Part shown: positions 1 to 64,000 of the stretch, piece by piece | How positions within the stretch are numbered: position 1 is the stretch's first letter | How the letters are laid out: every line of letters starts with the position of its first letter | DNA from: Penicillus capitatus | Taxonomy: Eukaryota > Plantae > Chlorophyta | Length of the DNA: 64,000 nucleotides | Direction: 5' to 3' | NCBI GenBank assembly: GCA_965649825.1 | Contig: OZ287717.1 | Coordinates: 137,201 to 201,200 of the forward strand | Notes under the pieces: generated by a model | What the model was told of the DNA's origin: nothing | Database searches by the model: none | Seen by the model: the letters and a program-made list of their open reading frames with translations, nothing else | Program-made: the position numbers and the translations under genes

Positions 1-654
1 ACCAACAGCACTGTCAATACTCCAGATGATATCATTCATGATTCTGTGGCCGTTGTCTCGATCGTAGTCGAGAAGCACTTCGCTCCACGAGATCCTGGCG
101 ATCGACTTGGAATACTCAATGGCCGAGCGGTGCCGATGGATCTGGATAGATTCTTCTATCCTGCAGAACCAATATTCTTGCTGCACATCCGCAAAACACA
201 TCAGATTCGTATTCGCATGGAGTGTCATGGAGTGTCTCTTTCGACTGCCGTGCAAGTGATTCATGTGAAGCTCACACCTCCAGATGCCGAAAGGCAAGAA
301 TTGGATGTAATCGAAAGCCATAGCTTTGAAGACGGATTTGAAGTGCTCGCTTTACTGGATCCGAGTAGAATGCACTCCAAGAAGCTGTGCAGCCTTACGC
401 CCGATTCTGGCTACCAAAATAAACGATACGTTCACCTGTTAGTTGAAATCAAATTCTCCGTGGATCCATCAAACAACACCTTCGTTATCCTTAAAGGCAC
501 TCTGATCTGCAGAGTGGTTTCAGACAATGTTGAGTTTCCAAAGCGGAATTTTGATGAACAACACAAACGATCAGAAGCAAGACTGCCATCCTGGATGCAT
601 CGCTCTGTTTTCGGAGCGTCTTTTGTTCTAGATAGTGTTCCATACATCGCATGA
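1..654 (+). CDS. 3' end of a gene carrying the same DUF3694-like C-terminal domain as the kinases at 56.6-62 kb (5' part outside window)
   Basis: Frame open from base 1 to TGA 652-654. IFLLHIRKTHQIRIRM..ALLDPSRMHSKKLCSLTP..RYVHLLVEIKF..TLICRVV..RLPSWM aligns by eye with 58107-58740 and 61317-61940. Confidence 0.75.
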   Translation, partial: TNSTVNTPDDIIHDSVAVVSIVVEKHFAPRDPGDRLGILNGRAVPMDLDRFFYPAEPIFLLHIRKTHQIRIRMECHGVSLSTAVQVIHVKLTPPDAERQELDVIESHSFEDGFEVLALLDPSRMHSKKLCSLTPDSGYQNKRYVHLLVEIKFSVDPSNNTFVILKGTLICRVVSDNVEFPKRNFDEQHKRSEARLPSWMHRSVFGASFVLDSVPYIA

Positions 655-1490
655 ACACTTTTATAACAATAACGTCTTAAAGTGGAAAGAATGGCGACTG
701 TCATTGGTGTTGGTTTCGTGATCTCTCTGCTGTGTTGCTGTCTGCAAGATGTGGCCCGGGATTCTATCGGCTACCATAATGGATTCAACCGTGGAAGTTG
801 TATTAACCGGAGAGATGACTCAAGTCTTGCCTGTCTCGTGTTTGAACTAGGAAACTCCCCTGCTCTTTGGCTACCTAATGCTGTCTGTTTCGCAATCTAG
901 CGTTCCAATACAGCGTTATTTCTAAACTTAGTGCTGTTTCTTAGTCTGTGTATTTTGGAATTCTTAAAAACGCAGAAGTACAATCGATCTACTTCATCTC
1001 GCACTACATTCATTAACGCTTATCATCTGTCGAATCTTGACATCATCCGTTGTTTAACTCACAGTTGGGTAATTTGTGATCAACTCTCGCGAACACAATG
1101 AATAGTAATCCATAAACTATGATATCAGAGTCAGCAATATGTGTTCGTAGTTGCATCACACATCTCTTTTTATTACGCAGTAAAACACATGCAAAGCTGC
1201 GGATAGAATGGACTAATTAAATACTTGCTTAGCAAGACTCTTCTATTAGCAAACTTCAAAAACAAGATAGGATTCGTGCAAATCTAGAAAAGGACCAGTA
1301 ATCACTCTTCTTCCATGTGTCTTTTCCTACTGCAGTCTAAGTAACCCAAGTTTGCATATCGGAAGGAACAATTAAGCGCCTGGGAGTACAAGCCCAACAT
1401 CAGTCACAGTTCCTATTCACGTTACACCGACAAGTCGATTATCGGTGTGCACTCTCTGGTGTTTGTTAAACATGGAGAAATGGCATCTGT

Positions 1491-4400
1491 TTACGCGTTT
1501 TCTTCTTGTTCTGTTCTCTCCCCAAGTGTTCCGAGACTTCTTCGAATTGTTTTCTTCAGTTCACCAAGTTCTGATCTTTGTCTCCTGTCCTGGTTTCTGA
1601 AAGCTGTTTCCATCATTTCTCTGATGGCAGTGATTCTACCACTCCATTCCCCTTCTTCATCACTGTTGATTTTGGCTGATTCATCTGCATCGCGAACCAA
1701 CACAAGCAAGTACTTCTTGATCAGTTTCCTGAGATAAACACGAACTCAAGAGACTCCTAAACTTAATGACAACTGCTTACTGGTATGCAATGCGTTGCCT
1801 GTGGTTCAACGCTGCCTCCCCAGCATCGATGTACTTTGCTCGTCCTTTGAGCAGCTGCGATTCCTCTCTGCTCCGCACCTTGTCAAAGGTGTCTCCCATG
1901 ATGGCAATCAGCAGATTCAGCAAGACAACGGTCTCCAAGAAGATGTAGGAGACGAATGTGAGCGTGATGAGCATGGAGACGTTGTTCGTTAGCAAGAACA
2001 ACTAAGACACGCAGCAATCGTTCAGTGTACCGTCAGGGAAGAGTGATAACACCTCAGATGGAAAGTTTGCAAAGAGAGCATAGAACAGCGTCAACATACT
2101 GTTGGGCAACGTTCCAAAGAACTCGTTCGCCTGTTCACGGTATTCAGGTACGTTGCTGTTCTCTGGAAGATGGTTGAACATGACGTGCAGTCCCAGACTG
2201 AACCCGATGAGAATCATCAGTGCAAGAAACAGAAAGTAGAAACTCTCCGCGACGATGTTACTGATCATCAGAACGAGAGGTCCTGTGGCCTTGAACGCCT
2301 GTGCATGGTACCAAACCTGTCACAATTAACAAAACCTCAGTTTCAAATGCATTAGAGGAATTGACTACCTTGAACCAGACGAAGATGGATTCGAATCCAA
2401 TAAACACAGCAAGTGTCGATTCGAATGTCGGGTCACAACAGGCAAGGATATGGAAAACGGGGATGAAAGCAAGCAGCATCGTGCATGAGGTGAACTGAAT
2501 GAGGTTCCATTTCGAAGCAATGTAGGTGAGGAAACCACGGTACTTTCTTTTTACGAACTCTTCTCCATCTTTCATCAATGAAGCAATCTGGAGACACTCT
2601 TCGTACATCATCCAGAGAGCAAACATCCAAGAGAGTGAGAGGAATATAATTTCAAGAGCGAAAATCAGCGTGTCCTTGTCTTGGAAGGTACCACCAGAAC
2701 CGACAAGGGAGGCGTAGATGGTAAAGATGGGTACAAACGCAGCATACCAAAATGCATTCTTCCAACAACGCCTTTTCCAAAAAACCTTCCACTTCAAGTG
2801 AATGGTCCACTTCACCGCGTCGTATTTGTAAAAATAATCTGGCACATCTTGAAGCAAAAGTCTCCTTAAAATGCCTTCTTTTCCGATCTGTGCAATGTCT
2901 TCGAGACATACGACCTTCAGAGTCGCGGAAACAATGGATGCATTTTCACAATCTTCCTTTTTACGTATGGTATTTCGATGACGATCTCGCCAGACCAAAT
3001 CGCGATGGCGCTTTTCCAAACAACTCCATTCCATCAGAGAATCTGCCGTCTCCAAATGAATACCTATGTGATCTTCCCTAGAGAAGAAGTCATCGTGCAC
3101 ATGCAACGTGCAAATATCCACGATAAGTTTGTTTTTAGAAAGGACGTCTTTTATGGTTTCAGATTGGCGCATCCAGACGTCAACAAAGATAGTCTTGAGA
3201 ATGGCGGCCTTGTGGTTGATGTGGAAGTGGTGTTGGCAGAGCAGCGACATTAACCCCTTCATTCCATCCCCGCCGTCCAAGAATTTCTTTTTGAAGATGT
3301 ATTGCAGTGGATGAATGGATGTACCACATCCGATTGGCGAAAGCATGCATGGCATCGGAAGGCAGAATCCATGATCTTTCGAGATTTCCTGGATCTTCTG
3401 AATAGCCAGATTGTCTTCGTTCAGGAAGGCTGTGTCAAGCATGGACACACCGGCAACGTTGGGCATGTTGCAGATTCCTACTCCATAGTGCTCGTAGAAC
3501 CTAAACAATCCAGTCTGCAGCAATCCACTGTTTGAGCATAGCAACTCACTCATGAATACATCTGGTCGTTTCTTCGGTGTTGCCATCAACTGTGAGTTTC
3601 AATTTACGTTCATCGGGAAGACAGCCCTCGGCATCATACGGGGTCAGTAAACAGATTGGGCTTCCCTGATCCTCCTCCCAAGCGCCGTTGGCAAGTATGA
3701 TACTGTTACCGTTAAGGGAGAAAGAGAAAAAGAGAGATGTCATCAGTTCATCTCTTTCTGGCCCCATATCAATCGAAAGCATATGCATTGTGGTTTCCTC
3801 TGCAGAAAGCGCTCGTGTCAAATCAGGAAGATGCCAGAGGTCCTTAGCATACCAGCAATCTTGTAGACGCCGATGGATGATTTGCAGTTGCTTTCTTTGT
3901 GGATGCTGGCATAAGCAATCCATTCCCCGTCGTGTGAGATGGCACAGTCGAAGGAGATGTTTCCACCCACTTCCTCGATCCTGCTTGCCACATCAAGATC
4001 GGTAATCTCCGGTGTGATGACCAAGTGTTTTTGGGTGATCTCATTCCAGCCGATCAAAACTCTCTTTCCATCATCCGAAATCTTGCGATGGTGCTCCAGG
4101 ACTGACCACCAGACTTCAGAATTGAGATTTCTTAGGGTAGTCATGAAATTGGATTTATATTTAATGACGTCCCAGTTGAGAGCCTTCAGATCAAAGATGT
4201 AGATCTGTCGCAAATCCAACAGGAGTATTCTGTGTCCTTCTACTGTCTGCACCGACGACAGACACGGTGTATTAAATATGTTGCCACCCTCATTATGTGT
4301 GCGATGTACAGCTTCTCTGGTTTGTTTAACGAGATCATAACAGCAAACGGAGAAGCGGCCTGACAATCTGCCTTCGATAAACAGCATATCATTCTCCTCG

Positions 4401-6689
4401 ATAGACTTGCACAGGTAAACTTGAGTTGCACGGAAATCCTCCGAGGCCGTGTCCGAGTACGGATCTGTTTCCATTGGACTGATGATTCGAAGTCTTTTCA
4501 GCACATTTGTATCCTTTTCCAGTTCCCAGATGTTTGTATTCGATAGGTTTTCTGTGACGAAAACCTTGTGAATTTCATTGCGTTTGATAACGAATGCTAT
4601 CCTTCGACCATCAACAGATACAGCAGCGTCAATAATTTCTGGACGTTGAAGAAGGTCTGGTGGTATCTCTGGAGGTATGTTTTCTAATAGGACATCTGAT
4701 TGTAAAGCCTTCCACAAGAGATGAGAGATCCATTCAGAAAAAGCTGCTTTTGGAAGATGGCGATAATGTGTAAACCAGCCCCGTACAGGAATGAATTCGG
4801 AGTTGTCTTCTTCACGTAAGCATTGATATCTTGCACAGTGTACAAGATCTGTCGCCAGACAAGAGGGCGCAAACGCCAAGATTGCCTCTTCTCCCATAAC
4901 CATCACTCTGCATTCAGACTTGTCAAATCTGCAGGTATTTATCGCACCAAATGGATTGCTTCTCATGGACGGTGGCAATCTACATTGCCACAGTGTAGCT
5001 CCAGACGTCAGTGATACCATGACGATGGCTTCGAATCTCCAGGAGAAGAAGGCAGCTATTGTGAGGTCGCTGCTGACAGCAAACTTGGGATAGACGATGT
5101 CAGCCACCTTGTTGAGGTAACACTCTTCGCTCATCTTATCATCCACCATTCCGCTCTCGAGCAAAGAGTCGAGCTTTTTTTCGTCAATTGCCCATTGTCT
5201 CACTTCGCTTACTGTGAAGATCTCATCGAGGCATTTGGCAGGAACTGGCACGTAGACTTCAGTGCATACGACGTCCTGTTCCGCATTCCACAGAAGGAGA
5301 CGTCTCCTCGAAAGGTCGAATGTTTCGTAGATGGCCACAATGAGTCCTTCACATGTGGAACGTTCGTCCACGATTTGAGCATCCCAAGCAAGCAGTCCAC
5401 GATCGAGTGTACGTCTGGCGAAGACTTTTGATCCTTGGGGTTTGAGATCTGATGTTCTGTAGAGCGCAAGTGCAGGACCATGGTCGCCTGTCGATTTCTT
5501 CCAAAGCAACAGAAAATCCCCTTCTCTGCCCCAGGTTCCAAGAACACCATCGATAAAAATAGGACGTCTACTCCACTGCGGATCTGCTGGTCTTTCAACA
5601 GCCCCCCTCTGATGACGATATCTTGGTGTGTCGGCTGTATTCTCAGCAAAGCAGAGTTTTTTCCAAACAACGATCTGCACTTCGACATCTTGAGTATGCG
5701 ACTCTGTCGCATCTGTAGAGCTCGTCTGTTCTTTTTCCTTTCGAATAAAGCTTAGCACGCTTTCGCCGTTAGGTGAGAGCACTGGACGTGTCAGTTTCTG
5801 CCCTTCGCACGAGAGCCTTGCAGCCAAGATTGGCAACGCTTCTTGAACGCGGTACACCCAAAATTCTATCTTGTCCCTTTGTTGTGCCCTGCAGGCGAGT
5901 GTTCTTCCGTCACCAGAGAACTGCCATGCAGTAATCGTGGAACCATTAGAAAGAACTGCTAGTATTCTATCATTCCCTCGAGGCATGATGGTAGCAAAGA
6001 TCTGTCTCCCATTCGCTGCTATTGCACCTTCGTGTTCAATTTTGAATTCTTTGAGAGACCCACCATCGCCCACAGCAGCAAGTAACTCACTGCAGCCATC
6101 CATGAAACTCAAACAATGAACGTTGCTCCAGAAATGGTCCACGAACTCCGCGATCGGAGAGTAATTCACAGCGTTCCAGATCCTGATAAGGTTCGTTTGA
6201 TACAGAAAACGTACGATCTTTTGCTTACTTGATCCCGCCAGCGGAATCCCCCGTTGCGAACAGCTTCCCGTCTTCGGAGAGCGTGTAACAAGTGAACCGA
6301 ATTTGTGCAACAGGAGGACGCATGACGAAAGTCGGTACGCCATTGGCATATTCGTAGTCATCGAAGAATGAGAGGCGATGATCTAGGAAACAAAATGCGT
6401 GAAATCTAGGTAACCGTATAGAACTCGCCCCGAATTTCGATTCCCTCGGTATAAGCTAAACGATTCTAATAAAGCACACAGAGGACAAAAACAATCGCCT
6501 GAGCACAATTTCCCAGCAACGCGACTTTCATACTGCTACGTCGAGGCGGAGTGTCGTACAGGGTCGTATATTACCTTTTTCCAGTTGTTCGGGTGAAGCA
6601 GGTTGTGCTCTTTCTTTGTAGTTCATTGAATGCGGAGGCGATGTCTCCAGCTCCAAATCTTCTATCTCCGTGATGGGCACTTCACCCAT
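1491..6689 (-). CDS. TRP-family cation channel with long N-terminal WD40 propeller region (about 8 exons)
   Basis: S5-pore-S6 SFYFLFLALMILIGFSLGLHVMF..TLPNSMLTLFYALF..LLNLLIAIMGDTFDKV. WD40 motif FATGDSAGGIK/IWN restored by splicing at ~6187-6232. GT-AG introns join ORFs 6575-6689, 3818-6361, 3546-3923, 2258-3589, 2002-2268, 1777-2001, 1491-1709. Start codon uncertain. Confidence 0.85.
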
Positions 6690-7568
6690 TTTCCGTCGTC
6701 GACCACGTTCCTCGACTTTCGATACGATGCGCGTGTGCAGTATCTGAAAACGGATACAGGTAGAATGACTTGAAACCCACACGCGACTAACTACTGCATC
6801 TGTCACATCAAATCGACGGCGCCTCCACAAACTCTTGATCGACCCCTTTCGCTTTCTTCGTCGTTATCCAAGACTACAAAGTGACAGTAAAGACAGAGAG
6901 ATATAAAACTCAGTTAGTTCTTCGCAAAATTGCACAATCATGCGCATTGCTTCCTTTTAACGCTCTCAAGGTAAGGAAATCGACGAGAAACCACAGATTC
7001 AGAAAGAATAACACATCATCACCTCGATCATATATATCTTCTCATCTTTTCTTCCACGACATCTCCTATCTATTCCATTGCTCCAGTTCAGCTACCTTGT
7101 CTAATGTCAGCACGCATCACCCCTTGCCTAAACAGAAGGATCAAACAGCGTTATCATAAAGGTATGAACTAACGACCGAAGGCACAAGACTCACTTAACA
7201 GCGCTTCGAGGTACAGCATGTCTCGCATTACTTACACAGACAGATACTCAACCCAAATTCCAAAGCAGCATCTCACCAACTAACCATCACAATCATCAAA
7301 AGAACACAATCTCGTGTCGTCAATGCAAACAAGGCACATCTGCTTGATCCAGAATACGTCTGTGTGTCCTAACGGTGTGCCCTCACGCAGCAGACGGTAG
7401 ATAGCGTTCCTATCCGAGTAAGCAGTACACGCACGTCCCTTCCGCGTGATGGGACGTGTTGAGTGGCGCTAACGCGTTGGATGATGGTAGGTGAGGTGAG
7501 TCAGTTTTTATTCAACGCGTCGTTTTCTGAGTCCGTTTCGCGCTTTCCTACCGAGTGCCGTTGTCAGT

Positions 7569-8739
7569 ATGTCCAACCCTATCCCTGCCGTCGGAAGTCG
7601 CATTAGTCTGATCTCCAGCGGAGACATCCGCTATGAAGGCGTTCTGTATTCCATTGACATGGTCGAATCCAAAATCGCTCTTCAGCAAGGCACGAACAGC
7701 GACTCCTACGCAACACGAGACACAACAGCGGTGTGCGTGCGTTAGTGAAGTCCTTCGGAACGGAGGGCCGCCGAGCGGATTCGAAAGTCCCACCGAGCGA
7801 CGAGGTCTACGAATACATCGTTTTCAAGGGTGCGTGCGTCTGAGCAGATGGCGAATCGGCGGTGACGGCTTTGTTCGATATGGCAGGGTCGGATATCAAA
7901 GAACTTAACGTTGTCGAGTATGCCCGACAACATGCACTCGACGATCCAGCCATTATCTCCGTCGTAAGCTCCGCCGCCTTCTCGTGCATATCACTGATTG
8001 GGTGAATGTATGGATAGGGAGCCGGACTTAATTTTGGTTCAGGTGTGTGCGTTTGTGCAGATGCCTCTTGAGCATCTGTGGTTGGGTGGTGCATGCAGGT
8101 GGACCAAGCGGTACCCCGAGTCGACGTGATGGAGGTGGTGGCGGTGGATATTGGCATGGAGGTGGCCGCTTTGGTGGTGGAGGTGGTGGCTACCGTGGTC
8201 GTCGTGGCGGATTTCGCGGCGGCTACAGAGGTGGCAGAGGTGGCTATCCAAGATACGATAATGGCTATCAAGGATACAACAGAGGTGGCGGCGGCGGCTA
8301 TCAAGACAGAGAAGTTGTGCCATCTGTGAAAGTGCCAGATGAAGATTTCGACTTTTCTGAAAACCTGGCAAAATTCAACAAAAGCGAATTGACTAGCAAA
8401 GCAGAAGAATCAGAGAACAAAGAAGCCGATGGAGCATCGAAGTATGCGAAAGACGAGTTTTTCGACATGATGTCTTGCGAAGCATTGGAGAAATTGAGTT
8501 TGGGAGGGAACACATTGGAACCGAGAAAGAGCTTCCAAGAGCAAAGAAAGCTGGACATGGAGACATTTGGAGGCCTGGCACGTGACTACCGTGGTCGAGG
8601 CAGAAACCGCTGGAACCAGAGAGGCCGTGGAAGAGGGCGCGGTGGATACAACATGGGTTACGGTGGCGGCGGTGGCGGCTACGGCAGAGATGGTTATGGC
8701 GGCGGTGGCGGCTACAGAGTACGTTCCTATGACTGGTGA
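7569..8739 (+). CDS. LSM14: LSM14/Scd6/DCP5 mRNA decapping activator
   Basis: LSm domain [45 protein letters not shown]; FDF ([14 protein letters not shown]), FFD (KDEFFD) and TFG (METFG) boxes; RGG tracts; 4 introns, first is GC-AG (7690-7745). Confidence 0.95.
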
Positions 8740-9617
8740 ACAGTATCTGAGAGTGAGATCACTCTTTCTTCTCTGGCGTAGTCTCGTTATTAGACAGTTC
8801 TTTCATGATAACAAAAGACTAAGGAACAGCACCAATGGATGTGGAGAGATAGCTATAAGAGTCCGTCGGTCTGGGATTGTCTTCAATGTCTTTTTGTGTG
8901 ATGTGCGTCATGGGTGATGTGACAGGCATCGTTCATTAGGTGATGGAGGTGCTACAACCTTACATTTGATGATCGTATCCATTTGTCTCGTTGGCTAGTC
9001 GACAAAAATTAAAAAAACAGGAACAACAACATTATCAGCATCAGCTTAAGGAAGCGTCTCTGTCAGATTCCCTCGCCAAACAAAAATGGCTCCTGTTCCT
9101 TAGTTCCATTGATTTTGTACGTGTTCTGCTGATTTTGCTTGCTCTCTATTGTTTCTGGGCCTTAAACATGATACTTGCTATTTGCTAATGTTACCGTTTC
9201 TGCGTTCTCTGTTCATATGACCGAAGACATCATGATGATTGATTCCCTGTTAGACTTCCCGATTGATGACGATTTGTGTGAGGTCGGATTGGATTGGATA
9301 AAATACGAACTAAGAAGATCACATCGACAACCAGAAGAAGAAAAAAAAGATGAGCATTAGAAGATGATGACATTCCAAGAGATGACGCTAAATTTGGCCC
9401 ATGCCGAAGTGTGTTCTCGAGTCATTGATTGAATTGTCATGAAGAATGATGCGCTGAGGACAAAAAAGAGAAGGGCGATTGTTGAGTATGATGCGACACC
9501 TGCATAAAACAAATGCTCAAAAGCGAAATAATTGATGTTGCGTTTAGGAATCATCTTTTTAATTTTTGACAGTCTGAATTGTTGTGCGTGTCTCTAACCC
9601 CACGACAACGCCTCACG

Positions 9618-12313
<2,696 letters not shown>

Positions 12314-12466
12314 GACACCACCTATTGCCTGTTTAAAGATACTGTCTGGCAAAACGCCAAGATACTTATGGACAAACGGATCTGCACTTCGGCGGAGATC
12401 CAAACGTGCGCGATCGCCTTCGCCGTTTCGACGACAGGTAAGAGCGATCGATGCAGGTGTGTTGGC

Positions 12467-13669
12467 CTATGTTGACTCCTCTGTTAAGCCTGGTCGCTTT
12501 CGCAGCACGTGTAGAGGTCGATCGAATCCGCCGACCCTCTCATCCAGCATCACCGTCTTGACCAACTCAAATCCAACGTCCTCCGTTAGATACGGCACAA
12601 AGGCGTCTGGATGGAATTGTATGTCGGAAAGGGTAAAGGGAACGGTGGACAGATCCTAAGACGTGCGTTTAGGTTAGACCACCATAGCCAGATGGGATGC
12701 TCGCCTGTTTCTGAACGGCCTTACGGTAAGATCGTATGGGCTGCGGTTCAAAGATCAGCAGACCCGTTTCCCTCAACACCTTCCAGAATTGATGGAAGAG
12801 ATGACGCATGCCTTCGTCTCCGTGATGAAAATGGATCCACTTTGAGACGCTGAGACAGGTTAGTACATCACAGCCGCCATGTAGATGATGTGACAGCTCC
12901 ATGAAATCGCCCTGTACAAAGCGCGTCTTCTTCAGCCGCCGCACCGTCTCGCGTTTTCCATTGCGCTTGTAGGTTCGTATCAGCTCCGATCGCATCTGCT
13001 GCGCCTGACCGTGTAGCGACGCATCGATCTCTACTCCAGTCATACTGCCAGGTGAGAAATGCAGAACGATGCCCAGTGGCACGATGCCGATGTGACATCC
13101 CACATCTAACACATCCTTCTCACAGAACCACTCCTTCTCCAAGACCTACACCCATAGAAACGCCATCGCTGCCGCCGCCAGCCCGAGGTCCCCCAACTTG
13201 AAGGCGTGGCTCATCGAATGTCGGGTCCGAGAGACGGTAGCTGTAATAGCGTGGGTAGTTTCCGTAGACATAGGCCACTCTCTGTCGCTTCCCTGCACGA
13301 CTCTCCACTTCATCTCGATGCTGACGGTAGACTAGAGAAGCCAACATATGGTAAGGACTTGATGTGACAGGCATCACCTTGGAGAAACAGCTGTGCCCAA
13401 TGGGACATGTCCCCTCGATAAGGTAAGGCCACTTCCTCAGGGGCATCAGAGCCGTCCTCTTCACTCGACGTCACATCAAGGCGGCGGCGACCCACTCCGC
13501 GCCGCCGGCGTTTGCTAGGCACCTCCACCGAAGGCGTTCTCACCGTCTCTTCCGCAGACGTCTTTCTTTCGCTCGCATCCAATCGGGCGAGGCATTCGCC
13601 GATCTGCCGATCGATATCCTGACGTAAGGCTCGGAGTTGCTGCACGGTCTTGGCGATGGCGTCGTCCAT
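12467..13669 (-). CDS. MEPCE: Bin3/MEPCE-type RNA methyltransferase
   Basis: YGNYPRYYSYR, VLDVGC, CLSVSKWIHFHHGDEG, FEPQPIRSY, GFDRPL motifs; 3 introns, 12656-12704 is GC-AG. Confidence 0.9.
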
Positions 13670-13758
13670 CCCGAAGCTTCGAGATAGTCTATCAGCCGAG
13701 CTGTCACATCAAACAGCCATTCCTTCGCGACCCTCAGCCTATCCACGTCCTTGCACCG

Positions 13759-14676
13759 ATGGCCAACGAGGCGACCAAAGTCTACCTCTACGTCTACGAC
13801 TTATCCAACGGCCTAGCCGCCAGTCTGTCTCCCTCGCTGCTCGGCAAGAAGGTATGGCATGCAAAAACGTGTGACCGCCTTCGAGCTCACGGGTGATGAT
13901 GTGACGTTTGGGATAGATCGACGGCATCTGGCACACGTCCATCGTCGTGCATCGAACAGAGTTTTACTTTGGAGGCGGCATCTCTTCAGCCCCTGTCGGC
14001 ACAACGGCCTTTGGTCGTCCTGTTAAAATTCTCGAACTCGGGTCACACTTTTCAGCCGCCAATGTCACACTTTTGATATGTGTGAGAATAGGGAGACATA
14101 TGTACCGGTGGATGTCATTCACGATCTTATAGAAGATTTGCGTCATCGATTTTCCGAATGCTCTTACAATCTTCTCAGCAACAACTGCAACAATTTCTCA
14201 GACGAATTGGCCAAACTGCTCTTGGGAAAGGGCATTCCGGTATCCCCCTTTGAATGCGCCGATGTGCTCGAACATCGTTGGATGCAGGATCACATCGTCA
14301 AGCTTCCAGATGAAGTGATGTCCACGCCCTTCGGCCAAATGATCCGACCGATGCTGGCCGGACTGGAAACCCAACTTGGATCAATGAACGAAACGGCGCC
14401 ACAGAAAAGCGCGTCGGCGCCGCCGCAACAACCCAGTACTTCTGCGCCGCCGCCGCCGCCACGTGTCTCCCAAGTACATCCACCCAGTCCATAATGTACT
14501 GTGACGGACGCATATAGGATGAAGTGGAAAACGTGATTCGTCGTGAATTTGCCGCTCTGGTGGCAGAAGGCAGCGTCACACCGAACCAGGCAGCGGTCAT
14601 GGCATTGGAGAAAGTGCGTGAAATGTATGGCAGTAAAGGATCTGCTGACAGCGGCGGCGATAAGAGCCAAGCGTAG
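13759..14676 (+). CDS. DESI1: DeSI/PPPDE desumoylating isopeptidase
   Basis: VYLYVYDLSNG, GIWHTSIVV (catalytic His), YNLLSNNCNNFS (catalytic Cys). The last exon after intron ~14473-14518 gives the plant-type tail IRREFAALVAEG..AAVMALEKV..YG, then TAG 14674-14676. Confidence 0.9.
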
Positions 14677-14770
14677 CGCTTTGAATACAAAACCTTTCAA
14701 ACGCATCTGTCTTTGCTTGGCGCAGAATACAATGCTGTTTTAATAACTAGTCTATGAATGAATAAGGGCA

Positions 14771-14793
14771 AACGAACGAACGAACGAACGAAC
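14771..14793. repeat. (AACG)n microsatellite
   Basis: aacgaacgaacgaacgaacgaac in the DeSI-DCP1 convergent spacer. Confidence 0.85.
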
Positions 14794-15024
14794 AAAACAA
14801 CTCAGCAAAGCATTATTTCTCAGGATAGATCTTCAACATTCGTGCATTGCCTTTTCTTCTTTGCTATTATGCCATTCGAGGCGGATTCTGTCTGTCTGTC
14901 TGTTAACGACATCAATCACACACACATACGTTCCATATGGATGATATCAAGGCAGAACGATCATCATCACCAAGCACCATCGCCCCCACCCCCCACCCCC
15001 ACATACCCGCTGCGCATATGCCCA

Positions 15025-16332
15025 TTATTGAATGGGTATCCCCACTTTCTTGAACTCAGCGATCAACAAATCCAAAATCTCGTCGTTGCTTAAGAGGTTG
15101 ACAAGCGCCTGTCGAAATCGCTCTCGGACGCTCTCGGCAATACTCCCCTCTTGCTTATTCTCTGCAAAAAACCTTGCTAGACTGTAGGCGACTGGATCGC
15201 CATCTCCCATCATCCCATTGCTCTCGACGCCGCCCATCAATAGACCCATGTCTCTCGTGGCGATGGGAGCAGCTGTGGTGATGGTGGTGCCTATGGCTTC
15301 AGATAGAGGCAGTGGTAAATGGACTGGATCTGGTGCTGCAGCTGCAGCGACGGCAGCCGGCGTCAATGGATGTATCTCTTCTCCTCCATTCACCACCGCC
15401 GGAGTAAAGGTTGTTGTTGCTTTGCTCGAAGGCTTGAAGAAATCGGGCGGCAATGGAACCAACGGCACGGCAGAGACGGACGGCACAGAGGGACCCGGAT
15501 CCATCCGAGGCGTTGGATTGGCAATGGGCGTCTGATGATCCAAAGACAACACAACATCCACATGCGGTGGCACTTCTGTCGACACCGGTGGCGGCGGTGG
15601 CGGCGCCGCCGCCGGCATCGCCGCCGTTGTTGCTGTCAGTGTGAGAGGACTGGAGGTTGGCGGCGATCGCTCTTGTGCTTGGCGAAAGAGACGCATCAGA
15701 TGATCGTTCTCCCCCGTGGTCGTAGATTTCTGTCCACTGCTGCTGGCTCCACTGTTTGGTTGGGCACTGCTGCTGCAGGCAGTGCCATTCTGCTGTTGTC
15801 CATTGAGCTGATGAAACATGGACTGCAATTCGTTTCTCAGATCGGTCGTCGGTCGCGGCTTCTCGCCAGCGGCAGACACTTTCTCTCTTATTGTTGGCGT
15901 TCCAGAAGGACTGGCTTTCGGCATACCCTTGACGATTCTCTTCAAATAATTTCCAAACTCCTCGCAATTCTTCTCGTCGTAAAACCAGATGCCATAGAGC
16001 TGGTTGTTTCCTCGGGTATAGAGAAGAAACGTTTGAAGGACTTCGCATTCCAGTGACCCATCCACCTCTTCCATAAAGTTGTCAATCCGTTTACTGTTGA
16101 CAACTATCATGCGAAATCTCGGTGCAGAGCAACGCTTGACTAAAAACAAAGTTCCCTCGATATCACTGCGTTTCCAAGACTTGCGCGTCGTGTCAAATTC
16201 GTAGACAGCCACATGCGTGGCACTGTAGAGAATTTCAAGGATGTCCTCGTCCATGCGTTTGAGAACGCTCATATTGAAGCCCTCTGCTTGAGAAGTGTCC
16301 ACCAAAGGTGTCTTACCGGCTGGAAGCAACAT
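15025..16332 (-). CDS. DCP1: mRNA decapping enzyme subunit DCP1 (apparently intronless)
   Basis: EVH1 domain NMSVLKRMD..ATHVAVYEFD..WKRSDIEGTLFLVKR..YGIWFYD; low-complexity linker; C-terminal RERFRQALVNLLSNDEILDLL trimerisation-like helix. Confidence 0.92.
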   Translation of the reverse strand: MLLPAGKTPLVDTSQAEGFNMSVLKRMDEDILEILYSATHVAVYEFDTTRKSWKRSDIEGTLFLVKRCSAPRFRMIVVNSKRIDNFMEEVDGSLECEVLQTFLLYTRGNNQLYGIWFYDEKNCEEFGNYLKRIVKGMPKASPSGTPTIREKVSAAGEKPRPTTDLRNELQSMFHQLNGQQQNGTACSSSAQPNSGASSSGQKSTTTGENDHLMRLFRQAQERSPPTSSPLTLTATTAAMPAAAPPPPPPVSTEVPPHVDVVLSLDHQTPIANPTPRMDPGPSVPSVSAVPLVPLPPDFFKPSSKATTTFTPAVVNGGEEIHPLTPAAVAAAAAPDPVHLPLPLSEAIGTTITTAAPIATRDMGLLMGGVESNGMMGDGDPVAYSLARFFAENKQEGSIAESVRERFRQALVNLLSNDEILDLLIAEFKKVGIPIQ

Positions 16333-16356
16333 CGCTTGCCAAGATTGACGGCAAGA

Positions 16357-16435
16357 ACAACAACGACGACGACAACGACAATGAGAAAGTCGAAGAAGAA
16401 GATGATGAAAACGACAACGACGACGACGACGATAA
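16357..16435. repeat. Imperfect (GAC/AAC/GAA/GAT)n trinucleotide tract upstream of DCP1
   Basis: aacaacaacgacgacgacaacgac..gaagaagaagatgatg..gacgacgacgacgat. Confidence 0.75.
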
Positions 16436-16702
16436 CAGGATGGCGTGCATAGACCGAAACGTTGCCGTAGCAGTCGTGCGACCAGACGGTCGAGATGCAC
16501 TTAATGCAACGGATGGCCAGTCATGCCACGCATCAAACGCCACCGCACGTACGCACAGAACGAGGGAGGGACATGCGACGACAAGATCAACAAGAACATC
16601 ATCATCAACAGCCGCAGCAACGTGCCTCATGATCGGTCGGTGTTGCACAGTGGGCGTCCGTCCGTCTGTCTGTCTGCATGACCCCGATGGATGCCTGTCG
16701 CC

Positions 16703-19700
16703 TTAAGATGAGTAGATCTTGATGCCGCGTTCGTAGGTATTCCAACGACTGTGCTGCTGTGGCTTTCGATTGGGTTTGGTGTCTTCGTGCTGCAAGGCAA
16801 TGAAAGATCCATTGTCGCCAAAGTACTTGCCATTGCTCCAAGCAGCGGAGAGTCCTCTAGGAAACTTGGAGATGACTTCGTCGTCGTCGCTCAGGTAATC
16901 CAGCGGCTGCATCTGCCGTGGGTGATAGGCAAACTTCCATTGCTCGAATTCGTCGTCCGGGATCTCCAGTTTCGCTTGAATACGTTTCTTGATCTCTCGC
17001 AGCGTTTCGCCTTTCTTCACGCGGATCCACAGAGGATCGCCGAAGATGGTCATCGTATTGTCGTCCGGTTTGCAATGACAGCAGTGCACCATATATTCGT
17101 TCGATTTCAAATTCTGTTCATCTTCTGGCACGACTTCAGCTCGATAGGTCCAGTAAGACTCATACAGCTGCTCCAGCGAGGCCTCACGGTCCAGTACCTA
17201 AGCACACAACCGTCGATCACAGGATGTGATGTGACAGGTGTCGATCACACTTTGAAAATTTTCGAGGAGAGGATCTCCATGACTCGGAAGTCGGAATTGG
17301 CGTAGTCATCGCCCAGCTCCTGTTTTAACTGCTCGATCAGATCGCCGATCGTTTTCTCTCGCGGTAGTCGAATCATGTGCTCGGACTGCAGTTCAGATTT
17401 GAGGTTGTGAAAACAGATCCTCATGCATTTCATCTTTTCCAGTGTGGGAAGCTGCATGTCCAGGATCTCATAGTAGAGGATGTTCGTGTACTGACGGGAG
17501 TGGAGAATCATGGCGTCCAGACTGTCGATGCCGTTGTACTTGATGGGACTTCTGTGCGGCAACTGTGCGTAGACATTGTGCTGCGTCAGACGGATCTTCT
17601 TGGGATCGTCCATATCCAGATGCTTGGCCAGTTCGGTCGTCACCTGCTCGTAGCTCATCGTCTTCAGCAGCTCCAACTTGAAGCCATCGTCCTGTCATGA
17701 CATGCGTGATGTGACAGATGTGTGACATGGAGAGATAACCTTTGGATTCTCAAGCGGTCTGAAATTCACCACTTTGCTGTTTTGAATGAACTCCAGGAAG
17801 GACTTGACGGTTGGATAGGGACAGACCTGCTCCGTCGCTTGGGCCTCGGCCACGCGCTCCTGGACAATGATGATATCGCCACGGACAAACTGACACTGTC
17901 ACGGCAAAAGAGTGAGACGCTGTTATGTATAAGGGGGTCGATATCTCACTCTTTCTGCGGTCTGCGCAGGCTGCAGCTCGGCACAGGTGACACTGGGATT
18001 GAACTTCACCTCCTCAACGCCAATCACATCCGCATCCTGCGCCAGCCCTGCCAGCTTCTTCGCCTTGTCGAGAATTGTCCGAATCTGCATCGTCTTTTCG
18101 ACGAAGAGGTGTCCAACGTACGCAAGCTTTCTCAGCTTCGGATCGTAATGCTTGACAAAGATGAGCAATTCGGACTGCTGCAGGGGACGCAAGACGTCAC
18201 CAATGTCCGGCGTCTCCAAGAAGAGCTTAACCGTCATCAAAGCGTTCTTCTCAGAAGCGGGCGGCAGGTTCCTTTCTTTGAAGGCTTTGAGATCGAGGAC
18301 GGTCTTGAGTTCAACGGATCCTGTTTCTAAAGGCTTTTCAATTCTCGTGGTCCCGTTTTGACGCTGCGTCCATAACCAGAAGCGCTGGAGATGCTTGGCA
18401 ATGCCAAAGTCTCGACTGACCATCTCCTTGAACTCTTCAAAAAGCGTCTTCTTGTGCACTCGGTAGTGCTGGACACCGTCAAAATTCGCCAAATCAAAAT
18501 AATAGCTCTCCCCCAGCTGCTCCGCAAAATGCTTCTCGCATGCCAGCTTGATCACCACGTACAGATGCGCCTCCTGCTTCTCCTTCTGTCGCTTCTCCTT
18601 CTCCGTCTGCTCCGCCTGCCCATACCACTCACCCTCCATCAGCACAGGCATCACGTCATCTCCCTTACTTCAAGTCTTTTGCGAATGGGCTCTGAGATGT
18701 CTTCCTTGCCGGCTTCGCACATGAACCGATCCCAATCCGACATCCGAATGTACACCAGCATGTATGCCGTCGACTGCTTCGGATACTTCACGCCTCCTGC
18801 GAAATTCGTCGTGATGGGCTTGTCTTCGTCACCTGCGCCCAGCTGATCACACACGGTGAGAAGGCAGGGGATGGCTCGACCGAATTGCTCGGTGATCGCT
18901 CGGCTCTCGGTCTCTTCTTTGACGAGCTCATCATCAAACTTGTACCATTTGTCGTCCGATTTGATAAAGGCATAGTAATGCCCTCCGTGTGGTCCTCCAC
19001 TGTGCACCAGCACACTGTGCAATCGATACTTGTTGACGACGGTCTTATCAGAGGTCTCGGAAAGAAAAGCACGATCGTTATAATCGAGGTCCAGTTCGTC
19101 ATAGAACTCGTAATGTGCATTGATCTGTTCGCCACAGACAGATCGTCACTCCTTCAGCATCGACGGCGCACACACATACTTTGACCATAAGATTGCGTAC
19201 GGGGTCATAATCAAATCGCTTCAGATGCAACTGCAGAACAGGAGGGAAGCTCTCGAACCGTGCGTAGCGTTTGGCATCCTGACAGGAGACATCGATCTCA
19301 CACATTTGACCAAGACATGGCGGCGATGCAAAGAGTGAGATCTGACCTGAAGTCCGTGCTTCTCTGCGTTGTACTTGTTCGGTCCTTCCATCCTCTCTTC
19401 TGCACAGAATCTCTCCAGGGATTCGTAGATGTTCTTGCAGCCCAACACATCCAACTGGATCTCCATATACGGCTGCTTGCGCGATGAGGTGTAGGGCACG
19501 TTTAGACACTCCACGTAGTTTGAGTAATGCCCGACGAAGAGTTCGGGAATGGCATTCTCCACTTTGGTCCCCTGCAGCGCGCGTGATGTGACAGAAGAGT
19601 GAGATATGTGTGATCGACCTTCATCTTCTCCTCGAGCTTCTCACACAAGATCGCTTGCATCTCTTGAATGTCGTGCTGCAAGAAAGCATCGTACGTTCCC

Positions 19701-20833
19701 CAGCCGAAAGATTTCGTCAGGTCTTTCGTGTTGACGCTTGAGTTCTGGTATTGCAGCTGAGCACAGACAACCGACCAACCCTTCACACAGGCATCACCCA
19801 TCTCGAAACGCACGTACCTTGTAGAAGAGACTCTGCAGCGCCAGAGGAATCGATCGCTCCGGCTCGTCCGTTTCCAGCGTCGGCATATGATAAACGGCCT
19901 AAACCGCCTTCGTCACAACCGTCGCATCCAACGGCGGCGGCTCACTTTTCTGAAGTAGCGAATGTGATAGAGATACTGAAGGAGTGAGTTCATGTAGCAG
20001 GTGGCTCCCTGATTCTTCAGACCCACAAATCCAGTCTGTTTGCGTGTCAGTCTGTACAAATGATCGTCTCTCTGTACACTGATCTTGACGGTTAGCATCA
20101 GCGCGTCATTCACCACGAAGCCGATCCTTGGATCCTGCGTGTCTTGCAGCGGCAGGAATTGCGTAAAGCCCCAATCTGTTGCCTGGCTCGTGAACATATG
20201 ACTCGCCTCTAGACAGACACACATGTGTGCGATCCCAACCATAGATCCCATCCCAAACCGCGTCTCAATGATTTCTCTTCCTGGTTCTGATTCACGGCCA
20301 TCAGTTCGAAATGCGCCTTAGGGCAGAGCTGCAATGGAGTGAAGGGTGCTTCTGGGAAATCCAGATAGACTGCCACGTAATCTGCCTGTCGCTGATTGTC
20401 ATTCCCCCTTGGAAAGAGCAACAATCGCCTAGAGACAGCGCTCCCTCTTCACACATCCCTCCCTGACCGGAACGTGCCGCACCAGGTGTACGTGCCAATG
20501 TCGAATTCAGGTGAGTAGCGTTTTCGTTCTTTAATCTGCGAAAAGTTTTCGACGCGCCACTGCGAACGAACACACGGCGTTAGCGTGTCTCTGTCGCGGC
20601 GTCCATGACTCACGGTGTGTGTTCCCATCCACTCAGACGCTTCCTCCGTCGACGAGCCTGTCGTCGCTGCAGTGTCCGTTTCGCTCATCGAGACTGCAAC
20701 AGTGTCGCAGCCTGGCACTCGGCATCCTGCGTTATGTCTCGGTCTTACTGTCCATCGCCGTGTCGGTCTCTCCATTCGTCGGCGCAGCGTTTTCTTGTCC
20801 TTCCGTGCCATAACGGGGCGGTCCTTGTGTCAT
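16703..20833 (-). CDS. USP7: USP7/UBP12-13 ubiquitin carboxyl-terminal hydrolase (MATH + catalytic + UBL repeats)
   Basis: [27 protein letters not shown]; Cys box [16 protein letters not shown]; His box [19 protein letters not shown]; about 13 GT-AG introns. Start 20833 inferred from a short first intron. Confidence 0.95.
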
Positions 20834-20931
20834 GGTCCAATAACCACTACACCGAACGTCTTCCCGAGAAATGCGTGAACGGCGAATGTGAAACGAGGCC
20901 ACACAAAACGAACGTCACTTCTTCGTAGAAC

Positions 20932-20950
20932 GGATGGATGGATGGATGGA
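20932..20950. repeat. (GGAT)n microsatellite in the USP7/Psb27 divergent spacer
   Basis: ggatggatggatggatgga. Confidence 0.8.
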
Positions 20951-21016
20951 TGGCACACGAAGTAATCTCACAACAACAACACGCAGAAATAACGCCGCCT
21001 GTTAATTTGATAATCG

Positions 21017-21714
21017 ATGACGATGCCGTGCCGTCCATGCAGACCATGCCCTCCCTGCACTCCAACCCTCAGCACCCGCCCATCTCCCTGTACACACAAA
21101 CCACGCACGCCATACTGGCCCAGGAAGAGAAGTGTGATATGCTGCTGTGTTAGATCGCACCACGCGGCGGCGATGGATGGCGTGGCTCATGACGGTACCG
21201 CTGTGGACGCCGGGTTCCGTACTGGCGGCAACATCGACGCCGAACAAAGGTGGGAGCGTTGGTGGGATGCAGCACACGTCGAGATGCGTGTCGTGTGGAT
21301 AGCGTACGAGAAACTGGCGAAGGAGTTGGTGACCGGTCTGCAGTCGGTCGTCGAGCTTGACGTCTCGGGAGCGTCCGAAAGCGAAGTCTCTCTTTTGAAG
21401 GGCGGCGGCCCGATCGCGATTTCTCTTTACGTCAGGTGCGGCGCAAGGCAGATCCAGAGAAGGAACGCATTCGGGAGTTCATCCGGCGATGGAGTGTCCA
21501 ATCCGACATCCGCCAATCCGTTTCCTTCCAACAGATCACACGTAATCTCTGTCTCCCCTTCTGCATCGATGCATCCATAGCGCCCACGGTAGAGGCGCTA
21601 CGCGAGCTGAGTCAGTTCTACTCGGAGTACGGCGAACGGGCGCGTCTCACGGAGGAGACCGCCAAGAGCATTCAAGCGTATCTCCAAGCGGCACAAGATG
21701 CGCTGCCTTCGTGA
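21017..21714 (+). CDS. PSB27-H2: Photosystem II assembly factor Psb27-H2/LPA19-like, with transit peptide and twin-Arg lumen signal
   Basis: Spliced product TRRRWMAWLMTVPLWTPGSVLAA..ADPEKERIREFIRRW..ALRELSQFYSEYGERARLTEETAKSIQAYLQAAQDAL matches the Psb27 four-helix pattern; 4 introns. Confidence 0.8.
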
Positions 21715-21855
21715 AGGGGGACCCCTGTGCCTGTGGTTGGCTGGCTGAGTCCAGATGGTGATGTGGATGGAGTGCATCCATGGAGGAGATGTAAGGTCAT
21801 CGACAGTGCCGTTTCATTTTGCGTCATCCGCAGCTTCCGCGAGATCGTTGTGGGG

Positions 21856-23473
21856 ATGGCGACGTCTGTGTCAAGACCGTACCAGATCGTCGTGTGGGGA
21901 GCGACGGGATTCGTCGGGCGACTCGTCTGCGAGCGACTGGCGGCGGAGTATCCCGTTCGGCATCCCTTGTCTTCTGCCGACGCCCAAGGCGTTTTTTGTC
22001 GCGCAGCGTCAGCTACGTGTGGCCATCGCAGGGCGCAACCGTGCCAAGCTCGAATCTCTTCGCCAAGAGATGACGCAGTACGATACGGCGTTTCAAGTCC
22101 GTCCATCGAAAACAGGCAGGCGTCGGGAAGCGATGCCGTCTTGCAGGAGGTGCCGATTCTTGTGGCGGATTCCGCGGACCGTGATGCGATCGATGCCGTG
22201 ACGCAATCGACAGAGGTCGTCATCTCTTGTGCTGGACCCTATCGCAAGTACAGCGGTGAAGTCGTGGCCTCCAGTGCTGCCAATGGGACGCATTACCTCG
22301 ACCTCTGCGGTAGGCACCCTGACCCTATTGGAGGCATTGCTGACGGCGCTGCTGTGGCGGCGGCGGCGCAGCGGAGATACCTTTCATCCGGGATAACATT
22401 CGACGCCATCACGAGACGGCCATACAGAACAAAGCCAAGATCGTGCATTTCTGTGGATTCGATAGCGTCCCGATGGATCTCGGCACGCTGCTGGTGGTGG
22501 ATACGATCCGAAAGAGATACAACACGTAGAGAACGCGACACGGTATGGCGGCGATGCCGTTTTTCTGTGTAGGGGCTGCCAACGTGTGGAGCAGTATATC
22601 GTGAGTTCGTTTGGAGGCTTCAGTGGCGGCACGGCGGCATCGGCCGTCGATATGAACACCGCACGGAGTCCCTCCGAAAAGGCGGCGATGAGCGATCCCT
22701 ACTGTCTCACGCCTGATCATCTCACGTGCCCTCTTGTCACGCTCTTCGCACACGGACGGATGTCTGTTTTCAGATGGCTCTCCGGAAAGACGTTTCCTGG
22801 ACTAAAGTACAGCAGAGAGGCGGAGGGATGGATGGTGCCAACGACCTTTGCGCAAGTGAACGTTCCTGTGGTGATGCGGAGCAATGCGTTGGCCAAAGAG
22901 CCTTACGGCAAGGACTTCGTCTACCAAGAAGGGCTGAGGACACCCAATCTACCCCTGGCACTGCTGGCGCAGTTCTTCGTTACCCTGTTCGATGTCGTCC
23001 TGGAGTATTCCTTCCTCCAAAGAACGCACGCCATACCCGTAGGCGATGACATCTCAAGGCGGCTGCCGTGTAGGTCTCTTTCTCAAGGCGGCTCCAAATC
23101 CAGGCAGCGGACCGGAACGCAGCGTACAGAGGCAGTACGGTTATTGGCGTCTGCTTTTCGTTGGCTACCCTGAACCGTCGAAGAACTCCGACACATCGCC
23201 GCCACCTGCTGTCATCGCCAAGCTTGAAGACAACCAAGGCGATCCTGGCTACTGGAGCACCAGCAAGATGCTTGTCGAATGCGCCCTGTCATTGATTTTG
23301 GACAGAGACCGTGTTCAGAGTGCTGCCGCTATGGAGGGTAAGCCCAGGTCGATGCATAGAGACAGCATGGCGTTGATGGGACAGGTGGCGTGCTGACCCC
23401 CGCTGCTGCCTTCGGTCTGATTCCACTGCATCGTCTGAAGAAGAGTGGCTTTGTCGTGGAGACCCTCTCGTGA
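21856..23473 (+). CDS. SCCPDH: Saccharopine dehydrogenase-like oxidoreductase
   Basis: IVVWGATGFVG, AIAGRNRAKL, VISCAGPY, HYLDL, CGFDSVP, GGFSGGT, GDPGYWSTSKMLVECAL, GGVLTPAAAFG. Confidence 0.88.
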
Positions 23474-23807
23474 GCACAACGTCATGTGCAGCAATGTCTT
23501 GTTCTCTATCGCCCTCACGTTTTGTCAACTTCGACGGTGGATAATGCAATTGGGATGGCACGGGTCATGTCATGTCGTTGTTGCCGTGTGTGGCGTCGCG
23601 GTGTTTAAACGGCAGCGTGTGGCGCCAATCTTTCTTCGATGATCGCGCGTCCAACAACGAATTCCCAACACATACAAAACATCTACTAAACCTACGACAT
23701 TGCCTTGGGCGTACTCATCCACAGAACAGAATCATTTAAGCTCTGGCTCATGCTCTGATCCGCTCGTTCTATGTCTCATCGCTCGTCATCGAATTCCTGA
23801 GAGAAAA

Positions 23808-24919
23808 ATGAATGGCCCCGATGACCCGCACGACGTGAGTCAAGCATGTCGACCGTTTTGTGGGGTGACGCTTCCGTGAGACGCAGTTGCTCGTGGAGAT
23901 GTTGCTACAAAACGCCGTGCCTGCTGCCGTGGCGGATGAGATACCGCCCGACGTCCCAGTAGGATTCTCGTTTTGCACAGAGACAGGAACCGAACGGCCG
24001 TGTGCCACGTAGGAATTCTTGATGGATGACTTCTTTCCGCCGCAAGTTCTAGATGACATCATTGCCAATTGGGTACGTGCATATCTATCTCATCGCATCG
24101 CTTTCTAGACAACTGTCCTGTCTATGCAGCAACCGGGAATCCCACCCCGCAATCTAGACAAGGTCCAAATGAGTGAGAAAGAGTGAATGAGTGGGTGTTA
24201 AGTACTGGCTGCTGTGTAGGACTTGTTTCTGAGTTATAAGGATCCTGAGATTGAGCAGCAGTATGTGAGATGGGAAGCGGATCGCAGTCGGGGGCATTTT
24301 GCATTCTGCTCCTTGCTCATCTTCTGCTGCTTTCTGGCACACTTGACACAATGTTCGCAGAGCCTCGATGAAAGATGGTTGAGATGTGGGAATCAGACCG
24401 TATTCATTCTGGGGACTGTACTGATTTGGATTCCATGCATAGCTCTCATGTTGCCCAAAGCGTACAACTGGCGCCTAAAGTGAGAAGACATCCACCGTTC
24501 ACTGGACTGCTGCTAAATTGCGCTGTGTCTGGCGGCGGCGGTGGCGGCGCTGTTACAGAGAAGGAATCTGTGCTCTCCATCAGTGTCTGTTTGGAATCAT
24601 GATGGCATCTTTTGTTCAGTACCATTTTCAAGCTTTGGACACAAATTCATCCTGTGCCATGTGGAAGCCAGATTTTGTTTTGCTCTATACCGTGCCTGTT
24701 CTCTTGGAGAGTATACTTTTTAAAGTTCGATTAAAGTATCATTTTCCACTTAATCTCCTCTTGATCTCTTTGGTTCTTTTCCCTTGGTTGGAGACAGGGG
24801 TCACAGATCTATCCATGAGTGATTACTTGGTCAATATGGCCGCCGCGGTGGTTATACCTGCTTGTTTTATTTCGTTATACCAAACACGAAGGCAGAAGAT
24901 CTTTGAACAGGGGTTATGA
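23808..24919 (+). CDS. Uncharacterised multi-pass membrane protein
   Basis: Five GT-AG introns join an acidic N-terminus to FLSYKDPEIEQQY..5-6 hydrophobic segments..YQTRRQKIF; TGA at 24919. Confidence 0.6.
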
Positions 24920-25801
24920 AGAAGGGTCTCACCTCACCGAGTAGTAGCGTAGGTCGGGTGTGTGGGATTGGGTGGTGTGGGGGATCTGTTCATTATGATG
25001 ATAGGGGGAAGCAAGGGGGCATATGTGCTGTCGTTGTTGTTTGTTATCTCTGTTCCTCTATCTGTATGTGTAGTGATGGATGAGCATTTTTTTCCTTTCA
25101 ATGGCAACACACACTTTCTGTTCGCCACCGATGTCTGCCAGGGAAGAAGAGAATTTTGCAATGCTCTGCTATGCTGGAATGAGTCGTTGCCGAAAATTCC
25201 TTTTCACCTGTTTTCGTTAGCCAATGAGTAGGGAAACGTTGCGTGTCGATGTTGTTGTTGTTGTTGTCTCTAATGTGTCAATGAATCTGATGATGGATGC
25301 ATGATGCGGGGGATTGGAGTGGGCTCTATGCATGGTGACTCGCATTCTCTCTCACATATTGTTTTATCTTGTCTAGCATGCACGACTCAGTATCGTCATC
25401 GTTTTCTATGGGCAGGGCGAACGTACACACATACACATTCAAGATACGTGGATCGATCGCAACAACAAGTGCTCCACGTTGTTTTTCAGATGTCTGTCTG
25501 TCTTTCTTTGCTGAGTGACGCTGTCGACGGACGACCGACGTATGGGACAACGACGTCCGTGTCTTTTCATGACTGCATTCTCCCTTCACGTCCTCTCTCT
25601 CCCGCCCCCGCCACACATCTCTTTCTTTTCCAACATCGTGTGTGCGGCGAGGGAGCAATAAATCGAGATATCACGTGATGATGATGATAATGATGACGAT
25701 AAGCGTATCGAAGACGACGTCCAAACAATAGATGATGATTCTATACGTTGCCCGCCCATTGACGATCATGGTGTGCATATGTGTTGTCTTACGACTGAGG
25801 G

Positions 25802-26454
25802 ATGCTTGATTTGATGATGAAGATGATCATGTCGCGAAAAAGTTCTTTCGATGATGCAAAGGTCCGAGGGAAGCACGCGACGTCCGGTTCCACGACGACA
25901 GCGATTACGCCTCGCCACAAGAGCGAGACACAGCAGCAGGAGCCCGTCCGCCGCCGACGTCTTTCTGGATCGACTTCGGTGTCGGAACCGAAATCGACAC
26001 GAGACATCTCGACGATCGCTGCCGCTAAAGAGACGTCTCAACCGTCGAACGTATCGCGCGGATCGGCGACTGTTGCGGACGTCACGCAACTGACGGAGAT
26101 ACTGGAGCGGATTGTGCCTTTGCTGAAAACGGGCGCCTATGACACGACCGTGCTCTCACCGACGGCCAAGACCCTCATCGAAACCCTGACGAAACAACAC
26201 CTAGACGAAGACGTAAGCCAGCGCGCTCCCCTGACGTCACATCAAAGCAAGCGCGTGCGTTGCAGGTCGTGGTGCCGCTGTGCTGGATTGTGGCCGCGAT
26301 TCAGGACAGTCGAGAGAAGCGTCCACCACATGCGATGCACCGTCCGCCTTTCCCTGTTGTCTTTTTCCTGATTCAGTTGTTCATGGTCTTGTTCAATTTT
26401 GTCATGCTCGTTGCCATCATTTCGTCATTCTTTCCAACTTCATCCATGCTTTGA
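25802..26454 (+). CDS. Uncharacterised probable tail-anchored protein
   Basis: Ser/Thr-rich ORF, intron ~26212-26265, C-terminal hydrophobic stretch VVFFLIQLFMVLFNFVMLVAIISSFF. Start uncertain. Confidence 0.55.
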
Positions 26455-26483
26455 CCATCGGTCAGGGATTTTGACATAGCGTA

Positions 26484-27429
26484 CTAACGTGCTGTCCATC
26501 CGCCGTCTATAGAAAGGCAGGCACCCGTGATGCTGGATGCATGAGGGCCACACAGATACAACGCCTAGAAGAATAGCCATAGCTGTTGACGAGACGACAT
26601 AGACGTGTAAGAGCATTGCTAGAGCAGCGATGTCATCGATCTCCACAAACTTCTTCGTTGGCTGATCGCGCAGGAGCACGTTCGAAATGACATCCTCTTT
26701 GGGCATCTGTCGCACACGTGCCGTATCTTCCAACTGATTCCGGACGAGATCTGTGAACGTGTACCTATGCCAGCCACGCAGGTACGGTTATCAGGTGCGC
26801 CGTTTTCGTTGGGCGGTCGACCCGGGGCAGATCGCGTTGCATGTGATGCCGGTTTCGGCCGTTTCTAAGGCGACGGTTTTGGTCAGGCCAGCGACGCCAT
26901 GCTTGGCTGCATTGTAGGCGGATTTGTAAGGCGAGGCCACGAGTGCATGCATCGATCCGGTATTGATAATGCGTCCCCATTTCGCGTCCTTCATCTTGGG
27001 CAGGGCGGCTTTGATGGTATGGAAGCTGGCCGTGAGAACGATGGCCAAAATGGCATCCCATTTCGCATCGGGCATCTCCTCCACCGCCGCCACATGTTGA
27101 ATACCGGCATTGTTCACCTGGTCACACATCTCCTGGTCTCAAGCACTAAGTGTCGAGGTCGCTACCAGAATATCGAGTCTTCCAAACCTGTGGTGGATGT
27201 CGCCGATGAGTCGGCGGATCTCATCGGGTCGGGCCAGATCGGCACGCGAGCGCATGACGTCGATTCGGTTTTCGGCCATCAGTTGTTGCGACAGCTGCAC
27301 GACGTCGGGATCTTCGCCTTCGATGCCATGTATCGTGACGTTGGCGCCTTCCTTGGCAAACGCTTTGACGATTCCGAGTCCAATGCCCCGCGTACTGCCT
27401 GTCACCAAAGCGACACGCCCTTTCAACAT
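26484..27429 (-). CDS. bdhA: 3-hydroxybutyrate dehydrogenase (SDR, bdhA type)
   Basis: ALVTGSTRGIG, VNNAGIQHVA, WGRIINTGSMHALVASPYKSAYNAAKHG (YxxxK), NAICPGYV, SIDGGWTAR; 3 introns. Confidence 0.9.
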
Positions 27430-28001
27430 TTTACATCATGACGTCAACAAATGCAAAGACATATGGATTGCTCTTGCGCATCCTCCCCCCTGAATCTTCC
27501 CTCTCCCTTCACGCCAGGTACAGGAACGGTCTGACGATGTCTTTCCAGATATCTCTGTCGTTGCCAAACGGCCATCGTTGGCGGCAGGTGCGATCGCATT
27601 TAAATCCATTCAATCGTTGTCTGCTTGTCGAAGGCATTTATCGTTCTCCAAAGACTTTACATAGGGTTGCGTTCATTTCATATACAGGCTTCCTTCTGCA
27701 ACGTCGTATATGACTGTGCAAAATGTCATAACGATAGGCGAACAATGACATAATCTGCACGGAATAAGATCAAATGAAATCTAAGTTGGCCTTTTCTCTT
27801 CGAGAAGGCTATCCATCAAATTGCTTGTCTTTTGCATCGGGTGTTCCGGTGCAGATATCAAATGCAACAAGTTTTTTGACTGTGCCAGCTCGTTGAATCT
27901 CAAACGATGGGTTTAAGATAAGCAAGCGAGAGTATTGCGTTCTGCTATTAGAAAAGAATAACCGACCTCCATTTCTGCACTCTCTACGAAACATTGATGA
28001 C

Positions 28002-31000
28002 TCAAAACGCGCTTCCTTGTCCGTCATAGTCCGTGTGACAGAAACATTTTGCTGAACTTGGGTAGCCTGGATCATCTGGCGCCTCGAGTTCCTACACACA
28101 GTTGACATCCACTACAGAAACGACTAGAAAAACTGGTAGCTCTCACCGTGTGGAGCATCTTTTCAGTTAGTTCATCTATCGCATTCTGGAGGACGGAGAT
28201 TTCGGTTCTGAACGTCTCCTTCTCGGATGCTTCAAAAGAGCTAATTTCGCTCTCTAGTTGCTTGCGCATGATCTGTTCTTTTTTGTACTCGGAATCCAGG
28301 TAGTCGATTCTCTTTGCCTGGCCTTCGATCACGACGGCGTGACTGCTCTCGCGACGTTGAATGTCAGCTCTCAGGTCCAGGAGTTCTTGCACTTCGAGTT
28401 GATCCTCGTGTACCTGTTCCATTTCGGCCAAGTCTGCGTTGTACATCGCGGTGATGTTGGCCACACGCTCGACCAGATCGTTCAGCTCCGCCTCCTGACG
28501 TTGCTCCAGAGTATGGACGTTCTCTTTGACGTCGGCGAGCTCGTGTTTGAGTTGCTGGACCTCTTCGGACCGCGTTTCCTCTAGATGTGACAAATTGCTG
28601 GTGAGTTGCTGGTAACTGGCGACGGTGTCGGCCAACTGACGCTCCAGTTCGGCGCATCGCTGTTCGCTGGCAGCAATGGCCTCTTGTTTTGCCTTGAGTT
28701 CCTCCTCCAGGCTCTGGGCTTTGGCCGAGTCCACTGCCTCCGTCAGTTTGTTGATCTCTGTCATCTTGGCGATCTCTTCTTCCACGAGGGCGCCTCTCAG
28801 ATCCGAGAGCGAACGGCTGAGGGCTGTCATATCTCGACGCATCTGTAGCAGGTTGCTCTGCAGCGTGTTCTTCTCGGAGTCCACCGCGCGACGCTTCTGT
28901 CGGGTTTCGTCGAGTTCGTTCAGAATGGAATCGAGCTCGGCTTCGGACGCTTGCTGTATCTGTTGGAGTTTCGAGATGTGCGTCTGGTGCTCCTGCAGTC
29001 TTTGATGCATCTGTCGAATGTGGTGCTCGTATTTCTCGCCGAAATTGGCGTCCGGCAAACCATAACAAATCGAAAAACGCTGCGTCTCCGACATCTTCCC
29101 AGTCTAGCACACCACAGGCAACACAAACGTCACATCATTGCTGTATGTAAAGGAGGTGAGTGAGTACCTTGGCGAATCGCTTCATCATCAGATCGCTGAT
29201 GTGCGTCTGGAGGGACATGCAGATCTCTTCGCCCTGGTTCGTCTCGAACTGAAACACGTGCAGAACTCCGGCGACCTTCATCTTGATGAAGATGGCGTTG
29301 TTGCTGGATCCAAACTGCATGATGTCGCGCAGCTCTGCCGAGTGAAGGTACTCCTTGGGGACCGGTCGGAAGAAATGCACGCCGCGTTTGTTGATGCCCA
29401 GGATCACTTTGGATGGCAACAGACCGATCGGATCGGCGTTCCGTCGCACGGGAAAGAACGTCGAGTTTCCTAAAGGGCAGACAGGCATCAGATGGCGGCG
29501 TCGCGATGCAGAGAAACGGCACGCACCGTAGGGAAGACTGTGGATGATTCTCAGGAACTGCAGTTTTCCTCCCTCCTTCGTCAGCTTGCTGAAGGCGTTG
29601 TATCTGTGGTAGACGTCCTGGTGCCATTGCTGACGCTTGCGCGACATCAGAATCTACACGGCCATGTCATTCATCTCTCTGGTCCACGTGGACTGGGAGG
29701 CACCTGAGAGGTCGTGAATTTCTCGGCGGCTTTCATGAAACGCGGATCCGTCTTCTTCAAATCGGCGCCCTCGGCGACGATGATCTGCAGGGCGCACATC
29801 TGCGCCGCGTCGTCCCGGACCACTGGATAGTTTCCTTTCAGAAAGTCATGCTGCGCTTGCATATAGGACAGCGACAGAAAAATCGGCTCCGTGATGTGTT
29901 CGTCTTGTTCCCTGCCGGACGGACACACATTCCCGAGGCCTTCGATCGAGAGAGGGGCCGTTTCACCTGAACATGCGTTTCTTGAATAGAAAGTAAGTTC
30001 CTTCCTTGTCCTCCTTCTGCGAAAGGATGTCGGCGATGTACAGATTCTCCTCGAGATGTTTGTGCGTGTCCACGAGCTCTCCGTTCTCCACCGCCTCGGA
30101 TGGCTTTATCTCGTAGAGCGAAACGTCGCGTAGTTGGCGAGGCTGATCGTCTCGGCGATGCTCTCGATCGCCTCCTGGACCGTCGATGTCGTGTGGTAAT
30201 CGAAGCGGCACTCGCGTCCGTCCAGAAACTGAACTCTCGTCGTCAACTTCTTGTTCAACAGCAGAGCCTCGATCTCGTCCAGACCCAGCGCCTAAGGAAG
30301 ATTCATGTCGCACGAGCGCGAGCGGGTCGGCGGCATCACCTCCTGTCTCGGTCCGGCGCGTGTTGTTCGCTTGAATGTTGCCCAGACGCGAGACACGAGC
30401 TCCTTCATGCGGGCCGAGTCGTGGGACTCCTGCATCACCTGGTGGATGTACTCGGAGATGACGGCGATGTACTCCTACGGACACGCGACAGGAGTGCAGA
30501 CCCTGAGCGGGCCTTCGGGTCTGTTCACCTTGGCCGGATCGAAGACGGACGCCGCCACGATCCAGAGTTCCCAGATGCGATCTCTGTACTCCTCGAGTGG
30601 GACACTTCGGCTCTGTTTGATCAGCTGCATGTAGAGTTCGTTCTTCAGATCCGGATGCTTGGCACACGTCTTGATGAGACGCGATGCCGTTTCGACCAGC
30701 TGTCCGGCTTCGAGCGACGCCGGACGGAAGCCCATATAGGTACAGATGTACTCATGCATCTCCAAAGCGTCTTGCGTCTGGCCAGAGTCCAACTTCAGCA
30801 AACTGGACGGCAGTGGCTTCTGCAGACACATGAAGGGTCTGGCGGCGGGTGGATGCGTATGGTGACGGACTTCGGAGAATTTGAGCAGCTCATCGAGCAG
30901 GGCACCTTCGGCGTCTGCAAAGGGTGGGTCTTCGGCGACGTCCAAAACGGAGGAACGACGGGATTCGCTCTTCTCAGTAGCGCCATTCACTTTGACATGT

Positions 31001-31260
31001 TCATCAATCTAAGCAGCGATGCCGTTGGAGAGCCTCTGACGAACGACTGCACGCAAAGGCAGGCGTACTTGAAACTTGAATTCGACGCTGTCAAGCCCAG
31101 CTAGTTTTTTGTTTGACGCGTACGTCGAAACGGATACCGCGTCCTACACACAAGCCATAGGATGAAGGTTCAGGTTGCTGACAGTCGACAAACAAATGGC
31201 TGGCACGGCATCGTCTTCGTGCATATCGAATAGCGTCGTTTGGGCAAGTCCCCGCAACAT
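28002..31260 (-). pseudogene. Motor-less KCBP derivative (MyTH4-FERM-coiled coil, unique C-terminus) with a 1-nt frameshift at ~30121
   Basis: Own ATG (31260) and 5' exons homologous to KCBP-B. Body near-identical to KCBP-A. Diverges at EQIMRK just before the motor into QLESEISSFE... TTTT (47098-47101) is TTT here, giving TAA at 30106-30108. Last exon and 3' end uncertain. Confidence 0.7.
28260..31091 (-). repeat. Inverted repeat arm A (~2.83 kb), copy of 46130-48958
   Basis: Identity runs from ACAGCGTCGAATTCAAG to CAGATCATGCGCAAGC, introns included; 13 mismatches in the first ~610 bp by hand. Confidence 0.98.
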
Positions 31261-34128
31261 GTCCGATAAATACCCACTGAAAATTACACAGCAATATACA
31301 TAGTACGAGATGAGTGCGATACCGATAAAGGCCCAACTCGCAGGTCTTTCTTATATATAGCGTGCAAACTGAGAATAGTCTCTTACTCCCGCTTAACACT
31401 TAGTACACTGTGGTAACATGAGAATGGTTCATAATTCACCATAGACTTTGTGGAGATACGGCGCAGTTCGCAGATGCAGTGCAAGAAGCGAGAAACAGAA
31501 CGTCGACTTCCTTACGTTTTCGTTCATTTCTTCAGGCTTCGTTATGGGGTACAAAGATTACGAGCGTTAAGTTTTTGAAGAATAAACCGGCTTAAATAAA
31601 AGAAGCCTAACACTTTCATCTTTTTCCAGGGATCTGAAGTTGAGTTCTGCGGAAGGTGGAAGGAAGAACGTCAACTGAAATCAGTACGACAGCTGCAATC
31701 ACACGTAAGACTTCATTTATTCGCATTTTTTGCCGTTTACTAATCATAGAAATTGTTTCCTGACCCGAAAATGCAGACAGATACTTCTACGACTTCATCC
31801 GGCAAGGAAGACGAGAACCATTTTAAGGGGATGCACTGCGAACAGGTCTGACAAACGAGCAATTCTTTGCTAAATGCACATTGGCAGGCCATCTTCGAAC
31901 GGACATCTTTAGGGGTTACAAGAGAACAGACTTAGCGACAACAGGTGCCTCCGCATTAACGGTGGCAAAGTTCTCGATGTTAACAGCTGTTATGTATAAA
32001 GTCAGATTCGACTGTTTGATAACTCAGAATACAATAGGAGCTTGTATGAATAGAAAACATCAATAGGAGAGGGAGCACACAACTGTGCGAATATATATTC
32101 CACATTCGGCGCTTTTTATGTTTTTTGTCTCCTGTTTTGCGGCAACTAGATCGTTTTGCTGTTTTGCTACTTTGTTGGAGAAATGCTGCTACTTGAATGT
32201 AGCAGGATGAGTTCAAGATGAAAATACCGGCCCATCGGCAAGACAACGAAAGCGATGAGCAACAATAGATGTAAGATCAGTTCGAACACAAGTATTGACG
32301 ATAGAGTCAAACTCCAAGAACAGACGGAGAATAAATGTTGCCGAAGCGATGATTAGTGACCAGGATGAATCTTGCAATTAGCACTCTTGCCAGAAAGATT
32401 TAATAGCTTAAGTCGGATCTTTCACATCCGTTAAGGACAAGATATCGATCAATATTTAGGTATGATGGAACTAATAGGAAGACAAGCAGCGAGTGCTAAG
32501 AGAAAAGATGCTATGCTCTGTTCGAGATGCAAGGAGATTTGACGTGCTTACTGTCGTAGGGGACAGCTGTTAGCTCCGCTGTCGTACTCCTTGGACAGCT
32601 GTTTCCTTCCGGGTCACATCAACACCTGAATACTTAAACGCGTTCCCTGTAAAAACTCTGCCTCGTTTGTAATCCATCATTGTTTGTCGCCTTACCTCGG
32701 CGCTTACAGCGGACAATGACACTTTTCAAATCAAAGCTCCAAGAAAGTATGCACGATGAAGAAGATAATTCGATCCACACGTATGCTAAGGTGTACATAT
32801 AACAATATTTTATCCTTTTCTAACTTAACGGCTATTTGCATCAAAGCCGCAGACAAAAGGAACAAGAACGGGATGAGTTGCAGGCTGTCACGCTTGTGTG
32901 TGTCACATCGTCTACTTCGTTTCTGAGGGGGTCGGCATCTCAAAGGGCGCTCGTGCAAGGTTCCCGTCTTTTCAGGGGTCTTTTTCTATGGTCTCGAGGA
33001 ACGGATGACTCACCTGTTGTGTGCAGTCATGTCACACTGATCGTATAAATATGTGGCATTGAACCTCGACCAACCTTGCTATGTGAACTGTAAAGTCTTC
33101 CGCTATGTTTTTTCGTTGAGCTCGGCGCTCCCGCGTGACCCTTACCACGGCGCAAGGGTTATGAAAGAATCGCACTATGATGGTCAAAGGTTGCAAGGAT
33201 TGAATATACACACCTAGGAAAATGAAGTTCGCTTGAGTGTTCTGTTTTCATATATCACAGCGTTAAGAACTTCATTTGTTTGTTTGTGGCGTTCCCATCA
33301 CATCGTGAGAACTTCATAAGCATCTTCATGCAAGTTCATCTGGAAATGCGACACGATTTTACAACACCATGCACAGAAAAAATGTAGCGGCGATGATGTC
33401 AATATCACACCGTCCGAAAACCCTCAGTCTTAGGGATTGATTGAAATGGCCAATTATATCGATTGCCAAACTATCGATGATCCACTATCACATCTCGAGA
33501 GGTGCCAAATCGTTTCAAAGTATCCTCGACACAAGCATTCAAAACCTGGCAACATCTAGAATCATACCATGCTACCTCTCCCTATCCATCGCATGCCTTC
33601 TGTACTGAGAGTGCCGAAGCAAGACGTTCTCTCTCATGCACGTCTATCTAAGAGGTCCGTGTCGATCGATCCGTTCTCGAACTCCTTTATATCTTGGATG
33701 CCAAACATTGCTTAACACAGACAAGACATCTAAGTCGACAACTTCTTAGAACACTCCTACGAAATTGGCAATCTCATCGCTTGTTTCATATCGGAATGCT
33801 CCTACCCATCTGAAATGAAACCATTGGCGAATGAGATGTTCTTTCTTTTACAAGCATCAGCTGTCAAGATGTTTGCCTCTTAACGACGTTTTGACGATCA
33901 AATACTGACCCATTCCGACTGTACGTAAGAAGTATTGTTGGCGACTTGTTGAGAAAACGCAGAATAGAGAAAACAAACTGTTTTAGAACAGGCGTTCTAT
34001 ATAGCGGAGAATGTCCATTAATGAAACGACGGTTCCGAGGTTCTGTCCGCCGCCAATCCAGATGGTCTGTCGGATTCGATGTATTTCTTCACCAGCGTCA
34101 GCGGACTTTTCTTGTTGTATCTGCCTCC

Positions 34129-35261
34129 ATGTGCACCGCTATCTTCTCTTACGGCGTCCACTCTTCTTTGCTCTTCTTCCTCGCCTTTAATCGCGACGAG
34201 TACTTTAACAGGTGCCAAAACTTCCCGCGTGCCTTAATGGCGACTGTCTTGCTCAGAACGGTTAACGTAGGGCGTCTGCGAAAGCGCATGAATGGAAAGA
34301 CCATCCAGGAGTTATCGCTCCGAGGGACCTCAAAAGAAAAGGCACATGGCTCGGAATTTCCAAGAGCGGCAGAGTCGCCTTTCTGACGAACCTATTCAAG
34401 GCGAAGAGTAAACGCCGCGCGCCGCCGCTTCGAACTCTCTCCCGTCTCCTGACCCTGCGTTCACAAAAGAGACCGCCACGTTCGCGAGGGACTCTGCCGG
34501 TCGATTTCTTAACCGGGTCGCAAAAACCGTCTGAGTTCTTGAGTGTATGAATACCCTTCTCTCTGAGATTCCAAACGTCATGTCTCTCCTTAGGACGTGG
34601 AACTGGAAAACTATCCGTCCCTGAATCTTGTGTGCGGGCAACTGTTTGAAGAGCCCGAGATATCAACAACGAGTTCTCAGGGATGCCAAGGGTCATCCTC
34701 TCTCGAAGCAGGCATCTATGGTACGCTCTCATTCACTGTCCCCATACCTCACAAGACAGTGTTCAGGACTGAGCAACGGTCCCATGGGCCAACCGAACTG
34801 GCACAAAGTGGAACACGGCAAGTCGGAACTGAAAAGTATCCTGGAAAGCGTCGGAAGAGGTAAGGCACACATCCCACTGTTCGGCACGTCGGTCAATGAC
34901 GTGTCCGGTATAGAGAAGGAGCTTCCATGGGATGAGATTTTTGATCGAGTCATGGGCAGAACAGAAGCAGTCCCTTTAGGGGGACCTTTGCCGGGGACAG
35001 GTATTGGCGGCTGGATGGAACGCCGTCTCAGTGCTATGCGTGTTCTTCCATTCTGGAATTTCGATCGAAACGTACAGCTCTGTCTCTCAAGCGTTTCCCC
35101 ATCGGAACGTGCGTTTCTCTGTCTTGAAGGGAGGTCTATGTGGTACGGTCTCACAGACACTGGTCGCCGTGTGGAAAGATCGTTCGGTGGAGATCAGAGA
35201 ACGTATCTGGGACGCAGATGAACATTTCCAGCAGCATCGCTACGCGTTCTGCTGCGACTGA
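34129..35261 (+). CDS. TANGO2: TANGO2/NRDE-family Ntn-hydrolase-like protein, copy 1
   Basis: MCTAIF..LAFNRDEYFNR, RDLKRKGTWLGISKSGRVAFLTN, SRGTLPVDFL, LSNG..WHKV, GTVSQTLV; 5-6 introns; frame intact. Confidence 0.9.
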
Positions 35262-35642
35262 TTTGCCTTCGGGCTTTTATAAAGGCTTTTATGATCCATC
35301 CCTCATTATCATCCATCCTTTTCTATTGCCTTGAGATGTCGACACACAAACGACGAACCTTTATTTCGTCAGGAGTTCGACCTCTCTGGCGACGCTCCAC
35401 GATTTAATACTCAAACTGCAAGTTGCAATAGATCAAACAAACAGGTCTACCGATAAGAGCACACTTTTTGGCTAGTGGGTTTCTCCTTCTAGACCAGAAG
35501 TCCTCTGAGGGACGCTGTTTGACTCGTATAAGGTAGACGAAAACGTGCGAAGCACAGTTATCCACAGTTTAGTGATTCTAGTCGTGCACTCCCCATCTAG
35601 ACGTGCACTTATCTTTTATTTCCAACGGGATTCTCAGTGAGC

Positions 35643-35726
35643 AGGAAGGGCATGGTTGCTCGATCATGGGACAAAAGAGTGACTAAGAAAGGCACGGTTG
35701 CTCAATCATGGGACAAAAGAGTGACC
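35643..35726. repeat. 42-bp tandem duplication upstream of TANGO2 copy 2
   Basis: 35643-35684 and 35685-35726 differ at 5 positions, all transitions; each unit contains AAGAGTGA. Confidence 0.9.
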
Positions 35727-35830
35727 AGCATATGTATGCGTTAGTATCTACTATTAAGAAGCGATAAAGGTTTTTTAATAAGCTGCGATTTCAAGTCGAA
35801 CGCGACGGACTCGATGATGTCATTTACGTC

Positions 35831-36992
35831 ATGTGTACCGCCATTTTCGCCCTTGGCACGCATACGTCGCTGCTCTTCCTCTTGGCCTTCAACCGGGACG
35901 AATTCTTTGACAGGTGACGCACCCGCTGCGACGGACAGGCGACGCTACGAGGGTCTGTGTCAGGAACGCGGCCGGCGTGCACAGATGGACGGACAGACCT
36001 GGCATCGTGGCACCGAGAGATCTCGAACGTCAAGGAACGTGGCTGGGTCTCTCCGAAAGGGGCAGAGTCTCCTTCCTCACGAACATACGCGTGGTAGATC
36101 GCCATCGATCCCTGTCCCTTTCACCGACGGCGACGAAACCTGTGTGGTGCGCAGCCCCAACCGAAGAGATCTCCTCTCTCCAGAGGCATGCTCCCAGTGG
36201 AGTTTCTCGAAGGACAGCAGACACCGTTAGAGTTCCTGACGGTAAGGCTGTGGCTTTCTGCCGACGGAGAGGTGCATCTATTGGCTGTGTCAATGGCAGG
36301 GGCTCGATGTTCACGACTACTCACCTCTCAACCTGATGTGTGCTGATCTTTCGGATCCGATGCAGCTCGGCATGTTCAGCTCGAAAGAAGAGGGAAAACC
36401 CTTCATCTTCGAGAAAGGCATCCACGGTCTCTTCGTCGACTGTGGGACCTGGCGCGGATCCGACGGTTGCGATGATGTCAGGTATCAGCAACGGCCGGCG
36501 AAATGACGCACGATGGTATAAGGTGGAACAAGGCAAGACACGACTGAAAGAGATCCTTGATCGCTTAGAGAAAGGTCCAGCCACATCTCTCCCTTTGCCG
36601 CCGCCATGTCGAAGGGCGGCGTGTCGTAGATGATGCGATTCCGTGGGATGACGTCTTTGAGCGCGTTCTGGGCAACAGCGATGAGGTGGACGTCGGGATG
36701 CCGTTGCCAGAGACGGGCGTCGAGGAATGGAGAGAGCGCAAGTTCAGTGCCATGCGCATCCTTCCTTTCTGGAACTTCGCTCCACCCGTACCCCTCTGCA
36801 TCACCCTCTCCCTGCGGCCCTTCGTCGACGGGCTCTGTGAAGGGCGGATTGTATGGGACCGTTTCGCAGACGGTGGTGGCTGTATGGAGTCATGGCTTGG
36901 TGGAAGTCAAGGAACGTCTGTGGGATGCCGATCAGAGATGCAGCCACGGAGAAATCGCCTTTCACTTGTCGAAACCCGTCACTGTCGTGTAA
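35831..36992 (+). CDS. TANGO2: TANGO2/NRDE-family protein, copy 2
   Basis: MCTAIF..LAFNRDEFFDR, GTWLGLSERGRVSFLTN, SRGMLPVEFL, ISNG..WYKV, YGTVSQTVV; 6 introns at the same positions as copy 1. Confidence 0.9.
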
Positions 36993-37354
36993 ACGGCATC
37001 TGCCTGGAAGGGATTCCTCTTTCTGTAAGACAACTGATTGGCCATCGTGGTCTCTTCGCATCGGCGAGCAACCGTTCGATGGGTCGCCGGTCACCCAACG
37101 ACAACTAGGCGCTTTTCTGCAAGCCAAACGCCGCGTGCGCGCTGCGCTTCGCCCCGTAGGACGTACAAAGACAAGCATAACAGAGCTGGTATCTGAATGC
37201 TTTGTACAGGAGTATTTGCGCTGTTAACCGTCGGTCTCTGAGAGAAACCACAGGGACGATGCCCTCGGGAAGAAAAGCCAGAAGCTTTGCGTCGACGGTC
37301 GCCGAACGGCATCCCCTTCGCCTGGACACACTTGGCGAATCTTGCAAGACGTTC

Positions 37355-38350
37355 TTATCCTCTTCGCAGGCGCTTCGATTCAACATCGTCGCTGTCATCC
37401 GCGTCAGCCAGCGGTATTTCTGACGACTCCGCCTCGGTGCGTCGACCGAGGCACGAGGCATTCGATCGATCACACGCCCCCGTGACGTTCCTCACCCATA
37501 CGACGGTTTGGCAAGGTTCTGCATATCGAGGTCGTCTGGCCATGACGTATCCATCCTGCCTGTACCGACAAAAAAGATCCAAACACAATACGTCATCCGT
37601 TGTGGCGTACGGTTCTCGCATGCCGTCCACCGAGTGAAGATAATCCTTCAAAGCCGGAAGGAATGGAGAGGCCGGATACAACAGAGAAAAGCGAGCGACA
37701 ACGCGTGTCGACGGATAGCGTTCGGTTCGGCGACGGGTGAACTGCCTCACCAGATACGGTGCACGTGGGAAACGCACCAAGGATGCATGGATTCCCGAGA
37801 CCTTGGCCACAGAAGGGATGTCCCTAGACAGCGCGCCGACAGCAATGCGGCCGTCGTGCCTCGTTGGACGTCTCGCAACGTGGCGTAGGTACAGGTCACT
37901 GCTAGACGTCATGGAGGTATCTGACAGACATAACGTGAAGTACGTCCTCGTCTGACGGTTCCTCTCCACTACAGGTACCTTCCTCCGTTGTGTCGATCGA
38001 ACCGCTCACGGTCGGTTTGCTGAGAGCAGATCGGAGAGATGATCTGCATAACCAATGCCATTTTGGGCCGAATACCTCGATCCCATGTGTCTCACCACTT
38101 GGCCGTTGCCTCGGATCTGAGAGATCTGCGAGCACGGTTCCCCCAATGCAGCAAGATCGTCCCATGCCTGACCCATGCCAAACGCAGGGGCTGTGCTCAT
38201 AGCGTCCATACGTCGACAGGACAGGTACGTATGGAGATGCGCCTGGTCAGATGGCTGGTTGATTGCGTTATCGATGTCAATAGACATGCATCGATCGACT
38301 GAGGGCAGGATGATCTTTCTTGTCAAACCGTCTGACTGTCCTTCCACATC
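37355..38350 (-). CDS. Probable spliced gene of unknown function (5' end unresolved, possibly to ~38700)
   Basis: ORFs 38006-38347 and 37355-37969 are separated by a GTGAGC..TCAG intron-like segment; no recognisable domain. Confidence 0.35.
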
Positions 38351-38936
38351 GAACGAGGCCTGTCATCTTCGACTGCCCCATGGTTCAGCGATCGCCCGGC
38401 GGTTTCGACTGCAGATGGTGCGGAGAGGCCAGCCGGTGCTGTCCGCTTGAGTGCGAGCACCACGCTGTACTGCTGGGCAGCAAGTGGCGTGGGTCGCTGA
38501 TGCGGTTGGATCGGTTGGATAGCGACACGGGTGCGCTGTTATTGGTCCGGTCCCGACTCGACGGATGGAGACTTGTAGTGATGCCGTGGACGTTGTTCTT
38601 ATCTTGTTCATTCCGCCTACCAGAAGCCGTTTACGTATCACCATCTTGCCCAAACCTAGCACCACCCTCTCCGCGACTAGCACGTTTCCAGTAGCCCTGC
38701 TTACGTGTGTTTACGACTAGTACTCCTCTCCGAAAGGGACGACACCGTAAGCAACTCCTGCTAGCAGGTGTATCCATCCATTTGAAAAAGAAGAAGAACC
38801 GTTGTCGGTAAGCACTATACTTCAGCGAGCGTCGCGCGTTGTTTCTATCGAATTCTCCGTTTCGCCGCGTCCTTTCTGTGGTCGACGGCTTTCTCCATCT
38901 CTCTCTATGTCTAGGTTAACGAAGTCGACGATCAAC

Positions 38937-40910
38937 ATGTCGCGTAAGAACGAAAAAAACGAACCTTTGCCCATTACTGACGGAACCGATAGCCGGTGTT
39001 CCGTCGGGCCCGATGTGTCCTTACGAATTCTAGTGCCGGCCTCGCGCGCTGGAAGCATCATTGGCAAGGTAGCCGCCGCGGGTCACTCCGTCGAAGTCAC
39101 GCACGAAGTTTGTGCTGCAGGGTGGTGAATACATACAATCCCTTCGCCAAGATTCCGGCGCCAAAATCAAAATCGCCAATACGATGCCCGGCTGTGAAGA
39201 AAGAGCCGTCCACATCTCTTCACCCGATAGGTAGGAAAATTGACCCCTGACCCACTGCCACTCAACAACCCTATCTCTCATGGAATGCAGTGAAGAGAAC
39301 ATGGTACCGGCGCAGCACGCCTTAGTCCGTATGCTTCATCGGATTTTCGCTGATGAGATCGATAATGAAGGCGGAGCGACAAAGGTCTCTGTCCGAATGT
39401 TAGTCGACAACTCTCAAGTGGGGCCCATCCTCGGAAAAGGAGGAGCCACGATCAATTCCATGCGCGAGAAATCCGGAGCAGTCATCAAGGTCATACAAGG
39501 CGCATCCGATCTCCCTGTCTTCCGAGGCCTCACAGATGAGCTCGTGCAAGTAAGCCAGCCGCCATCGACAAGGAGACAGACAGATGCTGGATCGATGTGT
39601 GTGTGTGCAGATTACTGGCGAATTCGACAAAGTGATCGTTGCTGTCAACCTTGTGTCTGCATGTCTTCGAGAGAATCCTCCACGTGTTCGTCCTGGGATG
39701 TCCTCTCCCGGGTCCTTTCCTCGTCCAATGGGTAGCATGGCCATGCTCTTCCCAGTCCCTCCCGGTCTAACAAGCGTTATCCAATCAACTTCTGGCTTCC
39801 TATTTGGCTTCAACGGCCTAGTCGAGGCGCAGTACAGAATGCTTGTTCCCGACAACAAGGTCGGCTGCGTCATCGGCAAGGGGGGAGACGTGATTCGCCA
39901 GATTAGAGAAGAAACCAAAGCTCGCGTTATAGTGTTCAATCCAACAGAAGGCTGTGAGGAACGCGTCGTGATGTGCCGATCCATGGATGAAGCACCGACA
40001 CTCATCTGCTCTGCTCAAGAGGCTCTCTGCAGATGTCTGTATTCACTGATCATGGAGGAAGATCGCAGCTCAGGAGGACAGCACACAGTTCAATTGCTCG
40101 TGCAACAAGATCAGGTAGGTGCAGTGCTAGGCAAAAGAGGATCCGTTATCAAGTACGGTCAACGACAGCTTCTCTGTGGATAGCTGATGGTGGTGGTGGG
40201 TGTGATGGCAGAGAGATACAGATGCATACCGGAGCAAAATTGATTGTACAAAATGAGGATCTACCTAGTTGTGCTAACGATGAAGACGAAATCCTAGAAA
40301 TCAAAGGGCGTGCTCAATCCGTCATGCAGGCCGTTCAAACCTGTTGTTGTTTAATGCGTGTCAACATGGCTAGATCCCAAGCTAAAGAAGCATCTGCTGC
40401 TATGGGCGGTGCCACAACTCAAGAGAACTTGGGCGGTGGTCATCGCGGCATGGAAATGCTGCATCATATGAACTCGCTCATGGGCATTGGAGGCATGGGT
40501 GTGATGCAACGACCCGGAATGCCAATGGGTTATGGATCTCCAATGATGGCACACAACTTCTTGCCTCCTAGAGGGAACATGGTCATGATGAATGGCGGTT
40601 CCAACAACTCTACACAGGCTGTGATGAAACTTGGTCTCACATCTGCGCAAGTGGGTGCGGTGATCGGATCCGGAGGTCAGAACATCAACCAAATTCGACA
40701 GGTATCCCTCGAGGCCTTTCGGTATGTATGGCAGCGTTGGTGCAGATCTCCTGTGCTCGGGTGAAATTACATGGCAAGGAAGACAACTGTGCTGAAAGGG
40801 AACTGGAGATAACGGGTTCGACAGAGCAATGTCAAGCAGCCCAAAATCTTGTTCAAGCGTTCCTGCTGGCTGGGGGAGCGCCGCCACAAGTCAAGATCAT
40901 CTCCGCCTGA
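38937..40910 (+). CDS. Five-KH-domain RNA-binding protein (HEN4/RCF3/PCBP-like)
   Basis: GxxG loops GSIIGKGG, GPILGKGG, GCVIGKGG, GAVLGKRG, GAVIGSGG; 5 GT-AG introns. Confidence 0.9.
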
Positions 40911-42629
40911 TTGTGTCGTTTAAACCAACCCCATTCATCCGTCGTCCTGTTCCGTTCATATCCACGACTGACTGACGCTGTCTGTCTCCAACCCATTCAT
41001 TCCGCGTATCACATCCCCTCTCTTTTCTTCTTACCTCATAAAGACTAAATAATTCCGGCATGCTTAATCCAACGATGGATTTTCCTTACTGTTCCATTCG
41101 CAAATGGCTGTTAGGAAGGTCAGTGATCTTCAGTCAGTTTTTACTTCTTGTGGGGATTGAGGAACGCAAGTGAGAACGATATACAGTTTTGGGTGAATGA
41201 GCTCGTCCTATTCATCGCTAACTAGGAACGGGGTGTCGGTGTGATCGTTTAACTGTCCATTGCTGATCGAAATCATACGAGCGCTCATTCTTTGAAATAA
41301 TAAGACGTCTGCACTCTGAGCATGGACCAGGATTTCATTTTGTCTGGATTTCAACTTGTTTCTCGTAGATGTGCTTGCTTGCTTACGTGCTGCTCTTGCT
41401 CTACAGATGCTGTTATGTTTCTATTGTCATGTCATGTCCAGTCAGAACCCAGCATCCCCAATGAGAAGAAGAACACGAAGCTTCCAAGAACTGAGCTTAA
41501 CTAGAGAAGCATGCATATACGTTTGTGTTTTCTTCAAGAAGTTCTCTCTCTCGTTCGACGACGATAACAACAACAACAACAATAAGGCCATGCACGTCAT
41601 CCTCGCTCTGAATCTTGGTAAAGGCTGCAGCAGTTTTCAATAAAAATGTGATAGATTGCAGGATCGTCCTGTTCGATTCAATGTCACATGATGTATCATC
41701 AGCACCATGCTACTACGACGTCGAAGACAACGACCGCTCTTAGCAGCCAGTGTTGCCGTGTATGTCAGTCACTGTATGTACTGTTACTGTACCTGCGACC
41801 TGCTAGGACCTACCTACCTACCTCTATCTACTGAATTCCTGCCATGGCGTTTCTCACTGATATATTTCTTGTACTGTCCTGTCGTCGTTGATGATGATGT
41901 TTGCCATTTCCAAAACTGTTGAAGAGATTAGAAGACAATCAACGCATTGAGACCAAAAGTGTGCAACAACAACATCAATCGTAGATGATCTTATTTTCTT
42001 GGCTGATCGACTCACGGATCATTACGTGCGCTACTCCTTTACTGATGGCGACAGCGAGAGAGCGATCATTATGCACGACACTTACTGCCGACAATAGACG
42101 AGGGTTGTTTGTTTCATCGATCGATCGACCGATCTGTTTGCTTGCTTGTTTGTTCGTTCGTTTATGTATCAGAACCGGTGTTCTTCTGTGGGTTATCGTT
42201 ATTATCTCTTTAATTGATTTGGAGCACGAACTCTCGGCCTACTAAGAAAAGCTGTATACCAACAACCTCAAAGTCAATCAACAGATTGCCCAGTTAGAGG
42301 GCTGGAGGTGGCGTTGCATCATACCAAGCTCATATATCACGGAATGACTTGTACTTGGGGACAGCCATGCGCAAGGGACACCGTTCTGCTGGATAGAAAC
42401 GATTGCAGAGGGATGGAGCATGATGATAGACACATTAACTGCACAAACTGTCGCGCTCACTGAAGAGGGTCGCTGACAGCAATAAAGCTTACAACAAAGA
42501 CAGCATATGCAGTTTGCTTTTTTTGTATCTCACGTTCAATGACGCGGTAGAGTCTGATTCCGAGGGCAACCGCTTGTCTGCCTGGAAACAGAGTTCAAAG
42601 ACATAAGTGTGTTGAACAGGAATTCTGCT

Positions 42630-43129
42630 TTAATGTCGATGGGTTGCAGAAGGACCATCCTCCGTCGCATCTTTCAACGTCCTCAGCAGATTCGACACCT
42701 CGCGTCCCATCGCCAACGCACGATCCGATACATTCTCTGAACCCCCTGCCAACAGACCGCTCTCTAACTGCACCTACATATGACGGCCGCCGCCATCTGC
42801 GCCATCGCTGCGGGGGAAGACACACGCTGAGGAGCTTCTGTGTTAGATCTGGCGACAGCTGCAGGAGACGTCGCATCACATCCGCGCGCAGACGTGTGAC
42901 GCGCTGCAACGTTGATAGGAGGGATCGCTGTCGCGATGGGTCATCGTCGAGATGCGTCGTGAGGAAAGACGTCACTTCGTCCAGTCCATGCGTCGTCTCC
43001 GGCGACCATCCCGCCTGCGCGACAAACCGCCGACGTCGGACGCGTTGCATTCCAGCGTCTCCCGCCTACCAATTCGTACAGCAGCGCCTCCGCGTCTTCT
43101 TCCTGCGGCGGCGCGGCGCTCGCGTCCAT
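42630..43129 (-). CDS. Small helical protein of unknown function (2 introns); may instead be the 3' exons of the gene at 43174-44210
   Basis: MDASAAPPQEEDAEALLYEL/AGWSPE..LLSTLQRVTRLRADVMRRLL..KLLS/VQLESG..REVSNLLRTLKD* using two in-frame GT-AG introns. Confidence 0.45.
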
Positions 43130-43173
43130 CTCGTGCAAAATGCTTGATGTGACAGGCAGGTCCAGTCGATCAG

Positions 43174-44210
43174 TCAGTCGACAAGGGAATCGGGATCGGC
43201 CTTTGGAAAGACGACATTGACGTCCTCGTAATCTTCCATTCGGTAAGGATTTGGCGGATCCGGTTTGATATACGAGTCCGGTTCCCACGCGTCTTTTCGC
43301 AAGACCTCCGATAGCTCCTCCAAAAACTCGTCCGATACGTGCCCCTCCACTTCCGTCGGCAGCACAATCTTCAAATAGTTCACCGCCGCTCGCAGCGTTC
43401 TGGGATGGCTGACGAGATCCATGACGTTCAGTTTCTTGCCCTGATCGTTCACCGGCAGCTTCTTGTACTCTTCCGCAATCCACGGATCGATATCCCACAC
43501 CGTCGGTTCCTTCATCGAAAAGATCTTCCAGATGTCTTTCGCTTTCGCCCCCGGGCCCAATGCCTCTTTCAGCGTCTTCTCACGGATCTCCGGATTCCGC
43601 AGGGCAATCGGCAAATCTTCATCTCGCAACGGAACGTTCTCTTCCGTCCACCTCAGCGCCTTCGCCTCCTATATCACTCTTTTATACTCATGCCTGATTT
43701 GGCAAAAGAGTGAGAGTGGGTGGTAGGTACCCTTGAGTTGTCTTCTTTGTCTGCGCGGAGAACGGAGAAATCGATTTTGTCCACCTTATTAGTAAAGGGA
43801 TTTTGGAACTCAAACACATCCGGCAGACACTCGAGATCGATGTCGCCGTCTTCGAGATCTGGCCGTTCGGGATTGAACTGTGGCGGCTCGACGTACTTCC
43901 CAAGTGTGACCATCTTCGTATCGAAGGAGACACATTTTTCCAGCTCCTTCTTCAGTTTGCTGTCGTCTCTGCGACGCGGCCGCGTTCGAATGTGACGCTT
44001 CTCGACGTCGGCACTCGCATCGACCGTCTCCTTGAACGGCGCCACGTGTTCCTTCGGCGCTTTCTTGCGATAGGCAGTCGGTCGCGGGCGGCGGCGGCGG
44101 CCGCCGCTCTCTGCGGGGTTATCTACTATCACTTCGCGAACGCCTCCGATGGGCACCGCGGCAAAGCGCCGGACTTGTCCAGCGACGTACGACAAAACGC
44201 AACGACGCAT
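43174..44210 (-). CDS. Uncharacterised protein with mitochondrial-presequence-like N-terminus
   Basis: MRRCVLSYVAGQVRRFAAV..; ORFs 43674-44255 and 43174-43629 joined by an intron at ~43669-43730. Confidence 0.55.
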
Positions 44211-44224
44211 GATTGCATAAGTCG

Positions 44225-44535
44225 ATGCAGGTCGACAGCCTTCCGTCCAAAGCAAACGAAGACATGTGTGCGTATCTCTTCGCCTCTTCGCTGCGATGCA
44301 CGTACCCGTTCGCGTTGTTATGTACGACGTCGGTGTGGGTCAGGTCTGGAACGCTATCCAGAAGACAAAGAGAAATGCCAGGAGCAGTTCGATGCCTATA
44401 AAGCCTGTCGCAAGGCGGAGGTCGGTACGGTGTTTGTCGTCGATCTGACGCACGGCGTCGGTCTCGCAGGTTCTGACGCGACGCGAGCGGCGCTTGGAGA
44501 AGGCGAAAGCGATGGAGAGTCGGCGGCGGCAATGA
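44225..44535 (+). CDS. COX23: Twin-Cx9C mitochondrial intermembrane protein, COX23/CHCHD7-like
   Basis: Spliced product C-AYLFASSLR-C-LERYPEDKEK-C-QEQFDAYKA-C; the spacing is restored by GC-AG intron 44298-44343. Confidence 0.75.
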
Positions 44536-44540
44536 GACCA

Positions 44541-45731
44541 TCACTCGGTATCTGATCCTTCCTTGCGGGTCATCTCGTTGGGCAAACTGAAAGTGGATGC
44601 TTTTATGTCCATGCGGAACCGTTTTCTGATTGGAGGCTCTTGGCCGAAGAGCCGGAGGCCATGGGATGGGGTGTGTGGCGGCGGCGGTCGCTTTTTCGTA
44701 TGCCATCGATAGAAACGCGCTGCGGTGCATTGCTGCTGCTCCCAGTCGAAACGAAAACGTCCGTCGCGGATGGCATCGGAGAGATCTTGGATGAAAGACC
44801 AACGCTCCATACCCTGACGTCTTTTCGGCCAGCGAGTGTTCTTTCGCCGTGATGTGACAGGCGCCGGGCCGCGAAACGCCCACTGCGTCTTGAGAAACTG
44901 AAGAACGGTATCGATGGGATCGTGCCTTGACCCATCGCCTCGATCCTCCACATAGAGATGCGCACGACGGGGCAGGGGGAGGATCTCGGGATGGTGATAG
45001 AATCGCCGAATGGATGACGGTACCCAGTGATCGCCACACTTCTGACTCCACATGTGTGTCCACTCCCGCCGCCATGCCTCACGAAAACGATTCCTCTCCT
45101 TGCGCCGCCGACCAGACGACATCCACACCTTCCTTCGAAAAACGCCGTAGGGGCGATGCGCTTCGCTCAGGCCATCGCCAAACGGCAGCGTTCGGAATTC
45201 GACACGAGGAGATGGCGGCTGGCGATCCGCCTCTGCCTCGGGCATGCTTGGAAGCGACGGGGAAGATGTCATGTCATCGTGGTCTTCCATCTCGGCCAGT
45301 CTCTGATCCACGTACTCAGCAAAGATCTCGATCGGCACGCCGTCGATCGTCGTCTCTTGTGGCGGCGCTGGCGGCGCCGGCAGCGATAGGCGTTCGGAAA
45401 TGGAGCTGTGCAGGATCTCGTCTGGACCAAACTCCTTCTTGCGGACTTGGACGCGAATGGAACGTCGTCGAAAGGCACCGACGTTCAGAAAAGCAGATCG
45501 CCATCTCTTGGAACTCGGATCCGGCTCGACCGCACGGCGTTTGTGCTCGTGGCCTAGGATGGACCCCAGTACACCACTGTCCTTTACAAACTCGCCACGT
45601 TCGATGCGTTCCAACTCAACCCGGACGATCCGTTCGTGCGGTCGCGGTTTCCAGGAATGGAGGCACGCCACGAGGGACGTAAGGCGCGTTGGATTGAGAC
45701 GGCAGGACAGGAGAAGGCGGTGCATGGACAC
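44541..45731 (-). CDS. Intronless 396-aa orphan ORF
   Basis: Long ORF filling the gap between COX23 and KCBP-A; Arg/Trp-rich; no motif recognised. Confidence 0.45.
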   Translation of the reverse strand: MSMHRLLLSCRLNPTRLTSLVACLHSWKPRPHERIVRVELERIERGEFVKDSGVLGSILGHEHKRRAVEPDPSSKRWRSAFLNVGAFRRRSIRVQVRKKEFGPDEILHSSISERLSLPAPPAPPQETTIDGVPIEIFAEYVDQRLAEMEDHDDMTSSPSLPSMPEAEADRQPPSPRVEFRTLPFGDGLSEAHRPYGVFRRKVWMSSGRRRKERNRFREAWRREWTHMWSQKCGDHWVPSSIRRFYHHPEILPLPRRAHLYVEDRGDGSRHDPIDTVLQFLKTQWAFRGPAPVTSRRKNTRWPKRRQGMERWSFIQDLSDAIRDGRFRFDWEQQQCTAARFYRWHTKKRPPPPHTPSHGLRLFGQEPPIRKRFRMDIKASTFSLPNEMTRKEGSDTE

Positions 45732-46007
45732 GTCAACGTCTGGATATGCGCTGCATTTTGGCAGAAGTTAACCTCCGTGGTATTATTGTCATCCACCTCT
45801 TGATATCTTTCTTCGCAACGCTATTGTTCCTTCGATACGCTGTCGACTACCGTTCGCGTGTTTCTGCCGCATTCCCGTGACTCTCTCCGAACGCAAGTGC
45901 TTGACGCGGAGACGCAGAAGGAACGGTTATCTGCCGCAGCAGTCGCAACAACAGCGATTTTATCGCACGACTTCGCTAACACGACTTCTTTCCACGACAA
46001 ACGTCCC

Positions 46008-49000
46008 ATGGATTATACACCCGTAAGTTCCGCCCACCGCCCAGGCGACTTCAGCGGCAAACCCGACGGTGACGTGTTAGGGTGAAGATGTACCGGCTGT
46101 GGGTGTCCGGGACTCTTTGCCAGCGCTGAACAGCGTCGAATTCAAGTTTCAAGTACGCCTGCCTTTGCGTGCAGTCGTTCGTCAGAGGCCCTCCAACGGC
46201 ATCGCTGCTTAGATTGATGAACATGTCAAAGTGAATGGCGCTACTGAGAAGAGCGAATCCCGTCGTTCCTCCGTTTTGGACGTCGCCGAAGACCCACCCT
46301 TTGCAGACGCCGAAGGCGCCCTGCTCGATGAGCTGCTCAAATTCTCCGAAGTCCGTCACCATACGCATCCACCCGCCGCCAGACCCTTCATGTGTCTGCA
46401 GAAGCCACTGCCGTCCAGTTTGCTGAAGTTGGACTCCAACCGGACGCAGGACGCTTTGAAGATGCACGAGTACATCTGTACCTATATGGGCTTCCGTCCA
46501 GCGTCGCTCGAAGCCGGACAGCTGGTCGAAACGGCATCGCGTCTCATCAAGACGTGTGCCAAGCATCCGGATCTGAAGAACGAACTCTACATGCAGCTGA
46601 TCAAACAGAGCCGAAGTGTCCCACTCGAGGAGTACAGAGATCGCGTCTGGGAACTCTGGATCGTGGCGGCGTCCGTCTTCGATCCGGCCAAGGTGAACAG
46701 ACCCCAAGGCCCGCTCAGGGTCTGCACTCCTGTCGCGTCTCCGTAGGAGTACATCGCCGTCATCTCCGAGTACATCCACCAGGTGATGCAGGAGTCCCAC
46801 GACTCGGCCCGCATGAAGGAGCTCGTGTCTCGCGTCTGGGCAACATTCAAGCGAACAACACGCGCCGGACCGAGACAGGAGGTGACGTCGCCGGCCCGCT
46901 CGCGCTCGTGCGACATGAATCTTCCTTAGGCGCTGGGTCTGGACGAGATCGAGGCACTGCTGTTGAACAAGAAGTTGACGACGAGAGTTCAGTTTCTGGA
47001 CGGACGCGAGTGCCGCTTCGATTACCACACGACATCGACGGTCCAGGAGGCGATCGAGAGCATCGCCGAGACGATCAGCCTCGCCAACTACGCGACGTTT
47101 TCGCTCTACGAGATAAAGCCATCCGAGGCGGTGGAGAACGGAGAGCTCGTGGACACGCACAAACATCTCGAGGAGAATCTGTACATCGCCGACATCCTTT
47201 CGCAGAAGGAGGACAAGGAAGGAACTTACTTTCTATTCAAGAAACGCATGTTCAGGTGAAACGGCCCCTATCTCGATCGAAGGCCTCGGGAATGTGTGTC
47301 CGTCCGGCAGGGAACAAGACGAACACATCACGGAGCCGATTTTTCTGTCGCTGTCCTATATGCAAGCGCAGCATGACTTTCTGAAAGGAAACTATCCAGT
47401 GGTCCGGGACGACGCGGCGCAGATGTGCGCCCTGCAGATCATCGTCGCCGAGGGCGCCGATTTGAAGAAGACGGATCCGCGTTTCATGAAAGCCGCCGAG
47501 AAATTCACGACCTCTCAGGTGCCACCCGGTCCTCGGGGACCAGAGAGATGAATGACATGGCCGTGCAGATTCTGATGTCGCGCAAGCGTCAGCAATGGCA
47601 CCAGGACGTCTACCACAGATACAACGCCTTCAGCAAGCTGACGAAGGAGGGAGGAAAACTGCAGTTCCTGAGAATCATCCACAGTCTGCCCTACGGTGCG
47701 TGCCGTTCCTCTGCATCGCGGCGCCGCCATCTGATGCCTGCCTGCCCTTTAGGAAACTCGACGTTCTTTCCCGTGCGACGGAACGCCGATCCGATCGGTC
47801 TGTTGCCATCCAAAGTGATCCTGGGCATCAACAAACGCGGCGTGCATTTCTTCCGACCGGTCCCCAAGGAGTACCTTCACTCGGCAGAGCTGCGCGACAT
47901 CATGCAGTTTGGATCCAGCAACAACGCCATCTTCATCAAGATGAAGGTCGCCGGCGTTCTGCACGTGTTCCAGTTCGAGACGAACCAGGGCGAAGAGATC
48001 TGCATGTCCCTCCAGACGCACATCAGCGATCTGATGATGAAGCGATTCGCCAAGGTACTCACCTCCTTTACATACAGCAATGATGTGACGTTTGTGTTGC
48101 CTGTGGTGTGCTAGACTCGGAAGATGTCCGAGACGCAGCGTCGTTCGGGCAGGGATGGTTTGCCGGACGCCAATTTCGGCGAGAAATACGAGCACCACAT
48201 TCGACAGATGCATCAAAGACTACAGGAGCACCAGACGCACATCTCGAAACTCCAACAGATACAGCAAGCGTCCGAAGCCGAGCTCGATTCCATTCTGAAC
48301 GAACTCGACGAAACCCGACAGAAGCGTCGCGCGGTGGATTCCGAGAAGAACACGCTGCAGAGCAACCTGCTACAGATGCGTCGAGATATGACAGCCCTCA
48401 GCCGTTCGCTCTCCGATCTGAGAGGCGCCCTCGTGGAAGAAGAGATCGCCAAGATGACAGAGATCAACAAACTGACGGAGGCAGTGGACTCGGCCAAAGC
48501 CCAGAGCCTGGAGGAGGAACTCAAGGCAAAACAAGAGGCCATTGCTGCCAGCGAACAGCGATGCGCCGAACTGGAGCGTCAGTTGGCCGACACCGTCGCC
48601 AGTTACCAGCAACTCACCAGCGATTTGTCACATCTAGAGGAAACGCGGTCCGAAGAGGTCCAGCAACTCAAACACGAGCTCGCCGACGTCAAAGAGAACG
48701 TCCATACTCTGGAGCAACGTCAGGAGGCGGAGCTGAACGATCTGGTCGAGCGTGTGGCCAACATCACCGCGATGTACAACGCAGACTTGGCCGAAATGGA
48801 ACAGGTACACGAGGATCAACTCGAAGTGCAAGAACTCCTGGACCTGAGAGCTGACATTCAACGTCGCGAGAGCAGTCACGCCGTCGTGATCGAAGGCCAG
48901 GCAAAGAGAATCGACTACCTGGATTCCGAGTACAAAAAAGAACAGATCATGCGCAAGCGCTACTTTAACCAGATTGAAGATATGAAGGGGAAGATTCGCG

Positions 49001-50222
49001 TCTACTGTCGCGTTCGTCCCATGCTGCCCTTCGAAAAGAGCAGAGGGCAGGATATATCGGTCTCTGTACCCGATGACATGACCATTACCCACCAATGGAA
49101 AGATGAGAAGAAAGATAGGGAGTACGTCTTTGATAGCGTTTTTACACCCGACATTCGACAAGACCAGGTGCGTCCCTCTACTGTGTGCCGCATCGCCCTG
49201 ACCCATGGTTCTAGGTTTTTGAGAGTACGAAGCATTTGGTTCAGTCTGCTGTGGATGGATTTAATGTCTGTATCTTTGCCTATGGCCAGACCGGCTCGGG
49301 CAAGACCTTCACCATCTATGGATCCGATTCTCAACCGGGACTGACGCCAAGAGGCATCCAAGAACTGTTCGATATCCTCGAACGCGATGCTGCGAAGTAC
49401 ACATCTTCTGTCAAGTGCTATATGCTTGAGCTGTACCAAAACACTGTGGTGGATTTATTGACGCCTTCCAAGAAGAAACCGGTAAGACGCGGGCGATCGG
49501 TATGGACGGATTGATGAGGGTCTCTTAGGTGAAGCTCGATATCAAGATCGATGCCGGGGGGATGGTGGTGGTTCATGGCGCGATCATGGAAGAGGTGACG
49601 TCTGCTCAGCAGCTCATGGACGTCATCTCGGCCGGACAGAGGCGACGACACGTGTCCGCCACGCACATGAATAGAGAGTCATCTCGATCGCACTTGATCA
49701 TGAGCTTCATTATTGAATGTACCAATCTTCAGACGCAGAACGTCACGAAGGGCAAGCTCAGTTTTGTCGATCTGGCCGGATCGGAAAGGTCAGCCGCCAG
49801 ACGGATCAAAATGATCATTCTCAGCCGGCGGCGCGTGTGATCGCAGGATTAAGAAATCGAAGGCGGAGGGCGAGCAGCTAAAGGAAGCGCAGGCGATTAA
49901 TAAATCGTTATCTGCCCTGGGCAACGTGATCGTCGCGCTGTCGCAAGGAAAGGGCCACGTTCCGTACAAGGACAACAAGTTGACGCTGCTGATGAGCGAC
50001 TCCATCGGCGGCAACGCCAAGACGCTGATGTTTGTGAACGTCTCGCCGACGGACAGCAACTTGGACGAAACTCAGAACTCGTTGCTCTACGCGACGCGTG
50101 TGAAGGCCATCAAGAACGATCCCTCCAAGCTGATGCTGGCAAGGGAACAGGCCAAGATGAAGAAACAAGTGAACCGTTGGAAGGCGGGTATGGACGTCTC
50201 CCACATCCTCGCTCAGTTGTGA
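46008..50222 (+). CDS. KCBP: Kinesin-like calmodulin-binding protein, KCBP-A (MyTH4-FERM-coiled coil-C-terminal motor)
   Basis: MyTH4 [12 protein letters not shown]; [39 protein letters not shown]; motor [30 protein letters not shown]; about 11 introns. Confidence 0.96.
46130..48958 (+). repeat. Inverted repeat arm B, copy of 28260-31091
   Basis: Same boundaries and identity as arm A; the ORF track shows duplicated peptides (e.g. 46231..46746 vs 30475..30990). Confidence 0.98.
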
Positions 50223-50930
50223 CGGCGGCCGCCCACAAGTCCACTCCATTGACGCATCTGTCCGATGCCTGGTTGGTTGACCTGCATTTCATTGTGCGAT
50301 TCTCAATGCCGCAACAACGTTTGTGTTTTTATCCGCGTCCCGCGACCCAATAAGGGATTCTTTTCGTCTTGTATCGATCGCCTTTGCTCTTTGTACATCG
50401 CTCTCCACGCACTCTCCCCGCAGATAAGGGGAAGCTCGTTTATGGGTCTGGTGCGTACTGTATCGCCCCTTGCTAAAGTACAGGGCATGGTCAGCGTTGT
50501 TTTTGGCTTCGCTGTCAGGTCGTGTTGAATAACCCGCCCGCCTACCCATCAATCCACTCGACCAAGGAGTCACGATGATGATGCTTGAGAAATCTCTCTC
50601 CCTTGAAACACGTCCTGTGTAGAGCTGTCACATTCAGATGCCTTTAACGATTCTCGGCGGCACTGCTGGGGTAAATCTGCAGATACGCTTCTGCTGACAT
50701 CATATCTGTGGCCCATACGACATCTACAGATAGATTGGCCTGACACGCGTCGACCGTAGACCCGCGTCGATTTTCCTCCGGATAAAACGGACCAACACAT
50801 TCGCGTTCGTTTGTTTCTTGGATAAGGAGCGCCTCTCCCTGCCTCGAAGCCCTCGCTCGACCTCTAGACATCCGCGCCGAATTATTCAAGACCGCATTTA
50901 TTCCGACGTTCAACTTCGCCGTCGCCCAAC

Positions 50931-53900
50931 ATGGCCGAAGAGGTAACCGTGTTGCCCCCGTCGCCCGCTGCCGCTCGAGCCATTCACCTGCTGGCTGTCA
51001 ACAACCGAACCCTTACCCGCCCTATGGCCGCTGTGTAGGACGCGGTATCCGTTTCGACGTATGCGTCGAACAAGAATCTCACTGGGCTCGGCAGCGTCGC
51101 CGGCAATTTCCAGGTAATATCCGCCGTCGCAGCTCCGACGCCGGCCAGCCCGATGGACCGTTGACGGGTGCGATGTGTAGGTGGATGGCTTGCCACGACC
51201 GACGAGCAAGTGCCCCGAAATCGTGAACAAGAACGTTCAGGAGTCGGAAGATCCGCCTTTCAATGAACAGGACGACATGAGCCTCGAAGACCTCCTCGTC
51301 TTTTCACCTGTCACCCATCAGCACCTATCGACGATCTCTCCTGAGCCGTGTCTGCCACGCAGGAAATGATAACGACGAGTATCCTCCGAATGGATGGGGA
51401 GAACAATGAGAAAGCCGTTTTGATGTTTAACGACGTTTTGAAGTATATGTCGGAATCTGACGACCCTGCAGAGAAGGTGCCGCAGAAAGACGTCGCTGGC
51501 AGGATCATAGAGGACTGCCTCCGCGCCGCCATCCTCAAAGACGAGCTCTATATGCAGCTCATGAAGCAGACGCGCAACAATCCCAATCTCACATCGAAGA
51601 TGCGCCTCTGGGAGCTCTGGCTCGTTCTCGCTGCATCCGCGCCGCCATCCAAGGTGCGCCGCCAGCTGTCACATCGAGGGGCTGCCACGATCTGTGCTGT
51701 CTGCAGGACTATGTGTCCCTCCTGTCCGAATTCATTCACAGCGTCATGCGTGACGAGTCCGAGGACGAAACGGTGCACGGTCTCGTGGAACGTGTGTGGA
51801 ACACGTTCAAGCGCTCGACGAAGGCGGGACAGAGGAAAGCCGCGCTGCAGTCTGCCGATATCGAGGCGCTGTGGGAGAACAAGAAACTGGTCACGCGTGT
51901 CTCGTTCTTGGACGGCAACGCGGCGACGCTGGACTATGAAGTCATGACGACTGTCCAGGAAGCTGTGGAGTTGCTGGCCAAGACCATCGAACTGGAAAAC
52001 TTCAACAGTTTCACCATCTATAAACTTTACACACCGCGACAAGATGAGGACAGCCACGAGGCCGTCCAAGAGCAGCACGTGCTGCTCGATGAAAACAGAT
52101 ACATCGCGGACATTCTGGCAGAGGCCAAGGCCGAAGGAATTGATGTGACGTTGCTGTTCAAGAAAAAGATGTTTAGAGAACAGGACGAGCACATCACGGA
52201 GCCCGCATTCGTTAACCTATCCTACGCTCAGGCTCAGCACGACTTTCTCCAGGGGAATTATCCGGTAGTGAAGGATGACGCCTCCCAGATGTGCGCCTTG
52301 CAGATCTTCGCTGCGCAAGGACCGGGTCTCGACGAAAGAAGCGACGTCTTTCTGCGAGAGCTCGATAAAAATCTCACCAAACAGGTGGGTACCCCTACAG
52401 GCGGCGGCGCCGCCACTGAGCGCCGCCACTACTGGCGTCTGTTCTAGGTGAGAATGACACGTCCAGGGGAGGAATGGCGTCGGGATGTGTATCGCAGATA
52501 TGTCGCCTTGAGCAAACTGACACAGGAACATGCGAAGCTTCAGTTCTTGAGGATTCTCAGAAGTCTGCCCTACGGCAATTCGGTTTTCTTTTCGGTCAAA
52601 CGAACGGAGGACCCCATCGGTCTGCTGCCGTCCAAGCTGATATTGGGTATCAATAAGAGAGGTGTCCACTTCTTTCGACCGGTCCCCAAGGAGTACCTTC
52701 ACTCGGCCGAGCTGCGCGACATCATGCAGTTTGGATCTAGCAGCCACGCTATCTTCTTTAAGATGCGTGTCGCCGGCGTTCTACACATCTTTCAGTTCGA
52801 GACGCGACAGGGAGACGATATCTGTATGGCCTTGCAGACACATATTACCGATATTATGATGAAGCGCTATGCCAAGGCCAAGGAGCACAGGCGACCGGCC
52901 AATTCTACTGGACTGGCGCAGGCGAATTTCGGTCCGAAATACGACCAGCACTTGAAGAAGATGCAGAAGGATGTCGAAGAGGCGTCGATGCGAATTGAAG
53001 AACTGGAGAAGGAGGAGAAAGAGGCGACGTATAAAGTACAGGAGATGCGTACGCAGCTCGAAGGCATCCGAACCAATCTCACCAGCTACGAGTCGCAGAA
53101 GATGGATCTGCAGTCCGAAATCTCTGCCGCTCGCAAAGCCATCGGCGCCGCCAAAGAAGAGCTCCACGATATTCAAGCCGTCCGTTGCCTTTACGTCTGA
53201 CGATTCTCCCAACCGTCGCTGTCTGTTGACAGGAACTCGCCGCCATCGAGACGCTAAAGGCATCTGAGGTCACCGAAGTCGCCGTCCCGAATGCCGACAG
53301 TGTGCAAGTCCAGCAGCTACAGGTCAACTACGAACAACTACAGGCAGAACTGAAAGAAGCCCAAGAAAAGTGCGATCGCGTTCTCACTCTTTTTTGTCGC
53401 TATCTTATGGATGTCACTCTTTAGGGAAGACGCCGTTTCCAATCAGCTAGATGAGATCGAAGAGCAGAGGAGCAATGTTAGCAAGCGTTTGGGAGAGCTC
53501 GAGGCGTTGAAGGGAACGGAGGTCCAGGATCTCAAAGCAGAGTTAGAAGATATCAACAGCAACTTGAAGAATCGCATCAAAGCTAAGGACGGCGAAGTGA
53601 ACGAGCTCCAGGAGAAGCTCGCCAATATGACAGCTATGTATAACGAAGACCTGGCCGAGATGGCTCAGATGAAAGAGGACCAGACGGAACTGGTGGAGCT
53701 TAGACAGATGCGTCAGGACGTCGAGCGTATGGAGAAGGAAACGGCGTCCGTCATTGAGGGTCAAAGGAATAGAATCGATTACTTAGAGAAGCAGTACAAG
53801 GAAGAACAAGTTATGCGCAAGAGGCACGTCTCAGCCGCCGGCGGCGGCGGACGGTGTGATGGTGTCTGTGTAGGTACTTTAATCAGATGGAGGATATGAA

Positions 53901-55099
53901 GGGTAAAATTCGTGTCTTCTGTCGCGTTCGGCCGATGCTGCCGTTTGAGAAGAATAAGGGACAGAGCATTGCGATCTCTGTTCCGGACGAGCTCACCATC
54001 GGGCACCCCTGGAAAGACGAGAAGAAAAACAGAGAGTACGTTTTTGACACCGTGTTCACACCGGATATCTCACAAGAGAAGGTCCGTCACACATTTCTCA
54101 CACTTTTCCGCCGCCACGGCTGGTGCTGCTCTAGGTGTTTGCCGATACAAAGCACTTGATTCAGTCAGCCATCGATGGGTTCAATGTATGTATCTTCGCG
54201 TATGGACAGACGGGATCGGGCAAGACGTTCACCATCTACGGTTCCGAGAGTAATCCTGGACTGACGCCACGTGGCATCTACGAAATCTTTGACCTGATCG
54301 AGCGAGATGCCAACAAGTATACCGCGACGGTTAAGTGTTACATGCTCGAGCTGTACACCGATTATCTGGTCGATCTTCTCGCGCCGGACAAAAAGAAGCC
54401 TGTAAGAATGGCGGCGCGTACTTAAGGCAAAAAGTGTGACCTTTGTGTGACTAGGCAAAACTGGAGATCAAGAAAGATGCGAAAGGAATGGTGATCGTGA
54501 ACGGCGCGACGCTCGTCGAGGTGCACAGCGGACAGCATCTGATGGACACAATTGAATACGGGCAGAAGCGCCGCCACGTTTCGTCGACGCATATGAATCG
54601 CGAATCCTCGCGTTCGCACTTGATCATGAGCTTCATCATCGAGACGACGAATCTGCAGACGCAGGCCGTGTCCCGCGGAAAACTGAGTTTCGTAGATCTG
54701 GCCGGTTCCGAACGAGTGAAGAAATCCGGCGCTCTGGGAGAACAGATGAAAGAAGCCCAAGCCATCAACAAATCGCTGTCCGCTTTGGGCGATGTGATTT
54801 CTTCCTTGGCTACGGGAACAGGCCACATCCCCTACCGAAACCACAAACTCACGATGCTTATGAGCGATTCGTTGGGAGGCAATGCCAAGACGCTGATGTT
54901 CGTGAACGTCTCGCCGACGGATAGCAACGTCGACGAGACGCAAAACTCACTCGTCTATGCCACACGTGTGCGTGCCATCAAGAACGATCCGTCCAAGATG
55001 TTGGCTGGCAAGGAGCAAGCGCGACTGAAGAAACTGAATGATCAATGGAAAGGCGGCAAAGCGAATTACGCCGATGGAGCGCTCGCAGAGTACGAATGA
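50931..55099 (+). CDS. KCBP: KCBP-B, diverged tandem paralogue of KCBP-A
   Basis: Same architecture; motor [36 protein letters not shown]; CaM-site-like KEQARLKKLNDQWK; GC-AG intron 53824-53873. Confidence 0.96.
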
Positions 55100-55656
55100 A
55101 AATTTGCGGCGGCGGCGGCGGCGGCCGTTTTCTGCCGAATCTATGCCCTTCATGACTGTGTATTGTCTGCCAATAATAAGTGCTCGTGTTTTCGTCTATA
55201 ACGGTTAAAAGTTCACTTTTTTGCGGCGCTGACATTGTGGGAAATGCAGATTTGGAGAGGAGGTCATCTCGCCGCCAATCCCCACAGCGTCCCCATAAAA
55301 CAATGAAAATCTCTATGACCACAACCACCGCTATCTGATGATCCATTGTTTGTGCTATTATTCTTCATTCCATAGAGATGGTGGATAGAACACACGATAT
55401 TGCATTTCTGTCCGTCTACTATCGATTGCCCTCCCCTCTGTTGCGATTCTTGTCGCCACGCCTGTGGATGGTGGACATACCGATCAACAACCTTATGATG
55501 ATGTGTCGCTCAATATCCACGCCATGAGATCGTCACAGTCATGAATGTGGTGTCTGTCAAACTCGTTGTGTCCCTGAAACGACGTCCCGGATCACATCGC
55601 GGAGATAACGCTAGTACTTTACAATCAAATGTCACATCGTCCAAAGTGTGAGATGC

Positions 55657-56169
55657 TTAAGCAGAGCCGAGCGCTTTTTCGGCATGGTAGACCACATAGA
55701 GAAAGCCATCCTCATCTTTCTGCTTCTCGTACACCGACATCATCAAATCACCTGTCACATCACAGCTCACACTTTGTGCCTTGGTCAAGAGTGAGACCCG
55801 TGGCGGGCAGGATGCCGTTGATGAAGATGAAGAGCGTTTTTTCGTGCTCCAGTTTGATTCTCTTGCGGATAACGTAGACAAACTGACCGACGGTCAAGTC
55901 ACCCGGCACCAGATACTTCTTCTTGTCAATCCCTGGCAACGAACACTTGCCATACCTCTCCACAATCACCTAAAGGCGCCCCGCGCGTCAAACGGCGGCG
56001 CAAAACGGCGGCGCGGACCGGTATGCGCAAGGGATGCTTCTCCTTTATCTTTTCTGCCTCTGCCCGTCGCGTATCTATTGGACACAGCGCATCGAGGACG
56101 TGACGCGAGCGGCGGATGGTCGCTACCGAACGCGTGTTCCTGTTTGAATGCACTGACTGGTTCTTTCAT
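55657..56169 (-). CDS. ATG8: Autophagy protein ATG8
   Basis: [71 protein letters not shown]; 3 introns. Confidence 0.96.
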
Positions 56170-56605
56170 CGTTTGTCGCCTTCGCGTAATCCGTACGATA
56201 AAGGGGCACCGTCTGCAGCTCTACCCTCCTGTCACATCATCTGCCCTGTCAGTGACGCGACGTCGTGTGGCACCTCGGGCGGTGTGTTTAGCATCGGATC
56301 TTTCAGAAGAGGACGGTTGGAAAACGATGTGAGGCATCAGCAAAGGTAACCGGCCACAGTCATCCCTTGTCATCGCCCTTTCGCTGAAAATCATCCATAA
56401 CGCAGAAAAACGTCTTCCCTGTCACCGACGCAAAACCGACGCCCGTCACCAAAAGCGACGCGCGCAGCATACGGTCCTGTCTCGAAGGCAGGTGTCGATG
56501 TGACGTGCGTTGCGCGACGTTTCTACTTAGGCGACGTGAGACGAAGGGCCTGACGGTTGCGTGACCTCTCCACGACGTCACTGTACTTAAGACGTGTCGA
56601 CATCC

Positions 56606-58975
56606 ATGTCACGACCCGACGACCCCTTCTCGCTGAATCTCGCCGCACGTGAGGCTCTCGGTCGTTTTCTGAGTCCTTCGGTTTATTGGATGCCTGGACA
56701 GGCCAGTTGGGCGGCTCTTCATCTCACACTTTTAACTGTGAGACATTTTTGCGCATCTCTATGTCACGCGCCCGATCTGTTGCGCAGATGGCCACACCGA
56801 TGCGGCATCGACATCCTTCTACACGGCAGCCTCGTCGATCAACGGTAGGCGCGCTCATGTATGACCTGTCACATCATCGAGATGCACCGCAGGAGATAGA
56901 GAAGACGTCCGCAGACGTTCCACACGTTGGGGTAGCGCTAGATCATGCCCTTTATTTTATCCTGAAAAATATCTCGCAGGGAGTGGACGGCAGAACCACC
57001 TGCAAAACATCTTTACGTTAAAAGAAGGAGATCTATTTGCTCAGAGGTACGGGTTTGACGCTTACGGTTAAAGACGTCATTGGATGCTTCGTTAGGTATC
57101 GCATACAGGGACGCACACCGAAGAAGCCACTGCAGTTCTACGCGACTGCCCTGCGCAACGGCGCCAGCGTTGGTCTCAAATTCTACCCCTGGCCATACGA
57201 CGGCCTCTCAAACTGCATCGCCAAATACGAACGCGCCAAGCACAATGATCTCGTCTGCAGGTCGCCCATCCGCCCGCGACGCAAAGATCACACGGTATCG
57301 ATGCTCAGGATGATCGAGTATGTGCCAGAAGACGAGCGATTTCCACCTTGCGTCGTCTGCGAGGACGGCGATTTTGCGTTGAGTGTCCTGATCGGGTCGT
57401 CAAGTCTGCCACCCGTCTTCCGAAAGATCCTTGTGCAAAACGTACGGCAGATAACGCAGAGATCTTCCAAAGGGCGTCCATCGAATGCGTATGGCGTTTA
57501 GGTTTTCAAGGCGCTCCACAAGCTTCACGCGCTGAAGATCGTCCACGGCAGTCTCCGACCGGAGAAACTGATGTGCTTCCTGCCGGACTTCACTCTCAAG
57601 ATCGCCGATTTCGACACCGCGCGCTTCAGTGGCGAAGAGGCCGTGCCAGAATCTCCATCAACGCTCGAGGGCCTACTGCCCTACGCATCGCCGGAGATCG
57701 TGCAATCGGCAGAGTTCAGGCAGAAGCTCAGATACCACGCCTCGTGCGATATCTGGACAGCTGGCATCCTCGCCTGCGAGCTCCTCACAGGTCGGCCGGT
57801 CGGTGGCGGCGCAGAACGTGATCGCGTTTCTGTAGGAAGCGGCTTCTACGGTGCATCGCCGAGTATGGAGTACATGACCGATGTCGCCGCCGACAGAGAG
57901 CCCCTTCCCGAGATCGTCTGCAACGACAGACACATTCGGGCTTTTCTCCAGACGTTGCTTCAAATGGATCCCTCTCAGCGACCCGCCGCCACCCTCGCTC
58001 TCGAAGACGACGTCTTTCACACATTGGACGTCACATCACCCGACCCCGTCGAAATGCAAGAGGCAGGCACACCACGGATATCCACTTAGCTGATAACGCT
58101 GTGCAGGTCATCCAGCGACTCTCCGGAATCGAGAGGGCTTTTCATATGCAGCTCGGCGGAACGGTGGCCTCCCATCTGAGCCCCAGCGTCTCGTTGGAAT
58201 GGTTTGATCCGTCGACCAAAGCGGATGAGCCGTTTGAGCAACGACAGGCGAGCGAAGCGCTGTCAGGCAGCTTCGTAGAGTCCGACGAAAAACGCGTGTT
58301 CCATTTCTTGCGGATCGGCGAGAGCTGCCGTCTGAGGATTGTCGTACAGTACGATCCCAATGTCCGCATTCGCGTGCACGAAGTCACCTCCGTTCGTCTC
58401 CAGACGCCAGACGGAGAGCCTGTCGAACTGGAGAGGCGTGTGCTGTCGAATGACGCCTCGACGTGCGTGACGGTGGCGCTTGTGGATCCATCCAGCATTC
58501 CTTCGCAGAGACTCCGCGACGTCTGTCCCCTCACCGGCACGTGCGACGCGCGTTACGTCCGTCTGGATCTCCGTATCGAATTCGTCGCCTGTGGCGATTC
58601 GGATCAGACGCTCGAAGCCAATCGCGTGCTCTACTGTAAAATGGTCCCGCCGAAGAGTCGACTGCGTTACCGCCGATTTGTCAGGGCATGTCGGGAAAGG
58701 TGGAAGCGCATGCCAGAGTGGATAAAGAAGACGACGCAAGGTATTGGATGCCGCATGAAGACCAGCGTGCTGGTGGTCTGGTGATGCACCGAAGGCATGG
58801 CACACTTCTCTCCACATCTCGCTCATATATAAGCCTCCACCGCTGCAATTTTTCCTGTGGGTCAGTAGGTGCGTTCGGCTCCTCAGCAATGGCGATTCTC
58901 ACGGAGGCTGCTGGTCATGGGAGAAGGGTGTTTTGGTCTGAGCACCCGTCGACTGGGGACCTGCTTTGGAAGTGA
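56606..58975 (+). CDS. Pseudokinase + DUF3694-like domain, family member 1
   Basis: LKFY, PPCVVCEDGDF, HGSLRPEK (catalytic Asp absent), KIADFD, YASPE, CDIWTAGILACELLTG, DPSQRPAA; then the C-terminal beta domain. Both ends approximate. Confidence 0.8.
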
Positions 58976-59191
58976 CAGGATCGCTGTGTCCGAAAACATT
59001 ACCGAAACGCTTTGTAATTCAATGTTTCCTGAAGAGGGATCGCATGGGAGGTGCTTTGCTGTGCAGTCGCCGGCGCCTGTCACATCAAATATCCGCCATG
59101 ATTTCAGAACGGTCAGCGACGATGACGACCGCGCAGGCCTCGACGCCGCGGTTCATCCCACAGCTCGCAAGGTCGATACGGACGAATAGAG

Positions 59192-62003
59192 ATGCGCCAC
59201 TCGTTTGAGCCAACGGTTATCATTCTTAATTCTTCAAGGCACACACAGCGTCGCTGTTCAAACGGAATCTTTTTGCGTTTCCTCAAACTGTATGCTTCAC
59301 AAGAACGCCGCCACCAAGCCACAACGGGCTTAAAAGGCCGTAAACCGACAGAAACTGCACAAAATACTTGGCACCAAAGGCACGTATCACAGCGGACCCC
59401 ACGCCGGTGAGTGGCATGTATGTTATCCACACCGTGCATGCTGTGAGCTATTGCCTTTCCAGACGCTGAGCTCTTGCCTCGGGCAGAGCGCACGAAGATG
59501 TCAGTCTCCCTCTACCCAAGTAAGCAGCGCGCCTTCGACGAACTCACGACGGCGCTCAGTGTCACTCCACGCGCTTTCTGCGTTTGGCTTTTTCTGTCCT
59601 GCACGTCATGTCTTTGCTAGGAGCGTCCGTGCATTCGAGCTGTGTCTCTACGGCCTCTCGATCGAATAGAGCACGAAGCAGAGTGGAAACCGTCGATGCC
59701 GTACTCCCCCTTTCCCGAGGGACCTCGCGCACAAGCGAATCTTCCTGGGATGTCACGCACACGGGCGGTCTACGCTTCCCGCCGCCGTCCACAACCGACG
59801 TAAGGCAACGCCGCTCGACTGCAGACGACAGCGCTATGGATACGCTTAGGGCCGCAGCCCTAGTTCGAGGCGCTCCTTCACTCCCAGTTCCAGTTCAAGA
59901 CAGTCCTTCACACCCAGTTCCAGTTCAAGACAGTCCTTCACACCCAGTTCGAGACAGTCCTTAGGGACGTCCTCGCACAGCCATTCCTCACCCTACTTCT
60001 CCGCCCTCTCTGCCATCGGTGCGTCTGCACTGGCGATGCCGCCTCGCTCAACTGAATATGGGCTGCTCTCCAGCGGAAGGACCGGAAAGCGACGATGACG
60101 ATCTCTTCTATGGCGAACAGGGAAGCAGCTTCGACTCCTTCTATGGTGTGGAAGACATTCGGTCGGTCGATGACACCCTTCCGAATCTGGCAGACCTAAA
60201 AGAAACGGAGCTCTTTGCCAACAGGTAACGCCGGCGCCGCGGATTGGACATGAGGATGGAAGTGTGATGCACCAGATATCGTATTGAACCGCAGGCGCCG
60301 TCCAGAATCTGGAGTCGTTTCGCCATCGACTCCTACACCAGACGCAAGGTCGTGCTCAGATTCTACCCGAACACGCCGAAGCTCTGCAAGACGGTCACTG
60401 TCATGCACTCGCACCTGGATGCACAGAACTGCGTCTGCCGGTGCGTGCATCCGCCAGGCACTTCTGATTAGAGTGCCCCCAGCAATCGACCGAGACCATC
60501 ACGCCTCTGTGGTGCAGATTGCTGGAGACGATCGAAGACGTACCCGGTTTTCCGCCGTGTCATGTCGTGGAGCGTGGAGACATCACTTTGGATGAAGTGA
60601 TGGCGCGCAACCGACTGTCCGCAAAGGAGAAGAGAACCGTTCTGCATCAGGTCCCTCGCCTCCGCTCATCGCATCCTCAGTACCGCCACCTTCTCTGCAG
60701 ATTCTCAGAGTCCTCAAGACGCTGCACGAGATGGGTGTTGTGCACGGAGACGTGCGGCCGGAGAAGATCCAGTGGTGTTCGTCCGAGCTCAGATGGAAGC
60801 TGTCGGATATCGAGACCTGCCAGTGGATCGGCATGCGCAATCTCGCAGCCAGCAGTTCGGAATTCGCGGCGCCGGAGGTCGTCCAGTCAAGCGTCCGCGG
60901 AACCCGGCTGCTCCCGCATCCCTCGGCAGACATGTGGTCCATCGGGATCATCGCCCACGAACTGCTGACCGGTAGGGTCAGCGCCCGGAACTGAACGCGG
61001 ATGACGGGCACTCATCTGCTGTGCGCAGGGGAGCCGTTCTATGGACCGAAGCTGACGGCGGACTGTGTGATGAAGATCTTGACGTTGAAGGCGCCGCTCC
61101 CCCAAGTCCAGGCCGACAGTCACGTCGAAACGGAGTTCCTTCGCAAACTGCTCTCGACCAACCCCAATACACGGCTCGAAGCGCAGGAGGCATTCGGGAG
61201 TTCAGTCTTCCGACCGGAGGCGGTGTTGCCCCGAGGCAGGACCGCACTGAGAAAGGTAAGCCTCCACGATCGCGACGAGGACCACGGTCACACTTAGCTC
61301 GTGTGATGACTGTCAGCTCAATCGGAAGATACTGACCATGGAGATTGCGCACCAGGAGAATCTCCTGCGGGATATGGCGGCGCGTCTGCGCGTGTCTATA
61401 CACATCGAGCAGTTTTGCAGGAAGGGCGATCAGAGGGATAATCATTTTGAGCTGATGGAAGGAACAGATGTGGAGTCGACCACCGACGATGGACTGCCGA
61501 ACCAGAGCATCCATCTTCTGCGACTCGCCGAGAGCTACCGGCTGCGGATCAACATCGAAGACGAGCCGGACATGCCGCTGGCGGTCGAAGACATCGAGAG
61601 CGTGACCGTTCAGATGCCAGACGCGCCGCCTATCAACCTGGAGACCGTCGTCACGGCGCACAACGTCCATCGGCAGGAGGTCGTGGCGCTCATCGATCCG
61701 TGCAAATCCGAATCGCCGTCGCTGCAGCGCATCTCTCCGTCCTTCGGCGGCGTTCAGAGACAGTACGCGAAGATGGAAGTGAAGATCCATCTGCGTCACC
61801 GGGACAATGCCTCGTGGGGATTCGATCTCAAACGCAGTGTCTACTGCAAGATGGTGCACCAGCACAGTCATCTGCTGTACCACAAGATCATACAGAAGGC
61901 GAAGGAACAGTGGGAGGGCGCCCCTCAGTGGATCAAAAGGGGCGTGCAGTTATGCCATTTCTGGACGCACTGCGACCATCCGTCCGGCGACGAGGCGGCG
62001 TGA
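59192..62003 (+). CDS. Degenerate protein kinase + DUF3694-like domain, family member 2
   Basis: Ser-rich N-terminal exons; LRFY, PPCHVVERGD, HGDVRPEK, KLSDIE, FAAPE, ADMWSIGIIAHELLTG; C-terminal domain 61317-61940. Start and last exon uncertain. Confidence 0.8.
59883..59962. repeat. 30-bp tandem repeat (2 units plus a shortened third), probably coding SFTPSSSSRQ
   Basis: CCCAGTTCCAGTTCAAGACAGTCCTTCACA x2, then CCCAGTTCGAGACAGTCCTT; lies in a spliceable in-frame exon of member 2. Confidence 0.9.
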
Positions 62004-63227
62004 GTCGGTCGTCCACTCTCGGCGCTCGTTCGAAGCAGCCGGCAGCTGTAGCTATCGTGAATGGGGGTTTTTCTACTGATACCCGCACAAGCGATCCCTC
62101 TGAATATCGGCAAAATTTTTCTCTATGTGATTCGACCGATGGGCTTTCAGCTATGACTTCTTTCTACCAGATTCTTCCAATCGAGCGGCGCACGCATCGT
62201 GTGACCATTCAGCTCGATTCAATTGTTTTAACTCAGATCTACTTGTGAACAATGCGACGTTCGTTTTCTGATATGTCTGACTCGATTTCTCGATGATTTT
62301 TGGTCTGCTTCGCCCAAGTACAGAGCCGGGTGCCTTGTCTTGCGGGGAAGATGACGTCTGCCGTCTTTACTCACACTAGAGCATTCTAACTCGTTGGTGG
62401 GAAAAGTACTTCAGAAGCTATCACGACACTTACCTCCTGTGACATTCAAACACTCACGTGAGCCCCCAGCTTGCCCTAGTGGAGAGATGCATCACGCGGG
62501 GTATGGTGTCGTGACTAATAGGGTGCTGTTAAAAACTGAGAGTGATCATTTCTTCGTGTTAAGTAGAACGAACATTTTTAAGAACACGCAGCCGGCGATT
62601 AGAGAACCTCACGATCTTGCGCCTTGACTCTCGACGCGCAACAAGCGACCGCCTCGCGCACGACGTCAGAAGACCTAGACTGCGTGAAGAAGAGAAGGTC
62701 CATCCGTCAAGGACTGCCCTATCCTGGGAGAATTTTCTCAAGGAGCTGCCGTTTCAGTGACGTGGAGAGCCGCTTGGTTTTCTTGTACACATCTTGGCTA
62801 TTGTCTGTAAGTTTGTGAAGAAATGCCAACGCGTGTATGTGTGCAAGGATAGGAGATCTGCATCGACACAGAGACGAGGACTGCGTCAGCTAATGGATTT
62901 GAAATCGGGGCTCGGAGGCAGAGCACTCGAAGCGCTGGGCCAGTCCTCAGCCGTTCATCCAAACCGTCGCCATCGCGGACTGCCTCGCCGAACGCATTGC
63001 CCTTTTCACTAACCAGTACAATTATACAGTTTGAAATCCTTCGTCCTTTAAAATTCGAAGTAGACTTGTTCCTAGGAACGCAACAAGACGGGGAAGAACG
63101 AACTAAACAAGCACGCCGTTGACAATACTCCGACAGCGACATTTTTGACAAAGAAGACGCAGCTTCCGTTGACAAAACAGTCGAGTCTGTCTGACAGCCA
63201 GCGCCTACGACCAAGGACACTCAAGAG

Positions 63228-64000
63228 ATGACTTCGTGTTCAGAAATTCTTTCACCTTCAACGACGAGCTTCACTGAAGACCGCGGAGACTTCAGCGAGC
63301 AAGAGCGGATATGGAGCTGCGTTGAGGCTGGATTGTCTATGGACCGTGCCTTCGCACGCAAAAGGCGACTTCAATTTTTGCCTCAGTGCAATGCCGTTCC
63401 ATTCAACGTTGGCGACAAGAGCGCTTACTCCATTGGCGATGCGCGCACCCAGACAGGTCGTGTAGCAAACGGAAAGCCGCCTCGGACACAGGACTTTCGT
63501 ACAGGTTGCCTTGCGCACCGTCGCGTTCTTAGCCACGAAATGCGACCGTGCATGAGTCCATTACGAGACATTGCCCAACAAAATAATGAGGTGGATAGGG
63601 CAGGGGACGATGGGGGGTTGTTACGCCCGTTGGCGCATGGCTATGTCGTGGCGAATAGGTGAGCAACGCCGACGTTGTGCACCTGTCTCCTATCAGTCTC
63701 TGTGTACTGCGAGGTTTGTGGTGGTGGATGAGGGCGAGGCGTCCCGTCCTGGGCGAAACTGTCGCTTTGCTCGGGATCTGGACAATGGCCAACGCGTTTT
63801 TCTTCGGTTTTTTTCGCGATACTCGGTCGAGTTCCATCACGTCGCCGAGATGCATGAATGCCTCAGAGATAGCCAAGCGGTTTGCAGGTAACGTCGCTGT
63901 CGCTGTCGTGCACGACCCGCAGACGAGAGGTTCTGCGCTGCAGGCTTGTGGATGCTCTTCCCGGTACAGAGGAGCTGCCTCCCTGTCTCGTCTTCGAGGC
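63228..64000 (+). CDS. Kinase family member 3, 5' part (runs off window)
   Basis: ..VVANR/FVVVD..FARDLDNGQRVFLRFF..AVCR/LVDALPGTEELPPCLVFE, with intron positions matching members 1-2. Start uncertain. Confidence 0.75.

Follow-up and report, generated by a model that had tools for sequence, protein, structure and literature searches.

The window analysed here, i.e. the whole stretch of 64 kb, comes from a compact, green-alga-like genome with introns of 46-65 nt and divergent start codons down to 89 nt apart. It contains an LSM14-like gene, CDC5, a divergent Bin3/PPPDE pair, USP7, two KCBP-like kinesins, ATG8 (the spliced product gives a Pfam ATG8 match over positions 2-104 of 104) and a kinase-like gene, together with a minus-strand ORF at 44544-45767 that is 40 % identical to relative C over 408 amino acids. 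The segment 28260-31091 is an inverted duplicate of 46130-48958 (98 % identical). Rfam at gathering score and a tRNA search yielded no matches in the window.

Distributed over this DNA in both orientations is a sharply defined word of 10-11 bases, (T)GATGTGAC(AG/GT). All 30 exact copies of GATGTGAC/GTCACATC reported by the first-pass annotation were recovered, with positions differing by 0-2 nt. They are given below together with their state in the syntenic relative B, which is 83 % identical:

6802..6809, minus strand: divergent intergenic DNA, about 440 nt upstream of the minus-strand ORF 3818-6361, sense; full form TGATGTGACAG; kept in B (L001 19930), where the flanks have diverged, with indels
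8916..8923, plus strand: 3' flank of the LSM14-like gene (plus strand), sense; lost in B through one substitution, TGATGTGGC
10553..10560, plus strand: CDC5 intron, sense, 6 nt before the 3' splice AG; kept in B, where the 3' splice AG directly follows the motif
12887..12894, plus strand: Bin3 codons (L-S-H-H, minus strand), antisense; kept in B
13089..13096, plus strand: Bin3 codons (C-H-I of the LDVGCHIG methyltransferase motif), antisense; kept in B
13361..13368, plus strand: 46-nt Bin3 intron, antisense, 8 nt from the 5' splice site; kept in B, while the remaining intron has indels
13470..13477, minus strand: Bin3 codons (D-V-T), sense; kept in B
13703..13710, minus strand: 89-nt spacer between the divergent start codons of Bin3 (ATG at 13669) and PPPDE (ATG at 13759); kept in B
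13898..13905, plus strand: PPPDE intron 13852-13916, sense, 11 nt before the 3' splice AG; kept in B
17228..17235, plus strand: USP7 intron 17198-17250 (minus-strand gene), antisense; 9-mer kept in B, the next two bases changed from AG to GT
17708..17715, plus strand: USP7 intron 17692-17739, antisense
19585..19592, plus strand: USP7 intron 19572-19618, antisense
26236..26243, minus strand: unannotated and non-coding, some 250 nt beyond the stop codon of a dehydrogenase-like ORF on the minus strand; kept in B (L001 188), with a 9-nt indel alongside
28584..28591, plus strand: codons of a truncated inverted KCBP-like copy; duplicate of 48627
29129..29136, minus strand: intron of the truncated inverted KCBP-like copy, sense; duplicate of 48082
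32613..32620, minus strand: ORF-poor stretch of lower GC
32902..32909, minus strand: ORF-poor stretch of lower GC
43146..43153, plus strand: adjoining the low end of the minus-strand ORFs 43177-44339
44851..44858, plus strand: codons of the minus-strand ORF 44544-45767, antisense
48082..48089, plus strand: KCBP-like kinesin 1, intron from 48055, sense, 25 nt before the nearest 3' AG
48627..48634, minus strand: KCBP-like kinesin 1, coiled-coil codons, antisense
51668..51675, minus strand: KCBP-like kinesin 2, intron 51654-51706, antisense, 13 nt from the 5' splice site
52142..52149, plus strand: KCBP-like kinesin 2, codons (D-V-T), sense
55631..55638, minus strand: 3' UTR, about 18 nt after the ATG8 stop codon, sense
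55754..55761, minus strand: end of ATG8 intron 55752-55797, sense; the following AG is the 3' splice site
56231..56238, minus strand: 62-69 nt upstream of the ATG8 start codon (56169), sense
56497..56504, plus strand: between ATG8 and the kinase-like gene
56868..56875, minus strand: between ATG8 and the kinase-like gene
58030..58037, minus strand: antisense, at the start of an intron (58030-58106) predicted in the kinase-like gene (plus strand); the assignment follows a crude gene model, in which GTCACATC would supply the 5' splice GT
59079..59086, minus strand: downstream of the kinase-like gene

Specificity for this word is all-or-none: TGATGTGAC is present in 23 exact copies compared to 0-5 for any single one-mismatch variant, and one-mismatch variants of the word show no excess in the window. 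TGAT-G-TGAC is invariant in 23 copies and continues with AG or, in a third, with GT. Its usual form, TGATGTGAC(AG), accounts for 14 exact 11-mers; the base after AG is G or C in 12 of the 15 AG-type copies. The flanks of the copies share no similarity, and the information is confined to positions -1 to +9. Because 28584/48627 and 29129/48082 sit in the inverted duplication and represent one event, 28 of the 30 copies are independent. The density of exact copies in the window is 0.44/kb, about one per 2 kb, and composition-aware nulls predict 3-5.5 copies instead of the 30 observed. Dinucleotide shuffles averaged 3.9 copies and never exceeded 9; Markov models of orders 1 to 5 gave expectations of 3.7, 3.4, 4.1, 5.5 and 11.7 (Poisson p 9e-18 to 5e-6), and order 5 with the motif masked from training gave 2.9 (p 2e-20). 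The excess persists in synonymous-codon shuffles as well. Loss of the enrichment under a fourth- to fifth-order Markov or codon-shuffle null had been named as a refutation; no such loss occurred, but the 15-fold over-representation claimed initially shrinks to about 7-10-fold once base composition is considered. The second refuting condition, that the motif is a fragment of a repeat family, found no support: self-BLAST returned only the inverted duplication and the kinesin paralogy, and no longer repeat carries the word.

The positional profile against introns revealed 3.2 copies/kb in introns, about 60-fold over expectation, vs 0.17/kb in coding sequence (0.053/kb expected). In coding DNA, 4 copies vs 0.9 expected represent a marginal enrichment (P = 0.01, the count including one duplicate). 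Eleven of the 30 copies were placed in introns (10 of the 28 unique ones), roughly matching the 13 or so counted before, and their occurrence there in either orientation was confirmed. The remainder, assigned earlier to UTR/intergenic DNA and codons, is distributed in much that way, with 7 copies in codons, 5 near gene ends and 7 in unannotated non-coding DNA. The motif was found in 7 of 42 homology-bracketed introns. With respect to transcription, 11 copies are sense and 10 antisense, both present in confirmed introns, and the unique intronic copies divide into 4 sense and 6 antisense. Three start codons have a copy 34-69 nt upstream, six copies are located within about 1.1 kb around the Bin3/PPPDE pair (P = 0.003), and genes with a copy make up over half of those in the window.

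Comparison with relatives, suggested earlier as a check, showed that 12 of 13 sites are kept in B. At non-coding sites the 9-mer is 98.6 % identical vs 68 % for the flanks (Fisher p 1.3e-9), and other enriched words show no special conservation between the window and B. Antisense intronic copies are conserved as well as sense ones, and new copies in B were created by small indels or by multi-base changes that occur in clusters. Of the more distant relatives, E has the motif, with copies in codons of poorly conserved parts of Dcp1, and so does F, in which two full copies are spaced 48 nt apart upstream of Dcp1; relatives C and D lack it. USP7 introns 4, 9, 10 and 11, which include the motif-bearing ones of the window, occur at the same positions in C and are motif-free there. 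The 5' splice sites are degenerate (GTNNNN) in the window species and B, and motif-free C has canonical GTAAG/GTGAA donors and ACTAAC-like words. Taken together, the results establish the excess, sharpness, strand symmetry, location classes, clustering, island-like conservation and patchy presence of the word in relatives.

A role in RNA, as an intronic splicing enhancer or 3' splice-site element offsetting the weak splice signals of this lineage, would fit the 60-fold intronic excess, the arrangement in all sense intronic copies, where the motif follows a branch-site-like CTCAC and precedes the 3' splice AG, the use of the motif's own AG as acceptor in ATG8 intron 3 and in CDC5 of B, and the contrast between the degenerate donors of the window species and B and the canonical ones of C. 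However, six of the ten unique intronic copies are antisense and equally well conserved, just 7 of 42 introns carry the motif, conserved copies also reside in promoters, a 3' UTR and codons, and a branch point 3 nt from the acceptor would be unworkable. Strand symmetry and occurrence outside introns argue against a splicing signal, which we regard as improbable. The earlier suggestion of a DNA-level rather than an RNA signal is supported by the 11:10 strand symmetry, the presence in all location classes and the island-like conservation. The specific candidates offered with it, a nucleosome organiser, a modification target or a recombination mark, gained no support. If a short mobile element (introner, MITE) had created or invaded the introns and left the motif as a remnant or terminal repeat, both orientations would also be expected, and the intronic motif faces the nearer intron edge (the 3' end if sense, the 5' half if antisense). 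Introners are transposon-derived introns of Micromonas, Aureococcus and others (PMC9860276), and they resemble the present case in that a short sequence is common to many introns, in either orientation, in marine or freshwater algae (PMC9860276). In contrast to introners, which are similar along the whole intron and recently gained, self-comparison revealed nothing in common beyond 10-11 bases, and the introns are ancestral: since the motif-bearing USP7 introns exist motif-free in C, the motif is not an introner. There are neither paired inverted copies nor target-site duplications, and a 9-mer island conserved amid decaying flanks is unlike a neutral relic. The word is independent of any longer repeat and of intron gain, and a mobile origin appears very improbable. 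The chance of a compositional or codon-usage artefact is negligible: the order-6 Markov expectation of 24.6 nears the observed count, but this model was trained on the motif's own 7-mers, whereas the excess survives orders 1-5, motif-masked training and both types of shuffles, and the motif is conserved between species.

A further alternative is a genome signature word under molecular drive, maintained not by gene regulation but because a system for DNA repair, recombination, modification or recognition would target it. Bacterial Chi and the DNA-uptake sequences (USS/DUS) are of this kind, and their machinery is known (RecBCD, competence receptors). Like the window word, they are exact 8-12-mers at about 1 per 1-5 kb, occur in both orientations, are tolerated in codons and are lineage-specific yet conserved among close relatives, although the comparison is an analogy only. 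All-or-none specificity, both orientations, a spacing of about 2 kb, copies inside codons (including the poorly conserved Dcp1 parts in E), patchiness among close relatives and the way new copies arise in B are in agreement with this idea. On the other hand, no Chi- or uptake-type signature system is known in eukaryotes, which counts against it. Moreover, the coding enrichment is marginal and includes a duplicate, and the tight clusters around particular promoters and the strong depletion in exons relative to introns fit regulatory modules better. We consider a signature word unlikely.

Our favoured reading, held with about even confidence, is that T-GATGTGAC-(AG or GT) may be a recognition site on duplex DNA for a sequence-specific DNA-binding protein. 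Scatter in both orientations combined with intactness between related species most likely indicates the docking site of such a protein. The word would then act as an orientation-independent cis-regulatory or architectural element. As the genome is compact, the sites would occupy the available non-coding DNA (introns, promoters, UTRs), with an occasional one in codons that tolerate it, and would accumulate in several copies at particular loci (Bin3/PPPDE, ATG8).

A possible, more speculative extension is that a pair of TALE-class homeodomain proteins (in the green lineage, KNOX/BELL) reads the word, one of them perhaps contacting TGAT and the other TGAC(AG). The proposal is based on a two-core architecture common to the ZYRE of Chlamydomonas and the animal DECA motif, and these resemblances lend weight to the remark in the first-pass annotation that the word contains TGACA, the TALE core. 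In Chlamydomonas reinhardtii, ZYRE (zygotic response element, YGACAYGAC) is the predicted site of the GSP1/GSM1 (BELL/KNOX) TALE heterodimer; it has two YGAY cores 5 bp apart without strand bias, depends on GSP1, is enriched in promoters, 5' UTRs and introns, forms clusters and functions from an intron (PMC4889651). The window word, also from the green lineage, has direct-repeat YGAY cores 5 bp apart (TGAT-G-TGAC vs YGAC-A-YGAC), fits ZYRE at 7 of 9 positions and differs by one mismatch from the functional intronic variant TGACGTGAC. It likewise lacks strand bias, prefers introns and putative promoters and 5' UTRs over coding sequence and forms multi-copy clusters at some loci. In contrast to ZYRE, its first core always ends in T, its spacer is always G and it continues with AG or GT, so it does not match the consensus YGACAYGAC. 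There are no copies of TGACGTGAC in the window, and TGACATGAC occurs 5 times vs 0.74 expected. The word is also denser (0.44/kb exact vs 0.21/kb in a degenerate scan of Chlamydomonas) and marks over half of the window genes vs a few per cent.

In animals, DECA (TGATTGACAG) is a target of PBX:PREP/MEIS TALE dimers, and the conserved sites that PBX:PREP occupies number in the thousands (PMC6023610); TGACAG is the Prep/Meis half-site, HEXA (PMC3711040). A TGAT half-site followed by TGACAG within a sharp motif of about 10 bp is common to these elements and the window word (PMC6023610; PMC3711040; 10.1101/706473), as is deep conservation, and many of the thousands of occupied DECA sites lie near broadly expressed genes. 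However, DECA itself, with directly adjacent half-sites, has 0 copies in the window; the window word has one extra base between the half-sites (TGAT-G-TGACAG), a third of its copies end in GT instead of AG, and the lineage is a different one. No PBC-class proteins are known from plants or algae. Plant KNOX/BELL sites include TGACAG(G/C)T for KN1 and the potato BEL5/POTH1 target with tandem TTGAC cores. They share with the window word the TGAC core, the continuation TGACAG(G/C) seen in 12 of 15 AG-type copies and tandem cores 5 bp apart, but are unlike it in detail.

Several points count against the binding-site reading and its TALE extension. A copy is present in more than half of the window genes, far above what a zygote-specific regulon such as that of ZYRE would lead one to expect. 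One-mismatch variants form no cloud whatsoever around the word, which is unusual for a site read by a transcription factor. The enriched word is neither the exact ZYRE nor the exact DECA sequence, and a single TALE half-site leaves the AG/GT alternation after GAC unexplained. Relatives C and D are motif-free, and in them any such factor must have changed or lost its targets.

It is also conceivable, albeit unlikely, that the word is no gene-specific enhancer but serves an abundant chromosomal factor of general function as its site, or else is targeted by a sequence-directed DNA transaction. In the case of such a transaction (repair, recombination or modification), molecular drive would keep about one exact copy per 2 kb; individual sites are conserved, which speaks against a recombination hotspot that erodes itself. 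If true, the word would be a eukaryotic counterpart of the signature sequences of bacteria, with gains and losses between algae that are closely related.

Thirty exact copies of GATGTGAC/GTCACATC occur in the window, and their positions in the first-pass annotation were borne out with an offset of 0-2 nt. Dinucleotide-preserving shuffles yielded 3.9 ± 1.9 copies (maximum 9), and Markov models of orders 1 to 5 predicted 3.7, 3.4, 4.1, 5.5 and 11.7. Since the order-5 expectation was reduced to 2.9 once the motif was masked from the training counts, the enrichment does not vanish under a high-order null, but with a 7-10-fold excess it is smaller than the about 15-fold over-representation claimed at first. 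A compositional artefact as the source of this excess is essentially excluded. Self-comparison of the window revealed an inverted duplication (28260-31091 and 46130-48958, 98.3% identity), which makes two pairs of copies one event each and leaves 28 independent copies, and no dispersed repeat family carrying the word; the motif is thus not just a fragment of such a family.

The word itself is sharply delimited. T-GATGTGAC is followed by AG in 15 copies and by GT in eight, and exact TGATGTGAC and TGATGTGACAG were counted 23 and 14 times, respectively. One-mismatch variants occur 0-5 times each, which is the chance level, and within ±80 nt of the copies no informative position was detected beyond -1 to +9. 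The lack of both a mismatch cloud and outside information indicates that the element is asymmetric and 10-11 bp long, stands alone and is all-or-none. A literature search with the exact 8-mer and the 11-mers returned only primers and miRNAs.

The window is eukaryotic DNA and encodes Dcp1, USP7, CDC5, LSM14, Bin3/MePCE, a PPPDE peptidase, ATG8 (with TGTAA at its 3' end), a KH protein and MyTH4-FERM (KCBP-like) kinesins; among named proteins, the best matches come from green algae and plants (Bryopsis, Nannochloris, Picochlorum). Protein homology to a relative (C) served to bracket introns, together with alignment of the window species (A) to a closer relative (B) and hand-built ATG8, Bin3 and PPPDE models checked against Pfam; our own HMM-like gene finder was too crude, missing several genes, and was used for site 58030 only.

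Location of the 30 copies
Short introns (46-65 nt): 11 copies (10 unique)
Codons (D-V-T twice, C-H-I, L-S-H-H and others): 7 copies (6 unique)
Non-annotated DNA: 7 copies
Near gene ends: 5 copies, as follows
Between the divergent Bin3 and PPPDE genes, 34-41 nt before the Bin3 ATG and 49-56 nt from that of PPPDE
62-69 nt before the ATG8 start codon
In the upstream region of ORF 3818-6361, about 440 nt away
About 18 nt past the ATG8 stop
LSM14 3' flank

Pfam scans of the ORFs in the non-annotated stretches gave no match, which leaves these seven copies without a feature class. The 42 well-bracketed introns (2.18 kb) contain seven copies, corresponding to 3.2 per kb in comparison to 0.053 per kb expected (p = 5e-11). 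In 23.5 kb of coding sequence we counted four copies, one of them a duplicate, against 0.9 under synonymous-codon shuffles (P = 0.01). Copies are also clustered: six fall within 1.1 kb at Bin3/PPPDE (P = 0.003) and five within 1.25 kb at ATG8. Within the clusters, the few sites are 109-272 nt apart, a nucleosome-scale spacing.

Several features of the locus were recorded alongside. The divergent start codons of Bin3/MePCE and PPPDE are only 89 nt apart (13669-13759), which implies tiny 5' UTRs or head-to-head overlapping transcripts. The 2.8-kb inverted duplication holds the MyTH4/FERM/coiled-coil half of a KCBP-like kinesin, and its 28-31 kb copy resembles a truncated, inverted version of the gene. 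Two further KCBP-like genes form a tandem (46-50 and 51-55 kb); C likewise has a tandem pair (L006). Two ORF-poor stretches (31000-34000 and 41000-42000, GC lowered to 43-45%) lack recognisable genes, and tandem repeats are found at 35645-35725 (42 nt, 1.9 copies) and 59874-59962 (30 nt, 2.6 copies).

Relative to the transcript of the host gene, the classified unique copies comprise 11 in sense and 10 in antisense orientation. The four sense intronic copies (CDC5, PPPDE, KCBP1, ATG8) lie close to the 3' end of the intron, and the six antisense ones (three copies in USP7, single ones in Bin3 and KCBP2, and the copy at 58030, whose intron in a kinase-like gene is predicted by the crude model) in its 5' half or middle. 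In ATG8 intron 3, the AG directly after the word is the acceptor, as the spliced product matches Pfam ATG8 over its full length. Intron 23338-23384 terminates on its 3' side in the one-mismatch variant TGATGGGACAG (23374-23384, sense), which is placed like this exact copy.

Two further words mark the introns of this region. TCTCAC[T/A]CTTT and its complements AAAG[A/T]GTGAGAT are 7-8-fold over-represented in the window; the sense form resembles an extended branch site (CTCAC plus ACTT), and in several short introns both orientations form an inverted repeat that joins the 5' splice-site and branch regions. CGCCGCCA(T)/GCGCCGCC occurs 48 times window-wide versus 7.4 expected. About 13 of the 42 introns contain it, in either orientation; some occurrences are GC-rich palindromes, and a few lie 2-8 nt upstream of the GATGTGAC word.

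Examples of the two additional words
TCTCAC[T/A]CTTT/AAAG[A/T]GTGAGAT: 17896-17949 (-), 19280-19346 (-), 55752-55797 (-), 10541, 53384, 54098
Introns with CGCCGCCA(T)/GCGCCGCC: 19899-19945, 49789-46, 52385-52447, 53828-53886, 55970-56018

Between the window species and B, neither is specially conserved (4 of 8 for the former; 7 of 16, the background level, for the latter). Introns of these two species are 46-65 nt long and GC-rich with highly degenerate donors (GTCGAT, GTTATC, GTCAGA, GTGCGC and others); the orthologous introns of C (L003 7040-9440) are about 40 nt long and AT-rich, with canonical GTAA/GTGA donors and ACTAAC-like words.

Relatives were retrieved via Dcp1 and kinesin homologues, and the comparison covered 64 kb of the window genome and 21.5 kb of B.

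Relatives of the window species, with Dcp1 identity
B (L001): 87%, syntenic, nucleotide identity 83%
D (L008, L009): 67-69%
E (L010): 59%
C (L003, L006): 58%, syntenic, GC 42%
F (L011): 52%

Along the 21 kb of A/B alignment, B keeps an orthologous copy for 12 of the 13 copies of the window; one copy is specific to the window and four to B. Eight non-coding sites could be aligned cleanly; there, identity is 98.6% for the 9-mer in comparison to 68% in the 20 nt on each side (Fisher p = 1.3e-9). The word is frequently abutted by indels, and at one site AG has switched to GT after an intact 9-mer. Other over-represented window words (AAGAGTGA, CGCCGCCA) are conserved at background level only, so that the signal is specific to the GATGTGAC word. 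Beyond B, E carries three copies in 2.5 kb and F a pair of full TGATGTGACAGCT copies upstream of Dcp1, separated by 48 nt; the 9-mer is absent from 42 kb of C and from 5.4 kb of D covering a region with six copies in both the window and B. Overall, the GATGTGAC word is real, sharply defined and selectively maintained.

A public record of the same contig (L002) differs from window 5024-26272 by scattered changes and one indel (21199 of 21248 bases in matching blocks, first difference at L002 2712), which points to a second haplotype or to another version of the assembly. Screening metagenomes for paired copies mainly yielded unrelated satellites and brought up no relative of the window; owing to ascertainment it is not usable as evidence of breadth. 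One lake-sample set (JGI Ga0315899/Ga0315905/Ga0315908) contains many contigs with short tandem arrays of 3-20 units (period 20-23) that share a constant core (GA)TGATGTGACA with spacers varying between loci, some with both orientations on one contig. They are eukaryote-like (L017 has a BRE1-like ORF of 828 aa), and BLAST found no similarity between them and the window.

Contigs with lake-sample arrays
L014, L016, L017, L032, L041, L049, L051, L052, L062, L070, L073, L075, L077, L080

Several familiar elements could be rejected. Although the palindromic core TGT[G/C]ACA resembles the branch-point consensus yUnAy on either strand, some copies lie 3 nt from the acceptor and others outside introns, which rules out a branch point as a general explanation. 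A C/D-box snoRNA, a small-RNA promoter (Ruby-motif-like) or a fixed-distance partner would require a second conserved position, which is missing within ±80 nt, and known RNAs were dismissed as the window has no Rfam or tRNA hits. Purely by reasoning, we set aside an E-box/M-box (TCATGTGAC), which is broken by the invariant G at position 2, and bZIP sites (CRE, CARE, XBP1), as a bZIP palindrome would need the half-sites in another orientation. An introner or longer repeat is contradicted by similarity between copies ending at 10-11 bases and by the motif-bearing USP7 introns, which have motif-free counterparts with canonical GTAAG donors at the same positions in C; relics of mobile elements are so improbable as to be essentially excluded.

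Recognition on duplex DNA by a putative sequence-specific protein is the best-supported reading, which we hold with about even confidence because of the strand symmetry, the tolerance of any non-coding context, the occasional use of codons, the homotypic clustering at particular loci and the island-like purifying selection. In a compact genome, such sites would occupy the only non-coding DNA on offer. A role as splicing enhancer would be in line with the striking intron excess and with degenerate donors in the window lineage as opposed to canonical signals in the motif-free C, but it fails on the orientation of the copies and on those outside introns and is improbable. As a general splicing signal the word is rejected outright: it is found in only a sixth of the introns, 6 of the 10 unique intronic copies are antisense and equally conserved, and others are extra-intronic. 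Somewhat less unlikely, though still doubtful, is that molecular drive keeps the word or that a repair, recombination or modification system reads it. All-or-none specificity, copies within poorly conserved Dcp1 codons of E, the patchy phylogeny and new B copies created by clustered multi-base changes would agree with this, whereas no eukaryotic machinery of this kind is known and locus-specific clustering fits it less well.

With regard to the preferred protein site, the word is most likely a protein-binding cis-element with a two-core architecture like that of the Chlamydomonas zygotic response element (ZYRE) and the animal DECA decamer. It reads TGAT-G-TGAC(AG), two YGAY cores 5 bp apart, as in ZYRE (YGACAYGAC), and differs by one base from the intronic ZYRE variant TGACGTGAC. 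ZYRE has no preferred strand, is over-represented in promoters, 5' UTRs and introns, acts from an intron, is clustered and requires the BELL-class TALE protein GSP1 (PMC4889651). DECA (TGATTGACAG) is bound by PBX:PREP dimers at thousands of conserved sites, and TGACAG is the Prep/Meis half-site (PMC6023610; PMC3711040; 10.1101/706473). The ZYRE consensus word TGACATGAC occurs five times (23564, 33026, 41426, 45268, 49074) versus 0.74 expected, at least twice in coding sequence. Three points speak against membership: the enriched word of the window is neither exact ZYRE nor exact DECA, its density is far above the needs of a zygote-specific regulon, and the AG/GT alternation is unexplained. For these reasons, we describe the word as working like a TALE composite site and do not file it as a demonstrated member; a TALE-type factor as its reader is more speculative, and the unusual density and exactness leave room for a more novel reading.

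If a KNOX/BELL-type pair reads the site, a TALE composite element would be in use at a much higher density than the zygote-specific ZYRE, across most genes and within the tiny introns of an uncultured alga, and would offer a natural system for following how the specificity of TALE heterodimers and the size of their regulons evolve in the green lineage. If another factor or process reads it, the exactness, density and patchy phylogeny would indicate something undescribed in eukaryotes. On either reading, the 11-mer (TGATGTGACAG, TGATGTGACGT) is ready-made for DAP-seq or EMSA, and the word is a marker that tells apart otherwise similar metagenome-assembled algal genomes.

Follow-up and report, generated by a model that had tools for sequence, protein, structure and literature searches.

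The inverted repeat at this locus raises the question of whether two divergently oriented kinesin genes exchange their promoters by inversion of the DNA between them. The preliminary description of this DNA had proposed such an arrangement, in which a flip of the spacer would place either promoter and N-terminus on a motor-bearing or a motor-less 3' end. If true, a DNA inversion would here re-wire a transport motor, for which eukaryotic cases are rare. We analyzed the whole stretch of 64,000 nucleotides, from here on called the window, and compared it with public contigs of the same and of a sister species.

Gene structure of the locus and extent of the inverted repeat

A repeat search and self-blastn of the window revealed a single inverted pair, formed by arm A (28260-31096, minus strand) and arm B (46125-48958, plus strand), which are separated by about 15.03 kb; depending on the method, the inner ends fall at 31091 or 31096 and at 46125 or 46130. 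Over 2833 aligned bases the arms are 98.3% identical (43 mismatches, 2 indels) and they contain 6 whole introns, in agreement with the earlier statement that inverted arms of about 98% identity include introns. The longest perfect arm-to-arm tracts measure 336, 222, 213, 207 and 171 bp. Arm A extends from within exon 2 to the neck codon of a motor-less KCBP paralog (gene A), and arm B is the corresponding part of a full-length KCBP gene (gene B). The arm ends are sharp and both lie inside coding exons; at either end, 50 bases suffice for the identity to fall from about 98% to the background level. The window contains no Ns.

Based on the gene models, the locus is predicted to be a three-member KCBP (kinesin-14VI) cluster of a siphonous-type green alga, uncultured and probably Bryopsidales-like, in which gene A on the minus strand is followed by a spacer of about 14.8 kb with housekeeping genes and by genes B and C in tandem on the plus strand. 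The divergent orientation reported for A and B was confirmed by these models, and both first exons lie in the spacer between the arms, as had been claimed (exon 1 of A occupies 31224-31207 and that of B 46008-46022).

Gene B (46008-50222, plus strand) was assigned as full-length KCBP/kinesin-14VI by Pfam and by its homologs, which are green-algal and plant KCBPs. Exon 1, encoding MDYTP, is followed by an intron at 46023-46080 and exon 2 at 46081-46152. Pfam analysis revealed the domain order MyTH4, FERM (RA_2/FERM_N, FERM_M, FERM_C/IRS), coiled coil and C-terminal motor. The motor matched PF00225 (E=1.4e-106) and PF16796 (Microtub_bd; E=1.6e-45), which corroborates the suggestion that this gene continues into a kinesin motor past the arm. 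Past the motor lies a basic and hydrophobic stretch that resembles the plant calmodulin-binding helix and is a candidate for it. Polymorphisms in gene B were synonymous at 9 sites and nonsynonymous at 4. Judged from its sequence, gene B is in all probability the working motor gene, and its 5' exons are native and conserved. Gene C (50931-55099, plus strand; exon 1 at 50931-50942, exon 2 at 51039-51113) is an old tandem paralog of B. In the best-conserved blocks C and B share 75% of amino acids and 71% of nucleotides, and their four-fold sites are 42% identical, which is near saturation. The best named relatives of B and C are KCBPs of Bryopsidales and other green algae (Caulerpa 65%, Bryopsis 55%).

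Gene A (28002-31224, minus strand), modeled by homology, is a MyTH4-FERM-coiled-coil paralog without a motor. Its 11 exons lie at 31224-31207, 31143-31069, 31008-30871, 30819-30529, 30474-30340, 30291-29967, 29911-29704, 29653-29527, 29469-29168, 29103-28147 and 28091-28002. Applied to the public haplotype L002 of the same species, these exons give an open protein of 888 amino acids with Pfam matches to MyTH4, RA_2, FERM_M and FERM_C; Pfam matches to Kinesin and Microtub_bd were absent from this protein. Since it is devoid of the C-terminal motor and the kinesin-14 neck domains, gene A is no member of the KCBP/kinesin-14VI family; it is a KCBP derivative and by definition no kinesin. Beyond the repeat end follows an A-specific tail (28002-28259, minus strand) of 38 codons, a candidate 55-nt intron (28146-28092), 29 codons and a stop codon (28004-28002), which amounts to 67 codons if the candidate intron is spliced and to 62 codons if it is not. 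The tail showed no likeness to any motor or Pfam family. The preliminary description had placed an unrelated coiled coil past arm A; the sequence there is indeed unrelated, but it is only a short tail.

In the window's copy of gene A a 1-bp deletion (30121-30124, minus strand; TTT instead of the TTTT found in arm B and haplotype L002) breaks the frame in the RA/FERM-N exon, and the product stops after about 267 amino acids. The private changes of L002 in gene A comprise 7 synonymous and 0 nonsynonymous ones, and in the last exon the haplotypes differ at two third codon positions, both times synonymously. This 7:0 signal of constraint could be imported from B alleles via conversion. Since one haplotype has an intact gene A whereas that of the window has a frameshift, constraint on the gene looks relaxed, though not clearly lost.

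The spacer between the two 5' ends (31225-46007) was characterized by its ORFs and Pfam. Two TANGO2-like ORFs lie at about 34.6-36.4 kb, a KH-domain gene follows at about 39.3-40.8 kb and a CHCH/COX23-like ORF at about 44.3 kb, and the minus strand carries an ORF of 396 codons (44541-45731). Hence the two TANGO2 genes, the KH gene and COX23 named before are present, and the precomputed Pfam annotation of the public contig is consistent with this gene content. Among the ten longest spacer ORFs Pfam matched only TANGO2, KH and CHCH; a recombinase or transposase domain was absent from them.

Age of the inverted copy and probable sequence exchange among the paralogs

The sister species is represented by assembly ERZ26696514 with two contigs, ctg303815 and ctg302457 (B side). 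It is collinear with positions 34107-56281 of the window at 83-85% identity (about 15% diverged), and the spacer from 34107 on has the same order and orientation. The junction between the right spacer end and arm B, including B exons 1 and 2, is conserved. To the left of the spacer the sister species carries an inverted KCBP copy (A2), assembled at 116-126x coverage. Because this copy occupies the equivalent site in the same orientation, the inverted copy A is old. The arm identity then most likely stems from sequence exchange and not from a young duplication. Within the window's species arms A and B are 98.3% identical, compared with 82% for either of them against the sister gene B2.

The 5' end of gene A does not follow arm B. 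A block at 31097-31224 (minus strand), made up of exon 1 (MHEDDA), intron 1 (63 nt) and 47 nt from the start of exon 2, is unrelated to the 5' end of gene B. It is 76-82% identical to its counterpart at gene C (50966-51099), even though B and C are saturated at four-fold sites. The switch from C-like to B-like sequence falls in 8 bp shared by both, CAGCGTCG. Sister A2 is known from its 5' part and a portion of its body (sequence L009, bases 1-1626) and exhibits the opposite mosaic. Bases 1-770 are 93.3% identical to the C2 gene of its own species and 88.7% to the window's C, and bases 738-1626 are 83.6% identical to the 5' end of its own B2, including about 400 bp of B upstream sequence. Thus, the window's A is C-like in its 5' part and B-like in its body, whereas A2 is B-like first and then C-like. 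The ATG of gene B exon 1, its GTAAGT donor, the acceptor and exon 2 are conserved in both B2 and A2.

Four arm sequences were compared for fixed and shared differences. About 24 fixed A/B differences were found within 47688-48958, the outer half, and almost none in the inner half (46130-47566). Sites 46737 and 46894 are polymorphic in both paralogs. These two shared polymorphisms and the near lack of fixed differences in the inner half lend support to the gene conversion between the arms that had been suggested. The A/B differences are densely clustered: one patch has 7 in 31 bp, another 8 in 13 bp and a third 4 in 13 bp. When polarised with B2, 31 changes were assigned to A and 14 to B.

The mosaics in the two species indicate that the repeat is probably a tract of conversion or templated repair, and neither a young insertion nor a designed switch. 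We give a probability of roughly 0.7 to the reading that it represents such an A-B tract in old inverted paralogs which keep one stable orientation. Through ectopic (interlocus) recombination that involves no crossing-over, gene A would repeatedly trade sequence with the other paralogs. Its body, from inside exon 2 to the neck, may recently have been overwritten from B or exchanged with B, and the tract would extend to the limits of A-B homology. Both the conversion mechanism and the direction from B to A are what we infer. A single tract of 2.83 kb is long for gene conversion, which is deduced here from the sequence pattern. Before the event A was maybe 72-83% like B, a poor substrate for classical conversion.

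Orientation of the spacer and alternative origins of the repeat

Both first exons lie in the spacer, so that a crossover inside the arms would fuse each 5' end in frame with the 3' end of the other gene. Such a crossover would invert the spacer and swap the promoters together with the first 23-31 N-terminal codons, which is possible in principle since identical tracts reach 336 bp. The orientation was followed in three haplotypes of the window's species (one for the A side only) and in two sister-species contigs. Both public contigs of the window's species come from one metagenome assembly, ERZ25074695. Contig ena:ERZ25074695:ctg340358_15x_l has the repeat structure of the window with all four junctions, and ctg295774_15x_l, 1.7% diverged from the window, contains both A junctions. 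A second orientation was absent from all five contigs of the two species, a small sample in which an inverted arrangement of low frequency might escape notice. The locus is traversed by contigs of 462 kb and 1.8 Mb that are unbroken at the arms; this continuity argues against a high flip rate. Consequently, the geometry by which a flip would bring either promoter to either 3' end was correctly recognized, with in-frame joins, but no sign of its occurrence was found. The switch-like or polymorphic arrangement itself is not supported, in view of the single orientation throughout, the lack of a recombinase in the scanned ORFs, the age of copy A and the frameshift in the window's gene A. Inversion is presumably rare or selected against.

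For these reasons, inversion of the 15-kb spacer at an appreciable rate through crossing-over of the 2.8-kb arms, with promoters and N-termini alternating between the two gene bodies, is unlikely. The near-identical inverted arms with their long perfect tracts and the in-frame products would favor it, and inversions mediated by inverted repeats recur in humans, for example HsInv0241 (PMC3961182). The polymorphisms shared by the arms could also stem from a flip and a flip back with different crossover points. However, every difference within the outer 1.3 kb remains tied to the flank of its own arm, whichever haplotype is considered. Moreover, the outcome of a flip is unchanged: the cell would keep one full-length, motor-bearing gene and one motor-less gene regardless. 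An assembly artefact, with the second arm as a collapsed or misjoined haplotype, is suggested by the similarity of the arm divergence (1.7%) to the haplotype divergence (1.7% between L002 and the window). It was rejected as extremely improbable: ctg340358_15x_l repeats the structure of the window with its four junctions and ctg295774_15x_l that of the A side. Each arm also has unique non-homologous flanks on both sides without gaps, and the assembly of the other species contains the inverted copy at the equivalent site with the high coverage given above.

Two further models concern the origin of the repeat. A break in an older gene A could have been repaired from one end, with 2.8 kb copied from B in a break-induced or synthesis-dependent manner and then end-joined to non-homologous DNA at 28259. 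In this case the former 3' part of A would have been deleted, and the motor-less state would be as young as the arms and species-specific. The sharp outer end within an exon, with no homology beyond, fits this model at least as well as conversion, and the shared 8 bp of CAGCGTCG at the inner switch point speak for it as well. Furthermore, the sister copy is C-like in its body, so that conversion between B and the older A was probably inefficient, and a search with the ORF across the gene A junction found no tail-bearing ORF in the sister species. Nevertheless, the shared polymorphisms and the almost complete lack of fixed differences reveal later exchange in the inner half, where conversion hence acts anyway. 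The well-formed 55-nt tail intron and the synonymous-only differences in the last exon hint at an established coding 3' end, and we regard one-ended repair as rather improbable. Alternatively, an inversion with staggered breaks could have duplicated 2.8 kb at both ends and split a small gene between the B 5' exons and the A tail. On this model the 5' end of A and the 3' end of B would be the ancestral ones. Indeed, collinearity with C spans the inner end in A and the outer end in B, and the B 5' exons joined to the A tail give an open frame. This model is nonetheless hardly credible: the B upstream region and exons 1 and 2 are conserved in sister B2 and A2, which marks them as native 5' exons of a KCBP that long predate the arms, and the hypothetical split protein has no Pfam match or homolog.

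Conversion or templated repair between old inverted paralogs is thus the preferred reading, and the locus points to paralog dynamics of an ordinary kind, in which the motor-less KCBP is of mild interest. For gene A we infer a function only tentatively. It might be no debris but a working regulator that binds KCBP cargo or pairs with the B motor through its coiled coil and thereby damps or anchors retrograde transport, with a null allele segregating and rare promoter-swapping crossovers; we consider this rather unlikely. In such a regulator the cargo would be chloroplasts, as in Bryopsidales, and the coiled coil would be kept nearly identical by gene conversion in a giant single-celled alga.

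Comparison with known systems

Programmed invertible DNA switches include the bacterial Hin, Gin and Fim invertases and the yeast 2-micron FLP system. The locus resembles them in geometry only, with inverted repeats around a promoter-carrying segment. It differs in that no recombinase gene in the scanned ORFs, no short dedicated sites and no mixed orientations were found, and the arms are gene bodies. In humans, the inverted paralogs AQP12A and AQP12B trade their first exons through the inverted-repeat-mediated inversion HsInv0241 (PMC3961182). Such NAHR inversions share with the present locus kilobase-sized inverted paralogous arms of high identity around a gene-bearing spacer and exchangeable 5' ends (PMC3961182). 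In contrast to an inversion polymorphism, both orientations were sought and one was seen here (five contigs, two species). High identity of inverted copies neither dates their origin nor implies flipping.

In Bryopsis, Kin14VIa and Kin14VIb have redundant roles in the retrograde transport of chloroplasts, whose motility requires the FERM domain (PMC12961179). The locus offers a natural motor-less KCBP, of which both an intact and a null allele exist, from a lineage in which chloroplasts are moved by KCBP (PMC12961179). Genes B and C have the full canonical architecture of MyTH4, FERM, coiled coil and C-terminal motor, whereas A retains the tail that binds cargo and cytoskeleton and the coiled coil for dimerisation, but has no neck, motor or calmodulin-binding end.

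Interlocus gene conversion and concerted evolution are known from the palindrome arms of sex chromosomes and from inverted segmental duplications. As in those cases, the paralogs are older than their identity suggests, the mosaic is sharp-ended, polymorphisms are shared and the donor and acceptor patterns differ between sister lineages. Unlike the usual cases, three partners take part here, one inverted and two in tandem, the acceptor is a truncated gene and the tracts begin and end within coding exons. The locus would provide a clean case, resolved at the sequence level, in which inverted and tandem paralogs undergo three-way gene conversion and two sister species show opposite mosaics.

Inverted repeat and haplotypes of the locus

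A repeat search of the window returned three adjoining inverted pairs, which together cover 28260-31096 on the A side (minus strand) and 46125-48958 on the B side (plus strand). In a self-blastn comparison the two arms formed a single alignment of 28260-31091 against 48958-46130, comprising 2833 columns with 98.3% identity, 43 mismatches and 2 indels. Perfectly identical tracts between the arms extend up to 336 bp, and at both arm ends the identity falls to background within 50 bases or less. The window is free of Ns. An ORF across the outer junction of gene A, the motor-less KCBP copy, was found on two contigs of the ENA metagenome assembly ERZ25074695. The inverted repeat claimed in the preliminary description is real, with sharp edges and recurrence in a public contig. 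Since the whole structure is present in ctg340358 and its A side in ctg295774, the repeat is not an assembly artefact.

The window and contig ctg340358_15x_l (462 kb) are collinear across each of the four junctions. Both sequences are identical at approximately 23.6-39.1 kb and differ by approximately 0.4% at 39.1-49 kb; within the compared interval 18072-49058, 6 differing sites lie in 20.2-23.6 kb and about 40 in 39.1-49.1 kb. This mosaic pattern suggests that the window represents a third haplotype or that the population recombines. The second haplotype, ctg295774_15x_l (12.6 kb; locus L002), is 98.3% identical to the window and runs, with the order unchanged, from the left flank through arm A and 4.8 kb into the spacer. 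A search via the genes of the public loci for its B-side contig found none on record. L002 carries a 243-bp insertion (L002 positions ~1856-2095) at window position 34042, immediately upstream of the first TANGO2-like ORF. Past this insertion it is 5% diverged, and the contig stops at the equivalent of window position 35909.

The three KCBP genes

The exons were outlined by comparing stop-free segments of gene C with gene B and were joined by GT-AG introns of 47-63 nt. Gene B (46008-50222, plus strand) encodes MyTH4, RA/FERM-N, FERM-M, FERM-C and Microtub_bd domains and a C-terminal kinesin motor according to Pfam. Its relatives are KCBP/kinesin-14VI proteins from green algae and plants, and the nearest named proteins are those of Caulerpa lentillifera (65%; P0003), Bryopsis (55%) and Ostreobium (52%). 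Judged by this single gene, the source is probably a siphonous green alga of Bryopsidales type. Gene C (50931-55099, plus strand) has the same architecture; self-blastn of the window detected it as a third, older KCBP copy at approximately 50995-55034, 74-82% identical in patches. The proteins of C and B share 75% amino acid identity in the best blocks. Only 42% of the four-fold sites are identical, which indicates that the split of B and C is old. Very short introns are typical of the models of all three KCBP genes; apart from one with 96 nt they measure 47-63 nt, and their acceptors are TAG or CAG. Two introns keep the frame and contain no stop, so that plain ORF lists run through them.

Gene A (31224-28002, minus strand) has exons 2-10 in common with gene B. 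The outer end of the repeat lies inside a large exon, directly after the codons for ...EQIMRK, where A continues with QLESEISS... and B with its own sequence into the motor. The private tail of A ends at 28002 and consists of 62 codons if unspliced, or of 38 + 29 codons with a well-formed candidate intron of 55 nt (GTGAGA...TGTGTAG). No homolog of this tail was found in the window and no match in Pfam. A short-chain dehydrogenase gene (26791-27429, minus strand; adh_short matches, public gene calls) starts only ~570 bp downstream of the proposed stop of A; therefore, the 3' end of A and the dehydrogenase promoter share a small gap. In the window, a TTTT run in the RA/FERM-N exon of A is one T short, which shifts the frame and leads to a stop after ~267 residues. 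In L002 this T is present, and eleven exons yield an open protein of 888 amino acids with MyTH4 and FERM domains; a motor domain is absent from this predicted protein. A homopolymer error could account for the frameshift but is less likely than a polymorphism. As the frameshift segregates, there are genomes in which A is dispensable at best.

Sequence exchange and origin of the arms

Four arm sequences were compared, namely A of the window, A of L002, B of the window and B of ctg340358. In the outer half (47688-48958) approximately 24 fixed A/B differences are each linked to their own flank in all four. In the inner half (46130-47566) a difference almost always occurs in just one of the sequences; 47270 and 47524 are the only positions that split A from B. 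Both paralogs are polymorphic at sites 46737 and 46894, with different groupings. The differences are crowded into dense patches, with 7 changes within 31 bp, 4 within 13 bp and 8 within 13 bp. Thus, the claim that gene conversion homogenizes the arms gains support from the shared polymorphisms, the nearly unsplit inner half and the dense patches, a pattern as expected from patchy exchange of sequence between the arms. The patch at 30754-30784 (B 46437-46467) has its 7 changes only in the A haplotype of the window; the one at 29064-29076 (B 48142-48154) has 8 changes, mostly to T, which are fixed in A. B, C and the sister species yielded no donor for either patch.

The ratio of synonymous to nonsynonymous exonic polymorphisms was 7:0 for those private to A of L002 and 9:4 between the two B alleles. 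Polarization with B2, the gene B of the sister species, as outgroup placed 31 changes on A and 14 on B. A Logan transcript (72% identical) was too distant to serve as a reliable outgroup for the fixed differences, and B2 was the better choice. Judged by these substitutions, B is clearly under constraint; A looks relaxed but not free, and its variants may be imports from B.

Beyond 31096, A no longer resembles B. Its block 31097-31213 is 76-82% identical to 50966-51085 upstream of C. It comprises exon 1 (MHEDDA), intron 1 and the start of exon 2, and matches MAEE / DAVSVSTYASNK... of C. A changes from C-like to B-like within CAGCGTCG, which is common to A, B and C. The last 48 nt of intron 1 (31144-31206 in A, 50943-51038 in C) are ~80% identical between A and C, including ATGGC..TGTGTAG in both, despite saturated synonymous sites between B and C and other introns that do not align. 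This likeness would reflect either a more recent exchange with C or a constrained regulatory element.

A 129-aa ORF from the last exon of B led, via cluster look-up, to two contigs of a sister species (ERZ26696514), ctg303815 (1.8 Mb, 116x) and ctg302457 (204 kb, 126x), which are 99.1% alike and 83-85% identical to window positions 34107-56281. The order and orientation of the TANGO2-like gene, the KH gene, the 396-codon ORF, B and C are kept. Synteny stops just downstream of C (from window position ~56281 and L007 position 16425); beyond this point, ATG8 and a TPR gene follow in the sister species, and different ORFs plus a protein kinase (~57-58 kb) in the window. A KCBP copy, A2, lies left of the spacer on the minus strand. 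Its inverted place indicates that the inverted copy predates the species split. Bases 1-770 of the A2 locus (L009) are C-like (93.3% to its own C2, 88.7% to C of the window), and bases 738-1626 resemble the 5' end of B plus ~400 bp of its upstream region (83.6% to its own B2). The mosaics are opposite, with a C-like 5' end and B-like body here and a B-like 5' end and C-like body in the sister species. Ectopic exchange that took place repeatedly between A and each of its partners, B and C, explains them best.

At first, the C-like 5' block of A pointed to one inversion whose breakpoints were duplicated and which divided a small gene; the ancestral 5' end would then be retained in A and the ancestral 3' end in B. 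The rebuilt ancestral junction, with B exon 1 and the tail intron modelled, even gave an in-frame product of 88 amino acids; it has neither a Pfam match nor a homolog. A test for the ancestral N-terminus on ~20 residues (B versus protein P0001) was weak (p ~0.03) and was superseded by the alignment of B, B2 and A2. There the ATG, the GTAAGT donor, the 58-nt intron, its acceptor and exon 2 are conserved. This conservation indicates that the 5' end of B is native and old, and it excludes the staggered-break model. Most likely, the arms arose by recent B-to-A conversion or long-tract templated repair, which would have run to the limits of A-B homology, and smaller exchanges would still be going on in the inner half. 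A serious alternative is a one-ended repair which made the arms and also removed the former 3' part of A. It is favored by the absence of homology beyond the outer arm end and by the ORF search in the sister species, which returned only B-type ORFs and none bearing the tail of A.

Orientation of the locus and possible function

The preliminary description had proposed an invertible or polymorphic switch, in which crossover between the arms flips the spacer and swaps promoters. Its structural reading is right, as such a crossover would yield in-frame products; the long identical tracts are compatible with it, and inversions mediated by inverted repeats are a known class of event. They are recurrent in humans; through one of them, AQP12A and AQP12B exchange their first exons (PMC3961182). 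The switch itself is not supported. All five contigs from the two species have the same orientation, the long contigs run unbroken through the arms, the differences of the outer half stay with their own flanks, and no recombinase or transposase domain was found in the scanned spacer ORFs. Rfam and tRNA scans of the window returned nothing. A flip would still leave one motor-bearing and one motor-less gene; the exchange of partners would be confined to the promoter and the first 23-31 codons.

In Bryopsis, the two canonical KCBP-type kinesins have redundant roles in moving chloroplasts in the retrograde direction, and chloroplast motility needs the FERM domain (PMC12961179). As a speculation, the motor-less A protein, with its MyTH4-FERM tail and near-identical coiled coil, could act as a competitor for cargo or as a pairing partner of B. 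Compared with a canonical KCBP, A is a derivative which has both the MyTH4-FERM tail and the coiled coil and lacks the motor. The locus is a further case of a known process, the concerted and mosaic evolution of inverted and tandem paralogs.

What the first reader, a model, noticed from the sequence alone, without database searches (positions are those of the whole stretch)
28002..31260. Motor-less MyTH4-FERM KCBP derivative with its own older 5' and 3' ends
Seen: outside the repeat, the minus gene has a start exon, an intron and DAVSVSTYASNKKLAGL (exon from 31143). These match KCBP-B (51039: DAVSVSTYASNKNLTGL, with a similar upstream intron end CCTATGGC..TGTGTAG), not KCBP-A. Identity to KCBP-A stops at EQIMRK, within 1-2 nt of where KCBP-B has an intron, and is followed by a novel heptad-like tail (QLESEISSFEASEKETFRTEISVLQNAIDELTEK). 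Inference: this is an older motor-less paralogue whose middle was overwritten by gene conversion from KCBP-A, not a fresh partial duplication. It could act as a cargo or microtubule adaptor or a dominant-negative partner.
Basis: partly seen in the sequence, partly recalled or inferred. Interest (0 to 1): 0.7.

Follow-up and report, generated by a model that had tools for sequence, protein, structure and literature searches.

The report
Motor-less mosaic copy of KCBP kinesin
A green-algal genome carries a patchwork copy of a cargo-carrying kinesin gene that lacks the motor and still swaps sequence with its full-length neighbour, but the copy in this window has a one-base frameshift and nothing shows the gene is used.

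Summary
The minus-strand gene at 28002-31260 (copy C) has three parts:
- a KCBP-B-type start (31213-31083 matches 50966-51099 at 77%; the exon part is 45/52 identical to B and random versus A);
- a 2.83-kb KCBP-A-type body with introns (28260-31091 = 46130-48958, 98.3%), encoding MyTH4, FERM and the stalk;
- an orphan, coding-like tail with its own intron and stop.

A second contig of the same metagenome assembly (an alternative haplotype) has the same mosaic without the deletion and encodes an intact 888-aa protein.

Comparing two A and two C alleles shows no fixed A/C difference in the first 40% of the tract (P=2.6e-4), two shared polymorphisms, and 26 fixed differences in the rest. This indicates recent gene conversion between the two loci, not one fresh duplication.

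A and B are only 56% identical, so simple overwriting of a B-like gene is unlikely. A microhomology-joined chimera that was later homogenised with A fits better.

Whether the copy functions is unresolved. Low nonsynonymous diversity is confounded by the conversion. There are no transcripts and no orthologue.

The parts
31207..31260 (-). Putative first exon of copy C. It has in-frame ATGs at 31260 and 31224. ATGCACGAAGAC (31224-31213) resembles KCBP-B exon 1, ATGGCCGAAGAG. B's donor GTAACC reads GATGCC here; the next usable donor, GTGCCA, starts at 31206.
   Evidence: by-eye comparison with B 50931-50950
31144..31206 (-). Intron 1 of C (63 nt, GTGCCA...GTGTAG). Its 3' part is alignable with KCBP-B intron 1.
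31092..31143 (-). KCBP-B-type part of exon 2 (DAVSVSTYASNKKLAGL). It is 45/52 identical to B 51039-51090 and at random level versus A.
28260..31091 (-). KCBP-A-type body: one arm of the inverted repeat, nine exons with their introns. It encodes MyTH4, the FERM lobes and the whole coiled-coil stalk up to ...EQIMRK. It is 98.3% identical to 46130-48958.
30121..30123 (-). T3 run where A1, A2 and the second C haplotype have T4. The frameshift leads to stop TAA at 30108-30106. It is either a null allele or a consensus error.
30754..30784 (-). Dense patch private to the window's C allele: 7 differences in 31 nt (N88G, R89Q, K95E plus 3 synonymous). It is absent from A1, A2 and C2.
29064..29076 (-). 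Cluster of 8 substitutions in 13 nt, fixed in both C alleles (RSGRD becomes FSICY). It lies in the linker after FERM. Relatives keep the A state.
28147..28259 (-). Orphan tail, first part (QLESEISS...EKMLHT, 38 codons including the C at 28260). It is in frame with the stalk, has a heptad pattern, and its codon score is typical of coding sequence.
28092..28146 (-). Predicted last intron of C (55 nt, GTGAGA...GTGTAG). It is intact in both haplotypes.
28002..28091 (-). Predicted last exon (ELEAPDDPGYPSSAKCFCHTDYDGQGSAF plus TGA). The two SNPs between haplotypes (28068, 28047) are both third-position synonymous changes in this frame.
   Evidence: codon positions worked out by hand
46130..48958 (+). 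The partner arm inside full-length KCBP-A (gene 46008-50222). It exchanges sequence with C.
50931..51099 (+). KCBP-B start codon, exon 1, intron 1 and the first part of exon 2. This is the closest relative of C's 5' end.
53824..53873 (+). KCBP-B intron 8 (GC-AG, phase 2 after AAG AG). The position is ancestral and also occupied in Bryopsis. The intron is lost in KCBP-A. A/C identity ends 1 nt before this position.

Best explanation
Copy C is a real, lineage-specific, three-part mosaic gene copy in an uncultured ulvophyte-like green alga.

Structure:
- A KCBP-B-type start: ATG, intron 1 and the first 17 codons of exon 2.
- This is joined in register, at an 8-nt stretch shared by A, B and C (CAGCGTCG), to a KCBP-A-type body that keeps A's introns and encodes MyTH4, FERM and the full stalk.
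- The body ends 15 residues before the motor core and runs into an orphan, coding-like tail that has its own intron and stop.

History:
- C lies inverted, 15 kb upstream of the KCBP-A/KCBP-B tandem pair.
- Its body is kept 98-99% identical to KCBP-A by intrachromosomal gene conversion. Conversion is recent in the 5' 40% of the tract and older in the 3' 60%.
- The copy is therefore older than the 1-2% divergence suggests.

Coding state: one haplotype encodes an intact 888-aa motor-less protein. The window's haplotype carries a 1-nt frameshift.

Inferred, not shown: if the intact allele is expressed, the protein would bind the same cargo, microtubule or actin partners as KCBP-A through MyTH4-FERM. 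It could also pair with itself or with KCBP-A through the almost identical stalk. It would then act as a non-motile tether or competitor, or as the non-motor partner in a single-headed dimer.
For: Shown:
- Mosaic structure and junctions.
- The same junctions, tail and splice sites occur on a second contig of assembly ERZ25074695 (L002, 98.3% identical to window 23506-34047).
- The intact 888-aa ORF on L002 contains MyTH4 at 123-228 and the FERM lobes at 233-532, with no kinesin domain.
- A's N-terminus is ancestral: P0001 starts MEDYNVEDE..., L005 starts MEELNGKEG...LNFQIDEH.

Gene conversion (unless stated):
- There are 0 fixed A/C differences in 46130-47269 and 26 in 47270-48622. That is 16 events, P=2.6e-4.
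- Two sites are polymorphic in both genes (46737, 46894).
- At 14 sites only one A allele matches C.

Coding competence:
- All 10 introns keep GT-AG in both alleles.
- Diversity between the two C alleles is 0.64% in exons against 3.05% in introns and 3.2% upstream.
- All 7 exonic SNPs private to C2 are synonymous, and both SNPs in the tail exon are synonymous.
- For A1 versus C1, dN/dS is 0.28.
- The first tail exon has a codon score of 0.58, against a coding mean of 0.51, and no non-coding window reaches it.

Functional inference, from the literature: engineered motor-less Arabidopsis KCBP was purified with domain truncations, and the authors assign microtubule and actin interaction to the MyTH4-FERM tail. 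A construct without the motor did not rescue the kcbp-1 mutant, and rigor KCBP is dominant-negative (PMC4574192). [quoted passage not shown]
Against: - The window's allele is frameshifted.
- Low nonsynonymous diversity can be imported from KCBP-A by conversion, so it does not prove selection on C.
- In the 3' half, where conversion looks old, the changes that can be polarised on the C lineage are 3 nonsynonymous events (9 substitutions, including the radical RSGRD to FSICY) against perhaps 2-4 synonymous ones. This is compatible with neutrality.
- B's original exon-1 donor is destroyed in C.
- The tail has no homologue among 1.8 billion representative proteins or in JGI metagenome contigs.
- No transcript and no orthologue were found.
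- Shared polymorphisms could in principle come from reads of A and C being mixed during consensus building in a 15x metagenome assembly.
Confidence: 0.5

Rival explanations
1. C is a non-functional chimeric duplicate: a duplicated pseudogene, or a gene in limbo. It looks intact only because conversion from the constrained KCBP-A keeps repairing its body. The tail is fortuitous read-through into flanking DNA.
For: - There is a frameshift in one of two sampled alleles.
- A radical 8-nt substitution cluster and R540G are fixed on the C lineage.
- The original exon-1 donor is lost.
- The tail is an orphan.
- No orthologue or transcript was found.
- The synonymous/nonsynonymous pattern is explainable by variation already filtered in A and imported by conversion.
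Against: - The first tail exon scores as typical coding sequence and above every non-coding window.
- Both SNPs in the tail exon and all 7 private C2 SNPs are synonymous.
- Only one indel falls in 2.67 kb of exons, against 4.25 per kb in the upstream intergenic DNA.
- All splice sites are intact in both alleles, and the junctions are in frame at both ends.
- The frameshift sits in a homopolymer of a 15x assembly and may be an error.
Confidence: 0.4
2. C is a single fresh partial duplication of KCBP-A with no later exchange. On this view the 98% identity simply reflects youth.
For: The identity is high and extends through the introns, and the breakpoints are sharp.
Against: - The 5' end is B-type and in register, at 13-23% divergence, while A's 5' end is the ancestral A type.
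- Fixed differences are absent from the first 40% of the tract (P=2.6e-4).
- Polymorphisms are shared between the paralogues.
- C is present with the same structure in two haplotypes that differ by 3% in flanking non-coding DNA.
Confidence: 0.06
3. The mosaic is an assembly artefact: a chimeric join of KCBP-A, KCBP-B and unrelated reads.
For: The source is a 15x long-read metagenome assembly. The window also differs from the deposited contig by about 45 SNPs in 41.5-50.7 kb, which shows haplotype switching or different versions.
Against: Two separate contigs (462,601 bp and 12,629 bp) carry identical junctions, with 98.3% identical, collinear flanks. The B-type part is 13-23% diverged from B, so it cannot come from misplaced B reads.
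Confidence: 0.04

Closest known systems
KCBP / kinesin-14 class VI (Arabidopsis ZWICHEL/KIN-14E; Bryopsis Kin14VIa/b; KCBP-A and KCBP-B of this window)
   Same: The N-terminal MyTH4 plus FERM tandem and the long coiled-coil stalk. The body is 98-99% identical to KCBP-A and has the same introns.
   Different: C has no kinesin motor, no neck-motor junction and no C-terminal regulatory or calmodulin-binding helix. Its start is B-type and its 67-residue tail is an orphan. It cannot be a motor.
Bryopsidales Kin14VIc (KCBP-like motor fused to a VHS-domain tail; PMC12961179)
   Same: It is a precedent, in the same algal class, for modular reshuffling of KCBP genes into new architectures.
   Different: It is the complementary product. 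Kin14VIc keeps the motor and replaces MyTH4-FERM. C keeps MyTH4-FERM and the stalk and loses the motor.
Engineered motor-less KCBP and rigor KCBP in Arabidopsis (PMC4574192)
   Same: Same domain content as the laboratory truncation. In that study motor-less KCBP was purified with domain truncations, and the authors assign microtubule and actin interaction to the MyTH4-FERM tail. Rigor KCBP acts as a dominant negative.
   Different: Those are artificial constructs. C is a natural locus with its own start and tail, and its expression is unknown.
Kar3 with its non-catalytic partners Cik1/Vik1 (yeast kinesin-14 heterodimers; from general knowledge)
   Same: A kinesin-14 pairing through a coiled coil with a partner that cannot hydrolyse ATP. 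This is the kind of single-headed dimer that C plus KCBP-A could form.
   Different: Vik1 keeps a motor-homology domain that binds microtubules, whereas C has nothing after the stalk. The two are not homologous, and heterodimerisation of C is untested.
Concerted evolution of inverted paralogous repeats by intrachromosomal gene conversion (general phenomenon)
   Same: A tract of high identity that includes introns and has diverged flanks. Divergence is patchy and polymorphisms are shared.
   Different: Nothing unusual mechanistically. The point of interest is that one partner is a truncated chimera.

Membership tests
KCBP / kinesin-14 VI | C-terminal kinesin motor domain (PF00225) with the kinesin-14 neck | tested here: not met
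   Pfam scan of the intact C2 protein finds no kinesin or Microtub_bd hit. KCBP-A has Kinesin at 837-1153 (E=1.5e-106). The ORF leaves KCBP-A homology after EQIMRK.
KCBP / kinesin-14 VI | N-terminal MyTH4 + FERM tandem | tested here: met
   MyTH4 at 123-228 (E=2.9e-19), RA_2/FERM_N at 233-325, FERM_M at 330-445 (E=1.6e-16), FERM C-lobe at 447-532.
KCBP / kinesin-14 VI | Calmodulin-binding regulatory helix C-terminal to the motor | tested here: not met
   The region is absent because the protein ends in the orphan tail. No test for calmodulin binding was made on the tail.
Duplicated (unprocessed) pseudogene | Disabling mutation in the reading frame | tested here: inconclusive
   The frameshift and premature TAA are in the window's allele only. 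The allele on L002 is intact. The site is a homopolymer in a 15x assembly.
Duplicated (unprocessed) pseudogene | Neutral pattern of substitution (dN/dS near 1, indels as frequent as in non-coding DNA) | tested here: inconclusive
   For A1 versus C1, omega is 0.28. The nonsynonymous-to-synonymous diversity ratio between C alleles is about 0.12-0.15. There is 1 indel in 2.67 kb of exons. All of this is confounded by conversion from A. The outgroup is too diverged to polarise synonymous sites.
Processed retrocopy | Loss of the parental introns | tested here: not met
   Eight KCBP-A introns lie inside the tract and are retained, at 96.6% identity.
Interlocus gene conversion / concerted evolution | High-identity tract including introns, bounded by unrelated or much more diverged flanks | tested here: met
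   98.3% identity over 2,833 nt with sharp ends. The flanks are B-like (77%) on one side and orphan on the other.
Interlocus gene conversion / concerted evolution | Uneven divergence along the tract and polymorphisms shared between paralogues | tested here: met
   No fixed difference in the first 1,140 nt and 26 afterwards (P=2.6e-4). Two sites are polymorphic in both genes, and at 14 sites one A allele equals C. Caveat: only two alleles per gene, both taken from assemblies.
Chimeric (mosaic) gene | Adjacent segments with different closest relatives, joined in frame | tested here: met
   The 5' segment is 45/52 identical to B and random versus A. The body is 98% identical to A, while A and B are only 56% identical over it. 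The tail has no relative. Both junctions keep the frame.
Non-motor partner of a kinesin-14 (Cik1/Vik1-like role) | Coiled-coil heterodimer with a catalytic kinesin-14 chain | not testable with these tools
   The only evidence is that the stalk is 98-99% identical to KCBP-A's.

The most novel reading that the evidence does not exclude
C is an expressed, selectively maintained motor-less KCBP. It pairs through its near-identical stalk with KCBP-A, giving single-headed dimers, or it competes for MyTH4-FERM cargo and microtubule sites. Either way it tunes minus-end-directed organelle transport in an ulvophyte alga. Continuing gene conversion with KCBP-A keeps the two stalks compatible. That would be a natural regulator of a kinesin-14 by its own truncated paralogue.
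Probability: 0.2. Interest if true: 0.6.

Novelty: new variant of a known kind. Interest (0 to 1): 0.4.

Why it matters
KCBP-type kinesin-14s drive retrograde chloroplast transport in Bryopsis and in the moss Physcomitrium (PMC12961179). A natural paralogue with the cargo- and microtubule-binding head and the stalk but no motor would be a built-in competitor or partner for that transport system. It would complement the known Bryopsidales case of a KCBP motor with a swapped tail.

Independently of function, the locus is a clean small example of a chimeric duplicate whose apparent youth comes from gene conversion with its parent. Dating duplicates by identity alone would get the age wrong here.

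The practical caution is that the window's allele is frameshifted and there is no expression evidence. It may equally be an evolutionary dead end.

Tried and rejected
(1) Inversion-flip idea. I considered that recombination between the inverted arms had swapped the 5' ends, so that A's start and C's tail once formed one host gene. Rejected: A's N-terminus (MDYTPGEDVP...[12 protein letters not shown]) is conserved in A-type relatives P0001 and L005. Both haplotypes are also collinear.

(2) Tail as a relic of a B-like stalk exon. The best tblastn match is B residues 602-639, 32% identity, E=0.14 in a tiny search space with composition correction switched off. By eye the serine codons differ (TCN in B, AGY in C). 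Not significant.

(3) Tail homologues. An exhaustive HMMER search of 1.8 billion representatives returned only the window's own mechanical ORF (P0121) and one coiled-coil noise hit. A scan of JGI metagenome contigs, including the pattern KCFCHTDY, returned only a full-length A-type transcript. Note that a 38-residue coiled-coil segment could not reach significance against a library of that size unless the homologue were close.

(4) Motor-less KCBP-like database hits as orthologues. P0061 is 100% identical to full-length P0034/P0035 up to residue 789, so it is an isoform. P0062, P0063, P0081 and P0086 look like fragments or partial models from other algal classes.

(5) Polarising synonymous differences with the closest nucleotide outgroup (L005). 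Only 44% of codons are identical at conserved residues, so this is uninformative.

(6) An alternative haplotype for KCBP-A from protein clusters. Only the deposited-contig version (P0123/L003) exists.

(7) Similarity of C's flanks to A's flanks or to B's intron 8 and motor exons. None was found.
Full report
Source and setting.
The window is nuclear DNA of a green alga with short (47-96 nt) introns. A mechanical ORF from the finding (P0121) is encoded on two contigs of the ENA metagenome assembly ERZ25074695. They are ctg340358_15x_l (462,601 bp), which contains the window, and ctg295774_15x_l (12,629 bp, L002). The closest named relatives of the kinesins are from Bryopsis and Ostreobium, at about 45% identity. 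Closer unnamed relatives exist as transcripts (P0001, P0002/L005, P0003).

Two full-length KCBP (kinesin-14 VI) genes lie in tandem on the plus strand. I built both gene models by hand.
- KCBP-A: 46008-50222, 13 exons, 1189 aa.
- KCBP-B: 50931-55099, 11 exons, 1190 aa.

They are old paralogues. Over the MyTH4-FERM-stalk region they share 46.5% of amino acids, 55.7% of nucleotides and 40% of third codon positions. In a neighbour-joining tree, A groups with P0002, P0001 and P0003, and B falls outside that group.

Checking the observation.
- The minus-strand copy C shares 28260-31091 with KCBP-A 46130-48958. Identity is 98.3%, with 43 mismatches, a 1-nt indel and a 4-nt indel, and the introns are included.
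- Upstream of that tract, C 31213..31083 aligns to KCBP-B 50966..51099 at 77% (E=2e-22). This covers the 3' part of intron 1 and the first 17 codons of exon 2.
- The exon part is 45/52 identical to B but 26/55 to A, which is the level of shuffled sequence.
- By eye, C's ATGCACGAAGAC (31224-31213) also corresponds to B's exon 1, ATGGCCGAAGAG. B's donor GTAACC reads GATGCC in C. A GTGCCA donor six bases downstream keeps the frame.
- Downstream, identity to A ends after ...EQIMRK (AAG C).
- B has a GC-AG intron one nucleotide further on (53824-53873). Bryopsis KCBP has a phase-2 intron at exactly that position, AAG AG|GTATAA...GCAG|A TAT. The intron position is therefore ancestral and KCBP-A has lost the intron.
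- The tail then reads QLESEISS...EKMLHT, followed by a 55-nt GTGAGA...GTGTAG intron and ELEAPDD...GSAF-stop.

In the window, exon 6 of C has T3 (30123-30121) where KCBP-A has T4. The frame shifts and ends at TAA 30108-30106, inside the FERM domain. As assembled, the window's copy is not an intact gene.

A second haplotype.
L002 is collinear with window 23506-35909. It is 98.3% identical over the 10.5 kb that contains C. It carries the same B-type start, the same two junctions and the same tail, but it has T4. With A's splice sites it gives an uninterrupted 888-aa protein, and all ten introns keep GT-AG in both alleles. Pfam finds MyTH4 (123-228) and the FERM lobes (233-532) and no kinesin domain. 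The mosaic is therefore not an assembly join. The frameshift is either a segregating null allele or a homopolymer error in a 15x assembly. Seven of the 17 indels between the two contigs are 1-nt homopolymer changes.

Gene conversion.
The deposited contig (L003) differs from the window by about 45 SNPs between 41.5 and 50.7 kb. This gives a second KCBP-A allele, A2. I compared A1, A2, C1 and C2 across the tract.
- In 46130-47269 there is no fixed A/C difference.
- Two intronic sites (46737, 46894) are polymorphic in both genes.
- At 14 sites one A allele matches C and the other does not.
- From 47270 to 48622 there are 26 fixed differences, forming 16 events. They include a 4-nt intron indel and a cluster of 8 substitutions in 13 nt.
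- C1 and C2 are identical from 47566 to the junction.
- The chance that none of 16 events falls in the first 40% of the tract is 2.6e-4.

This is the pattern of recent exchange between the loci in the 5' part and older homogenisation in the 3' part. It is not the pattern of one clean recent duplication. The direction cannot be told. The window's C allele also carries a private dense patch (7 differences in 31 nt, 30754-30784) that matches neither A allele nor B.

How the mosaic probably arose (inference).
KCBP-A's N-terminus (MDYTPGEDVP...[12 protein letters not shown]) is conserved in A-type relatives (MEDYNVEDE..., MEELNGKEG...LNFQIDEH). A therefore kept the ancestral start, and C's start is truly B-type.

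The B-type piece is 13% diverged from B in the exon and more in the intron. That is far younger than the A/B split but roughly ten times older than the A/C body divergence.

Because A and B are only 56% identical, ordinary homologous conversion of a wholly B-like gene by A is unlikely. Both junctions sit on the short stretches where A and B happen to be identical and in register: CAGCGTCG at the 5' end and ATGCGCAAG at the 3' end. I therefore favour a chimera joined by microhomology. Its A-type body, once present, has been kept similar to A by homologous conversion.

Nothing after the 3' junction resembles B's intron 8 or the motor exons. The coincidence of that junction with the ancestral intron position is roughly a 2% chance by my estimate, and it remains unexplained.

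I first considered that recombination between the inverted arms had swapped the 5' ends. The conserved A-type N-terminus refutes this.

Is it a working gene?
For:
- The frame and splice sites are intact in one haplotype.
- Both junctions are in frame.
- The first tail exon scores 0.58 on a codon log-odds scale trained on A and B. The coding mean is 0.51 and no non-coding window reaches 0.58. The score partly reflects coiled-coil amino-acid composition.
- Between the C alleles, exons differ by 0.64%, introns by 3.05% and the upstream spacer by 3.2%, with 4.25 indels per kb in the spacer.
- All seven exonic SNPs private to C2 are synonymous, and so are both SNPs in the last exon.
- For A1 versus C1, dS is 0.027, dN is 0.0075 and omega is 0.28.

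Against:
- Conversion imports variation that selection has already filtered in KCBP-A, so these ratios do not prove selection on C.
- In the 3' part, where conversion looks old, the changes assignable to the C lineage are R540G, D708N and the radical RSGRD-to-FSICY cluster. These stand against perhaps 2-4 synonymous changes, which is compatible with neutrality.
- One of the two sampled alleles is frameshifted.
- The tail has no homologue.
- All close relatives found are full-length motors.
- Motor-less database hits are isoforms (P0061 is identical to P0034/P0035 up to residue 789) or fragments.

I cannot separate 'young functional gene' from 'duplicate kept presentable by conversion' with the data to hand. 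I put them at about 0.5 and 0.4.

Likely action if expressed (inference).
The protein would be the KCBP-A tail and stalk without the motor, neck junction or regulatory helix. In Arabidopsis, the construct without the motor did not rescue the kcbp-1 mutant. Motor-less KCBP was purified with domain truncations, and the authors assign microtubule and actin interaction to the MyTH4-FERM tail. A rigor mutant is dominant-negative (PMC4574192). [quoted passage not shown]

A natural motor-less form would therefore be expected to do one of three things: occupy the same cargo or filament sites, form non-motile homodimers, or pair with KCBP-A through the 98-99% identical stalk into single-headed dimers. 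The last would resemble in principle Kar3 with Cik1/Vik1. None of this was tested.

Comparison with what is known, and verdict.
C is not a kinesin, because the defining motor is absent. It is a KCBP-derived chimeric paralogue. Truncated duplicates, chimeric genes and concerted evolution of inverted repeats are all well known. Bryopsidales already show reshuffling of KCBP domains (Kin14VIc). I found no description of a separate motor-less KCBP gene, so I rate this as a new variant of a known kind.

Interest is moderate (0.4). The structure and the conversion signal are solid. Function is open, and the copy in this window is broken as assembled.

Noticed in passing
window 48955-48960 versus 53824-53873; L004 6770-7091: KCBP-A has lost the ancestral phase-2 intron at the MRK|R neck position. 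KCBP-B and Bryopsis KCBP both keep it. A also lacks B's two stalk introns, while B lacks several of A's introns, so the two paralogues have lost different introns.
   Followed up: partly
window 53824-53873: KCBP-B intron 8 appears to use a non-canonical GC donor (GCACGT...GTGTAG). No GT-AG alternative keeps the frame.
   Followed up: partly
window 41580-50664 versus L003; window 18072-39094 versus L001: The window is not identical to the deposited ENA contig. There are only 6 mismatches in 21 kb on the C side but about 45 SNPs in 9 kb across KCBP-A, including Y702C and Q703R in the deposited version. There is also an indel-shifted stretch before about 41.56 kb. This suggests a haplotype switch or a different polishing version.
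   Followed up: partly
window 31225-34047 versus 23506-28001 (against L002): Divergence between haplotypes is 3.2% with 4.25 indels per kb upstream of C, but only 0.65% downstream. The two C alleles are identical from about 29656 to 28069. Coalescence depth therefore changes sharply within the gene.
   Followed up: no
window 46351-46401: A 51-nt in-frame, stop-free intron in KCBP-A, also present in C at 30870-30820. It reads through as [17 protein letters not shown] and is easily mistaken for coding sequence. Relatives lack these residues.
   Followed up: yes
window 26650-27500 (-), 17900-20300 (-), 39280-40800 (+), about 57500-58100 (+): Neighbouring genes, identified from ORFs and precomputed Pfam hits. 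A short-chain dehydrogenase lies immediately downstream of C's stop. There is also a USP7-type ubiquitin hydrolase, a KH-domain protein, and a protein kinase downstream of KCBP-B.
   Followed up: no
window 44541-45731 (-): A 396-aa uninterrupted ORF with no Pfam hit on record lies directly upstream of KCBP-A on the opposite strand. It was not examined further.
   Followed up: no
P0061 versus P0034/P0035 (another chlorophyte, transcriptome): A complete 796-aa motor-less ORF is 100% identical to a full-length KCBP up to residue 789. It then ends after seven further residues (GESRARG). This looks like an intron-retention isoform, so truncated KCBP products may arise by splicing elsewhere.
   Followed up: partly
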